DNA of 64,000 nucleotides, taken from Octopus sinensis. Taxonomy: Eukaryota. Location of the stretch: positions 4,278,001 through 4,342,000 of the forward strand of contig NC_043005.1 of the NCBI RefSeq assembly GCF_006345805.1. Reading direction: 5' to 3'. This document shows positions 1 to 64,000 of the stretch, piece after piece (the first letter of the stretch is position 1; the number at the start of each line of letters is the position of its first letter). Under the pieces are notes generated by a model. That model ran no database searches. It was not told where the DNA came from and saw only the letters and a program-made list of their open reading frames with translations. The translations under genes and the position numbers were made by a program.

Positions 1-81
1 AGATTCAGTTGAATATGGTACTTAGGTTAAAGGCACCAGAATTTAGAATGGTATTATCCATATAATTCAAAATGGGGTGAT

Positions 82-499
82 TATAATCAAAATAAGCAAC
101 AATCATATCCAGAGGTAATGCAGTACGATCGTTTCATGCAACTCCATTTAATTGAACAATGCAAGTATTACATCAGTTTTTCAAATGTAGAGCAATCTTC
201 AGCTGCATAAAAATATAGAATTTAGTTAAATTGAAAAGATTCATTTTTACTCTTTATTCCATTTTGTTGATGAAACTTGTTTCTCTGTCTACCTGCTTAC
301 CCTCTTTGTGATGTTGGTTAATGGAATAACTATAAAAATAAATCTTTTAAATTTGACTAAATTCTATATTTTTATGCAGCTGAAGATTGCTCTACATTTT
401 AAAACTGATGTTATACTTGCATTGTTCAATTAAATGGAGTTGCATGAAATGATCGTACTGCATTACCTCTGGATATGATAGTTGCTTATTTTGATTATA
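82..499. mobile_element. Long fold-back MITE (about 180-bp arms), TA-flanked, Tc1/mariner-like
   Basis: 82-263 is nearly the reverse complement of 320-499 (tataatcaaaataagcaac...ttattccatt / aatggaataa...gttgcttattttgattata). It abuts a (TA)n tract. Confidence 0.8.
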
Positions 500-827
500 T
501 ATATATATACACACACACACACGTGTGTGTGTGTATGTATATGTGTGTCTTCACAAACCTATTCTGGTGTTATATTTTGAATCTAAGTCTTCCCTCCAGC
601 ACTATTCTCGATTTCATATTTCTCCTTTTCACCAGTGACTCTTCTAAGAGAAAATGCTGTGCTGATAGTAACAACAATGAGAAACTTTAGATTTAACTGA
701 ATGAATAAACTCTCTTGGATGCATTGCATTCTCTTTATTTTCTCCATTTATAAATTATTTATTTATCTATATGGAAAGTAATGAATGATAGGTGAAATAA
801 ATAGTTTGTTCCTTGGGGAAAGTGATG

Positions 828-1544
828 TTATTTCCCGTCGGCATGTTTATGACTTTCAAGCCATTTTCGGTCTTCCTGCTTCAGCCATATATAGAAGCTG
901 ACCTTTTCGACCGCCTCCTGTACTCTCCTTATTAGTTTTCTCAGCTCTGAGCAAGAAAAAACAAATCTTATTTTGAATAGCGTTGTCATTTTTCTTTCAA
1001 TGAAGCCCGTAGCCCCCACTGCCAGGTGATAATACTCAACATTCCATCCCTGTTCTCTGCACTCTTCGATTAGTTTTTCGTACCTCTTCTCCTTTTGTTT
1101 ATCTGCATTGTCAATGTTCTCTTCCCATGGCACTGTCAGTTCTAGCAAAATTCCTATTCTCCATTCTCTGTCCCATAGAACTAAATATGGTCTTTTTGTT
1201 GTTTTTACTAGTGGAAATACTACTTGTCTTTCCAAGTCCGTGGCCACCTCCCAGTATCCCTTCCATCTTTTGTCTATCTCGTATACTTTACTTGTAGGCC
1301 CGGTTTTATATCCTTTTCCCTCCTTGTGGAAGTATACTTTCCTGCGCTTTTCCACTTTTGGGTACTCTCCCCTATTGTACCTCTCGATCTTCTCCTTGAG
1401 TGCTGCGCTTATGACTCCAAGGACTTGATTATGCCGCCATGTATATCTTTCAAGTTCTAGTCTGCAACTTGACAGAACATGTCTAACTGTCGCTTTTTCT
1501 CTGCATCTACACTCATCCGTTGTTTTTATGTTCCACCACACCAC
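828..1544 (-). mobile_element. RLE-type non-LTR retrotransposon (HERO/NeSL-like) 3' fragment: CCHC knuckle plus restriction-like endonuclease
   Basis: The ORF contains C..C....T..HVLSSC...RYTWRHNQVL, RP(Y)LVLW...LLELTVPWEENI...KEKRYEKL...CREQGW and VGATGF. It is 5'-truncated and has no RT domain. Confidence 0.9.
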
Positions 1545-2311
1545 AACTACAGATGCTGCAGCTCAGAGGATTCAAATGAGAACAGTTAATGGACCACATG
1601 ATGTGTGTGGTGGTGGTGGTGGTGGTGGATCACATGATTTCATGGTTGTCTCAGACTTTGCTGGGTTTGAACAATCCTTCCTCGTTGTGTTAGTGAACTC
1701 TGCAACACAGGTTGCTCAACAGTGGTCCTTCATCAACCTGTTGGGGTTGTTGATAATATCTTGGACATCCTGGAAAAAATGAGGTCTGCTGAAGATGTTT
1801 GACTATAGATAATGTCTCTGTCTTGGTTATGAATGACATATCCCTACTAGAAATCTCTGGCCCTTTTCCTAAATCACAACAATATGGACCCAACCTCATT
1901 CAAAAAGCGAGTAATCCTAGTTGATGGCTAGAGCCATGAGTATAGTTTTCCTTTGCACTCCCTGTGTCAGACTGGAACCTGCAATGTTGATGTCAATACA
2001 TCTGAAGGAGAAATGGGGGGGGGGGTTTAAAATTTAGTGGTGGCTGCGTAGCAACATCAAGGTTGTCTCCCTTTTATCTCTCACTAAAGTTTTTTTACTT
2101 CACAAATAGAAGTGGTGTGGACTCGAACTGCTGTTTGAAACACCCTCCCTCCACACCCTCACACACTTGTATATATGTAAATTTGCTTCCCAACCACAAG
2201 ATTTGGGGTTCAGCCCCACTACATGACATCTTGGGCAAGTATCTTCTGTTACAGCTTCAGGCTGACTAAAGCCTTGTGAGTGGATTTGGTAGAGGAACTG
2301 AAAGAAGCCCA

Positions 2312-2351
<40 letters not shown>

Positions 2352-2364
2352 TATGTCGAGACAC

Positions 2365-2655
2365 AAATGTTTGCCAATTAAGGCTTCAGAGGTAATTTCC
2401 AGAGTGAACACCTATGAATCCCTGGGCATTACAGGAATGTGCAAACAAATCATCATCAAGAATAATGTAGAGGAGGCCAAGAAAGCCTCCAGATGGCTCT
2501 GGTTGAATAGTCATAATCAGTGGAGTCAGCAGAATTCCACTTGGACACAGGCCTAGACTTGATCAACCTCGGCTAGGTCACCTGGATGGAGGTGTATGTT
2601 GTAAGAGCTGAAACATCCAGTAACCCTAGGATACAATGCTGATGATGTGACTAAA
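2365..2655 (+). mobile_element. Second HERO-like element: extreme C-terminus and 3' UTR
   Basis: YESLGITG...IIKNNVEEAKKASRWLWL matches the HERO C-terminus. It is followed by a HERO-like 3' UTR (ggtcacctgg...gaaacatccagtaaccctagg...ctgatgatgtg). Confidence 0.7.
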
Positions 2656-2896
2656 TATTGCATCTGTAGATGTTTGTAGAACTTATATATAAATACAGTA
2701 AAGCCTCGTTATACAAGTTTATTCCTTCCTGGAGAATACCCATAAAGTGAAATCACATAAACAGAAAATAAACCTCATAAATCCAGGGTCTCGTAAAGCG
2801 GCCCCTCGTAAAATAAGGTACTACTGTACATGTATATTTGTCCCTCCCTTTTCTTTGTTCTTAGAATTTAAATCTTTTATACTCCGTTCATTTCAG

Positions 2897-2989
2897 ATCA
2901 AACTTGTAAATATTCGAGCTGATGAAATAGTTGATGGAAACCCTAAATTAACTCTAGGACTAATATGGACTATTATTCTACATTTCCAA
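2897..2989 (+). CDS. shot: Spectraplakin exon w1 (C-terminal part of CH1), phase 0-0
   Basis: tttcag|ATC...CAA|gtaagt; [31 protein letters not shown]. Confidence 0.97.
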
Positions 2990-3207
2990 GTAAGTATTTT
3001 TTTCTTTATTTACATCGTAAGACTTGAATCTCTGCAGCAAAATCTATTTTTCCCATTATATTTTGTTTCACAGCTTTCCTCCACCCAGTGTTGCCATCTC
3101 ACATATTATCGTTCTGTTATATTTTACTACTTTTCCTAAAAAGAAAATTGTCACATTAGTGTGGGTTTGCTAAGCCATCTTAGGGGAATCTCTTGTTAAT
3201 GTGAGTT

Positions 3208-3243
<36 letters not shown>

Positions 3244-5374
3244 TACTGTCACTTTCACTTATGTAACATGCTTATGTCATACTCAACAAATGACCCCAAC
3301 TTTAAACTGGAGCATTGGGTAACGAGCATTAATTATAATTATAGGTAGTGATTTAAATTCCTTGCACTATTTTCATTATATTATCCAGCAAGTTGTATTA
3401 CAGAAAACTCCTAACCATTATGTTCATTGAATGTTATTCCATTAATTCATGGGATGTACATTTGTAAATATAATGATGTGGATTAAGTATTTGAACATTC
3501 AAACTTGGGTGTGGTCAGTGTCTACACACAACCTATCTAACATTAACAGCCAGCAGAGAAGAAAATACAGCTATCAACCATACTATGTATGTATGCATGC
3601 TTACATACATACATGCACTCACTCAGCTCCTTGTTATCAGAATATACACAAGTGAGAGGGTCAGAATAGCAGCCAAATGAATCTTTCAAGTGAAGTCTCA
3701 AACAAATTTGTCGTTCAGGGATGTGCGTTGGTGCAATATGGCTGAATGGTTAAGAAGTTTGCATTGCAACCGTGAGGTCCCGAGTTCAGTTCTACTGCAT
3801 GGCATCTTGCACAAATATCATTTTCTGTAGCCTCAAGTTAACATTACATTGTGAATGACATTGGATAGATGGAAACTGTGCAGAAGCCCATCAGATGGGT
3901 TGCAGTAATCCTTTGGCTATTGCAGGTGTTATGATCCAAAACCCTCTGCGATAGGTGAAAATCTGCAAAGTAGAAACAGAACTGTACTGTATATTTTTTT
4001 TAATTATTTTTATAATTTGTCTATATTTATTTTATTATAAATGCAAAACAACACCACGGAGGAATCAAGGTAAGCTTAAATAATGAACTGCGACAGGTGA
4101 ACTGCAATATGGCAAGGGGTTATTGTATATCTTTAATTTAAAAGGTACAGCTATGTTAGACACACCCTGCACCAAACGGATTCTATCTGAGAATTACATG
4201 AAAGGTACAGGTCTGTGGAATACTCAGCCACTTGTGTTTTAATTTAGGGGCAGATAATTCAGTAGATCAAACAAGTGAATCCTCATTGTTGAGTGATGGA
4301 GAACCGTCACCCCTGTCACCATCACCACCCCATATATGGATGTGAATTTTTGTTCATTTCTTCCTTCCAAAGAGTCTCTGCTCATTCTTTCTTCTTCTCC
4401 GTCTTCCCCTCAGAGTTGTTCTTTTTGTTTTTTTGGAACATTTCTTCTGGAACTTTCTCGTGTTGTATTTTGTTATTTTGTTTTTTGTACTGTCTGACTT
4501 CATTAACTGTTAAATCACAGCAACAGATTTAGATATTGATGTTGAGCAGTTATTACTAGTGAAGCAGACATTTTAATGTCTGGGATACAGAAGATAAAAG
4601 AGGAGGAGGAAGAGGAGGAAGTTGGTGGTGGTGGAATAATGATGGGACTAATGAGAAGGTGGAGGGGAGGAGAGGGATATTATTATTATTGGGTTGTGAT
4701 GAGGATATAATATTAATCTACACTTTATTATTATTATTAATAAAAAAGAAAGGTGTGTTTGTGTATTTGGGAGTGTTACAGCTGTAAATGTGTACATAAG
4801 GATGGACACCTGTGTGTGTTTTGTTTTTAAGAATCTTCCTGATTCTCACAGCTAAATCATTTTGTCTGATGGGGGGAGGGGGGAATAAAATAGTTAGAAA
4901 TAGCATAAATAAGTACTATGCCTTTCTCTCTTATCCTTGCACTATTTTAAAATAAAATATTGTTAGTAAGTTAGTAAGCATTCACTTTACACTTACTTTT
5001 CAACCAGATGCTAAACATTATACTTTTTTTATTATGGTAGAGGAAGAAGGAAAAAAATAGACATAAATTTGTATGTGTTAAATGTGTATTTATATATATA
5101 TATATATATACACGAGCAAAACGCCCCCCCCCCATCCAATGGACAGCGCTAAGTTGTCAAACACTTAAACCAAATTTTCTCAAAACAACTTGTCCGACCG
5201 TCCCATAGGCCTCCCCTTTGAGAAACACTGATTTAACCTAAATTTGAGACACCAGCAAAAGAAGAAATAAAGATAGACTTTTTGTCTGTTCCAAATATAT
5301 ATATATATATATATATTTACCCACTGGAGGGGACACCAGACCATTGCAGGATTACTCAGATTTGCCATTTAAAT

Positions 5375-5830
5375 AGACTGGAGCAATGTGAAACGAAGTG
5401 TTTTGCTCAAGAACACAACACATCAAACCAGTCCAAGAATTGAAACCACAATCTTTTGATCATGAGTCTAACACCCCTAACCACTAAGCCACACACCTTC
5501 ACAATATATATATAGAAAGTGTGAAGGTGTGTGGCTCAGTGGTTCGGGTATTTGGTTCACAATCATAAGGTTGTGAGTTTGATTCCTGCTGGCATGTTGT
5601 GTCCCCGAGCAAAACATTGTTTCATTTTGCTTCAGTCCACTCAACTGGCAAAAATGAGTTCTACCTGCAAATTCAAAGAGTGTCGTGTTGCATCCTGTAA
5701 TGCTGAATCTCCCTGAGGTCTATCTTAAGAGTACAGATGTCTGTGGAATGCTCAACCACCAGCGTGATAATCTGGTTGACCAGATCAACAGAATTCTTGC
5801 CATTGTAACTGACAGTGTGCTCATGACAGA
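5375..5830. mobile_element. Head-to-head pair of tRNA-derived SINEs (family E)
   Basis: Minus copy ends ...ccactaagccacacaccttcac (5502); plus copy starts gtgaaggtgtgtggctcagtggtt (5521). Other copies lie at 45130-45370(+), 48540-48680(-) and 50770-50890(+). Confidence 0.75.
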
Positions 5831-7563
5831 ACTGGTTAATATTCTAAAATTATCTAAACTGAAGAAAGTACTCATAAATGGGGGTGGGGGTAATTCACAT
5901 CGAAACAGAAAAATGAGACAGAAATTGAGTCCGGTACAAATGATGTAACCATGTGGGTGTACAGAGTGACTTCTCGTGTATTTTAATTCTTTTGATACCA
6001 ACCCACCCATGACAGCCCTGGCTCTATGAAACAATTACTTGCTTTGAAGTAATACAAACCATTTAGAAACTGCCTTGTGGTTCTATCATTCATTCAGACT
6101 TTGTTTTAAAGTGATCTAAATTCCGTTGAAACTTTGTTAATTTTCATTCCAAACACCAGAAAAAAGAATGAATTATTTTACTAAATTCTAATTATTTTCA
6201 AAGTTAATTCAAACAATGGTAGAGTATTTCAACAGAAATATGATAATAAAAGGGTTAAGGGTTTCTATGAATGAAGATTTGGTAAGGGCAGTTTTGTTTC
6301 TAAGAACAAGTTGTTGATAAATATTAGTTTGGGTTGTTTGGTGTGACCCCCTTTTTTTGTATATACAGTTTCCTTAGTAAATTCTTTTACTCTGTATGTT
6401 TTAATTTCATTTAATGTAAATCTTTCATATTACATTTACTTAAATGTTATATTCAAGCAAACTGACTGAAATTGCTGCTGGTTCTTTGATACAAATTCCG
6501 GTTTTAAACTGATTTAAATTAAAACCTTCCATCAAAATTCCATTTTAATTTACATTGCAAACACCAGCTTAATAATGAGTTATTTTATTAAATTCTTCAT
6601 TAGTTCCAAATTAATTGAAACAAAGGTAGTGTTTCCCAGCAGAAATATGGTAACAAAAAGGTTAGATAAAAAAAAAAAATGTGGTGGTGGTAGTGGGGGT
6701 CCTAGATTTTGTAGATCCTTTTTGGTGTGCAGTAAGGAGTTAATTCCATTGGCTGTCCCCATGTATAAACAAATGTTAAGGAAAGATTAGGTTTGTTTAG
6801 TACAGTTGACATTTTCAGCTGACTACAGTTTGGAATGCATTCATTCTTAACCAGGCTGTTTCAGATCACAGAATTCCTCAAGAGGAAAGGGTTGGTGGCT
6901 TATTTTTAATGTAGAATGATTAGATGAGAATCCCAGCAGGGTCAACAGCAGATCTTGTAGGAGCAGCAGCTTGTTAATTTAGAATAGTCGGATATAGTGT
7001 TTTGTGTCTGTGAAGAGCTATTGCTGTAGCTGATGGAATAGAAGTGGTACATGTATAGCTGATCTGTAAACTGGGTACAAGCGAAGAGAGAGACTGCTAG
7101 ATTCATCCTCATCCTTTTAATGGCCACATTTCTATGCTTGTGTGGGTTAGATGGAATTCCTTGAGGCAGATTTCCCAATGCTATTCCTTGTCACCTGCCC
7201 TCACTTATTTCCAAGCAAGATAATATTTCTCATGGTCAGACATGTTCCTATGGAAGGCTGGAAATGAACGCCACTCATTTACAACTATTGTGTGATGCAA
7301 AGACGAAGAAATGTGCACTCACATGTGTGTGTGTGCACACGAGAACGAACACACACACACACACACACACCAGTTTCTCTCTGATTCTACCAAATCTACT
7401 TTGGTAGTTGGTTGGGGCTTTAGTAGAAGACACTTTGCCCAAGGTGCCACAGAGTGAGATTGAACCTGAAGCTGTGTGGTTGACAATCAAACTTCTTACC
7501 TCACAGAGCCACACCTGTACCTGTACTATTTAAGAATAATAAATTATTAGTGAATAATTTTTC

Positions 7564-7720
7564 ACAGGCATGGCTTGAGGTAAGAAGCTTGCTTCAAAAC
7601 CACATGGTCCTGGGTTCAGTCCTACTGCATGGCATGTTGGGCAAGTGTCTTCTACTATAGCCTCAGGCCAACCAAAGCCTTGTGAGTGGATTTGGTAGAT
7701 GGAAACTGAAAGAAGCCCGT

Positions 7721-7766
<46 letters not shown>

Positions 7767-7810
7767 CATACAACCATGCTAGCACAGAAAATGGATGTTA
7801 AACGATGATG

Positions 7811-7842
<32 letters not shown>

Positions 7843-8030
7843 TTGTCCCCACCACCATTGCTTGACAACCAATGCTGGTGTGTTTATGTCCCCGTAACAT
7901 AGCGGTTCAGCAAAAGAGACCGATAGAATAAGTACTAGGCTTATAAAGAATGAGTCCTCGGGTCGATTTGCTCAACTAAAGGCGGTGCTCCAGCATGGCC
8001 ACAGTCAAATGACTGAAACAAGTAAAAGAA
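7564..8030 (+). mobile_element. tRNA-derived SINE family A
   Basis: Same head, body and tail. Further copies lie at about 2165-2350(+), 3720-3890(+), 7290-7518(-), 21960-22150(-), 24145-24530(+), 27550-27690(-), 32300-32440(-) and 54950-55100(-). Confidence 0.8.
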
Positions 8031-8999
8031 TTACATGTTGTATCTTACGGTGATATAAGTTTGAAAAATGATTCCTGTGTAGCAACTTTCCAAAATGCTC
8101 TGCAAACTATTTTGAATCTAGGAAAGAGCCTTGGCAAGTTTTCCGTTGTAGCCATCAAGCTATTTCCAGTTACATATCTGTTATATTGTTTTATTGTCCC
8201 CCCCCCAAATGGAGGCCAGGTTCTTGTCTGTGGTAGAGTAATCCATGTTTGTGTGAGCATGTGTCTACAGACGCATAGATTAATATCGAATATTTTAGTA
8301 AACCAAGTTCAATGTGGAATGGTGTGTACAATGTAGGTAATGGAAACAGATTGGAATAAAAGAGAATTTTGGAATCATATAGCATATTGGATGACTTAGA
8401 AAGAATTGAGGAGGATGATGAGGAGGAGGGATGGGTTGTGGGGGGTGGGGGTGGCAGTGACAAAATGAAGAAAGAATTTATTTGGATCGTAGTAGTGCTC
8501 TGTAAGGCAGCGTAAAAATTTATCAAAGGAGGTAGACCTTGAAATGCTCAGAATTTCAGGGTCTGGAAGTATCCCTGGGGAGAGAATATTAGGGAGGGAT
8601 GTGGGGTGATTTTTGAAGCCCTTTCAAATCCCGGTGCCTGATTGAAGAAGCGTTAAACAGATGGTAGCAATGGAAATGGCGGTGGGATGTAGGTGAGCGT
8701 TGTGGCAACTGTAACATGAAAACAGAAAAGCTGAACTTCCATAAGATTGTTTGTTTCTACATGTTGTAGGGGGGGGGGCGATGGAAGAAAATCTTAGATC
8801 ACTTTCAACTTCTAAATATCAAGAACTGCTCTCTCTCTCTTTCTCCCTCTGTTTAAATACTCTCTCTCACACACACACACACATTGAGAGAAGGTGAAAT
8901 AACTGGTTTACCTGGCCAGAAGCCAAGCTACAAGTTAAACCAGAATGTATTGGGCTGTATGGATGGATGGACGTATGTATGTATGTTTGTATGTGCACA

Positions 9000-9040
<41 letters not shown>

Positions 9041-10465
9041 TGTCGTAGGAAGGTATCTGTATTGACAAATACACAGAAGTGTCATGAGAGTAGATTACCA
9101 AACAAAAAGTACCATGAGGACTAGGAGTTACTTAGAGAGTCGGCTGTAAAGTTTAGGGGGTAAATAATGGGCAAAACAGTTCAGGGTATGACAAAGTTGC
9201 AAGAACCTCTGCTAGAATCATTAAAATGGTAAAGTCCTTTTGACCACCGTTGAAGTGGTAGTACTGTTGGTTAAGTACCAGCTTTCATACTCGAGATGGT
9301 GCACTGAAAATAATTTTTAATTTATTAGAATTATAACTTTGATGAGAAGTTATGTTAATGAATATTATTCTCAGAGCATGCAAGGGAGAGAATTTCTGTA
9401 ATTTCAATCAGGTAAAATAGAAAAGGAAAAAATATGCAGAGTGGAGAGGTAGGAAAGTGAGCTTGATTTTTGTCACCAGTGGTGTCAATTCAGGTTATGT
9501 TTCAACCTTATTAAACCTCTTCAGTGAAGCATAATCCCCTCAGTGGCCTCCAAACTCATTGACTAATGTTCTACAAGAGCTCAACTGGCTGTTCTATATC
9601 TTATTGTCCAACTGAGAACAAGGAGGTAAAATGTTGATAAATGAATCCCAAGGATTGTCTACACCAAGTGTGAATGTGCTAAACTTGACTAGGAATTCTT
9701 TGCATGAAGATACTCACCTCATCACCACTAATTTCATCTCTTCCGGACTCCACCTCAATCAGCTTTATCTTCTCTTCCAAAATGTAACCAAGCAGCCCCT
9801 CTCTACAGCAACAAACCTGTTCTGCTCTGACCCCTTGTTTTCATACTTTAATCCTTCATCTCCTAGCATAAAGCTACCTCTGTTAGGTTTTATAGTCTTG
9901 TAAGCTGCATGGCGATCACACTAGTGCTGGTGACACGGAAAAGCCCCCAGTACATTCTGTAAAGTATTTGGCATTAGGAAGAGCATCCCGATGTGGAAAC
10001 CATGTCTGAGCAGACACCGGAGCATAATGCAGTCCTTGAACCCATAGGATCCAGTCAGACTTTCCAACTCATGCCAGCATGGAAAATGGATGCTAAATGA
10101 TGGTGATGATAATGCAGGTGTTCAACAAGGCTCAGTCCTTAGCTCCTCATCTTCATTGTAACCTTTGAAACCTTTATTAAGGACAAGGTATTTGTGACAC
10201 TGTTCTCATTACTGCTGGAATTTGAACTGAAAGACACGCAGTTACTCTAAGAAATATCCTTAACCCAATAGTCTCAAAACATAACAGTAATGTCCAAGTA
10301 AAAAGAAAAAGTTCAAGGAATTCTCAATGCAGATGTAGTTACTGGGTAGAATTAAAGCAGGTGTCTCAAGCATACTGATGAAGAATAAAAGACTGAATGT
10401 ACTAAATCCTCCTTTGATAACTAAAATCCTGATCAATCCAGTTCTGAAGTTGATAGACTGCTTGT

Positions 10466-10675
10466 TTAACCCTTTCATTACCACATTTCTGTTGAAAATT
10501 CACTGATTTTGTTTCAATAAATTTTGAAAATAATAAAGAATGTGGTAAAAACTATTGTTAGACTGATGTTTTGGAACATAAATTAAGATGAAATTTTGAT
10601 GGAAAATTTTAAAACAAGAAGTTTGTATCTTAGAACTAAGGGTGATCTTGGGTAGGTTGGTATCAAAAGGGTTAA
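10466..10675. mobile_element. piggyBac-type MITE
   Basis: TTAA|CCCTTT...AAAGGG|TTAA termini. Confidence 0.8.
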
Positions 10676-12075
10676 GTACTGTTAATTACATTTCATAATT
10701 ATCACAGCTACTGGTACTATTAATAGCAGTTCAGGGATGGATACGGAAGTTTAAAGATGTGCTTTCCCGGTTGGTTACTTAGGGATTCTTTCTCCAAATA
10801 TGTCATATTATGCCTCTTGTGTAAAATATATTATCCCGTAAGTCAGTGGAGTTTGGTAAATAAAGAGAATGGGCAACCGTAGAACAATTGGTTTTAATGA
10901 CAATAAACTTAAATTAGGTTATGGTATCATATCACCTGGTTAGACCTCATTTGTTGCAAAAACTGATTTGTTCAACAGAGTTGGTTCCACTGATATAGTT
11001 TGGTCATTCAGTTGGTTACATAAGCTGGGCTGAAGAAGTTAGTGTGTGTTGGTCATTAGTGAGCTCGTAAGGCCAAGGTTGGCCCATAGAACACTTTAAT
11101 AGTAGAAATGGTAGAAAGACAGTCTGGACTGTGATGGAACAAATAAAATGATGCTTTGTTGCAGATTTAGATATTTTTTATGGTTTTGTCAGATCTTCCA
11201 ACAGTGACAAATGTTGATATTAAGCTAATCCTCTCTTTTAACCTGATAGGAATCAAGATAATTTATATTTGAGAGTATTTCTAAGAATGTAAAATCTAAA
11301 CTCCAGACTTCACAGTTTCTCGTTTTCTTTTACATTTCCATTAATTCTTTTTCTTTGGTTTTGCATTTCTTCTTCAAATCTTTTTCTTCTTCACGCCGTT
11401 ATTTAATCCTCTTCTCTTTCGGTAAATGATACTAGCTACGCCTTATTCCCTCTTTCTCTCTCTCTATGAAAATCTTCCTCGTCTTTGTCACTTATTTATT
11501 TATAAACCTTTAACTTGGTGCAAGATTCCACCGTACTTTGATTAGTTTCCTTACCATTCCTATGTTGTTCTGCTGAAAACCAATATCTTGGAGTTGATGT
11601 GATGTGACGGGTAGTTAACGTCTAACTAATAACATCAACAACAAGTCTAGCATTTTTGTCTGTCTGTAAATTATCACCTCCTGCTTCTCTGTCTCTCTCT
11701 CCATCTCCATCTCTTTGTATGTATCACTCTACCTGTCTTTCTTTCAAGTTCTGTTTACTGCAAAAGAAAAAAAGTATATCACCTTCTTACACAACTTTCA
11801 TTGCGGATGAATTGCCAGTGGGGTCAGTAGCTGGTTGCTTGTTTGTTCCTCACCAAAATAGCCCATTCTATATTTTGTTTTCCCTCCACCTGTAGCACCA
11901 AAGTGTTGCAGGTAGTTGGTCGGGTTCTGTTCTACTACTCCTATCCAAAATTTCTTCAGACTTATATATCAACATGTTGACGTATTGTTATCTTTGAAAA
12001 GAAGTGTGTGTGAGAGAAGGGGAAAAAAAAAAAAAGAAAAGGCACTACATTGGAATTATACTTATTTATTAAAAT

Positions 12076-12135
12076 ATGGCTTTTTCAAAGGCAAAATCTT
12101 GCTTGGTTGCACAACTCCAGCTTCATGAGAAACAG
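12076..12135 (+). CDS. Candidate alternative first coding exon MAFSKAKSCLVAQLQLHEKQ
   Basis: aaaatATGG context with an in-frame TAA at -6, and a CAG|gtaggg phase-0 donor, at the end of a repeat-free island. Confidence 0.4.
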
Positions 12136-12166
12136 GTAGGGTTAATTTTTGCCTACATTACATATG

Positions 12167-12212
<46 letters not shown>

Positions 12213-13214
12213 GTTTACTGAAATGTATTTGTACTCACTATTAAAACCAGACATCTTTTACTACACAATGTTATTTAACTTGTTTTTAATCTTGTTGCGA
12301 AGAAACAATTTTCTGCGTATTTTATTTTCTCACCCTTTTAAGTATTTTAAGCATTATATATAAAAAAAAAAAAACTCTCACACATTTATAAAATGTCACA
12401 GTTTTAGGCTGTTCTTTTTTTTTTTTTTCCAGCTAATATATTTGACTTTTTATTAACCGTATTTTAAAAATTCTTTACATATGGAAGACCATTCTTATTT
12501 GAGGAATTCTCATTCTTTGATCTTTTACCTTTGTTCAAATTTATTTCTTCTAATATGAAAACTTAACTTAACCTTCTAAATGTAACTCTATTCTTCCAAC
12601 CCAACGCTATAAATCTGTGCAACTTTATTCAATGCATAATACGGCAGTAAAGTTTTTTGCAAACCATATATCTACAACTCGGTTTCAATTCCTGGCTGGA
12701 ACCCTTACGCCAAAGGGGGAGATCTGCCTTAGGCAATGCTTTTATGAGAGCCGTGCTTTTGGTGCTGTTGTATAGGCTTGTGGGCCTGGGGTGTGGGGTT
12801 GCAAACTTGTGGGTTACCCTGTGTGGTACACACTCTATCTACTTCAGTGCTTGTGCTGTTATCGCTTACAGCCCTGGGGAATAGCATGAAGGGTGACAGT
12901 TTGGCATCTTCCACACTTTGATGACCCAGACATGAAATAATTTCTTGTACAGGGTACAGTGCTACCCATTTTGTAAATGGGTGGGGACTGTCACCGACTG
13001 AATCAACGCTTTCCACCCATCACTGCCACCCACACCAGTAGGTACCTGGTGCTTGTTTTATCAATGCCAGACAAATGAAAGACAGTCAGCAAGCCTAGAT
13101 GCAGCCAGACATTCCTCTTGTCCTCTTTCTGTCACTTCAACCCACCTTTTGCTTAAATAAAGGACAGAATTCTCTGAAGATTGAGATTCAGGACTTTCTG
13201 TTTGGCTCTTGTGT

Positions 13215-13640
13215 TTGCTTGTGTATATGTGTGTGTGTTGTATGTGTGCATCTATGGAGATGTGTGTATATACATATATGTATGTATGTGTATGTATGTG
13301 TGCTTATATGATGTGTGTAGATGCATATATGTGTGTGTATATGCATATGTGTATGTATGCATGTGTGTGTATATATGTATGCATGTGTGTGTATATATGT
13401 ATGCATGTGTGTGTATATATGTATGCATGTGTGTGTATATATGTATGCATGTGTGTGTATGTATGCGTGCATGCATATATGATGTGTATGTATGCGTGCA
13501 TGTGTGTGTGTGTGCATGTATATATGTGTATATGCCTGCATGTCTTTGTAAATGTGTATATAGGTATGTATACATTTATCTGTATATGTAAATTCATTTT
13601 TGTGTGTATATGTATGTGTGTGTGTTCTCATAACATGCTC
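13215..13640. repeat. Compound (TG/TA/TGCA) micro/minisatellite
   Basis: Includes tandem 22-bp units atgtatgcatgtgtgtgtatat; it produces the spurious stacked ORFs at 13181-13667. Confidence 0.9.
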
Positions 13641-14863
13641 ACATACACCTATACATACATCAGATAGAAATATCCTCAGTGGTGATAAGACTTTTCTGTA
13701 ATGAACTTGTAACTTGGTGGTTTGTACAATTATATTTGATACTACTTGAATGTTTCAGCAGCAATAATAATAATAATAATAATGGCTTCAGATTTTGGCA
13801 CTAGGCCAAGGAATCAAGTAAATGACATCAGTGTCAGTACTTGTACTTTACTTCAACTCCAAAAAGATAAAAGGCAAAGTCAGCTACAGTGGAATTTGAA
13901 CTCGCACTAATAATTCTGCCAGCCTGCCATTTTAACAATAATGATCTTTTCTACTATAAGCAGAAGGCCAGAAATTTTGGAAGGGGACAAGTCAGTTACA
14001 TTGACTCCAGTACTTGAATGATCTTCATTTTATCGACCCCAGAAAAATAGAAGGCAAAGCTGACTTCAGTGGAATTTGAACTCAGAATGTAATGAGCCAG
14101 AAGATATGCTACTATCCATTTTGTCTGATGCACTGATAATCCTGTCGGATTGCTGCCTTAATATTAATTCTTTGTACTACAGGCACAAGGTCTGAAAACT
14201 TGGGAGAGGGAGCTAGTCAATTATATTGACCCCCAGTGTCTAACTGGTACTTATTTTATTGAGCCAGGGAGGAAGAACAGTGAAGTTGACTTCGATGGAA
14301 TTTGAACCCAGAACATAAACAGCTTGAAGAAATGCCACTAAACATTTTGTCTGATGTGCTAACAATTCTGCCAACTCACCATCTTAGTAGTATTACTACT
14401 ACTACTGCTACCACTAATAGTAATAATAATAAAGCAAAACCAAACAGACTAAATGAAGTCTTAGTGTGTGTGTGTGTGTGTGACTTACACCTCTGTTGAT
14501 GGGTGTAATTTCTGTTTTTATATGCTGCACCCCACCCGTTCCGCTAATCTGGTTGATTACAACATTGGCTGGAATTACTAGAGATTATGTTTTAATACAT
14601 CATCATCTTCAGTGCAGGAGGATGGTTGAAGAATGGAACCGTTGAGTTGGTATCGTGTTTCACTCTTGAAGTGGTATCTTTTTACCAGAACACAGAACAT
14701 GATATGGCTGCTGAGAGAGAGAGAGTGTGTGTGTGTGTGCGCGCACGCGCGTGCGTCTGTGTGTGTGTCTCTGTGTGTGCGTGTGTGTGTATCTAAGTTT
14801 ACTTTCTCTGTGTCATGGTGTACACTATCAGTTCACTAGATTTTGGTGTAACAGAAAAATAAC

Positions 14864-14865
<2 letters not shown>

Positions 14866-14934
<69 letters not shown>
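14866..14934. repeat. (CT)n microsatellite
   Basis: Pure dinucleotide run. Confidence 0.95.
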
Positions 14935-14939
<5 letters not shown>

Positions 14940-15588
14940 ATCTCTGCTACTTTTGAAGCTATTTTAAGTTATTCTCGCAAAGCAATTGGAACTTCTAGGA
15001 ACAAGTATAAATGTTGACCTTTGACCTCTGACTTTAAACTCTTGAATCAAAACTTTCATTGTTCAAACCACAGTTAAGATTCTCCTCTCAGATCATCATC
15101 ATCATCATTATTATTATTTTCATCTTAATATTCCTCATTATTCATCACCCCACCATCTTTATTGGATTCGTTGTCATCATCACCTCCGTCTCCATTCTCA
15201 CTTTCGTCATTGTCATCCTGGTCTTCATCTTTGTTCTCAGCATCTCCATCATCATCATCATCTCCATCATCATCACAATCATTACCATTTGTTTTTTTTT
15301 ATATTTTATTTTTAATAACCACTGCAATATCACTCAGCTGGTTACTGCTGAAGATCCTCTCCTTTGCCACCCCCAACTACTCCAATGGTCAGCCCCTAAA
15401 GGTAAAATGACGCTTAGGTGTCCTTTCACCTTCAGTTTTAACCAGAAAGTCTCTCTCTCTCTCTCCCTCCCTCTCTCTCTCACACATTCTGTGTCTGATA
15501 GCAAGAAGATATGATTGCAACTGTTATTTTGTGATGTGTGTGTTGAATATATATGTGTGTACACATACATAAGTGTGTTGTTTATAGA

Positions 15589-15980
15589 GGCACAGGAGTG
15601 GCTGTGTGGTAAGTAGCTTGCTTACCAACCACATGGTTCCGGGTTCAGTCCCATGGCACCTTGGGCAAATGTCTCCTATAGCTGCGGGCCGACCAAAGTA
15701 GCCTTGTGAGCGAATTTGGTAGATGGAAACTGAAAGAAGCCTGTCATATATATATGTGTGTGTGTGTGTGTGTCTGTTTGTCCCCCCCACCACCATCACC
15801 ATCGCTTGACAACTGATGCTGGTGTGTGTACGTCCCCGTAACTTAGCAGTTTAGCAAAAGAGACCGATAGAATAAGTACTAGGCTTACAAAAAATAAGTC
15901 CTGAGATCGATTTGTTTGATGAAAGGTGCTGCTCCAGCATGGCCGCAGTCAAATGACTGAAACAAAAGAATAAAAGAATA
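15589..15980 (+). mobile_element. tRNA-derived SINE family A, full length
   Basis: ggcacaggagtggctgtgtggtaagtagc...gcagtcaaatgactgaaac. Confidence 0.85.
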
Positions 15981-18900
15981 TATTTACTCACACACAATGT
16001 TATTTCACATACCGTTTGAATTTATACCATGGCCTTAACTTGATGTCAGCAATAGAAGGTGGATATCTGAATATCACCGATATCCATTGGTCACAATGTG
16101 AAAGGTAGACAGGTACACATTGTCAGGTAGGCAGACTGAACCAATACAAAATCTTTGTTTTTAGAAAAAAGTTGCTTATTGTGCCAGATGGTGACTGTAC
16201 ATTGGTGTTATGCTAATGACACTCAAATGTCTGTGCTTTGTGAAATTGCTGTTGTCGAGCCCCAAGTCTTCTTTCTCTTCAAGTTTTCTAAACATGTCGA
16301 ATGTTAGCTGAATGACTAAGCTCAGCCTTTAGAGCTGTTGTTTACATTTTTAACTGGTATGAGAAAACTTGGCTGCCAAACAAGCCGGGCAAGCCGTGAC
16401 TGTTGTCTTCTTTGCTAAATTGTCATGTTGTTAATTAACCTCAGTTCTCTTTGATGTAGCAAACCTATAACAGCAATTAAGCATGAAATGGTTAGAAGTC
16501 ACACACATTTCAGACATTCTGCATCTGTTGTTGTCTTGCAGTCTTATTTGGCATCACTCTATACTGTGTGTCTTTCGGTAAAATCTTTAGCTGTGGCTCT
16601 CTTTTGGTATATAATATTTTCTACTTTGGGGACAAGGCCTGAAATTTGGTGGTGGGGGTTGAGTCAATTACCTCAACCCCAGTACTCAACTGGTACTTAT
16701 TTTATCGACCCTGAAAGGATGAAAGGTAAAGTAGACCTTGGTGGAATTTGAACTCAGAACATTGTGACAGGCAGAATACTGCGAAGCACTTCGTCCAGCA
16801 TGCTAACGATTCTGCCAACTTTCCGCTTTAGCAGTTTCAAAGAAGGGGGTAAGTTGATTACATTTACCCCAGTACGCAACTGGTACTTATTTTACTGATG
16901 CTCAAAAGGGATGAAAGGCAAAGTTGATCTTGGTAGAATTTGAACTCAGAACCTCAAATTGGGAGAAATTCCAAAAGCATTCCGCCTGGCGTGCTAACGA
17001 TTCTGCCAGTTCACCACTTGAATGATAATAATAATCCTTTCTCTTCTAGGCAGAAGGCTTGAAATTTTGGGGGCAGGGCTAGTCAATTACATTACTCTCA
17101 GTGCTCAACTGGTACTAGATTTATTGACCCCTGAAAGGGTGAAGGGCAAAGTTGACCTTGATGAAATTTGAACTCAAAACATAAGAACGGATGAAATGCC
17201 ACTTCGCCTTTTGCCTGCATTACACAGCAGTGGTGGAGTGTATTTTTGTGTTAGACACCAATAGTGTTGTGTGTGTAATATGCCTGTCCCATTACATCTA
17301 TGTATTTATTCAATGCAAAAACCATCATGTTGAGCCGATTAACTGCAGCATTTGTTTGGAGATAAATGTCTCCTCTGGATGTTCCGTGTTAATGATGACA
17401 TGGACATTCTCTCCAGACAAAACACCTCAGTTAATTTGCCCTCTCGTGATGTGTTGTCATTAACTATGACGCAAATGGCTATCTTAATTCAAAACTAATT
17501 ATCTTTCAGCCAACAGATTTTTATACGATACTTATTACGCTTGTGGCTGAGCTAGCAATGATGTATGTTGTATATATATTGAATTACACAATAGTTATAT
17601 AGCTTGTCTGCGTGTGTGCGTACATGTGTGTGTATATTGTCTTAGGAAAGGGTTGCGTGTTATATAGGAGTTGTGCTCTTGTGTGCAAGTGTTGTATAAC
17701 ACAGATTATTTTTATGTCGTTAAGGCAGAGCCATGATGAACTTTGTGAACAGCCGTAACATTTTTATGTGAGAATTATGTTGATTGATTCTGAAAACCAT
17801 CCTCTCCCAACAAATCGATTCTGTTGCTTACAATATTTTCATCAGATGATTCTACTCCAGACATAATTCCTCCCTCCAGGATCAATAAAATAGTACCAGT
17901 TATATACTCGGGTTGATATTAACACCCCCCTCCTCCTAAAATTGCTGGCATTGTGCCAAAGTAGAACGAATGACTTCTTCCTTTATTCTCTCACTTGACT
18001 TTCTACAAATGTTTTATTTCAAGTATCTTGGGTGTACTTCACGTGTTCTGTGCTTTCATTTAATCGTTAGCAACTGAGGTGATGATGATGATGGTGAGGA
18101 GGAGGAGGAGGCAGAGGAGGCAATTGTTGTCTACATCTGTTTGTTTGCTATTATCTATTATTATTATTAATTTCTTTTTCTATGCTGCTTTCGGGGATGG
18201 GGGCTAATTCATTTCTTTTTTTTTTTTTTCCATGTGTATATTATGTAAGTTGGATTATAATATATTGAGGGAATTCTGTACAGAATGTGTGTTATCTGGG
18301 CTGCTGTATTTTCGGTGGGTGAGGTGGGGGGGGGGGGTAGGTTAGCTATGTAGCAAACCTTGGGACATCATCATCATCATTATTACTTTTATTATTATTA
18401 TTATTATTATTGAGGCAGTGAGCTGGCAGAATCGTTAGCATGCCGGGCAAAATACATAGCAGCATTTCGTCCATTGTTACGTTCTGAGTTCAAATTCCAC
18501 CGTGGTCGATTTTGCCTTTCATCCTTTCAGGTTCGATAAAATAAGTACCAGTTACATACTGGAGTTGTTGTAATTGACTGTCTCCCTCTCCCCCAAAATT
18601 CAGGCCTTGTGCCTACAGTAGAAAGGATTATTATTATTGTTATAGTATAGATGTTCTTGTTTATTTCTCTTTTGAGCAATACCCAGTGTACCAGCTATGA
18701 TGAGTGTTGTCTCACTGTTATCCCCCATGTGAGAGAGGTTTATTTCAATCCCTACATGTGTGTGTGTGTGTGTGTGTATTTGAATCATCCAAGAGTTGTC
18801 TACAAAGAAGAAAAAGACAGTCCACCTTGTCCAGCATCAATAACTGATGCCAGGCCAATGTCTTGTTGTTTAGCCCCGTGTCAGCTCTTGCTGAAGAAAC

Positions 18901-21900
18901 CTATAATGAAGGGCATTCTAGCCACATAACCTGATCATCCCATTATTTTGTTTTTCAATTACAATAATTTTTTACTTAGGATCCCCCCCACTCCATGCCA
19001 ACACCACACAGTGTGTCTTTAGTTTTATCCATTTTGTTTTTTTTTGTTTGCTTAGACCAATGAATTTCAACCATTTTTTAAACCTTTAGGACTCTTTTGA
19101 TTCCTATTTTACTTGGATGGACCCTCACAGCTATTCAATGTTTAAAAAAAACAAAAACCTATTATATTTTTTTAACACTTTGACATCTAAACAGGCCATT
19201 TCTGGCCAAAATACCTTGTTTTATGCCCAATCCAGCCAGATCTGGCTTCTCACACCGACCCTACAATGCCGTTTTAAAAATAAACAATCTCATCATCCAA
19301 ATCTTAAATCCACAAGATGACAGAAAAATCTGGATGCGAAAGGATTAATTATTTATTATTTAGGAATTGGTATAAAAAAAAAATCATTGAAATATTTTGT
19401 GTATTGCAGGAATATAACCAGTTTATTTGGACATAAATTTTAACAACAAAATCTTATATGGACCCCCACCACCAACACCACCACCATCACGGGTCATGTG
19501 GACCCCAGTTGAGAATCACTGGTTTAGTCAGTAGGATGTGATTTTGAGGGAGACATTGCTGTTATTTCTACCAGATGGGGTGAGCAGGTAGCTGCTTTGT
19601 TGTTAGCTCCTTGCCATAGTCTCTTTGTGTGGATCTGTTGGTGTCTCCTACTTTTGCTGTAACTCACTTTCTCTCTCTCTCTCTCTAAAGACTTTTGTTT
19701 TGTTTTGATTTGCAAGTGTTAACAGGTTTATTACTCACTGTTTGTCATCACTTGCCCCAGGGAATACTTGTTACTACTACTACCATCACCACCACCACCA
19801 CCACTACTACTACTACAACAACAAGAATTCACACTGTCTCACATATGCCAACAGGAGGCCCTCTGTGGTTGCATTGCTCAGTCTGCTAGAAATACCAACC
19901 AAAAATCTCCCCCAAATCAAACCCAACTGTCTTAAACAGAGAAGTGCACATTAAATTTGCTGCTAGATATCAAATTATCTGATGAGTAGAGATATAAAGT
20001 ATGTGTGTGTGTGTGAGAGAGAGAGAGATAGATAGATAGATAGATAGATAGATATAAAGTGGGAGAGAGAGAGAGAGTATGGATGGTGTGTAGGTGTGTG
20101 TTGTTTTTTGTTTTTGTTAACTGAATTACTTTTACTTCGATGGGTGAGGTCGTTGCTGGAGCATTTGTTTTTACAGCTGGATGCCCTTCCTTCTGCTAAT
20201 TTCTGAATTGTGATGTAGTTAATGGTAGAGAGGCTGTCTTTTATTATTTTAGGGTGGTGGGGTGGGAGGACGGAGGGTTTCCAGTTTAGTCTAGCAGCAT
20301 GGAACTAGGTAAGTTGTGTGTCTTGCTCAAAAGTTACTACAACAGAATAGTCATAGTAACCCTTTTGACGCCAACCCACACGAGTTCTATGACACAAACT
20401 TCCTGTTTTAAAGTGATGCAAATTGAAATCTCTTAGCAAAATTTCATGTTTATTTCTGTTCTAAACACTTATGATGATCATCATCATCGTTTAACGTCCG
20501 CTTTCCATGCTAGCATGGGTTGGACAATTTTGACTGAGGGCTGGTGAGCCAGATGGCTGCACCAGGCCCCAATCTTGATCTGGCAGTGTTTCTACAGCTG
20601 GATGCCCTTCTTAACGCCAACCACTCCAAGAGTGTAGTGGGTGCTTTTTACGTGCCACAGGCACAGGGGCCATTCAGGCGGTACTGGCAATGACCTCGCT
20701 CGAATCTTTTTACGCATGCCACTGGCACAGGTGCCAGTAAGGCGACGTTGGTAATAATAATTATTATTATTTTTATTAAATTCCTTATTTCAAAACAAAT
20801 CGAGACAAAAGGTATTGTAATTCGACAGAAATGGGGTAACAAAAGGGTTAAAGTTACCTAAAAGCCTTCCAGGAAAATTTCATGTTAATTTATGTTCCAA
20901 ACACCAGTGTGTCAAAGGTGCCGCTATGTCAGGGATTTCATGCATTGAGCGTACTTTGAAGGTGCTATGCATCAGAGGCACCATCTGTGAGAATCTTTAG
21001 GAAGACTAAAAAGGATTTGGGAAGCTGCTATTTATCCTGAAATCCGCTCTGATCCAGTTACATGGCTGGTCAAAGATATTCCAGTTATGACTGTCCTGTC
21101 TATTTTTATTTTTAACACAACTTGGACTATATTATCCACTGTGACCTCCACCCCCAGCTTCTTTTTAAAGTAGTTGAATAAGATTTGAGAGGAATTTGGC
21201 TGCTTATTACAACAGATCAAATGGTTATATGGAGGTTCCCTTTCTGAATGAAGTGTTGTTTAGATGTCAGATTTATGTGTGTCATACCTTGTAGATATAT
21301 GATATGATGATATAGAACTGAGTATGAATGGAGACAGGCTTTATTGCAAACGCATTCAACACCAACCAGCATAGAAAAGAAGGCTAAAATATCATTATAG
21401 CTTTTCATAAATAAACAAGGTTTTTTTTCTTTCCTTTTTTGAAGAATTTCTCTCTTTCCTAATGTTTTACAACATCAAAGAATCGCTTAAAGGCAGCTTA
21501 ATCACTTTCATGTTTTTCTTTTCATTTGTTTGTCATTTATTATATTTTTGGTAATAAATAATTTAGGGCGTCAGTGACAGTATGACCTGTGTAGGCTCTT
21601 CCCAGACAGGTGAGATTAATGAGGCAGATTACCTAGCCTAAACAGCTGTAAGGGAAAAAATCACTGGTAGATAAGTAAACTTAGGGCAACAGTCTGGTAT
21701 GAATGGTTGCATCATCATCATACGTCTGTGTTCCATTTCCATGCTTGCCTGGGTTGAATGGAGTTTATTGAGGCAGATTTTCTATGACCAGCTTCCCTTC
21801 CTGCAACTATTTTTCACTTGTTCCCAGGCAAGGTAATATTTCCTCATGCCCAGACATGTTTTTCATGGAACTTTGACGATCAACATTTGCCACTGCTTGT

Positions 21901-22599
21901 ATGATGATGATGATGATGATTTGTCACATGATGTCAGGACAAGGAAACCCACACATGCACACACACACACACACACACATGCGCGCGCACACAACAGGTT
22001 TGCTTTAGTTTCCATCTACCAAATCCACTAACAACACTTTGGTTGGTCCAGAACTATAGCAGAAGACACTTGCCTAAGGTGCCACACTATGGGACTGAAC
22101 CTGAAACCATGTAGTTGGGAAGTAAACTTCTTAAGCACGTGGCCTTGCTTGCAATGGAGTAAAAGAAAAAAATTCTGACCTCCTCCCCCTTGACCGGGTG
22201 GTGGTGTTGACCCTTTAAATACCAACCCATATGAGACCACTCCTATTTCTATGATACAGATTTCCTGTTCAAATTGATCTGAATAAAAACCCATCAAAAT
22301 TCTGTATTTATGTTCCAAACACCAGATTAAAAAGGAAAAAGTTATTTCATTAAATTCTTCATTTTCAAAATTTATTGAAACAATAGCAGTGTATTTCAAT
22401 GGAAATATGGTAACAAAAGGGTTAAGCAGAACTGTGTTCTTTGATACACAGCGTCATTGTTCATGTAACATTGTAAAGTAATGATTTACTGATTTTAAAA
22501 AAAAGAATTCCTGAATATAAATTTATATTAAAACTGATTTCTTTGTGAAAATCCCCTGATGAGGATATGTGTGTGTTGATACCAACATTGTCTTACTTA

Positions 22600-23030
22600 C
22601 CAATGTTGCCTTACTACCAACATCGCCTTACTGGCACTTGTGCCTGTGCTAGTAGGGTGCCAAGCGCACCATCCGAGTGTGATCGTTGTCAGAGCAGCCA
22701 ACTGGCTCTGTGCCGGTGGCATGTAAAAGGGCACCATTCGAGCGTGATCGTTACCAACGTCGCCTTACTGGCACCTGTGCCAGTGGCATGTATAAAAAGA
22801 TTCAAGTAAGGTCATTGCCAGTACCGCCTGACTGGCCCCCATGCCGGTGGCACATAAAAAGCACCCACTACACTCTTGGAGTGGTTGGCGTTAGGAAGGG
22901 CATCCAGCTGTAGAAACATTGCCAGATCAAGATAGGAGCCAAGTGTGGCCGTCTGGTTCGCCAGCCCTCAGTCAAAATCGTCCAACCTATGCTAGCATGG
23001 AAAGCAGACGTTAAACGATGATGATGATGA
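22600..23030 (+). mobile_element. SINE family C with RTE-like 3' tail and internal tandem repeats
   Basis: ...gcacccactacactcttggagtggttggcgttaggaagggcatccagctgtagaaac...gcatggaaagcagacgttaaac(gat)n. Other copies: 20480-20750(-), 36690-36960(-), 40990-41270(-), 46015-46390(-), 59030-59350(+). Confidence 0.8.
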
Positions 23031-25664
23031 TGTGTTAAAGATAAATTGCAATGAGAAATGCTCAACTGGTGAGAGTTTACTAGAAAATAAGTTAAACAAT
23101 GCTTAAATGTAAGCAATTTGGAGATATACCTGTGTGATAGTTTATTTTCATGCCTAATTACATTCCATGTTAACCAACGCTATTCTTCACATGACTCATA
23201 AATTCTTTGAAATGTCATATTAACATTAAGTATTGCTTTTGGTGAGAGGAGCTTGTTTATAATAATGGCTGCTCTATGCTACCTGAGGTTATTTGAAGCA
23301 CATTGGAGCAGTTGTTGATGTTGTTATTGTTGTTGCTTTTGTAGTTGGATGTTGTTGATGTGTTGCGTATTTATGGCCAATGGCAATAAAGGATTTAATA
23401 TTAAGTACTTGACGAGCTGCATGCAACTTAACGCTAAGTAAATAACTTCTTTACGTATGTAGTTGGATATTATATCAGAGAGTTAAGTCATCAACTTTCT
23501 ATAATAATAATAATGGTTTCAAATTTTGGCACAAGGCCAGCAATTTCAAGGAAGGGTGCTGGTCGATTACATCAACCCCAGTACTCAACTGGTTCTTATT
23601 TCATCGACCTCCCCACAAAGGATGAGAGGCAAAGTCAACCTTGATAGAGTTTGAACTCAGAACGTAAAGACGGATGAAATATTAATCACTTTGTCTCGCC
23701 TTCTGCCTCAAGCTATTGTAATAATGATGATGATAATGATAATGATGATTTCTTTTATTTGCCACGGGGGTATCAAATTGTGGGAGCTTTACGTAAAAGA
23801 TGGGGAGAAGGAGGGAGGAACAGGAAATGAGATAAAAGGTATACATTGTAATCAAAATATGGGAATACGTGAATGATGAAGTCTTCCTGATGCTGTAGAG
23901 GACCAGTCAAAGAATCCCACAGATCCAAGATCACCCTGACCATCAAGGGCCCAAGTCCTCACCCAACTGTTGTTCTCCAGTCTATAGGCACAGGTTTAGA
24001 GTAGATCCGTTTTTGCCACAGTCACTCACCTTTTTCTCAAATTTCCTAGGAAAGGGCACTTTCTTCTCTACTTTCACTTAACTTTCCAAGTAGAACTTAA
24101 GAAAGTCAATGAGGGCTTCATTGAATTAGAAAGTATCTGTCCTCAGGCATGGCTGTGTGGTTAAGAAGTTCTTATTCCAACCACAATGTTTCAGGCTTAG
24201 TTCTATTGCATGGCCTCTTGGGTGTCTCCTATAACCCTAGCCAGCTGACCACTGCCTTGTGAGTGAATTCAGTTAGTAGAAACTATAAGGAAGCCCATAC
24301 ATATATTTGTGTTTTATGTTCGCCCCCCCCCCTCCATCACTGCTTGATGACTAGTGTTGGTCTGTTTACATGCCATAACTTAGCAGCTGGGCAAAAGAAA
24401 CTGATAGAATAAGTTCCAGAAAATAAATAATAGAAAAAAAGTCTTGGGGTGGGGCAATCTGTTCAACTAAAACCCTTTAAGGTAGTGTCTTAGCATGGCT
24501 GCAGTCCAATGACTGAAACAAGTAAATGCTAAACATATTCAAAGTCCAAATTTTCACTACCCTGCAGCATTACTCTTCATACTCAAGCATCATACAATCT
24601 ACTCTTTACTGTAAGAAAGAGAATTCTTTTGTTACCAGCTGAAGTAATAACTCCCTGAGCTTTTCCCCCCACAATGAAATGGTAACTAATATTTTTGTGG
24701 TTTTCAGTTTATAGTATTAGTTCTCAATCCAAAAAATGCAAGCTAGTGATGGTAGTCATTGGCCACTGATGGAGGACCAACTCTAGTTCTCATTTAATAA
24801 GTTCCCACGATCCCGAAGTAGAATACATTCTCTTCTTGTCTCAGTCTGCTTAGACACACATATGCACCACTCCCCTCTTATCAGTTTCAGTGGTTGGAAC
24901 TGACATATAACATCCCTTTGTTTGGGAGAAGCAAAACCGAAAAAGTTCCATAATTCATAAGCAAATAGCGAGCTAACAGGGGAGTGTGTGTGTGTGATTG
25001 CTAAACGTGCTAGATATAACAGTTAAATCTCTCTCATATCAAACAGCTACTGAGTTAAAAAAAAGGGACACATTAGATAATGTTGTCTATAATATTTTGT
25101 CTGCAAAAAAGAAGAAAGAAAACAAAGCAAAAGAAAGCCAAAATGGAGTGATCACAGCTGGAAGACCTTTTCCATCAAAGCTGTACTTGACCAAGGGCTA
25201 AACAACAGCAGCAACACATGTAAACAGTCAAACTGACATCCCCTTCCATATTAACAACATCAGACAAAGAAAAAAGAAATCCATTTGAATACAAAATCAT
25301 TAAATATAAAGAAAGAAAGAAAGAAAAAACTCCAGAGAAAGATGGACTGTGTTCGCACCATTCCTGTTGTTTGTCTTTTGTAACCGTTTTTGCTATTCTC
25401 TTCCACTCTAAACTTCCTTCCATGTGTCTCAGGTGTGTTTAGAATATGGTGTTTGGCATTCTTCAAGTTATTTTTGCTTGTCTCTTGGGTTTCTGCCATC
25501 TCCCTCTCTTTTTTTCTTCTTTTCTTCCAGCTTGGTTAGTCTCTTATTTCTATTGTTTCTCGTGTTCTTGTGCAATGCACTGCTACTATCATCATCATCA
25601 TCATTATTATTATCATCATCATTATTATTATTATCATTATCATTATTATTATTATCATTACAAA

Positions 25665-25876
25665 GGTGGGGAGCTGGCTGAATCATTAGCCCAGTTGACA
25701 AAATGCTTGGCAGCATTTCGTCCGTCTTCACATTCTGAGTTCAAATATTGCTAAGGTCTACTTTGCCTTTCATCCTGTTGGGGTTGATAAAATAAATACC
25801 CATTGAACATTGGGTTCGATGTAATCAAGTTACCCCCTTCCCTTACAAATGCTGGCTTTGTGCCAAAATTTGAAAC

Positions 25877-25915
<39 letters not shown>

Positions 25916-26560
25916 GGTGGCGAGCTGGCAGAGTGATTAGCACCCTGGGTGAAATGCTTAGCGGTATTTCGTCTGTCTCTATGTTCTGAGTTCAAATTCT
26001 GCTGAGATTGACTTTGCCTTTCATCCTTTTGGGGTTGATAAATTAAGTACCAGTCAAGTACTGGGGTCGATCTAATCGACTGGTCCCCTCCTCCAAAAAT
26101 TTCAGGCCTTACGCCTAAAGTAGAAAAGATTATTATTATTGTCGTTATTATTAAGGGTCAGCTGGCAGAACCATTAGCATGTGAGACAAAATACTCAGGG
26201 GCACGTCTTCTGCCTCTTCACTTTCTGTGTTCAGATCCCACCTAGGTTTACTTTGCCTGTCGTCCTTTTAGGGTCAATAAGTATATCCCCTCCCCCCAAA
26301 TTTCAGGCCTTGTGCCTATCGTAGAAAGAATTCCACCGTTAAGGTAGCAAACTGGCAGAATTGTTAGCATGTTGGGCAGAATACTTAGCATTTCCTCCAG
26401 TTCTTTATGCCCTGAGCTCAAATCCCATTGTAGTCAGCTCTTTCATCCTTTCAGGGTTGATAAAATAAAGGACCATTAAAGTACTGGAGTTGATGTAATC
26501 AACTCTCCTCCACCCCGACCCCAAATTTACTGGCCATGTGCCAAAATTTGAAACCCTTCT
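25665..26560 (+). repeat. Head-to-tail array of four family B SINEs
   Basis: Heads near 25667, 25915, 26155 and 26340, separated by (ATT)n tails. Confidence 0.8.
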
Positions 26561-27264
26561 TTTTCTACTTATTTATTATTATTGAAGGTTTATACACAGG
26601 GTGGATGTTGTTCATAATATTGTAGTACTAATAGTAGTAGCAGTAGTTTGAGAGAAAGAGAGAGGTTGTGTGTGTGTGTCTGCATGCAGTATGTTGATTT
26701 TAAGGGTTACAGTGGTACCATCGTATCTTCATCACGGAATGATTTAACCTGATATCCTTGTGATGAAATCTGGAACAAGCTGGATAATAAACAGCAGCAA
26801 AGATGCTGATGTAAAGTAAAGAAAGCATCTGTTTTTACTTGTCAAAGACAGGACTTGATGGGTGGCATGAACGTTTAGATTACCCTGATCACTCCCACCT
26901 ATTTTATTTTGTTTTACGTTGTTGCCGATCAGTTTGGAACAACTAAAGGCTTTTAAGGCAACAAGCTTTTCTACAGGACTAACAACAGAGGAGCTGTTAA
27001 GAAAACCTGACAGCAAAACAGCTTTTTTGATGGACCAAGACAATACCAGAACAGCTTTAAACTGAATTCGTCGTCTGATTTATTGATGGTGGCTGAAGAA
27101 TGGATTTATTTTATTTATCAGTTGTTTAAGACTTTCTCAGGGGAAGAAGTCCAGGGCCTCCGAGACTTGTGGAATGAAGTGGGAAAGGTATTGTTAAACC
27201 AGAGACCTGATTGTTTTGTGATTCTACTCAAGGCACCCGACAGCCTGATGGTATTCTTAAAACT

Positions 27265-27495
27265 GGGCGAGCTGGCAGAAACGTTAGCACGCCGAGCAAA
27301 ATGCGTAGCTGTATTTCATCTGCTGTTACGTTCTGAGTTCAAATTCCTCTGAGGTCGACTTTGCCTTTCATCCTTTCAGGGTCGATAAATTAAGTACCAG
27401 TTACGAATGGGGTTGATGTAATCGACTTAATCCGTTTGTCTGCCCTTGTTTGTCCTCTCTGTTTAGCCCCTTGTGGGTAGTAAAGAAATAGGTAT
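27265..27495 (+). mobile_element. tRNA-derived SINE family B (representative, little-diverged copy)
   Basis: ggcgagctggcagaaacgttagc...ttctgagttcaaattcc...gactttgcctttcatcctttcagggtcgataaattaagtaccag; dozens of copies occur in both orientations. Confidence 0.85.
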
Positions 27496-28149
27496 TCTTA
27501 AAACTGGGTAATACATTAAGTGTACTAGTCAAAGAATGGCAATGTTCTTTCTTGTAGAATTCAATGCAGTTTCCACTTACCAAATTTCTTCCCAAGACAT
27601 GTGTCAGTGTGTGACTTTGGTCCTGTGTAATGAGATTGAACCTCAAATCACAGAGTTGCTAAGTAAATTTCTTAACCACACAACCATGCATCTATGTCTG
27701 ACCATTTGTCCGTCCATCCATCCATCCGTCTGTCTGTCTATCATTCATTCAAGCTATCATGTGGTGTATCCATGTATCATCTTTCTAACTACTTGCCTAC
27801 ACACATGCACATACATTGCCATGTCTGAAAAATGGAGAAATTTGATTTATATTCTGAGGGTGGTGCAGTGATTTAGGTTCTGTCTGCTATATCACATAAA
27901 GGGGTGGGATATTAGGAAGATATCACTGATCTTAACCATTTGTTATTGTATTTCTGTTTAAATACACTGCTTTTATTTCAGTTAATTTACAAAATAATGA
28001 AGAATTAGCTTCATCATTATCAAACTGGCGTTTGGAACATGAAATTTTGATGGAAGGTTTTCATGTAAATCTCTTTGAAACTAGGCATTTATCTCATAGA
28101 AGTGGTGGGTGGGGTGGCATGTTAGGCAGGTTGGTATCAAAAGAGTTAA

Positions 28150-28430
28150 GACCTGTATGAAAGTGTAAATGTGTCGAGAGAAAAAATACACGTAAGAGGC
28201 ATCAGATGTGTGTAAGAGAGAAGACTGTGCTGGTGTGGTCATGTGCTGAGTATGGATGAAGACAGCTGCATAAAGAATGTGGAGGGGAATCCATGGAAGA
28301 GGAAGATGGACAAAATAGGAGAAAGATTATGTTTAGATGTTGAGTTTCACAGAGGAGATGAGAAAGGATTGAGATAATTAGCAATTTTCTATGTTTACAA
28401 AGACCTGTTCAGCTAAGTAAAATAGAGGAC
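28150..28430 (+). mobile_element. RTE-clade LINE 3' end fragment
   Basis: Degenerate translation VRGIRCV*ERRLCWCGHVLSMDEDSCIK resembles the RTE C-terminal RRLRWYGHV.RM motif. Confidence 0.7.
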
Positions 28431-31400
28431 ACGGAGGCTTGTCCCTTCTGTCCATGCCCCATCCTCCACCCGAATTCACCACTCACTGTATTCCCTTGCA
28501 CACAATGTCCCTCTATTAAATCTCTTCCCCACAACATAACCCCTGACCCTAACACCAAGGTTCAAAATGGTACCAAATTCTATCAGTAGACAAACTGTAT
28601 GAAGGTTCTTTGATGTGATCTGTCCTGTGGCTCTCATCCGTACAGAAATAGTGGATTAGCCCTTTTTGTATGGTTTAATCTTGTGAAAAATATCCATTCC
28701 TTTTAATCTCCAAGGAATCTTTGAGCAAGAAAGAAAAAAAGATGTCTTGTTGGAGAAGATAATATTCATGAATCTTTATATGGATTAAATTTTGTTCAAC
28801 GATACAACCCAGAAAAAGAAACAAATAAAATTATTGGCTATTGTTTGTGCATAATGAGAATTTTCTGTGGTTGGTCAGTGATGCACACATTTGCATTGGA
28901 ATATGAAACAAACAAGAAGAAATTATTATTATTATTTAGAGTTCTTCTAAACTTATTGAATAGATACAAAGAGATTAATTAGACAGGTCCTACTGCCTTG
29001 TGAGATGCATAAAGCTGTGTGTGTGTAAAATCGTTGTGTTAGTTTAGTGAAGAGTAAAATACTGTCATGAAACCAGGATCTTCTACACTTGAAAATGTCA
29101 GTATTAGTCTGGAATCCAATGGTTTTGGTATCCCCCAGAACTTGGATTGAGTGCTTCATTTGGAATACCTATCTTTATACCCTACCATGACCTTATATAA
29201 AAGAACACAAATAGAGTTGTGTTCTTCTTTCATGCCTATGCTACACTTGGAGCCAACCCCAAGTCGGATCTATGGTCTATATTGGATTTGGTACCTATGT
29301 ATCTACATACCTGCAGTACTCTACCGACAGGTGACACCTAATGGTTGTTTTACTTTACTGTGATCTCAGTGTTGTTATGGTACCCAGCTAGTCCTGGCAT
29401 CCTATGAGTTGGTGTTCCTAGATTCTAATGAACCCTGAAACATATATGGGTGTCTGTCTGTGTGTATAAAACTATAAGCTTTTACGAGAGAAAGGTTGAC
29501 AGTAACTTCTAGCTTTCAGTTTGCTTTCCTTTGTCACAGTGTGACAAAGGAAAGCAAGACAAAACTTCAAAGTCACTCTCAGTATTTTCCCTGTAATGCT
29601 TTAATAAATAGAGACACAACTAAAAAACATTAAATAACCCTTCAGTTTAATGTTAAATTGATTTTATATATATATGGCTTGACCTAGAAACAAACATTAC
29701 TTTGTGTATATAAAATCTTTTACTTGTTTCACTCATTTGACTCCGGCCATGCTGGGGAATACACACATATCTGTGTGTGTCCTGTGTTTTTCTCTCTCTG
29801 GTATTAAGCAGATTTACCTCCAAATAGGTTTAACCTGATAATTTTTCTTCAGGTGATCCAGTGTTCTACTTATTACTACTAAAACATTGAAGTGGGTGAT
29901 GGGGGGGGGGAACACTTTAGTCTCCTCTGAACTTTATTTATTTTTCTTAGTAGTGGTGGTGGTAGTGGGGGGAGGGCAGAAGATATCAAAGGTAAATTCA
30001 TAGCATCACCATCATCATCATCATTGCTTTCACGGTTTTATTACTTATACTATTACTTCTTGTGTTATCGCAACTATTCCCAACACTATTGTCACCACAA
30101 ACAAAAAGCTTCTTATTTTGTCCCCTGTTAGCTGTGATCAACCAAGCTTGTCATCAAAGGTGTTCCGGCCTTGACTATCCTTCCTTTTTCGCAACCATTG
30201 TTTAATGGTCATTATTAGATCATCATTGCACTTCCACATTTTTTTTTAAGCCAATCGGATGTGATTTGAGAAGACTTGGTTGCTAGTTCTACCAGATCAA
30301 ACACTTACAAAAAGGCTTCTTCATTACACTTGTATTTAATTGGCATATCAATTAGTGCTACAAATAAACTTTATAATTCTTGAAGAAAAAAGAAAACTGG
30401 TCTCAGATCAAGAATGAAAGGTTTAGGGTTGTTGCCAAATAAAATTCCAGTTGAAAGGTTTGTCCTGATTTCACCCAACTGGTTTATCTTAACCAATATT
30501 TCCAGGCCATTTTAATTCATTTGCTCCACTAATAATCTTGAGAACATTTTCAACACACAGTTTCATTCACTATCCTTTTACAAAGATAATGGCTTTCTCT
30601 ATATGTAATAGAAAAGAAAACCCCACAGTATTTGCATTAATTGCTAACCTTTTGACACCAACCCACCTAAAACTGTCCCTCATTCTTTGATACAAACTTC
30701 TTGTTTTAAAATTACCTAAATTAGAATTATCAAAATTTCTTGTTAATTTATGTTTGAAACACTTGTTTAATGACAGTGTTTTTAGTAAATTAATTTCAAA
30801 GTTAATTGAAACAAAGGTAGTATATTTCAGCAGAAATATGGTAACAAAGGTTTTCTATAATCATAATAAAAAATGGTGATTTGGAGGCGAAATGCATGAG
30901 ATGCTGTATTGCATTGTTCAAATGTTGCCATTCACTTTATTGTATGTTAGTCAAGGTACATTATTTTCCCTGATTTTTGTCAGCCTTCTTTATGATTGAA
31001 CAGATAGAATTAGAAAAAGCCATCCAACTGTGAATCATTTGTTTCTATAATTTATATCAATGAGGAAAGAGAATTGGCTTTAAAATTTCAAATCCCTCTT
31101 GGTCAGTCATAGTATTAGTGAGGCTTGAATAGTTATTCGATCGTTAACCCTTTTGTTACCGTGTCCCTGTTGAAATATATTTTGTTTCATTTAAGTTTGA
31201 AAATAATGAAGAATTGGAATCAAATAACTTTGTCCCTGTTCAGCTGATATTTGGAACATAAATTAATATGGAACTTGATGGGAAGTTTTAAATTTAGATC
31301 ATTTTTAAACATTTTGTATCATAGAACCAAGGGAGGAAGTCCCAGGCAGTTGGTATCAGAAATTGAATGATGCCATCTGGAATTTAGTGTGGTTAAGTAA

Positions 31401-32449
31401 AAAGTGACTGGATGGTCATGGCTGGGATACCTTTGAACATAAGTCTCCTCAACCCTTTTGCTATCATGTTTATGTTGAAATGCATTATTGCCTTCGTTTC
31501 AATTTGGAAATTAATGAAGAATTTAGTAAAAATAACTCTGCCATTATTAAGGTGATATTTGAAGCATAAACTGAAAAGGAATTTTAATGGAAGGTATTGA
31601 GCATCAAAACTCTAATTAGAAATAATTATACAATGAGGAGGAATGTGGTAGCAAATCGGCTGAGTTGGCAGAACATCAGCTGCATTGTCTTGCAGTATTT
31701 ATTCCGACTTCCTGTACTCTGTGTTTAAATCTGACAAGGACAACTTTGCCTTCTTTCCATTTGAGGCTGATAAATAAACCAATCCAGGTCGATGGATTGG
31801 TTCCAATATTAGAGTGCCAGGGAAGGGCTTTGCTTATCTGTTTCAACTCTGTGCTTTCTGAGTTCAGATTCTACCAAGATGCTTATAACCAAGTTAAATC
31901 AATCACCTCACCATGACAAGAGCCCCACTTCTAACCCTTAATTAGCCTAGCTTTGGCAGTCAGGCCTGAAATTTGCATGGATGCCTGAGTCTTTGTCTGA
32001 CAAAGGGATCAAAAACTGACTGACTGAAGCTACAACATTACTGCAGTGACAATATTTTAACTATCATCATCTTAACATCCACATTTCCATGGCTCAGGTG
32101 GAATTTTCTCAAGGCAGATTTTTTACAGCCAGATGCTCTTCTTGTCACCAGTTCTCACCTGTTTCCAGGTAAGCTAATATTTCCTCATGACCAGACATAT
32201 TTTCACAGAGCATTGAAAACAAATGACACCACTTGTATGGTGGTGGCACTTGCTAACAACTCATGTGGTGTCCAGTCAGACGCACGCACGCTCTCACACA
32301 CACACATACAACTGGCTTCTTTCAGTTTCCATCTGCTAAATCCATTCACAGGATTTCGGTTGACCTGAGGCTGTAGTAGATGACACTTGTCCAAGTTGCC
32401 TTTTAATGGGATTGAACTTAAAACCTTGTGGCACAAGCTCAGCAATTTG

Positions 32450-33600
32450 AGGGGAAGGATTAAGTCTGTGTCATCAACTCCATTTCTTAATTGGTGATTA
32501 TTTTATTGACCCTGAAAGGTTGTATGGTAAAGTTCACCTCAGCAGGTTTGAACCTGGAATGCAAAGCCAGAAGAAATGCTGTTAGACATTTTGTCAGGTT
32601 TCAAATTTTGCCACAAGGTCAGCCATTTTGGGGAAGGGGATAAGTCGATTATATCAACCCCAATGTTTCACTGGTGCTTAATTTATTGGCCCCAAAAAGG
32701 TGAAAGGCAAAGTTGACCTCGGCAGAATTTGAACTCAAAATGTGAAGACAGACAAAATACCGCTAAGCATTTCACCTGGTGTGCTAACGATTCTACCAGC
32801 TCGCCACCTTTATGATTTCGAATTTTGCCACAAGGCAAAATAATGGGATGATCAGGTTATAGGTTTGTTCATTATAGGTTTGTTCAGCAAGAGCTGACAC
32901 GGGGCTAAACAACAAGACATTGGCCTGGCATCAGTTATTGATGCTGGGCAAGGTGGACTTTCTTTCTCTTCTTTGTAGACAACTCTTGGATGATTCACAG
33001 CAATCTGGAGAAAGGGGACGAGTTGATTACATCGACCCCTCCCCTCCCCCTCACGTATTCAACTGATACTTGATTTATCAACTTGAGCAGAATTTGAACT
33101 CATAACGTAGTGGCAGATGAAATACTGCTAAGCATTTTGTCCAGCACGCTAACTATTCTGCCAGTCTGCTGCCATAATAATAATAATAATAATAATAATG
33201 TTTTTTTTATTTAGGCCCAAAGCCGATGATTTTGAAAGTAGAGTGTAGTAGACAAATCCATTAACCCCAGTACTTGAATTTATTTTATCAGCCCCTGGGA
33301 GATGAAAGTTGACCTTGGCAAGATTTGAACTTGGAAAGTAGAAAATAATTTTTCCTGGTACGCTAACATTTCTGCTAGCTCAACTCTAATAATAATAATA
33401 GTAATAATCATAATAATAATTTAAAATTTTGACCCAAGGGCAGCAATTTTGAGAGAGGGTGGTAGGGGGCAAGTCAAATACATCACCCTTAGTGCTTAAC
33501 TGCTGCAATTAAGTACCAAAAGAATGAAAGACAAAATCAACCCTGGTGACATTTGAATGTAAAAAGTGAGAAGAAATACTACTAAACATTTTGTCCGATG
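32450..33600 (-). repeat. Head-to-tail array of about 5-6 family B SINEs (minus strand)
   Basis: Repeated aaaggcaaagttgacc...gaatttgaactc units separated by (AAT)n. Similar minus arrays lie at 13790-14385 and 16620-17220. Confidence 0.75.
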
Positions 33601-35038
33601 GGTTAAAGATTCTGCCTGTTTACAACCTAATATTGACAATAATAATAATAGTGATAATAATATATTAAGTAATCATTGTGATCAATTTGGTATGGCGTCA
33701 GTTTTTTGGCTGGGAAGTTTAGTGTTCTCTGTTCTATCCTTCAGTCAGAGCTGTATCTCGCAACCAACTTTAGCTGTCAACAATGCAAGTAAGACTGGTA
33801 GGAAAATAATTTGGTTGCAGGGTACCAAAATAATTGGCAATTATCGTTGTCCAGTTTATAGCTTTGTATTGTCCAGTTCAGATCTTTTTTTCCTTTTCAT
33901 TACATGTGAACAAATGATCAAGTGAATGAGTGAATGAATGAATGAGGGAATGAGTGAATGAATGAATGGAGAAGGAATGTATTTTTTTTCTTTTTTTTTT
34001 TTTTTTGCTTCCTGAAACAGAAATGAAAATTTTAATTAGAATATGATGATAATTATCAATCAGTATATCAGCATGGATGTTTTCATTGTCGAGTTGGTTG
34101 TTGTGCAATAAGTCAAAACTTCAGGAAATTTCGCACCGGCCACTTTAATTGAGCCTGTTGAGTTGTGTTTATTACACGAGTGGTGAGTAGCTGTAACAAC
34201 GAATGTGTAAGCCACCCCTTATAGGTAGGCGGCCACAAATAACCAGATAGCTGCATCACTGCCATATTGATTAAGCTATTGACGTTAAATGTCTCTCTTC
34301 TTTCTTCTTTCACTCTCTCTCTCTCTCTTTGTCTCTCTATCTCTGTCTCTGTTAATCTCCGGTGAATAGATTTCTGGTGATTGCATGAAGAGAGAAAAAC
34401 AAATATATCAACTACGTAATACAATGTTAAGATCTACCCAGTGTAGACTAATATAGACTAATATATAGATATTCATATATTTATATTTATTTTACAACAG
34501 CCGGTCTGCTCGGCTATTACACACATCTATGAATCTACTGTTTCTTTGTCAATCTTTCTTTCTTTCTTTCCTATAGCTTCTAGAAATATCTATAATCTTC
34601 AAGTGAAACTGAATCTTCAATATTTATTTTAGAATTTCTGAAATATTTATTGTTTCTTCCTTTTCTTTAACTGTCTTGAAAATGAAAACAAAACTGTCCT
34701 TTACAAGTGATTTTTAAAATATTATTGGAAAAAACCAATCGCTGTTCTATAATAGTGATTGACTGGTAATGTTATGTATTTTCTCTCCGTTATCGCCAAT
34801 GTTTAACATCAGTTTCTTCCACAAAATATTTTTCCATGTCTGTTGAATATCGACATTTCCAAAACCTGTCAGTTATGCATTTTTTCCTAGTTGAATATTT
34901 ATTTATATATTTGAAACACATATGGGATAAGAAAATGTATTTTGGTTAATTTGCATAACACATGCAATTTTATTTTTTAAAATCTTCTTTTAATCAATCA
35001 ATTTAAAACAAAATAAAACAAAAAACAAACAATAACAA

Positions 35039-35368
35039 ATGTCCAGATCATCTTTCTGGAAAGTCCTTAGACAAGCTCGGTCTCTTAGTCCAAGACCAAT
35101 CTCCAAAGCTGCTTCTAAAACTGAAGAAACTAAAGAATCTGATTCTGATAACACTACTAATTATATTCCGATATGGAGATCCAACCATTTGGACCAATGT
35201 CACCTCTTGCCTTCTTCACAAACACTGGGACCTTTACACCATTGTGATGAGTGTGGATCTCTTAGTTATTGTGATCATAAAATGTGCCAAATTAGTCCGA
35301 CAATAAAAGTCAACCCCTGGAAGACTTTACAGCCATATGTTACCTTTAAAAGTTGCTGCCAGAGTTTG
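35039..35368 (+). CDS. Candidate alternative first coding exon (110 aa) for a CH1-less spectraplakin isoform
   Basis: A/C-rich leader ...aacaataacaaATG with an in-frame TAA at -6. The 110 codons are non-repetitive and end TTG|gtaaga, a phase-0 donor matching the acceptor at 40381. Inr-like TCAGTT occurs at 34809 and 34869. Confidence 0.65.
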
Positions 35369-37439
35369 GTAAGAAAATAATTTCATTCTGTTCTATTATT
35401 ATCATTCTGTCTCTTTCCCCTCCCCACTTTCTCTCTCCCCCACTCTGTCTGTCTGTGACTGTTTGTTTGTGTCTGTCTGTCTGTGTCTGTCTGTCTCTCT
35501 CTCTCTCTGTATTCCAATATTATGTCGCAGCAACTGGCTCCCCCCCACCCCATCAAATGCTGCTCTACCCTAGACCTCCTCTACTTCACCAGTTCTATTT
35601 TCACTACAACATCAACCCCCTCCTACCCCCTCTCCTGTCTCCCCCCCCCTGCATCTTTCCAGTCTCTTACCACCTACACTCCTTACATCCTTCATCCTAA
35701 TCACTGTTTAATCCTTCTTCCCTATGGCTTCATCCATCTGTTGGCAACACAACCTCCCCATACCTTAACTTAATCGAACATTGACAACACATAACCCTAG
35801 CTAGCCATAGATGTTCTGAGTTCAAACTTCACCAAGGGGGACTCTACATTTCATTCTCCCAGGTTGCAGTGGTGTTGGGGGGGTGAAATCTAACAATAGC
35901 ATTAACAATTAACATGCTCTAGTAATTGCCATGGAAAAAGCAAAATGACCCTTACCCCCACCAGCTGCTGTGGCTGTAACCTTGTGCTGCCACCTTGTGG
36001 GGTTTAGGGTATTCCGTTCAATACCCAGTGGTGTATTCTTTCCTTGAGCAAGATACTTTCTTCCACGTTGCTCCAGTTCACTCAGCTGGCAAAAATACAT
36101 TGTAGCTGTAATTCGAAAGGATCTGTGTCATGCTGAATCTCCTTGAGAACTACGTTAAGGGTCCACGGGGCTGTGGAATGTTCGGCCATTTGCATGTTAA
36201 TTTCACAAGCAGGCTGTTCCGCTGAATGGATCAGCTGGAACACTAGTCTCGTAGTCACTGACAGTGCCAGTTTTTTTATAACCTTGTATGTCTGTTATTA
36301 AATCCTTATTTACTTTCACCTGAGCAGTTAGCCAGCCTTGGTGGAATTTTGTTTCGCTTTCTCTTTCTCTGCCCCACCCCCTCTCATTCTCAACTTACAT
36401 TGATTAAACACAAACGCTCACATTATTGGGCCATCACAAAAAAAAAGAAGGAAAGAAAATCCCCAGCTGTCTGAGCCAGCTGGTAACATGTGCATATTTG
36501 TGTGTGTGTGTGTGTGTGTGTCGTCGTCATTTAATCATGATTATCGTTTTCCATGTTGGCATGGGTTGGATGGTTCAGCAGGGACTGGCAAATCAAAAGG
36601 CTTCACCTTAGCTGTGTTTGTATTTATGCATATCTGTGCTTGTGTATGTGTCCCAGATCAAATGTAGCCGCAGTTCATATTTCATCATCATCATCATTTG
36701 ATGTCTGTTTTCCATGGTAGCATGGGTTGGACAGTTTGACTGGTGTCTGGGAAGCCAGGAGGCTGCACCAGGCTCCAGTCTGATCTGGCAGTGTTTCTAC
36801 AGCTGGATGCCCTTCCTAACGCCAACTACTCCAAGAGTGTAGTGGGTGCTTTTTATGTGCCAACGGCACAGGGGCCAAAGAGGGCTGGCAACGACCTTGA
36901 TCGTCAAGGCGGCGCTGGCATTGCCCACGTTCGGATGGTGCTTTTTATGTCCCACCGGTATATAACATCTAACATCATGACTGCCACTTTAGGCAAGAAA
37001 AGGCATAAACATCACTACTTCCCCTGTGTACCCCTGCACATCTCAGTTTCAAAATAACTTTAGTTTTTGCCATTGTCACATTACATTTAAGAGGATTACT
37101 ACATTACTGTGAGGGGGTGGGGTGAGGGGCTTGTGTTTTATTATTTATTTTATTATTTTACTTTATTTTTTTTTCAATTGTTATATTTGAGGATGGTCAT
37201 ATTTTGCCAATTAAACACACACACACACACACACACTACATTTAGCCGTTATTATTATTATTATTATTATCATTATTATATCAAAGCTCTTTCTTTGTGC
37301 GTCCTGTGACATCTTCTGTGCCTCCTCTTGTTCTTATTCCGTTCTCAACCCACAATTTCACACCAATTGCGAAACAAATACATATTTTTTGTTTGTTTGT
37401 TCCTCTAAGCATGAAACTTAAAAGTTCTCATGAAGTTGA

Positions 37440-37845
37440 GTGATGGGGGGGGGGGGTAAATAGTTCACCAGCATTTAACAGCAATGCCAGGAAAGAGAAG
37501 CCAGCACCACCACCATCATTGTTGTCATTGCAATTGCCTTTGTCTTCATCCTTTACAACCACTTCCACAAGCATCATAAGCATTTCATCATCGTCCTTTG
37601 TGATCGCCAGCACCACCACCACCACCACCACATTCTCCATCATTAACAGAACCATCGTTGCCATTTCATCCTCATTATCATCAGCATCACTGGTAGAAAC
37701 ATCATTATCATTTCATCACTAAACATTACCACCACCACCACCGTAGTTATCATTCCCAGCATCAGCACTATCAGAAATGTCCTGACCATTTCACCCCCCC
37801 CATCACCACCACATCACCACCACCATCATCATCATCATCATATTT
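37440..37845. repeat. Degenerate (ATC/ACC)n low-complexity tract
   Basis: cat/cac trinucleotide-rich sequence. Confidence 0.8.
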
Positions 37846-38132
37846 TTCTCATTCTCAGATGCGTTTGATAAAATAAGAGGAAAATTATCAAACATGTTTT
37901 AAGTTAATTTCAACCACTTTTTTTTTTGGGTGGGAAGCAAGATTTTATTTTTAACCTTTTCTTTCTTTTTTCTTTCAACTACTTTTGATTTATCTTACGT
38001 GACATTAGAGTTCAGGTTTAAAGTTCGGTGTTTCTTGTTTGTAATTTTTATATATTTTTTTAAAATCTGGTGTCCTGTTGGAGGAGTTCCAAATTAGAAC
38101 TAATATATATATACATACACTATGTATACACA

Positions 38133-38190
<58 letters not shown>

Positions 38191-40380
38191 CTACACACAC
38201 AATCACACATTGTTCACTGAGCTTTATATATATACACACAATCACACATATATTGTTTATTGAGCTTTATATATATAAATAAGGTATTAGATGATGTAAG
38301 CCATTTAGTATAAGGTCATGAGAAAGAGACAGCGTAAAGCATTCCAGGATCGATGAAATAAAGTACCAGCCAAATACTGGAAAGGGTGTTGTTTATGTTA
38401 TCAACTTGACACCTCCCCCTCAAATTGAGGACCTTTCTGCCTAAATTCAACACAGTTTTCATCTGGTGATGGGTGTTGGTGGTTGGTCGCATTTGTTTTT
38501 TGCTTTATTTTTAAAGGTTTTCCATTTATATTTTTGCCTCCTGTTCTACATAAAAACTACGATTAACTATATCACGTTCGTTAGTCCAAGGCCTTAAGTT
38601 AATCTTGTAATTTTAGAAATAAGAAGATGAGTTGATTTTTATAAAGGTTAATGAATACGAGATGTCTGAGTAAATGATGTAGATGGTTTTGGTTTGCATA
38701 ACAACCGTCTGTCTGTGTATTGAGACATACATTTAGGCTGACGTACTATCGTAGTCTGCTTTCTTTGTGCTGTTGATAACACAAGGGATTGGATTGTAAA
38801 TAAAGGAACGGAATTGAAAGACTAACATGTAGTTTGCTAGCATTAAAGTTTTAAGTTTCAAATCTTGCCACACTTGAATTGACCTTTAATACATTTGGGT
38901 ATAATAAAGAAGTTACTTTAGTAGCATATTCAGACTTTTGTTACCATATTTCTGTTATTAATTCACTTTGTTTCAGTTAATTTTGAAAGTAACAGAGAAT
39001 GGAATAAAATAATTTTCCATTATTAAGCTGGTGAAGCACGACGTTTGAACATTGGTCCTCACTGAGGTGATGACAGGTGACCCCTTGGGAGAAATGCTGT
39101 GCTTGAGAAGACCTAGCAAGCCAAGTGAGACCATAACTGTGGCCTATGCTAGTGCAGCATAACCAACCCATTTAAGAGTACTCTTCAATCATTGGGCAAT
39201 AAACTGCACTTGCAAAAACCTCTTGAGGCAAGTGAAGTCATCATTGTGGTCAATGACAGTACCGCATGATTGGCACCCATGCCAGTGGCACGTGGAAAGC
39301 ACCATTCAAGCATGGTTGATGCTAGTATTGCCTGACTGGTCCTGTGCTGGTGGCACGTAAAAAGCATCATTCAAGCATGATTGTTGCCAGTGCCGCCTGA
39401 CTGGCTCTTGTGCCGGTGGCACTTAAAAAGCTGAATTTACCAATTACAAACCAACAAAATTCTCTGTAGTGCTTTTTACTGATGTGAATTTTCTACCACT
39501 GACGGTACCTACACCGAGTAAAGCAGACCTGATTTAAGTTCCTTGTCTATGGCACCATTTCTCAACAATGGAAACTTTACAATTGTTTAAATCAGTTGAC
39601 GAATCTAGAGAATATTAATAAATGATTAAATAAGATCTTCATGAACCGAGGAGGTGAGGTGGGGGGGGGGGTAATAAATTTGATAATATTTTTTTTTTCT
39701 TTTTTTACTAACCACCAGCATGTTTAGATGTTTTATTACAAAGAGTTTTTATTACTGGTCAGTTTGACCAGAGTGATTGCAACTTCACAAGAATCTTTGT
39801 TGCAATGCCAGTATAACTTCCTTGTAATTTCACACACACACAATCATACCCATGCGTGCACCATGTTACTTTAGGCTTGTGGGTCAAGTGCTTAATAAGT
39901 TTTATAAGTTTTAAATTATGAAATCAAATCTGGTTGTGACTTACTTTACTTTTTATCACTCTGTTATAATTAAAATAATTATTAATTTTCTAGAGCCATT
40001 TCATTTTACTGGACTTTTCAAGTTTACAGAAGCTAGCCTTCTGTCACTGAATAATAATTTGTTAATATTTCTTTCGTCACCAGAACTTGTTAAATCCAAC
40101 ATTAATGAACATTACAGCAACTTTTCTGTTCTCTATAAAGTCTAAGCCTTGTTTTTACAAGTCGGTATTTCCCTTATTCTGGCCTTTGTCCCCTCTTCTA
40201 TTTCATAAAGGAAGCTAATTAATCCAATATAAAAATGTTATGTTTGCAGAAGGGATAGAGTAACATTGCTGTTTTCCTTCAAACAGTAGAGAGACTTTAA
40301 AATGGCAAAGACAGAGAATTGCTTTATTATTTTACATCAATGAAATATTCTCAATATTTTTTTCTTTTTCTTTTCTCTAG

Positions 40381-40547
40381 ATATCTGATGTCGTTGTGCC
40401 TGGCCAGCCCGAAAACCTTACTGCTAAAGAAGCTCTTCTCCTATGGAGTCGCCGAACAACAGAGGGCTATCCTGGTATTAAAGTTACAGACTTCTCTACA
40501 AGCTGGCGGGATGGCAAAGCCTTCCTTTCCATAATCCACAGACACAG
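40381..40547 (+). CDS. shot: Spectraplakin exon w2 (start of CH2), phase 0-2
   Basis: ttttctctag|ATA...CACAG|gtaaga; [55 protein letters not shown](R), with the CH2 motifs LLLW and FSTSWRDG. Confidence 0.97.
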
Positions 40548-42146
40548 GTAAGAGTTGAAAGATCTTGTAGATTATGTAGCTTCACTTTTACCATTATATG
40601 CCTACCTTTCTGATTATTTGTTTCCTTATTAGACTAACTCATTCTAGCATGAGAAAGTGAAATGATTGTAGATTGGCAGAATCAGAACATCCTTATGTTC
40701 TGATTTTCCACATTCTGAGTTCAAATCCCACCAAAGTCAGCAGTCTCTTTCCTTCCTTTGGAGTTAATGAATTACTGGTCAAGTATTGGGGTTGATGCAC
40801 TCAGCTGTTCTCCCTTTTCCACCAAAAATTCAGGGCTTGTACCTATATTTGGAACAGTTGTTATTCAAGGGTGGGGGGGAATTGGGAGAATTGGTAGAGC
40901 ATCAAGCAAAATATCTTGTATTTGGATAGAGCGCCTCTGTTCTAAGGTCAAATTACACTGAGGTCGACTTTGTCTTTCTGGGGTTATCATCATTGTCGTT
41001 TAACATTCGCTTTCTCTGCTGGCATGGGTTGGACGGTTTGACTAAGGACTGGCAAGTCAGAAGGTTGCACCAGGCTCCAATCCGATCTGGCAGTGTTTCT
41101 ACAGCTGGATGCTCTTCTTAATGCCAACCACTCCAAGAGTGTAGTGGATGCTTTTTACATGATACTGGCATCGACCACGCTTGAATGGTGCTTTTTACGT
41201 GCCACCAGCATGGGAGCCAGTCAGGCGGCACTGGCACCAACCATGCTTGAATGGTGCTTTTATTGTGCCACTGGCGGTCAATAAAATAAAACACCAGTCA
41301 AATACTAGGGTTGATCTAATCAAATTAACTTCTGCTCCTAAATTTCATGTTTTGTGACTGTTAGAAACAATTATTATTTCAGTGGCAAAAATGGTTAAGA
41401 TTAATGTCTGCATTCTAAGCATGTGCCTGTAGATTGGAGAACAATAGTTGTGTGAGGGTTTGTGCCTTTGGTGGTCAGGGTAATCCTGGTTCTGTGAGGT
41501 TCCTTGTTTGGTGCTAGTTTGAGGTTTTCCTGTAGCAGGAGGACACCATCATAAATACGTGAACATACCTTATATATTATGTAGACTTTTCTCTTGTTTC
41601 ATCTTTCTTCCCCACCCATCTTTTATATAACCCCCCCACACACACAGGTTGTAGACTATCATTGTGATGACCCCTTCATCTATGCCCCTATAGCAACTGT
41701 CTTTACTTCTGAGTTCAAATTCCACCAAGGTTGACTTTGCCTTTCATCCTTTCTTGGTTGATAAAATAAGTACCAGTTAAATACTGGGGTTGATGGAATC
41801 GATTTAAGCCTTCCTCTGAAATTGCTAGCCATGTACCAAAACTTGAAATTATTATTATTGTTGTTGTTGTTATTTACCTGATACAAGACTGTTTGTGTCT
41901 CAGTTTAAAAGCTAAAATCATGCGTGTGGCTTCATGCTGATGGATGTATCTAGCTGTGTCTATCATTAAGGATACAAAGCCCATCAGTATCTGGGCTATC
42001 AAATGCTGACCTTAGGTTGTGTCATCCTGTCTCTGGCAAAGGCACCTAACTTTCTATCACACAGTCTATAAATAGATGCCAAATGTAAACATTCACAAAC
42101 TAGAAGGGTTGCCGGTCATATAACAAGAAAAAAGCAAAATACGTCT

Positions 42147-42752
42147 CTGAAGGTATGAGTCCCAATAATGCTTCTAAGAAATTCAGATCCTCCTAAATTT
42201 TGCAATGGGACAAGGTTGATTGTGAAGACATTTCCATCTAATGTGACAGAAGCTGCCATCATCAATGGATGTGCTTCTGGGGAAGAGGCTTTCATTCCAA
42301 GAATTCCAATCAAACTAACAGACTTGCCATTTGAATTCAAATGAACACAATTCCCAGTGTAACTTTGCTTTGCAATGGCTATTGATAAAGCTCAAGGTCA
42401 GTCTTTGAAATCTGCTGGCTTGCTTTTCTCATGGTCACCTTTATGTTGGTTGCTCCAGGGTAGGTAATTTGCAAGACTTTTATTTGTCTATGCCCCAAAC
42501 CAGAAAACAAAGAAGTTCTTATGTAATTTCCTTCAACATAAGTGGTAGAATTTATCTCCTTTCATAAAAGGGGTAAATTTTGTATTTTCGGTTATTATTA
42601 TTATTATTATTTTGTATTATGAATTCAGAATTGATTTCTCAATTGAAGAATAAATTGAATTTAGAATGACAAATTTCTGTACAACATATTTTGCTTTTTT
42701 CTTCCAAAATATAAGGAACAATTTAATTCCTGGGCAACGCTGGGTGCCTCTG
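42147..42752 (+). mobile_element. Helitron 3' remnant (PIF1-like helicase C-terminus, pseudogenised) with subterminal hairpin
   Basis: 42147-42530 translates LKV*VPIMLLRNSDPPKFCNGTRL...FIPRIP..LTDLPFEFK*TQFPV*LCFAMAIDKAQGQSL / FSHGHLYVGCSRVG, matching Helitron helicase motifs, with stops and a frameshift. cctgggcaacgctggg at 42729-42744 resembles the Helitron 3' hairpin. Confidence 0.9.
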
Positions 42753-42841
42753 TATTTTTACAAACTTCTTTGAGATTTAGAATCTGTTTCTTTTTTCTTT
42801 TTGCCTAAGTTTATCTTTTTTTCTTCTTTTTTCTCTTTTAG

Positions 42842-42957
42842 ACCTGACTTAGTCGATTATAGGCAGGTGCGAAGAAATACTCCACGACAGAATCTAAATT
42901 TGGCTTTTAACATTGCTGAATCTGAATTTGGCGTTACCAAATTGCTGGATGCAGAAG
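42842..42957 (+). CDS. shot: Spectraplakin exon w3 (CH2), phase 2-1
   Basis: Long pyrimidine tract ttttag|A...GAAG|gtaaat; PDLVDYRQVRRNTPRQNLNLAFNIAESEFGVTKLLDAE(D). Confidence 0.97.
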
Positions 42958-43761
42958 GTAAATTCTTATTTTCCTTAAAATGTTTATTTTTTAATTTCCA
43001 AAGTTGTCGACTTATTGCCAATGAATATGGAACTGAGAATAGTTAGTCTTATTTGAATTTATCCTATTTATTATATTGCTGGTTGTAATTAGCACGAGTC
43101 TCTGTGTTGTCACTCAATCTGCTAGAAATAGTAGCTAAATTACCCCTAAATCACACTCCACTGTCCTAAAAAAACAGGATGCTTTCGATAGTATAGCTCT
43201 AGAGGAACACAAGGTTTTCAATACCCTTACTGACAGTCATTGGTCATTTAAGGGCTGCTAAAATAAACAAACATAAATACATGATGTTATTCTCTTTGCA
43301 CACTGAAAAATAAAGGCTATTATCCTGGTATGTTTCATGGCTGGTTGGCCACCCTTCAGAGGATATGTACCCCTCATTCTCTTGCCCACGGAGAAAACTT
43401 AATACATATAGCTATTTAGATCAAACACAAACTAGGACAGCCTAGCTGAAATTTCACATTATGCATTTGTCAATGGTGGAATTAAGGAAATCTCCTTAAT
43501 TTTACTCTGTGTGCAAAGAGAAAAAATAAGAGAGGTGTACATTTGTTGTCTTTCCATAGCATGAGCATTATAAACGATAGGCTAACTACATTATTATTAT
43601 TATTATTATTATTTTTAGAAATAGACAAATACACAAAATTTCAGGCCTTACGCTTATAGTAGAAAAGATTAATTTAATCAGAATTTGCAAAGTGACTCAA
43701 GGGACAAGAGTTTCATACAAGCCTTTGAATCACTTTGTAACTTCTACTAAGTAAAATAATA

Positions 43762-43764
<3 letters not shown>

Positions 43765-43842
<78 letters not shown>
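43765..43842. repeat. (TA)n microsatellite
   Basis: Pure dinucleotide run; others lie at about 12180-12210, 38128-38176 and 57492-57531. Confidence 0.95.
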
Positions 43843-43846
<4 letters not shown>

Positions 43847-44023
43847 TTTTGTGTGTGTGTGTAAAGAGCAAGTTTTACTATCAGCATTTAGTATAAGAAA
43901 CATTAAGCCCAAACAGTGTAATACTTATTGAGTTCATTCTTTAATTTAAGCTTTAGTTCCGGTACTATTGGAAGTTGGAAAAAGACTTAACTTGGAACTT
44001 TTTTTTTTCTTTCCTTGTTTCAG

Positions 44024-44130
44024 ATGTCGATGTTCAGGAGCCAGATGAGAAGTCTGTTATAACATACGTGTCGTCATTATATGATGTCTTTCCAGATGTT
44101 CCGAGTGTTGAACAATCTCTAAGAGATAAT
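44024..44130 (+). CDS. shot: Spectraplakin exon w4 (end of CH2), phase 1-0
   Basis: tttcag|AT...AAT|gtaaga; (D)[35 protein letters not shown], with the conserved [14 protein letters not shown] motif. Confidence 0.97.
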
Positions 44131-44219
44131 GTAAGAACCTAAGAACCATTTGTTACTGAATTGTCATACATATTATATATAGCCACATAATATAATATAT
44201 AAAATGTTTGTATGTATAA

Positions 44220-44250
<31 letters not shown>

Positions 44251-44585
44251 ATATGTGTGTGTATGTATGTACACACATAAATACATACACATGTATAAAT
44301 TATGTATATAATGCATTTGTGTGTGTATTTATATAAATACATATAAATATATATAAAATATGTCTATAATGTATTTATGTGTATACACACACGCATGTAT
44401 AAAATATGAATATAATGTAGAGTAACTTTTCTCATGAACCCAGTGAAACCCTTCAGTAGTGGATTTCAGCTTGTGACCCCTGATGGCCTGGCTTTCTTTT
44501 GCTTTCTGATCCCTAAGACAAACTCACAATACATAACTTGAAGTCCTCATGAAATAACCCAGACAACAACACTGTTTCTTTGTAG

Positions 44586-44705
44586 GAGCGACAAATAAAA
44601 GTTGAGGAATACCGTGAGCTCACAACCTCTTTACTTGCCTGGACCAAAGAGAAAACTGCAATGCTGCTGAATCGGAACTTTCCCAGCACTTTGATCGAGA
44701 TGAGG
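44586..44705 (+). CDS. shot: Spectraplakin exon w5 (plakin domain start), phase 0-0
   Basis: ttgtag|GAG...AGG|gtgagt; ERQIKVEEYRELTTSLLAWTKEKTAMLLNRNFPSTLIEMR. Confidence 0.95.
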
Positions 44706-44769
44706 GTGAGTAAGAGTTTCTCCCACAAGATGTTTGATTCTTTATAATAAATAATAATAATAATAATGA

Positions 44770-45061
44770 AATTATTGTGTATAGTGCTCAGGTGCACTAC
44801 AACTCATCAAAGATGAATGTACAGTACATGGGATTATGTACAAAAGTCAGGAAAGTGGACAGTGTATGAGTCATGGTATACATGTGTGCATGTGTATGGT
44901 GGGTGGGGATATCGGGTGTAGTGTTGGTGAATTTCAGGAAGCATGGAGATTTTAAAGGATGCAGTGTCTCGGCAGCTAACAACTGATGCAGGCAGTTTGT
45001 TCCATGTTTCAGCAACTCTGAGTGAGAAAAAATGTGTCCGAAAGTCATGGGAGTTGAGCAT
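44770..45061 (-). mobile_element. CR1/L2-type LINE 3' end
   Basis: FRTHFFSLRVAETWNKLPASVVSCRDTASFK matches the R..FFS.RV...WN.LP..VV......FK C-terminal motif. Confidence 0.8.
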
Positions 45062-46562
45062 AAAATAGCAAAAAATTTTGTTCGTTCAACCAATATTTTT
45101 GCTTTTCTTTTCCTTGTCTGCCCCTCTTTTGGAATGAAGCTGCACATGGTCTAGTGGTTAGAGTGTTGCACCCATGATTTCAAGATCATGGTTTCAATTC
45201 CTGGACTGGCCGGTGCATTGTGTTCTTGTGCAAAACACTTCATTTTCACATTGTTCTAGTCCCACTCAGTTGTAGATGAGTAACTCTGCAATGGACTGTC
45301 ATCTCATCCAGGGGGAATGTTGTGCTCTCAGTCACCTGCAAGCTATAGAAACCAGGAAACTAACCTTATGAATTCCAGGATTTGAGAATATGGCTTCTGT
45401 ATGAGTAGATTTGGTTGACAGAAACTGCGAAAAAGCCAGAGGAGAGAGAGATAGGGGGGGGGTCTGTCTGTGCTATTGTTTTTGTTTTGTTGAGTGGTGT
45501 TTGTGTCATTTCATCCACTTGATGCATTTGAAACTGTGAAATATGAAATCCTGTACTTGGAAAACATATAAGGGTTAGCATCAGGAAGGGCATCCAGCTG
45601 TAAAATAATGCCTCAATAATTTGTCTAACCCATACTAACAAAGAAACTAATATAGAAAATAAATGAGTATTTCCTTTTTTCTTGATACATTTAAGTTGTT
45701 TGAATGATTTCTAAGGGTTACTTGTTTGCTCTGTAAAAGCTTCATTTTTGTGTGTTTCATGTCCTCAAGTACTTTTTGCTGTCTGCAAAAGTGAAATTGT
45801 AAATATTTCCTTCTTCCCAAGGAGATTGCAAGTGAAATTTCCCCCATGTCTTCATTACAGTATTTTCTCGGGCATCAGAAGAAATACTTAGGAATACTTT
45901 GATCAGACTTTACATTCTCAGTTCAAATTCCACCCAACTCTTGGGTGAGAGGATAAAAATCCAGCACCAGTCAAATACTGGGGGTGGGGTGGGGGGATAT
46001 AATCGACTACCCATCATCATCATCATCATCATCATCATTGTTTAACACCCGTTTTCCATGCTGGCATGCGTTGGACGGTTTGACTGGGGACTGGCAAGCT
46101 AGGAGGCCACACCAGGCTCCAATCTGATCTGGCAATGTTTCTATGGCTGGATACCTTTCCTAATGCCAACCACTCCAAGAGTGTAGTGGGTGCTTTTCAC
46201 ATACCACTGACATTGGCCATGTTTAGATGGTGTTTTTTACAGGCTACCGGCACAGGAGCCAGTTGAGGTGGGGGTACTGGCATTGAACACATTGAACCAC
46301 CAGCATGGGGAGCCAGTCGGGCAGCACTGGCAATGACCCATGCATGCATGGTGTTTATTGCATGCCACCAGCACTGGCATCAGCCACAACTACTCGTTTC
46401 CTCAAAATTTCAGGCTTTGTGCCTGAATCATTATCATTAGAATCATTATCTAAGATCATTCTAATATAGTTTGTCAAAATATATTCACTTGTTTGAAAAT
46501 TTAAAAGCAAAGGAAAAAAAAAAAGCTGTTTTCATCTGACATTTAATGTTTCTCTTTGATAG

Positions 46563-46658
46563 TCACTTCTGGCAGATTTTAGTAGATTCAGATTGGAAGA
46601 AGTTCCTCCTCGAATTGAACTGAAACAAAAACTCTTTCGATTATTTGATGAAATTCAA
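46563..46658 (+). CDS. shot: Spectraplakin exon w6, phase 0-0
   Basis: ttgatag|TCA...CAA|gtaagt; SLLADFSRFRLEEVPPRIELKQKLFRLFDEIQ. Confidence 0.94.
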
Positions 46659-47101
46659 GTAAGTTTCCAATCCAATTTGCTCATTTATTTCATTTATTTT
46701 TGCTTTAACCCTTTTGATACCAAACTGCCTGAAACCTCCCTCGGTTCTATAATACAAACTTCTTGTTTTCAACTCATCTAAATTTAAACCTTCCATCAAA
46801 ATTTCCTATTAATTTATATTCTAAATACTATTAATAATGGCAAAGTTATTCTAATGAATTCTTCAATACTTTCAAAATTAACTGAAGCAAAAGCAGTGTA
46901 TTTCAACAGAAATATGGTAAGGAGTTCAAAGGTATCCCAACCATGACCATCCAGTCATTTTTAAAAATTTAATTACAATAAATCCCAGACTACATCATTC
47001 AATGATGGTAGGGTGTGATTTAACCTTTAGATACCAATCCACCTGAAGTCATCTCCGGTTCTATGATAAAAATGTTTTAAACTTATCTAAATTAAAACCT
47101 T

Positions 47102-47391
47102 TCATTTTTGGATTTAGTTTGCAAGATTCTTTATGTGAGTTTGTGTGTTGAAGCACATTCTGTTGTGTCTGGGGAGAGTCATTCTCTTTTAGTGCCTTAT
47201 AATTTAATACACTCACCGGTAAAATTTCCACTCATTTACTTATTTATTCCAATATTGAAAAGGTTGCAGATGCAACGAAAATTTTAGAAAAATAAATAAG
47301 TTAATGAGTGGAAATTTTACTGGTGAGTGTGTTAAATAATAAGGCACAAAAAGAGGATGACTCTCCCCAGACACAACAGAATTACAACCTG
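47102..47391. mobile_element. Fold-back element with about 80-bp inverted arms, nested in a piggyBac-type MITE
   Basis: Arms 47157-47236 and 47303-47382 are reverse complements. The host MITE runs about 47020-47531 (ttaacctttagatacc...taacaaaacggttaa). Confidence 0.85.
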
Positions 47392-47704
47392 ATCTAAGTT
47401 AAAACTTCCCATCAAAATTTCATGTACCAAACATCAACTTAATGACAGTTCTTTTACCACATTCTTCATTATTTTCAAAATAATTTGAAACAAAGTATAT
47501 ATTAACAGAAATATGGTAACAAAACGGTTAAGAATATTCACTTTTAATTTACATCATCGTTAAATACTTCTAAAACTAAAAGGATTTCACACTAATTTTG
47601 TTTCTTATAATGTAAAATATTTTTGTTGTTTTATTTCAATTTTATTTTAACGAGTAATTTTTAAATGATTTTATAATTAAAATATTTTCTTCTTTCTTAT
47701 ATAG

Positions 47705-47835
47705 GCTCTTAGCAATGACACGTTACCCCTTGGATTAGAAGATGAATTGTACCCCAAAAATGTAGAAAGACTATTCAGCCGCTTTTTATTGGCACAACAA
47801 GAAAAAGATATGGCCATCCAATCAGAACTTGTTAG
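47705..47835 (+). CDS. shot: Spectraplakin exon w7, phase 0-2
   Basis: cttatatag|GCT...GTTAG|gtaaca; ALSNDTLPLGLEDELYPKNVERLFSRFLLAQQEKDMAIQSELV(R). Confidence 0.93.
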
Positions 47836-48157
47836 GTAACATAATTTATGTTTATGGAAAACAAAATAGGAAAAATTGTTTAAATAATATTTAGTTACAC
47901 CATCTGATGCATGTCTCGTTAACTAAGAATAATTAGTCATGTGATGTAGATTATATAAGATGGAGTATTTGTTTGAATTATGGTCTCTTCCCATATCTTT
48001 ACCGGACATGTCCATCCATCCATCCATCCATCCACCATTTCTTTCTAAATTTTTTTTCTTTCTCTCCCTCCCCGAATTAGTTTTTTTTTTTTTTTTTCTC
48101 TCATTCACATTTCCCTCCTTCCTTTTTTATTTCTAATATGAAAATGCTGTTTTACAG

Positions 48158-48251
48158 GTTAGAAAGACTACAACGTCTGGCCGAAAAAATCCACAGAGAA
48201 GCCAAAATAAGTGAAGATAGTCTAAGTGACATAGAATGGCGGATATTGGGG
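48158..48251 (+). CDS. shot: Spectraplakin exon w8, phase 2-0
   Basis: tttacag|G...GGG|gtaaga; (R)LERLQRLAEKIHREAKISEDSLSDIEWRILG, containing the family motif RLERLQRLAEK. Confidence 0.95.
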
Positions 48252-49375
48252 GTAAGATTCTCTTTCTACCAATAAATATATCTCTAGCAGTTTCTTTTAT
48301 TTCAAGACAGTATCATTCAGTTTTTATTCACTGACAGATTATTGAAAATATTTCTGTTATCTGATTGTCAGTTAACCGTTTTGATTTCAACCCATCTGAA
48401 ACCATCTCTGATTCTTTGAAAAAAGACAAAAAATACACTTGTTCATACATCATGTAACTGACCAGACAAACAGATGTTGTTACACCTTGTTGGTCACAAC
48501 GTGCTTTGCATCATTTTAGCCTTCGAATGACACCACCCTGCTGGCTAGGTGACCAGGCTGACATTCCCTCTGGAGACTGGAGCAACATGAAGTGAAGTGT
48601 TTTGCTCAAGAACATAATGCACTGCCCAGTCTGGAATCGAACCTACAATCTCAGCCTAACCACTGAGCCACACGCTTTCACCTGTTCACACATATATAAA
48701 TTAAATTCTTCCATGGTAATTTTATATAAGAAACTTTAAGTTACATTAACCTTTTTTTAAACATATTTCTGTTGAATTACTTTGCCCTTTATTTCAATTA
48801 ATTTTAAAAATAAAAAAGGATTTAGCAAAATAATTATTAGTGACTGGGTTTTTTAAGATGCTGAGATGCCAGAATTGTTACCATTCTGGACAAAATGCTT
48901 AAAGGCATTTCTTCAGACTTCACATTCTGATTTCAAATGCTGCCAGGGTCGACTTTGCCTTTAATCCTTTTGGGGTGAATAAAATAAGTAACAGTTGAGC
49001 ACTGGGGTTGATATGATTGACTTATCCCTCCCCCAAAATTGCTGGCTTTGTGCCACAATTTGAAAGCAATAAGCTGGGTGTTTGAAACAACATGAAATTT
49101 TGATGGGCCGTTTTAAGCTTACCTAACTTTAAAAAGTGGAAGCCTCTTATTAATTAGGAGTAATTTCATATGAGTTGCTATCAAAAGTTAATACGAAAAT
49201 ATAAGTTAATAAAACTAAATACTGATTATTTTCAAAAATAATAAAAATATGTATGTGTTTCTAATAACATGACCTTTAAAAGTTGCATCATTAGAAATAT
49301 GACCTTGAAAGAGTTAGATAATGGTAACTCTCAATACTCCATATATTAAAAGCAGTTTCCAGATACAAACTTGAT

Positions 49376-49574
49376 TTAACTCTTTAGCATTCAGATTTCT
49401 CTATCAAACGTAAGTTTATTGTCATTGCTTTGAATTAATCATGTATTATCTTATGGCTAGTGATTATTTTTACAATAACATTGTAGGGTAGGTGTGAGAA
49501 GCTGGACAGGGCCAGTTTGAACATAAAACAGAATATTTGAGCTTATATGGCTTGTTTAAATGCTAAAGGGTTAA
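49376..49574. mobile_element. piggyBac-type MITE, second family (tttagcattcag...aatgctaaaggg)
   Basis: TTAA|CTCTTTAGCATT...AATGCTAAAGGG|TTAA; a related copy ends at 56041. Confidence 0.8.
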
Positions 49575-49582
49575 ATTATGTA

Positions 49583-49812
49583 TTACCCCTTTCGTTACTG
49601 TATTTCTGTTGAGATGCTCTGTGTTTCTTTCAATTAATTTTAAATATAGCAAAGACCTTAGTAAAATAACTTAGTTATCATTAAGTTAGTGTCAGGAACA
49701 TAAACTGTGGCTAAGATTTGGTGGAAGATTTTAATTCAAAAGTAATGAAAACAAGACATTTGTACTACAGAGCCAGAGGCGGTTTCAACTGGGTTGGTAT
49801 CGAAAGGGTTAA
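49583..49812. mobile_element. piggyBac-type MITE
   Basis: ttac|CCCTTTCG...CGAAAGGG|TTAA; closely similar to 53209-53439. Confidence 0.8.
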
Positions 49813-49882
49813 GCAGGCTTGTAATTTTGAATAATCAAAAGAAGCAACTTTTAATTAATTTATTTGTTTATTTTGCCATTAG

Positions 49883-50046
49883 GAGGAGAGAAGAATTGAT
49901 AAGCTTCATCCTGTTGAAGCAAAGCGTTGCTGTGATAGCTTAGACAGATCTCTGCAAAACATTGAAGAATCCACAAGAAGTTTGTTTCGGGATATACAAA
50001 CATTAAAAGATGGATCTTACCCTCAAACGGATTCATTTTACAAACG
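49883..50046 (+). CDS. shot: Spectraplakin exon w9, phase 0-2
   Basis: ccattag|GAG...AAACG|gtaact; EERRIDKLHPVEAKRCCDSLDRSLQNIEESTRSLFRDIQTLKDGSYPQTDSFYK(R). Confidence 0.94.
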
Positions 50047-51406
50047 GTAACTCATTCTTCTCTTTTTGTCAGACATGGAAACAATATTTCCTTTCATGAT
50101 GAATATTATTATTGTTATTGTTGTTGTTGTTATTGCTATTGTGGCAAACTGGCAGAACCATTAGTTCATTAGACTAAGTGCTTCTGACCCCATTCACTTG
50201 TACTCACACTCATATTTTGAGTGTCCACTTCCACTCTGTTTCAACACTATAATGTTCCTCTTTCCAGCTCCACCCTCCTTCCTCCCACTCACTCTTCTGT
50301 ATTGTGTCTTGCCATGTTGTGTTGTTCAGTTCTGAACTCCTTCTTTCACACGTTGATCCCTCATCTCCTGGCATAAAACTGTCCCTTTCCTACTGTAGCC
50401 CCACTCAGTCAAAAAGGATCTTGGGTTGTGAGCTGCATGGTGCCCTCACTAGTTCTGGTCCTATAACAAAAACACAAAGCCTTCAGTACACTCTGTGAAG
50501 TGTTGGGAAGGCATCAAGCCATAGAAACTCCACCAAAGCAAACTATAAAGCACGATGGAGTCCTTGGATCTGTCAAACCCTGTCAAATGGTACAACTCAT
50601 TCCCGCATGGAAGATGAACGTTAAAGGATGATGGTGAAAGTTTGTACAGTTGGATTAAAGCTGAAATGCCTCACCTACATCAGCAAAGATTCTTTTGGTT
50701 CTAAGGTCTTGCATTGAAACTCACTTTACATATTTTGCTGTGTAGCCCATGAGTTGTATATTTAATTTTATGTGGTCTAATGGTTGGGATGTTGCACTCA
50801 CGATCGCCTGATTGTGGGTTCAATTCCCAGACCAGGTGGTGTGTTGTGTTCTTGAACAAACCATTTCATTTCACATTGCTTTTGTTCTGTGGGGAGACCA
50901 GCAAGTCAAAGAATAGACTGAATGTTTCCTCTTTGTGTTGTAGAAGGTGAGGTAGGATTTGCACTCCGACCTTTAAAGCCCTCACCAGCAATGACTACCC
51001 AAAAAGAGACCCATGGTTTGGAAGGTTGTCACCTGAATGGTGCAAAGGTGTCATCTGCTAGGAGCAGGGAACCACCAACAAATGGTAGATGCAGTGATGC
51101 ACTGTTACAGCACAGGCCCCCATGCTGCTGCTGCTACTACTATTACTACCATCACCACCACTGTGTCATTTCACCTATCTGTCAGAAATATGAACAGGAG
51201 TTGTTTAATATAGACTAGCATCCCATTCCAGGAGAGATTCATCTCTCATCTATTTTCATGCTCCAACACTGAAGTTTAAACTCTTGAATATAGAATCTTG
51301 AGGAAGCTTGGAAATATTCATTTTTTAACAAACGAACATGATGGATGAAATAATGGAGTCACCGTGCAGCGGTCAAAGCTTAATACAACTTTTCTTCTCT
51401 CCGCAG

Positions 51407-51611
51407 AGTTTCCACATTGCAAGCCCGGGTTTCTACATTAAGGACCAAATTGTACAAAGATGTGATTCAAAAACTGTTGTCTCGATCTTATGTTGAGGAA
51501 GGCATTACTGTCACAAAACGCAAGGAAATTCTCACGGAAGTGCAATTAGTAGAAACAAATGAATCCTTCAAACATTTACAGAACTGCCTCAATTGGATCG
51601 AAGCCAAACAG
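51407..51611 (+). CDS. shot: Spectraplakin exon w10, phase 2-0
   Basis: ctctccgcag|A...CAG|gtactt; (R)VSTLQARVSTLRTKLYKDVIQKLLSRSYVEEGITVTKRKEILTEVQLVETNESFKHLQNCLNWIEAKQ. Confidence 0.94.
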
Positions 51612-51827
51612 GTACTTGGCCCTTGGGCCATTCCTTTGTCCTTTTTTTTATATATTCATGCCATGTGATTACTTTCAGCCTAAAAAAAGTCTTGTATTGA
51701 TTTGAGATAACTCCAGGCCAAAATTCTTTAAAACCCAATAAAATTCTATGAATTGATCAACTGTTCCCCATAATCCTTTCAAAACTTGGTGAGTTGCAAA
51801 TCTATTTTGTCCTTTGTTCATTTTCAG

Positions 51828-51956
51828 CGATCCATTGAAGCTGCCGGTTATGGAACCGATGTAACATCTGTCCATAAAGCATTAGAACAACATCAATATG
51901 ACCATAAAAATATTTTGGAATTTCGCTCAGAAGTTGAGAAATGTAAACTAAATAAA
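51828..51956 (+). CDS. shot: Spectraplakin exon w11, phase 0-0
   Basis: ttttcag|CGA...AAA|gtaagt; RSIEAAGYGTDVTSVHKALEQHQYDHKNILEFRSEVEKCKLNK, spectrin-repeat-like (YGTD..SV...LEQH). Confidence 0.95.
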
Positions 51957-52629
51957 GTAAGTTGAATCTATTTGCTTTTTAAAATTTATTTTCATCTTTT
52001 CTTTTGCATCTGTTCGAATCAGTTGCCTCAAGGGCAGCTATTTTGATAGTGTGTGTCTTCCCAAAAACTTTCTGATTTAACTCTTTTGGTAAAAACCTAC
52101 TTTAGACCACTTTTGGATCATCATCAAATGTCTGCTTTCCATGCTGGCATGGATTGGATGAATTGGCTACTAAGTTGGAGAGCTACACCAGGTTCCAGTT
52201 GTCTGTTTTAGCATGATTTCTTTGACTGGATGTCCTTCCTAATGCCAACCACTTTACAGAGTGTTTTTTCAGGTTGTTTTTTTACATGGTACCAGCACAC
52301 CTTGATGTGTCGATTATAATGGTTTCAAATCTTGGCACAAGGCCGGCAAATTCTGGGACATTAACTGCTGTGGCCAGCTGGAACTTTATTTTATCAACTT
52401 CAGAAGAAAGAATGGCAAAAGCAATGTCAGTGGATGTTTGAACTCTGAATGTGGAGGGCAAAGAAATACAGCTAACAATTCTGCCCGTTCGCTCCTTAAA
52501 TCAGAGGGGACAGAAAGCAGTGATAAGTCGAGTGAAGAAAAACAGCAACGGTAGCCATTAGTACATGCATAGCATACAGAGTAAAAGACAGAAAAGGAAA
52601 CTGTTTAAAGAGCCATAAAGAGGAAAAAA

Positions 52630-53180
52630 GGGGGCTGAAGTAGGTCAGGGATGGTGTTGGGAAATTTTGGGATGGATGTCATTTTTTAAGGGTGCAGTAT
52701 CCTGTCTATTAACAAACAAACAGGTTGTTCATTCCATGCTTTCACAATTTTAAGGGTGAAGAATTGATTTCTGAAACAATTTGGTGCTGTGCAGTTTTTT
52801 TAATTTTACAATTCTCTCCGTGGATGGTAAAGGTGTTGGATTGAAAAAGATGGCCAAAATTGTTGTTGGAAAGATAATGGATAATCTTATGGGCTTCTAA
52901 GTCAGTTGTTAGACATCAAAGCTTTAGTGTGTTGATTCCCAGATAAGCAAGTATGTGTGTGTGTGAATATATTTTGTTTCAATGTATGAATATATGTTTG
53001 TGTGTGGATGTGTGTACATCAATAGAGAGAATTGAAGCATTAGTGTAACCAGTGTTCTGTTGAGCAAGCCTTCAACATCTGCATTAATAGTCATGAGCAA
53101 TGTATAGCGTACATATTGGTGCAGACATGTAAAATAGTTTATTATACACTGAAATTATCACATGATAAAGGCTGTGAAAT
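52630..53180 (-). mobile_element. Decayed CR1-type LINE 3' fragment
   Basis: The minus strand shows similarity to the 44770-45061 element (acaggatactgcacccttaaaa; ttcttcacccttaaaattgtgaaagcatggaat), with many indels. Confidence 0.5.
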
Positions 53181-53208
53181 GGCCATCACTGTATGGATAT
53201 CAAATGGT

Positions 53209-53439
53209 TTAACCCTTTTTTTTTACTGTATTTCTGTTGAGATGCTTTGTGTTTCTTTCAATTAATTTTAAATATAACAGAGAATTTAGTAAAATAACTT
53301 AGTTATCATTCAGCTAGTGTTAGGAACATAAATTGTGACTTAGGTTTGGTGGAAGATTTTAATTCAATACTTATGGAAACAAGACATTTGTACTCAGAGC
53401 CAGAGCTGGTTTCAACTGGTTTGGTAACAAAAGGGTTAA
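53209..53439. mobile_element. piggyBac-type MITE
   Basis: TTAA|CCCTTT...AAAAGGG|TTAA. Other partial or diverged copies lie near 6000-6260, 6450-6665, 22210-22425, 31144-31360, 46705-46920, 60613-60826 and 63405. Confidence 0.85.
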
Positions 53440-53554
53440 TAAATATATTCACTTCTCATACTTCCTGATGTTTTATGATACATGTATGTATGTAAATGTA
53501 GTTTTTCATTGGTATATAACATTTTTATGTGATGTCTCTTATTTCTCTCTGCAG

Positions 53555-53632
53555 AGAGGACTCTCATCTGATGAACAATTGCTTTATAACGAATGGCTGT
53601 CCAAGGTGGAGATTGCCTATTCATTACTCACT
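53555..53632 (+). CDS. shot: Spectraplakin exon w12, phase 0-0
   Basis: ctctgcag|AGA...ACT|gtaagt; RGLSSDEQLLYNEWLSKVEIAYSLLT. Confidence 0.93.
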
Positions 53633-54868
53633 GTAAGTATTCTAAACCGTTTTTTTTTTGTGGCTACATATTGCTTTCTTCATGTGAATAGCTTCTTAAT
53701 GACTTGTTCAGTTGTCTGCCACAGAACACGGATTTAATTTTTATTCAACTTTCAAAATACAATGGAATATAAATCAGATTTATTTTCTTTTCCTTTTGTT
53801 GCCCTTCCTCAAAATGTCAGAATTAATATCTCCCCTCGCAGCACACCAATTTATCTTATTGACCTTACCAACTTTATCTCCGCTACTACTACAACCAACC
53901 TTTGCCTCTCATCTCTTCGGTTCTATACTAGTTCTACTTAAACATGAGCAGCAGCAGACATGCAATACATTTTGACTGGGGCACATTTAGTCAAAACGTG
54001 AGAAACCCTGACATGTTATGCAAATGAAGGTCCCTCTCTGAAACTGACACTTCTGCTTGAACTCTTAACCCCTGCGTTACACAGTTCCAGTTCTAATCCC
54101 TATAAAAACAGTTCTCTTAAGAATCTCTGTTTCTTAATCACACTAATAGACATTAGATACCAATGGTTTCTAATATGGCCACCACCCACTAGTGGAGTGT
54201 GCTACAATTATGTTGTGGCAGTAATATCAAATGAAAGTTGGTGGGATTAATAGAATCACGAGATAATCCAGTTGCACAGAATGTTTTCACCTCTTCCCTG
54301 ACCCACCCTATTTCTTTCAACCCCTCCCCCCTCTGAACTGATATTCATCATTGACCATGCTCCACCCATGTCCCCCATCCACAGCATTTACCTCTGACCC
54401 TATCTCTAACCATTTGTCACTTTCCTTTCATGCTCTTGCAAACCCACCCACCCAGCTTTGATTTTCTGCCCCTACTCTCTCTTATATTCACCTTCCTGTA
54501 CCTTGATGGTGTGTCCTGAAACTTCACCATCGACACCACTTTTTCCCCTTTCCAGTTAGGGTAACTGTGTATCTCCTCTACTGCAAGGCACCGGCTCCTG
54601 TCCCTCTATTATATTTTATCCTCTCAACACCTGGCACATTCTTGCTCAGCCAAGGAGCCATGCCTTGCAAGTTACTAGGGCACCTCATTAATGTTGGTAC
54701 CATGAAATAAGTGTCCACTACACCCTGCTAAGTGATTGGCAATTAGGAAGAGCATCCAGCCATAGGGACCCTGCCAGATGCAAGACATTGGGGAAAAGCA
54801 TGGGCCTCCAACATATTGAACCCTATCAAACAGTCTTACTCATGCAAGCATGGAAAAATGAGCAGATG

Positions 54869-54899
<31 letters not shown>

Positions 54900-54906
54900 A
54901 CACACA

Positions 54907-54949
<43 letters not shown>

Positions 54950-55302
54950 CAGACAGAGAGGTTTCTTTCAGTTTCCTCAACTATATTCACTCACAAAGTT
55001 TTGGTCAGCTCAGGTCTCTAAGGAAAGGTTCAAGCCAAGGTGTTATGCAGTGTGACTGCTTGGAACCACATGGATGGGATGCAAACATCTTAACAGCCAA
55101 AATCACCCTTCATATAATTTTATGCAAGATTTTTTTTTTAAAGTAAGATATTAAATTCCTCCAAATTCTTGAGTAAAACAATGTATTTTAGGAAAGTAAA
55201 TACATGAAAGAAATAATTAAAAAAAAAAAAATATAAAACAATTTTTAACCCTTTGCTCTTCAGGAAAAGTAACCAACTTTTTGGGGAATTCTCAGTAATA
55301 CA

Positions 55303-55573
55303 TTTCGTTTTTCGATTTGTTTGCAAGATTCTTTATATGAGTTCGTGTGTTGAAGCATATTCTGTTGTATCTGGGGAGAGTCATTTTCTTTTTGTGCCTT
55401 ATTATTTAACACACTCACCGGTAAAATTTCCACTTATTTTTCTTTTCCTAAGATTTTTGTTGCGTCTTGTACAGAGTCAAGACTATTGAAAATGTTACAA
55501 GATGCAATGAAAATTTTAGGAAAATAAAAATAAGTGGAAATTTTACTGGTGAGTGTGTTACATTATAAGGCAC
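55303..55573. mobile_element. Fold-back element, truncated, fused to the 18S fragment
   Basis: Inverted arms gtgccttattatttaacacactcaccggtaaaatttccactta / taagtggaaattttactggtgagtgtgttacattataaggcac; same family as 47102-47391. Confidence 0.8.
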
Positions 55574-55602
55574 TTCGTTCTCTCGAAACGTAACGTCGGT
55601 GA

Positions 55603-55790
55603 TACCTGGTTGATCCTGCCAGTAGTCATATGCTTGTCTCAAAGCTTAAGCCATGCAAGTGTAAGTTCATGCCGTAAACGAATGGTGAAACCGCGAATGG
55701 TTCAGGAACCGGACCTAATCCTCGGGACCGTATTCTTCCACCGCGAGGAGAGTGGATAACTGTGGCAATTCTAGAGCTAATACATGCAAC
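55603..55790 (+). pseudogene. 18S rRNA 5'-end fragment (about 190 nt), preceded by about 30 nt of probable 5' ETS
   Basis: TACCTGGTTGATCCTGCCAGTAGTCATATGCTTGTCTCAAAG(C)TTAAGCCATGC...GTGAAACCGCGAATGG...GGATAACTGTGGCAATTCTAGAGCTAATACATGC are universal SSU 5' motifs. The fragment is truncated and sits inside an intron. Confidence 0.95.
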
Positions 55791-56330
55791 CGAAGACTCA
55801 GTAATACAGTAAATCAGATTTCAAAGTATTCAGATGACTCTGTCAAATGTAATGCTTATATGTATTCACATCATTTTAAATAAATCCTGCTTTATTCCAT
55901 ATCTTTGAGATGTCAGTGACTGTTTATTTTTTTTAAATGACACTGTAGGGCAGGTGTGACAGGCCTGATCTGACGAGTTTCAAGATAAACCAGGTAGAAT
56001 ATTTTGGTCAGATATGGTCAGTTTGAATGCTAAAGGGTTAACCTCCAAATGAACATTGAGTAGCTGTGACCACACTTTAGTTTTAGGGGTTTCTAAAACA
56101 TTATCTAATGTGTTCTCTTTTGTTTATACAATAGGGTGTGGTTGAAGGGTAGTTTGGCTATTGTTTCTAACAGCTTAAGTGAACACATAGTAGCTCTCTC
56201 GACTTATTATTTTTTAATGCTTTTCTGGTCTCTTTATTACATGCTGTGCATTAAATCGTAGACCGACCTTTGTCAGCCATTTTAATATCAATATTTGAAT
56301 ATTTTCTTTTTTTTCTCCTTTTCTCTCTAG

Positions 56331-56492
56331 AATACTTCAAGTAGACGCATGAATTGCTTGGAAACTTTATATGAATTCTTACAAGCGGCTTCTGCTGAAA
56401 TGTTCTGGCTCCGTAGCAAGGAAAACGAAACGATCAGCCGGGACTGGAGTAAACCGGAACACAATATTCCAGATAAAGACGACATTTTTCAG
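56331..56492 (+). CDS. shot: Spectraplakin exon w13, phase 0-0
   Basis: ctctctag|AAT...CAG|gtgata; NTSSRRMNCLETLYEFLQAASAEMFWLRSKENETISRDWSKPEHNIPDKDDIFQ, with the plakin motifs L..F.QAA..E..WL and RDWS. Confidence 0.95.
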
Positions 56493-57051
56493 GTGATAAT
56501 TTGTTGGTGTTTTTTTTTATTTCTTTATTTTGTTCATTATTGATATAAATCAAATGTTTCACTGCTAAATGCTATAAAGGTACACAAGGTGTGGCTGAGA
56601 AGCCCACCTTTTCCACACTCATTGCTGTGGCTCAGGTGAAGTTAAGCAGGTGTTAGTGGTGTCTTATGGAGCCAATGTTCCACTAGTTTCTACCGTTTCT
56701 TTCCAGTTACCATTTTGGTTTGGACTTGTGCACATTGTGTGTTTGCTGTTGAAATGATTGCCAACCTGTGCAAAGTTTTTAATGTCAAATGAAAGGAGAC
56801 AACAAAGCCAAGGCTGTGTGGAGTTTTCAGGACATTTATAAAGAGAAAATTAGTCTTAAACTGCTGTTTCTGGGACATTAGGGATATCCCTTCATCAGAG
56901 ACGATGTGAGATGGTTAACTAGAGGGAAATATTAGAGTTCAATATAAGGAGTTATTTTGGAAAAGGAAACAAATAAGGAGTATACAGGGAAATAGAAGAA
57001 TGAATGTTGAAATACTTGCCACCTTGGGTCTTCTGGATACCAATACCTCTC

Positions 57052-57082
<31 letters not shown>

Positions 57083-57487
57083 TGCATGTATGGGTGCAGG
57101 ACATGACCAAGGGTGCAAATAACATGAAATACATAAACGAGGGAAAAAAGAGTGAAATACCTGAGAAATAAATGAGAAAAAAATGGAAAACAAGAGAAGT
57201 TAGCAGAAAGAAAGGACCCTTCATCAGTTGTCTCCTCATTTTGAGTGGTGGAACAAAGAGGATAGCCAGAACTCAGTACATGAATATATATTGTTTTTTA
57301 ATTGGCAGAAAATAATGAAAGTGACTCGCAGACTAAGAGTTTGCTAAGTTCCATCCACGAAACTCTTGGCTCTCAAGTCACTTTTGTAACTTTCTGTTGG
57401 GGATTTTCAGGCAGATGTTTCATATCACAATCTCTGGGTTACCATCTGTCTGACAACCTGAGCTTAATAGGGTAAACCTCAGGGAAT

Positions 57488-57533
<46 letters not shown>

Positions 57534-58759
57534 GTGTGTGTGTGCACACACATTTCTTTCTATTTTCCAGATTCATTCTCACTTTCCTTCTTCCTCCATA
57601 ATCTTTCTTCATAATCTCTACTTTTTTTTACTCAGTTCTTTATATTTTCCTAATAATATTAGCAATTGTATTTCTGTGACCTTTTTTTATTTATTTCAAC
57701 ATATTTCTCTGTTTTTTATTAATTTTTTCTTTATTTTGATGTTAGTCATTAGAACTACCAATGTAAGATGAACTTATGCCTCTTTCCTGTCTTTAAAATC
57801 TTTCCTGTTAAAAATCACTAATATCATTCTCTTTACATTTACATCTTTGAATTCATAACTTTCTGCATATTATATTAGATCTTTGGTCTTTCCATGCATG
57901 AAGCATGGAAAAATTCCAAGTTTCCAAATCCGAACCATTATTTCTTCAGATTTTACATAGATAGCTTTCAAAACGTTAAACCAGGGAAATATTCTTCCTT
58001 AATTTAATTCCTGTTAACATTTAAACCTGAAAACAATTTTTTCTTGGGAAACATTTTTAAGATAGCAGCTTGGATTTTACTTTCAGGATTTCTGGCCAAA
58101 AAGGAAGGTTTGTTGATTCTACCCAAATTGCACCATTCGACTAACATCTTGTGTAGTTGTCATGTTTATTCAGTCAATACTAATGGAATAGCAATGTTTT
58201 TACAAAATTTTGTTGGCGGTGGCCGCTTGAAGACCAAAAATTTAAGAACAACAGCAACAGTTTATGATAACGAATGTCATTTCTGGCTGTTTATTTATAT
58301 ATTTTTTTTTAATTAAGATATTCTTTTCCAGTGGAAAAAGATCTAGAAAAACAATTAACCTGCTTCTTTTAGCTTTTGACATCAACTAAAACCTTCATCT
58401 ACATTTTCTTTGTTAATTTTTCTCAAATGCTTTTATTGTTTGTTTGGTTTTTTTTACAATGTTTAAGTTTCCAATGAAGGCCTTGCTGGTTTCTTCTACA
58501 TTTGGATTGCTTTTAGTGAGATCATTTGCATTCAGTTGTTGTTGTTGTTATGGTGATGAGCTGACAGAATCATTAGCACCTCAGACAAAATGCTTAATGG
58601 CATTTCTTGCAGCTGTTTATGTTCTGAGCTCAAATCCTACCAAATCTACTTTGCCTTTCATCCTTTCTGGGGTTCATAAAATAAAGTACCCCTTAAATAC
58701 TGAGGTCCTTGGCATTGATGAAGCCTGAAAGTTGCTGGCCTTGTGCCTAAATCAGCAAC

Positions 58760-58795
<36 letters not shown>

Positions 58796-61700
58796 GGCAG
58801 TGAGCTGGCAGAATTGTTAGCTGTTTTCTTAACAGCACTTTGTCTTTACATTCTGAGTTCAAATTCCACCTAGGTAGACTTTGCTTTTCACTCCTTCAGG
58901 GTTGATCAAATAAGTATCAGTTAAGCAATTGACTTGCCCTCTTTCCCCTAAATTGCTGGTCTTGGGCCAAAATTAGAAATTATTATTAATTATATCAAAT
59001 CACAATCAAATGGAATTGTAGTTGTGGCCAGTGCCAGTGCCACCTGACTGTCTCCCATGCTGGTGGCATGAAATAAGTACCATGCATGCATGGGTTATTG
59101 CCAGTGCCACCTGACTGGCTCCCGTGCTGGTGGCATGTAAAAAGCACCATCCAAACATGGTTGATACCAGCCCCCAGTACCCCTCCCTCGCCTGGCTCCC
59201 GTGCCAGTAGCACATAAAAAGCACCCACTACACTCCCGGAGTGGTTGGCATTAGGAAGGTTATCCAGCTGTAGAAACACTACCAGATCAGTCAAACCGTC
59301 CAACCCATGCCAGCATGGAAAGCGGATGTTAAACAATGATGATAATGATTACTAGGGCAAAAAACTGGCACAATTGTTGGTGCATTGGACAAAATGTAGA
59401 GCAGTATTTGTTTTGGCTCTTCACATTCTGGGTACAAGTGCCATTGAGGTCAGTGTACCTTTACATCCTTTCAGAGTTGATACGATAAAGTACCAGTCAG
59501 GTACTGGGGTCGATACAGTTGACTTGTCCCCTACCCTCAAAATTACTGGCCTTGTATCAAAATTAGAAATTATAATTTTTTTAATTGCATGCCTCGTCAT
59601 GAAATATCTGCAACCATGGCTTGTTCCTTTTTGTTTTTGGATGGTCCCACTAAGCAGATTGAACCCACTTACCTGAAAGTTTTCTCAGAATCCCTACACT
59701 TTTCTGTAATCTGTTTTACTCTGTGTGGCCTCTGGATTGAAACCTGTTTTCTGGAGGAGATAACAGGGGTTTCTAACCAGGATCAGTGGCTTGATATACT
59801 GTAATTATTCAACAAGGAATGTTTTGAGATGACTTTTGCTACACACCCTGTTTGGCTGGTTTAATTGCTTCCAAGAGAGTCGCAGCTAACGAAGTTGAAA
59901 GCATGCTAAAAGTTTGAAGTTTATTGTTCTCTCCTTGGCAGACACTCAACTCTCAACTCTCCCTCGCTCTGTCCTTAGTGTAGATCTTGAGTGGATGCTG
60001 TGTTCTCCAGTGGGAATGTAATCAATGAGAAATGCTGTATAATAACTGTTGTGTAATTAGTTCAGTGATGGGTTTAGGAGTTAATTATCAGAATGTGGAC
60101 AAGTATTGAAAGTAAATAACAATGTCCCAAACGTGTAAATTTCGTGGTTCCATGCCTTCTGTGAGAGGAATTAATGGTCATGGGGTTAAGATGGTTGCTT
60201 TGTAAACACTGAGTTCTGGATTCAATTCCAATGCATGGTACCTTGGGCAAGTGTTTTCATATACAGCCTTGGATTGCCCTAAGCCTTGCAAATGAACGGA
60301 TTGGAAACTGTGCATAAGCCCAGTTGATGACACACTTAAATCTTTACCTGGTTTATCACCATCACTTAGCTTTTGGGTGTCTGAAGTGTAGTCCACTCTG
60401 TTGCAAGTATCCAAACCATTTTATTGGCTTCAGACATTGCTCGGTATTTAAAGTACTACTTCTGACCATTTTAACCCATCAACTGCAGTTCCTTCTCCTT
60501 CCACCAATCTTGAATTCCTGGAAGAAGATCATGGTTGCTTTCCTTCCACTTCTCACTGAATCTCTAAAAGTAAATATCAAAACGTTCAAGTTAATAGACA
60601 GACAGACAGACTTTTATCCCTTTTAAGATATTTCTGTTGAAATGCACTGCCTTTGTCTCAGTTAATTTTAAAACTAATGAAGAATTAATTAAAATACCTA
60701 TCATTATTAAGCTGTTGTTTGGAACATAAATTAACATCAAATTCAGCAGTTATAAATCATTTTAAAACAAGAAGTTTGTATTAAAACCAGAGATAATTTC
60801 AGGCAGGTTGGTATCAAAAGGGTTAAATCTCTGAATGTTTACTAATTTCTGTTCAGTATTTTATAACTTAACTGGTTTATTCAACATGATTTTAGTGTTG
60901 TGTCATATTAAAATAAAATTGGAAATTTTAGTTGGTGAAGTTATATATTACTCTTCATTTAGTGCATGATTTAATGACTTACTAACGAGACTAGACTGAA
61001 TATTATTTAAAAGCAAAGAAATAGACCATTTTTCTTGGAACTTGTTCTATAAATCTGAGTGTTTATAATTAATAACACTGAAGAGATTGTCTTGGTAACA
61101 TAACTGAGCTAATAAAAATTATCAAAAATCTAATAATTAATACCAAGTTTGAAGTTGTGGCACCAATGGATTGTCAGACTCATTAGGGTGTTGCTTTAGA
61201 CAGACAAAATGCTTATATTCTGATATCAAAGACTGTTGGTGTCAAGTACTTGGCTTGAGGAATTCGTCTGACCCTGTCCCTCTTGAAATTAGTGGTCTTG
61301 TGGCTAAATTAGAAACAATGTTAATTGAAGTTAATTTAAAATGATAAAGGTTGGTTTTTTGTTATTGTTTTTATGTCATTTTTTTTTTTATCAAACTTCT
61401 TTTGCTTTAAAAAGATTTGAGATCTTGTAGTATAGTGAATAAAGCTTGCACATGCACTATATATATACACATATATACAAACGTATTATTGACTGTAGTT
61501 GTTAGGGATTTGCTTTGGTACAAGTGCATTCATTTTCATTATTCATTATCCCCACAACTGCAAGATGAAGCTTAAGCCTTGGGTTCTTGGTGCTATTATT
61601 TGAATTTTGGCTAAATTTAAGACTGGTATTTCCTTTTTCTCTTTTTACAGCATTGACGCCATTCAATGAATGGCTTTTATCAATATTTTGTTTATCAGGC

Positions 61701-62004
61701 TCAAGGCCTCGTTAGAGGAAGAGTGTTTAGTTGATGTAATTGGATCCTGTATTATACTGACCTTGCAACTCGTCCATCATGGGCTACATTCTCCTTCAGT
61801 TACTTTGATGATCCTGTTCAGCCTGTTTCATCCTGATCTGCAACTTTGTTTAGTCACGCTCATCAAATCCTCATTCTGATATGATTTACATTCAGTAGAA
61901 CCTCGCACATAGTAACAGTCAAAGTTGGAAGCTCTGTGTAGTCTAAACTGGATTCATAAAAAATTTCTGAAATCATTTCATGTAAATAAAGTCCCAATCA
62001 ATCA

Positions 62005-62374
62005 TTTACTCTTTTACTTATTTCAGTCATTTAACTGTGGCCATGCTGGAGCACCACCTTTAGTCGAGCAAATCGACCCCAGGACTTATTCTTTATAAGC
62101 CTAGTACTTATTCTATCGGTCTCTTTTGCCAAACCGCTAAGTTACACACCAGCATCGGTTGTCAAGCGATGTTGGGGGGACAAACACATACATAAATATA
62201 TACATATATACGACAGGCTTCTTTCAGTTTCCGTCTACCAAATCCACTCACAAGGCTTTGGTTGGCCTGAGGCTATAGTAGAAGACACTTGCCCAAGGTG
62301 TCACACAGTGGGACTGAACCTGGAACCATGTGGTTGGTAAGCAAGCTACTTACCACACAGCCAATCCTGTGCCT
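62005..62374 (-). mobile_element. tRNA-derived SINE family A, full length
   Basis: On the minus strand, head ggctgtgtggtaagtagcttgc...ggttccaggttcagtccc (A/B-box-like), internal (TA/TG)n and tail ...agcatggccacagttaaatgactgaaat. Confidence 0.85.
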
Positions 62375-63560
62375 TATACTGTTAATTTTTCCTTAAATAA
62401 GTTTTGATATTTTGAAATATTGAAATCAACAGATTATTATCTGTTGGAAAGGATTGCTTCCAGAAGAAAAGGACAAAAAAATGGAAGAAATGGTAGCTGA
62501 GAATCACCATTAGAGTAAAGTGCAACATTGACCAACTCAATATGGCTCATTATCTTTTGTCAATTTAATTTGCGACTTCTATTTGAATATTCATTCGCTT
62601 TTAACAAGTTTATTTTCAGCCATCAGCTATTTTCATTTGCACCTTGAAAAACTCGATTCCACATTGTTATAATTTCTTGATCTGTAATAATTTAGTGAGT
62701 TGTCCATAATAACATAGTGAGTTGCTGGTACAACAGATATTGGCAAATCTTGATTTCAGTTCCGTTACAGCTCCATGTTCTAAGCCTGTTATTCTGATGC
62801 TCAGATTTTACTCAAGACCTCTTCCTTTTCATTGTTCTGTGTGTCAATGAAACTAATTCTCATCACAAAGACTGGAAATGTTAGCTGCAAAAAGGGAATT
62901 TAGATAAGCAATTTTGGCATTGTGTTGCTCAACCGACTGCTTCCATGCTTGAATGTTGCCTGATCCTAGTATGATTATCAATGTCGTTTTAACAGATTGT
63001 TGGAATTAAAGTTTCTTCAAACTAATTTTAAATGATTTATAATGAAGGACCATTTATTAATATCTCTTTTTATTTTATATTTTTTGTTTATTTTATTTTA
63101 TTTTATTTATTTGTTTGTTCCAAATTTATTGCATTTTGAACTTTAACTCCACAAATTTTGATGGAAACCATTTTTATATAAGAATTTTTGATTGATAAAC
63201 CTTTTCATTTGAGAATATTCTGGTAACTCCATATATTTATGTGTGTGTGTGTAGATGTGTGTGTCAGTGCTGACATGACATAAGCTCACAAATACAAAAA
63301 TCTATATGAACCCCAACACACACATATCCTGCCAGCAGCAGTCAGTGGGAGCCACTTAAGGGTCAGGCTAGATAAAGACAATAGCAGAACAGCACTTCAT
63401 TGATTTAACCCTTTTATTACCATATTTCTGTTAAAATACATTTCAATTAATTTTGAAAGTAATTAAATATTTCGTAAAATAACTTTGACATCTTCAATTA
63501 AAAATAATTTGAAAGAAGCTCTGCATGTATGTAGGTGTTTGTGTAGATAAGTATGTGTAC

Positions 63561-63924
63561 GTGTGGTAAGTAGCTTGCTTATGAACCACATGGTTCCAGG
63601 TTCAGTCCCACTGCATGGCACCTTGGGCAAGTGTCTTCTACTATAGCCTCGGACCGACCAAAGCCTTGTGAGTGGATTTGGTAGACAGAAACTGAAAGAA
63701 GCCCGTCATACATATGTATATGTGTGTGTGTGTGTGTCTGTGTTTGTCCCCTCAACATCGCTTGACAACTGATCCTGGTGTGTTTACGTCCCTGTAACTT
63801 AGCAGTTCGGCAAAAGAGACCGATAAAATAGGTACTAGCCTTACAAAGAATAAGTCCTGGGGTCGATTTTCTCGACTAAAGGCAGTGCTTCAGCATGGCC
63901 ACAGTCAAATGACTAAAATAAGTA
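63561..63924 (+). mobile_element. tRNA-derived SINE family A, full length
   Basis: Same sequence as 62005-62374 in the opposite orientation. Confidence 0.85.
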
Positions 63925-64000
63925 CACATACACACACACACACACATTTGTACATAAGAGGTATTTTCCTGTTCTTTTTCTGTCTTGCAAGTTTACATGG

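Follow-up and report, generated by a model that had tools for sequence, protein, structure and literature searches.

An alternative first coding exon and an internal cassette exon probably lie in the long CH1/CH2 intron of an octopus plakin gene

Introduction

What does an intron of more than 37 kb contribute to a gene when it separates the two halves, CH1 and CH2, of an actin-binding domain? This question is raised by the window analysed here, a stretch of 64,000 nucleotides of Octopus sinensis DNA. The original prediction was that up to four units within the intron, each running from an ATG to a GT donor and numbered here 1 to 4 from 5′ to 3′, form a cassette of alternative promoters and first exons, which replace CH1 and are spliced in frame onto the CH2 exon that begins with ISDVVV. 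Our analysis leads to a different picture, which we hold to be true with good confidence: two coding exons in the CH1/CH2 intron of this plakin gene (2990..40380) are used alternatively, and they differ in kind, one being an alternative first coding exon and the other an internal cassette.

Results

The window includes the 5′ portion of a plakin gene that resembles plectin and MACF1 and is probably a spectraplakin. The best PDB matches to its actin-binding domain were the actin-binding domains of plectin (2.7e-66) and then MACF1 (6.5e-63). Pfam recognized a CH domain in this region, and the tandem CH1–CH2 arrangement expected of a spectraplakin is present. A plakin domain of spectrin-like repeats, also expected of a spectraplakin, follows directly after the actin-binding domain, and the concatenated exons from 44586 to about 51960, downstream of CH2, matched Pfam Spectrin_4 (9e-13) and Spectrin. 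The long rod of spectrin repeats, the C-terminal EF-hands and the microtubule-binding GAR (Gas2-related) domain of a spectraplakin would lie outside the window, and the gene may be of either the plectin or the spectraplakin type. The exons that frame the intron and follow it are listed below.

2897..2989, plus strand: last CH1 exon (IKLVNIR...ILHFQ, 31 residues), located by tblastn with O. bimaculoides isoforms and aligning to the plectin/MACF1 actin-binding domain
40381..40547, plus strand: first CH2 exon (ISDVVV...IIHRH plus AG), with an acceptor common to the donors at 2989, 12135 and 35368
42842..42957, plus strand: second CH2 exon (R-PDLVDYRQVRR...KLLDAE)
44024..44131, plus strand: third CH2/linker exon, after which the gene goes on into the plakin domain

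The CH1 exon ends in phase 0 at the donor CAA/GTAAGT (position 2990), and the CH2 exon at 40381 is preceded by tctctag, again with a phase 0 junction. As had been claimed, the intron between them, with 37,391 nt, greatly exceeds in length the mapped introns that follow, namely 40548..42841 (2.3 kb) and 42958..44023 (1.1 kb). Isoforms X1 to X10 of O. bimaculoides LOC106880762 share exons and junctions with the window. Unlike the gene in the window, however, these RefSeq models, which are named ‘plectin’ or ‘uncharacterized protein’, read through the donor of the second CH2 exon (window 42958) and then stop. In O. bimaculoides a gene encoding 11,201 aa lies directly downstream of LOC106880762, 3 kb away.

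Among the four units, unit 4 is the one that behaves as a first exon, and it is placed between the last CH1 exon (2989) and the first CH2 exon (40381).

35039..35368, plus strand: coding part of an alternative first exon, comprising a leader of 110 codons (MSRSSFWKVLRQARSLSPRP...CCQSL) with donor TTG/GTAAGA at 35369, phase 0

The proposal that this unit takes the place of CH1 and is spliced in frame to ISDVVV is borne out by the closely related sister species O. bimaculoides, in which isoform X10 of LOC106880762 (XP_052827051.1, an automated RefSeq model) is built in this way, the CCQSL–ISDVVV junction joining phase 0 to phase 0. A search of the Logan, ENA and JGI collections returned no transcript-derived protein with this junction. 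Because an in-frame TAA is located two codons before the leader ATG in the window, in a second octopus (L001) and in L002, the leader exon must be a first coding exon. Judged from sequence, unit 4 is a real alternative first coding exon. Phase 0 splicing to the first CH2 exon would yield a product that begins with the leader and has no CH1; judging by Shot-C, MACF1a3 and BPAG1a3, this product should be a weak F-actin binder that is guided by the leader. Two features of the leader are invariant, the N-terminus MSxxSFWKxLRxARSLSPRP and the motif H-x-C-x2-C-G-S...C...C. No Pfam domain was found in the leader, and its AlphaFold2 model, built from a four-sequence alignment, was of low confidence (mean pLDDT 46.5) and too poor for a fold search.

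Comparison across cephalopods had been proposed as a check, and unit 4 is indeed conserved in the second octopus and in cuttlefish. Relative to L001, the leader exon carries 14 substitutions in 324 positions, in comparison with 166 in 1515 upstream and 13 in 117 downstream, so that it has changed 2.5 times more slowly than its flanks (4.3% versus 10–11%). Its sole indel is 6 nt long and in frame, whereas the flanks contain many. The dN/dS ratio between the two octopuses is 0.64, which is weak evidence at the protein level, given the 10 non-synonymous and 4 synonymous changes behind it, and the leader exon may in part be conserved as nucleotide sequence. Leader identity to O. bimaculoides is 96% (five substitutions and a 2-residue indel), in which the proteins encoded by the CH and cassette exons are 100% identical to those of the window.

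When the leader was searched against 1.84 billion representative proteins, only the octopus copy, the cuttlefish protein P0026 (E = 2.5e-12) and one weak repeat-protein match were recovered. The last of these, P0027, was set aside as probably spurious: it is a 622-aa tandem-repeat protein that reaches E = 1e-10 only through the sum of eight weak repeats, and it has no match to the conserved cysteines. One of the four read runs that contain P0026, ERR12945500, is from the cuttlefish Acanthosepion esculentum. In genomic contigs of this cuttlefish the leader comprises 111 codons, with the Met start and the end ...SL/GTAAGAA kept, in phase 0. The flanking DNA of these contigs gave no alignment to the window, and amino-acid identity of the leader is 45% in these unalignable surroundings. 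The cuttlefish variants P0026 and P0028 show divergence and a frameshift right after the donor and none before it. An alignment in which cuttlefish tails were misplaced onto CH2 was left out.

Two regions upstream of the leader bear on how the exon is reached.

33735..33891, plus strand: conserved non-coding block that includes unit 3, with 3 differences in 157 nt relative to L001, compared with 10–11% substitutions in the flanks
34577..35038, plus strand: stretch preceding the leader ATG, in which several conserved blocks and an acceptor-like site (at 34577) are found

The second region is presumed to be 5′ UTR and/or promoter. Transcription would most likely start within the intron at a point 5′ of 35039, and 33735..33891 may contribute a non-coding exon. 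This block is the most conserved part of the 2 kb covered by comparative data and could serve the CH2-only transcript as a 5′ non-coding exon, a promoter or an enhancer. A strong acceptor-like site, conserved in L001, is the one at 34577, and the cuttlefish contig contains a comparable site that precedes the ATG by about 105 nt. Given the site at 34577, the exon could also be entered by upstream splicing, and a separate internal promoter for the CH2-only isoform is thus something that we only infer. Both acceptor-like sites would also suit an internal exon 4 that lacks a promoter of its own, entered for example via 34577, and that either has a regulatory role, for instance as a poison exon, or supplies the leader by downstream initiation. 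We regard this alternative as unlikely. An ORF of ~110 codons has kept its Met start, length and phase since octopus and cuttlefish split, which argues that the leader is translated, most easily from a 5′-proximal ATG; moreover, internal promoters drive the precedents in flies and vertebrates (bioRxiv 10.1101/122010).

Structured RNA was also considered for this part of the intron. The candidate at 33725..33890 was rejected, with a plus-strand z of −2.2, an 8-bp stem (GCAACCAA/UUGGUUGC) and no microRNA-like hairpin, and a minus-strand z of −0.3. Rfam identified no family over the whole window, and no tRNA was found with ARAGORN.

The other member of the pair of coding exons that we favour overlaps unit 1 and is of a different kind.

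12091..12135, plus strand: 45-nt in-frame cassette exon encoding the 15 aa AKSCLVAQLQLHEKQ, with acceptor ttttcaaag/G and donor CAG/GTAGGG

Six O. bimaculoides isoforms (X1, X2, X3, X5, X6 and X7) contain LHFQ-AKSCLVAQLQLHEKQ-ISDVVV, with an insert identical to that of the window. Unit 1 was consequently rejected as a first exon: its donor, the best scoring among the four units, belongs to an internal exon, the acceptor of which lies 15 nt after the ATG at 12076, and CH1 is kept. In CH1-keeping transcripts the cassette adds 15 residues at the CH1–CH2 junction, and it probably tunes the opening and closing of the actin-binding domain. In plectin, the micro-exons 2alpha and 3alpha are placed within CH1. 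The octopus insert differs from them in lying exactly at the CH1/CH2 exon junction (LHFQ/ISD), and has no evident sequence similarity to either. In other respects the octopus exon resembles the plectin exons, which are optional, in frame, of 5 and 12 residues, and alter binding by the actin-binding domain (PMC7891324); it too is optional, in frame and within the actin-binding domain.

As stated in the original prediction, each of the four units has an open frame between its ATG and its GT and is in phase 0, but the positions that it gave as donors (12076, 27086, 33783 and 35039) are those of the ATGs. The true donors are at 12136, 27188, 33789 and 35369, and the units are 20, 34, 2 and 110 codons long, respectively. 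Across the intron there are 1423 phase 0 combinations of an ATG with any GT. Those with a donor score at least equal to that of unit 4 number 44, compared with a chance expectation of 24 ± 7 from first-order Markov simulations, and the finding of four units therefore carries no weight in itself. Unit 4 is the sole unit of outstanding length, the probability of a maximum of at least 110 codons being about 0.015 in Markov simulations. Donor scores were 6.4, −0.4, 2.9 and 2.6 for units 1 to 4 and 4.6 for the real CH1 donor.

27086..27187, plus strand: unit 2, 34 codons, with the low-scoring donor AAG/GTATTG and no matching protein

Unit 2 is single-copy in the window, with a SINE-like repeat beginning 80 nt downstream, and is probably a chance ORF. 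Unit 3 encodes Met-Gln only (ATG at 33783, CAA, donor GT at 33789). Both are missing from all ten O. bimaculoides RefSeq isoforms, although an exon that is not annotated may still exist. The concatenated ORFs around units 1 to 3 retrieved nothing at E ≤ 0.01 from a collection of 5.8 billion proteins. It is very improbable that all four units, perhaps with others, are first exons with their own promoters. Their open frames and common phase, and the location of unit 3 inside the most conserved block of the compared 2 kb, speak for this arrangement; against it stand the chance level, the internal exon served by the donor of unit 1, the poor donor and missing homologue of unit 2, and the fact that a single isoform of the ten begins inside the intron. 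What survives of the original claim is unit 4, on the strength of X10 and of its conservation.

We give hardly any credence to the idea that the 113-aa ORF is a nested small gene or an open conserved non-coding element and that the X10 junction is a prediction artefact: a dN/dS not clearly below 1, the stronger conservation of nearby non-coding blocks, and a leader with no domain and a poor predicted fold would fit it, but conservation ends exactly at the phase 0 GTAAGAA donor in two octopuses and cuttlefish, the read-through tails vary in length and sequence (VRK-stop, VRKII, VRTKKKLF...), and amino-acid identity has persisted in cuttlefish despite the unalignable DNA around it.

Apart from the two coding exons, the intron consists of unremarkable intronic sequence that includes microsatellites and SINE-like repeats. 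Nine other long intron ORFs contained no Pfam domains and hence gave no sign of a nested gene or a transposase. Repeats were discounted as the source of intron length, in that DNA repeated within the window makes up 31% of the intron versus 27% elsewhere, which is not unusual.

Discussion

CH2-only isoforms arise from alternative start sites in all spectraplakins (bioRxiv 10.1101/122010; PMC3352950), and those of BPAG1 and MACF1 bind F-actin more weakly than the CH1+CH2 forms (PMC3352950). The octopus isoform resembles the Shot C-type, MACF1a3 and BPAG1a3/n3 isoforms in that it lacks CH1, retains CH2 and has its own leader from an alternative start. As with type 3 isoforms of Shot, MACF1 and BPAG1, it coexists with two CH1+CH2 N-termini, represented in O. 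bimaculoides by the first exons MDLGIDFQ... and MDTPGYMD.... The leaders themselves differ. The octopus leader has no confident relative outside cephalopods among the 1.84 billion representatives. In contrast with BPAG1a3 (PMC3352950), there is no N-terminal myristoylation motif (Met-Gly...), the first residues being MSRSS in the octopus protein and MSKFS in that of the cuttlefish; the leader contains instead the invariant His/Cys motif and a RARSLSPRP motif. The CH2-only isoform appears to repeat the fly and vertebrate layout, with a Cys-rich leader that seems to be specific to cephalopods. The suggestion that this lineage has its own N-terminal variants is thus apt for the leader and not for the type of isoform, which follows the general C-type/type 3 design.

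If this is correct, the three-way N-terminal design of spectraplakins, with two CH1+CH2 starts and one CH2-only start in the CH1/CH2 intron, would reach a lophotrochozoan, which would support an ancestral bilaterian origin or else a striking convergence. A more speculative reading, which we put forward tentatively and consider rather doubtful as a whole, is that the leader is an undescribed targeting module, perhaps a small zinc-binding or palmitoylated element whose N-terminus is phospho-regulated, that confers cephalopod-specific localization on the CH2-only isoform, that 33735..33891 is a dedicated promoter or 5′ exon, and that the cassette provides a second, independent means of tuning actin binding. 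The leader peptide, kept between octopus and cuttlefish, is now identified, which makes a targeting function testable.

Phase 0 ATG-to-GT units in a long AT-rich intron are chiefly the product of chance. Finally, the O. bimaculoides RefSeq ‘plectin’ locus, with products of at most 295 aa, corresponds to a giant gene cut short after its 5′ part.

An alternative first coding exon within the CH1/CH2 intron

The 5' part of a gene of the plakin family, probably a spectraplakin, lies on the plus strand of the window. The top solved-structure matches of the assembled CH1-end/CH2 sequence are plectin (2.7e-66) and MACF1 (6.5e-63), in both cases the actin-binding domain, and downstream exons match Pfam spectrin-like repeat families. 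The mapped exons are as follows (a slash marks a splice boundary here and below).

2897..2989, + strand, last CH1 exon: 31 residues, end of CH1, with a phase-0 end at donor CAA/GTAAGT
40381..40547, + strand, first CH2 exon: start of CH2, preceded by a strong acceptor
42842..42957, + strand, further exon PDLVDY...LLDAE
44024..44131, + strand, further exon, with ...SSLYDVFP
3' of 44131 to beyond 56,500, + strand, plakin-domain exon series

Exon positions and domain matches place the CH1/CH2 intron at 2990..40380, as originally predicted, far exceeding in length every other intron mapped in the window. The original prediction further proposed that up to four ATG-to-GT units in this intron form a battery of alternative first exons, each with a phase-0 donor. 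All four are indeed open from ATG to GT in phase 0; the coordinates assigned to their donors (12076, 27086, 33783 and 35039) are those of the ATGs, the donors actually lying at 12136, 27188, 33789 and 35369.

Four such units are without statistical force. We counted 1423 phase-0 ATG-to-GT combinations in the intron, 44 of which match or exceed unit 4 in donor quality (24 +/- 7 in random sequences of equal dinucleotide make-up). The sole unusual feature is the length of unit 4, 110 codons, which is attained in about 1.5% of simulations. A second ATG ORF, of 111 codons, lies at 27536. Sequence alone would not decide on unit 4. Long TG/CA- and TA-rich microsatellites (13100..13670, 7530..7900, 38070..38280 and elsewhere) give rise, on either strand, to numerous spurious ORFs 70-150 aa long.

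Unit 4 (exon 4, 35039..35368) is a real alternative first coding exon. A fusion of the unit-4 peptide with the CH2 exon served as query, and the members of the matched cluster were enumerated. The predicted in-frame splice onto ISDVVV, the start of CH2, is present exactly in XP_052827051.1, the Octopus bimaculoides 'uncharacterized protein LOC106880762 isoform X10', which reads MSRSSFWKVLKQARSL... and then 16 residues that make up the junction; the remaining nine isoforms of this locus are named 'plectin'. The window does not come from O. bimaculoides: the leader encoded by exon 4 differs between the two by five residues and a two-residue indel, with no difference in the CH exons. From a second octopus, a genomic Logan contig of 2 kb (L001, run SRR11869391) aligns with window 33393..35495. 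Of the 324 aligned bases of exon 4, 14 are substituted (4.3%), compared with 166/1515 in the upstream and 13/117 in the downstream flank (10-11%), and the exon has a single indel, 6 nt and in frame, the flanks being indel-rich. The dN/dS of 0.64 between the two octopuses is uninformative by itself, with just 10 non-synonymous and 4 synonymous changes.

Scanned in full with HMMER, a set of 1.84 billion representative proteins gave one further credible leader relative, P0026 (E = 2.5e-12), borne on 1.8-kb genomic contigs from four read sets, one of which (ERR12945500) consists of short reads of the cuttlefish Acanthosepion esculentum (bioRxiv 10.1101/2025.04.22.649952). The cuttlefish ORF begins at the same Met (MSKFSFWKFLRRARSLSPRP), spans 111 codons, is 45% identical to the octopus leader, and ends ...RSL/GTAAGAA at the same donor as the octopus exon, again in phase 0. 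Beyond the first 68 nt of the exon, only microsatellites and other low-complexity repeats align between the cuttlefish contig and the window. A second cuttlefish variant, P0028, differs from P0026 by two residues within the exon and by a frameshift immediately after the donor. In all three lineages an in-frame TAA stands two codons 5' of the ATG, so that in this frame exon 4 is possible only as a first coding exon. Taken together, the X10 junction, the conservation between octopus and cuttlefish, the donor boundary and the upstream TAA make a chance ORF far less likely than a conserved, translated and spliced exon.

The Pfam search matched no domain in the leader, and its predicted structure is of low confidence (mean pLDDT 46.5). 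Positions invariant between octopus and cuttlefish comprise nearly all of the first 20 residues and H67, C69, C72, G73, S74, C78 and C83; the His/Cys positions might form a metal-binding or palmitoylated motif, and RARSLSPRP might be a phospho-site. A myristoylation motif has been reported in the BPAG1a3 leader (PMC3352950), whereas the octopus leader lacks it because it does not start with Met-Gly. A 622-aa protein of tandem, roughly 70-residue repeats (P0027) weakly resembles leader residues 59-106 (VNP...P..TF.SC; 31-35% identity per repeat), a probably spurious match in which the invariant cysteines are unmatched. Conservation of the leader from octopus to cuttlefish, with no confident relative elsewhere, is modestly new.

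A cassette exon at the CH1-CH2 junction

The donor of unit 1 is real, but the exon that it ends is an internal cassette that accompanies CH1 rather than a first exon. Six O. bimaculoides isoforms (X1, X2, X3, X5, X6 and X7) read ...ILHFQ-AKSCLVAQLQLHEKQ-ISDVVV..., and the 15 inserted residues are encoded exactly by a segment ending at the unit 1 donor.

12091..12135, + strand, 45-nt cassette exon: acceptor ttttcaaag/G, 15 nt 3' of the unit 1 ATG; donor CAG/GTAGGG

This linker cassette, also modestly new, makes the CH1-CH2 junction longer. In the actin-binding domain of plectin, the optional exons 2alpha and 3alpha (5 and 12 residues) alter binding behaviour (PMC7891324). They are the closest known analogues of the octopus cassette. 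In a part of the gene upstream of the window, the optional CH1 micro-exons WSQLTSNNMQ and HWRFSQ are inserted after ...KWVNKHLLK (O. bimaculoides isoforms P0018, P0020, P0022 and P0025). The position of HWRFSQ is probably that of the 5-residue plectin 2alpha insert.

Units 2 and 3 and a conserved block

Units 2 and 3 are both absent from all ten RefSeq isoforms of O. bimaculoides, and their ORFs matched no protein when used as queries; with unit 1 internal, a battery of four first exons is unsupported. Unit 2, single copy in the window, has a weak donor (AAG/GTATTG, score -0.4), and a SINE-like repeat begins 80 nt downstream. Unit 3 is two codons long (Met-Gln, donor CAA/GTAAGA) and lies inside a conserved non-coding block, 33735..33891, which shows 3 differences in 157 nt to L001 against a background of 10-11% and is the most conserved stretch of the L001-covered region. 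The block matched no Rfam family and has no repeat copies within the window; an 8-bp stem (GCAACCAA/UUGGUUGC) surrounds the unit 3 ATG and donor, and folding rejected a microRNA-like hairpin. This ultra-conserved block is the third modestly new element. Position 34577 has a strong, conserved acceptor-like site. The block could be a non-coding first exon that ends at 33788 and is spliced to an exon 34577..35368, or else a promoter or enhancer. It is also possible that the unit 3 donor is spliced directly onto CH2, for an MQ-ISDVVV isoform.

The N-terminal isoform scheme

Two optional coding exons in the intron are shown here with their reading frames, their junctions being those annotated in the sister species O. 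bimaculoides. Transcription probably starts within the intron, which would yield a CH2-only form of the giant protein; the chief alternative is that exon 4 lacks a promoter of its own and is reached by splicing from upstream. CH2-only isoforms are general in spectraplakins (Shot C-type, MACF1 and dystonin type 3), where alternative promoters produce them and their F-actin binding is weaker (bioRxiv 10.1101/122010; PMC3352950). The O. bimaculoides isoforms also include two alternative first exons for CH1-containing N-termini, MDLGIDFQ... and MDTPGYMD..., upstream of the window; with these besides the CH2-only start, the octopus gene repeats the 1/2/3 (A/B/C) N-terminal scheme of spectraplakins. 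The isoform type is already known, and the octopus junction is on record, unnamed, in an automated RefSeq model of a truncated gene; our literature search turned up no article dealing with spectraplakin isoforms of cephalopods.

All ten O. bimaculoides RefSeq isoforms terminate by read-through of the donor at window 42958 (GKFLFSLKYLF...; 42958..43043), and a separate 11,201-aa gene follows LOC106880762 by 3 kb. Since splicing in the window continues normally to 44024 and then into plakin-domain exons, LOC106880762 looks like one half of a split giant gene, wrongly named 'plectin'.

In the intron that separates the first CH2 exon from the second, an ORF fragment (42159..42341, + strand) matches Pfam Pif1_2B_dom (E = 1.4e-5) and is probably a Helitron/Pif1 helicase remnant. 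The SINE-like interspersed repeat, about 135 nt long, occurs more than 20 times in the window, with 72-88% identity; ARAGORN found no tRNA-like head.

16690..16820 and 32671..32805, - strand, SINE-like repeat copies
27266..27400, 18420..18551, 25919..26053, 41703..41776, 58558..58690 and others, SINE-like repeat copies

DNA repeated within the window makes up about 29% of its length.

Follow-up and report, generated by a model that had tools for sequence, protein, structure and literature searches.

A coleoid-wide alternative first coding exon predicted to give a cephalopod spectraplakin-type gene a CH2-only N-terminus

The spectraplakins Short stop (Shot), MACF1 and dystonin each produce CH2-only isoforms from internal start sites; these isoforms are weak binders of F-actin, and each has a lead sequence of its own. 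Shot is the single invertebrate spectraplakin gene of Drosophila and has several N-terminal start sites, one of which yields the C-type form (Shot-PC, or Shot-L(C)). Mammals have the corresponding type 3 forms, MACF1a3 (ACF7 isoform 3) and BPAG1a3/b3, in which a 'half ABD' follows an N-terminal sequence of its own. Leads of this kind can act as targeting modules, and that of BPAG1a3 has lipidation motifs (myristoylation/palmitoylation). Plectin has many alternative first exons (1, 1a–1j), which supply short isoform-specific N-terminal targeting peptides.

Here, we analyze a stretch of 64,000 nucleotides from Octopus sinensis contig NC_043005.1 (the window) and describe an exon that falls within the actin-binding domain (ABD) region of a gene of this family. 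Judged by sequence comparison, positions 35039–35368 are a coleoid-wide alternative first exon, predicted to create a CH2-only ('type 3' or 'C-type') N-terminus. We put at roughly 0.85 the probability that a cephalopod spectraplakin-type gene uses this sequence as an alternative first coding exon, fused to CH2 with CH1 skipped. An initial annotation, drawn from the letters of the window, had already proposed that a spectraplakin without CH1 begins here. In its essentials that proposal holds, in that the exon codes for protein and is conserved together with its donor, and a junction to CH2 is present in one gene model; a full-length CH1-less protein is inferred, as the sole model stops after CH2 exon 2.

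By its matches, the window carries the 5' part of a plakin/spectraplakin gene, with a CH1-CH2 ABD followed by a plakin domain; the rod, EF-hand and GAS2 parts would lie beyond the 3' end of the window. The features on which the argument turns are as follows.

2897–2989, forward strand: last CH1 exon, matching profile positions 71–108 of 109 in Pfam CH (PF00307), with the phase-0 donor CAA/GTAAGT
34808–34874, forward strand: two Inr-like (A)TCAGTT motifs, a proposed transcription start site (TSS) of putative function
35033–35035, forward strand: in-frame TAA at position −6; the TAA-NNN-ATG arrangement is also present in cuttlefish contig L002
35039–35368, forward strand: alternative first coding exon for a 110-aa lead peptide (MSRSSFWKVLRQARSLSPRP...KSCCQSL), assigned from reading frame, gene model and cross-species conservation
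35369–35374, forward strand: splice donor GTAAGA, phase 0, identical in octopod contig L001 and cuttlefish contig L002
40381–40547, forward strand: CH2 exon 1 (ISDVVVPGQ...IIHRH/R), phase 0, the acceptor exon for the lead exon
42842–42957, forward strand: CH2 exon 2 (PDLVDYRQV...LLDAE), placed by tblastn of the O. bimaculoides model
44024–44130, forward strand: CH2 exon 3, placed by structure-sequence match, which completes the CH2 domain if splicing continues

The lead exon lies inside the 37.4-kb intron between CH1 and CH2 (2989 to 40381), 5.0 kb upstream of the CH2 acceptor. This acceptor (...ttctctag; ttttcttttctctag/ATATCTGAT) opens a phase-0 CH2 exon, and the donor of the exon at 2897–2989 is its normal upstream partner. 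Among solved structures, plectin and MACF1 supply the closest actin-binding domains to the three CH2 exons (E 8e-47 to 3e-43), with spectrin, alpha-actinin and dystrophin scoring behind them, and the spliced product matched Pfam CH. Further downstream, concatenated exons from 46.5–56.5 kb gave hits to the plakin domains of plectin (3pdy, 2odv), BPAG1 (2iak) and desmoplakin (3r6n).

Two other stretches of the locus deserve mention in their own right. The intron between CH2 exons 1 and 2 holds a stop-free Pif1-type DNA helicase fragment at 42159–42341 on the forward strand (Pfam Pif1_2B_dom, E 1.4e-5), most likely the relic of a Helitron-like transposon. The other stretch, 831–1562 on the reverse strand, lies upstream of the CH1 exon and stays free of stops for 244 codons with normal amino-acid complexity (...ELTVPWEENIDNADKQKEKRYEKLIEECREQGW...); it found no match in a Pfam scan and looks like a decayed mobile-element ORF.

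At the exon itself, the letters agree with what the initial annotation had read in them. An A/C-rich leader occupies 35005–35038, immediately before the ATG at 35039, and the in-frame stop at −6 is the TAA at 35033–35035. From the ATG, 110 codons run to TTG at 35366–35368, with GTAAGA following from 35369 in phase 0, and an unspliced frame closes at 35380 as a 113-aa ORF. The in-frame TAA rules out use of the exon as internal coding sequence in transcripts that contain CH1. The start context is not strong, with C at −3. The exon had also been placed in a repeat-poor region of about 2 kb; in a self-comparison of the window, 34501–36000 does lack any repeat common to the rest, and 34001–34500 contains 14% repeat, but equally clean stretches exist elsewhere, for example at 28501–29500 and 42001–43500.

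We rejected ORF length as evidence for coding. The window contains 5 ATG-initiated ORFs of at least 110 codons; first-order Markov simulations average 1.8 such ORFs and never exceed 5. Length alone is therefore within what chance can give, and it is the comparative evidence that makes the case. Long, imperfect microsatellites of the (TG/CA)n and (TCTG)n types occur at 13178–13754 and in many other places (e.g. 35400–35500); spurious frames of 100–190 codons on both strands come from them and make up most of the window's long ORFs.

A protein search with the lead peptide yielded one cluster, represented by a 113-aa ORF on a 2-kb Logan contig (P0001). Its second member is XP_052827051.1, a 231-aa 'uncharacterized protein LOC106880762 isoform X10 [Octopus bimaculoides]' with the layout MSRSSFWKVLKQARSLSPRP...KSCCQSL/ISDVVVPGQ...IIHRHR/PDLVDYRQV...LLDAE, then GKFLFSLKYLFL.... 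When aligned to the window by tblastn, this protein maps to 35039–35368, then to 40381 onward and then to 42842 onward. Its junction splices the lead exon in frame to the first CH2 exon, donor and acceptor both being in phase 0. Between the window and this protein the lead peptide is 96% identical, with one 2-codon indel, and the CH2 exons are 100% identical.

The 35368^40381 junction that had been predicted for the window is therefore the one that RefSeq uses for the sister species O. bimaculoides, in a single automated Gnomon model. As a rule, NCBI adds alternative Gnomon isoforms only where transcripts have been aligned. To call the exon 'novel', as the initial annotation did, was an overstatement, as an automated RefSeq model already includes its orthologue and spectraplakins are known to have CH2-only isoforms. 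A search of one literature library for LOC106880762 found no paper, and exact look-up of the window's own 113-aa ORF and of the window version of the X10 product returned no database entry. A word-indexed protein search with the CH2 exons, run on 90% clusters that may hide long isoforms, returned no octopus full-length spectraplakin.

The C-terminus of XP_052827051.1 is a read-through of the 42957 donor into the intron, at which point CH2 would be truncated. This ending bears on the alternative that survives best, in which the exon is genuine but most of its transcripts are short. Intron retention or early polyadenylation downstream of CH2 exon 2 would then yield a product of ~231–233 aa, made up of the lead peptide and part of CH2, or else an NMD or regulatory transcript, with no long form. 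The sole exon-bearing model ends in just this way, and the equivalent read-through in the window (42958–43046, forward strand) gives a short open tail, GKFLFSLKCLFFNFQSCRLIANEYGTENS followed by a stop, and hence a 233-aa product. However, the tail shows no conservation from one octopus to the other (GKFLFSLKCLFFNFQSCRLIANEYGTENS versus GKFLFSLKYLFLNFESCRWIWIWIWNQFL), diverging quickly as an intron does, while the CH2 exons before it are identical throughout. A protein ending there would be without the last third of CH2 (44024–44130) and would be unlikely to fold, and a non-productive transcript hardly explains conservation of the lead exon over about the whole coleoid radiation, which we describe below. 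Flies and mammals, moreover, have long CH2-only isoforms. In our reading, XP_052827051.1 models a transcript that is partial or incompletely spliced, and not the main product, and we consider it unlikely that short transcripts are the locus's principal output; a long CH1-less spectraplakin is likely.

Conservation of the exon was examined at two distances. A Logan contig from run SRR11869391 (L001) is collinear with window positions 33393–35495 and is therefore genomic. The ORF is 95.7% identical between this octopod contig and the window (310/324), compared with 89.1% for the upstream 1.6 kb and 85.5% downstream (Fisher p = 1.2e-4). Within the ORF there is a single indel, of 6 bp and in frame, and both the ATG and GTAAG are kept. 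The dN/dS for this pair is 0.64 (4 synonymous and 10 non-synonymous changes), a value indistinguishable from neutrality in a test without power at so short a distance. Some nearby non-coding 100-bp bins are also 98–100% identical. Among the DNA upstream of the exon, blocks at 33793–33892, 34293–34392 and 34812–34867 show 98–100% identity to L001 against a background of 89%. These blocks may serve the internal start site as promoters or enhancers; in the cuttlefish contig no such block can be recognised.

At the greater distance, an exhaustive HMMER search of 1.84 billion representatives recovered a cuttlefish ORF (P0005, E 2.5e-12), which sits on four near-identical 1.8-kb Logan contigs (L002–L005). 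One of the underlying runs, ERR12945500, comprises Acanthosepion esculentum short reads for coverage analysis (Sepia officinalis genome preprint). The cuttlefish ORF has 44% identity to that of the window. It starts MSKFSFWKFLRRARSLSPRP, with TAA at −6, and ends ...KKPYRSL before GTAAGA, which forms a phase-0 donor at the same aligned codon as the window donor. All indels between the two ORFs are multiples of three. Similarity at the DNA level is confined to the first 68 nt around the start codon (79%), and the upstream and downstream flanks of the cuttlefish contig align to the window no better than shuffled sequence.

The alignment spans 107 codons and contains 47 identical residues, 22 of them encoded by different codons. 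Comparison of substitution rates gave dN 0.50 and dS 1.57, a dN/dS of 0.32, with a significant synonymous excess (p = 0.0017). Codon-level conservation with dN/dS<1 in related species, which had been named as one check on the exon, is thus found in the cuttlefish, which also retains the start, the −6 stop and the GTAAGA donor. The exon is intact in all five cuttlefish ORF variants, and these diverge after the donor, including by a frameshift in a poly-A run.

The same comparison makes it very improbable that the sequence is an independent gene within the intron, encoding a 113-aa micro-protein and undergoing no splicing. Such a gene would suit an unspliced ORF that closes three codons past the donor, and ORF callers do give a protein of 113–136 aa in genomic contigs. 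Conservation, however, stops exactly at GTAAGA. Beyond it, read-through gives VRK or VRKII and a stop in octopods, and VRTKKKLFLFF... versus VRTKKSYFYFF... in cuttlefish. As these later codons and the position of the stop vary between species, and even between cuttlefish alleles through the poly-A frameshift, constraint ends exactly at the splice donor, which argues against a protein that extends past it; XP_052827051.1, in addition, splices the exon to CH2.

Least credible of all is a chance ORF over a conserved non-coding element (an intronic enhancer or promoter) that is not translated: an ORF length within chance, an octopod–octopod dN/dS of 0.64 and adjoining non-coding bins of 98–100% identity would accommodate it, but in the cuttlefish the open frame, start codon, −6 stop and donor all persist, with indels in multiples of three, dN/dS at 0.32 and many identical residues written in different codons, amid surrounding DNA that has no remaining similarity.

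As an alternative first coding exon, 35039–35368 encodes the lead peptide. Its residues that are invariant in the four-sequence alignment are M1 S2, S5 F6 W7 K8, L10; A13 R14 S15 L16 S17 P18 R19 P20; I43 P44, R47, L51 D52 Q53; L63 G64 P65, H67; C69, C72 G73 S74, C78, C83; F103 K104 and S109 L110. Two motifs are kept across about the whole coleoid radiation, MSxxSFWKxLxxARSLSPRP at the N-terminus and HxCxxCG(x5-6)C(x4)C. The peptide had no match in Pfam and no sequence match in the PDB. No relatives outside cephalopods were found by the HMMER search of 1.84 billion representatives, by a profile search with the four-sequence alignment, which added no further species, or by a metagenome-contig scan with the lead-peptide alignment, which returned no relatives at all.

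AlphaFold2 run on the four-sequence alignment gave no confident fold (mean pLDDT 46.7), with a short helix at residues 6–13 and a weak hairpin near the Cys cluster. This pLDDT falls short of what a fold search needs, and the lead peptide is predicted to be mostly disordered. The ARSLSPRP segment is likely a phosphorylation, phospho-regulated or docking site, and the His/Cys4 cluster is a candidate for a small zinc-binding or S-acylated element that would target or regulate the CH2-only isoform. A broader suggestion, which we advance tentatively and with some doubt, is that the lead peptide is a coleoid innovation in which the Cys cluster, as a zinc or S-acyl anchor to a membrane or partner, and ARSLSPRP, as a phospho-switch, together form a targeting module, one unrelated to the myristoyl/palmitoyl lead of dystonin type 3 in vertebrates and possibly tied to the elaborate nervous system of cephalopods.

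Two other origins or kinships of the peptide were considered and rejected. It is single-copy, with no repeat partner in the window and only orthologues among the 1.84 billion representatives, and a transposon origin was discarded on that ground. A 622-aa protein of ~8 tandem 76-residue units (P0006; ...KCPASSFMQIVNPLENFTPFWTFPSCQ...) aligned to residues 59–106 in 8 stretches with an E of 1e-10; because one unit by itself reaches no more than 22.7 bits in a pairwise comparison, the match is probably due to chance and inflated by the repeats.

The Inr-like motifs put forward as the TSS of the CH1-less isoform are present in the letters (ATCAGTT at 34808 and TCAGTT at 34869), but they are poor evidence for a start site. 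Five upstream ATGs (34836, 34875, 34922, 34935 and 34962) lie between the motifs and the ATG at 35039, within 205 nt, and L001 retains the first motif and has TCAGAT in place of the second. On account of the five intervening ATGs, we disfavor these motifs as the TSS. Either the TSS would lie nearer 35039, or the 5' UTR would be laden with upstream ORFs (uORFs); translation of the CH1-less isoform may be uORF-regulated. Cuttlefish contig L002 has a tiny in-frame uORF (ATG CAC ATG CTG GTT CAA TAA) that ends 3 nt before the main ATG.

We propose the following mechanism for expression of the CH1-less isoform. An internal promoter a short distance upstream of the exon would start transcription, and translation would begin at ATG 35039. 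The phase-0 donor TTG/GTAAGA (35368/35369) would then be spliced to the phase-0 acceptor at 40381, giving a product in which the 110-residue lineage-specific lead peptide is joined directly to CH2 and replaces all upstream sequence, including CH1. By analogy with Shot C-type, MACF1a3 and BPAG1a3, this isoform would bind F-actin weakly, and the lead peptide would provide isoform-specific regulation or targeting. Translation would continue from CH2 into a full-length rod/GAS2 protein.

The exon would extend to lophotrochozoans the CH2-only, internal-start design known in flies and mammals, and it supports the view of an ancient and actively maintained isoform class. It is also a gain for annotation, as the exon has so far appeared only in an 'uncharacterized protein' of one octopus, and no called product containing it was found for the species of the window. 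The conserved lead peptide, finally, offers a handle for antibodies or in situ probes with which to ask where and why a weak-actin-binding spectraplakin is used. Apart from these points, 35039–35368 is an ordinary alternative first exon.

Set beside the known systems, the octopus exon differs most plainly from the first exons of plectin, which splice before CH1 and keep the full ABD, whereas the octopus exon lies after CH1 and removes it. XP_052827051.1 contains the orthologue of the window exon and uses the same splice point to CH2, and differs in being an automated model from another species whose 231 aa end in a retained intron. With MACF1a3 and the type 3 forms BPAG1a3/b3, the octopus product would share a CH2-only 'half ABD' preceded by an N-terminal sequence of its own. 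Unlike those mammalian leads, that of the octopus is without Gly-2, and so without an N-myristoylation site, is much more Cys/His-rich and carries HxCxxCG..C....C together with ARSLSPRP; no homology between them was detected. No sequence similarity was detected between the octopus and Shot leads either, and for the octopus we infer the promoter and the full-length continuation. The likeness to Drosophila Shot C-type is one of arrangement, in which an internal start would place a unique lead in front of CH2 only, with CH1 absent.
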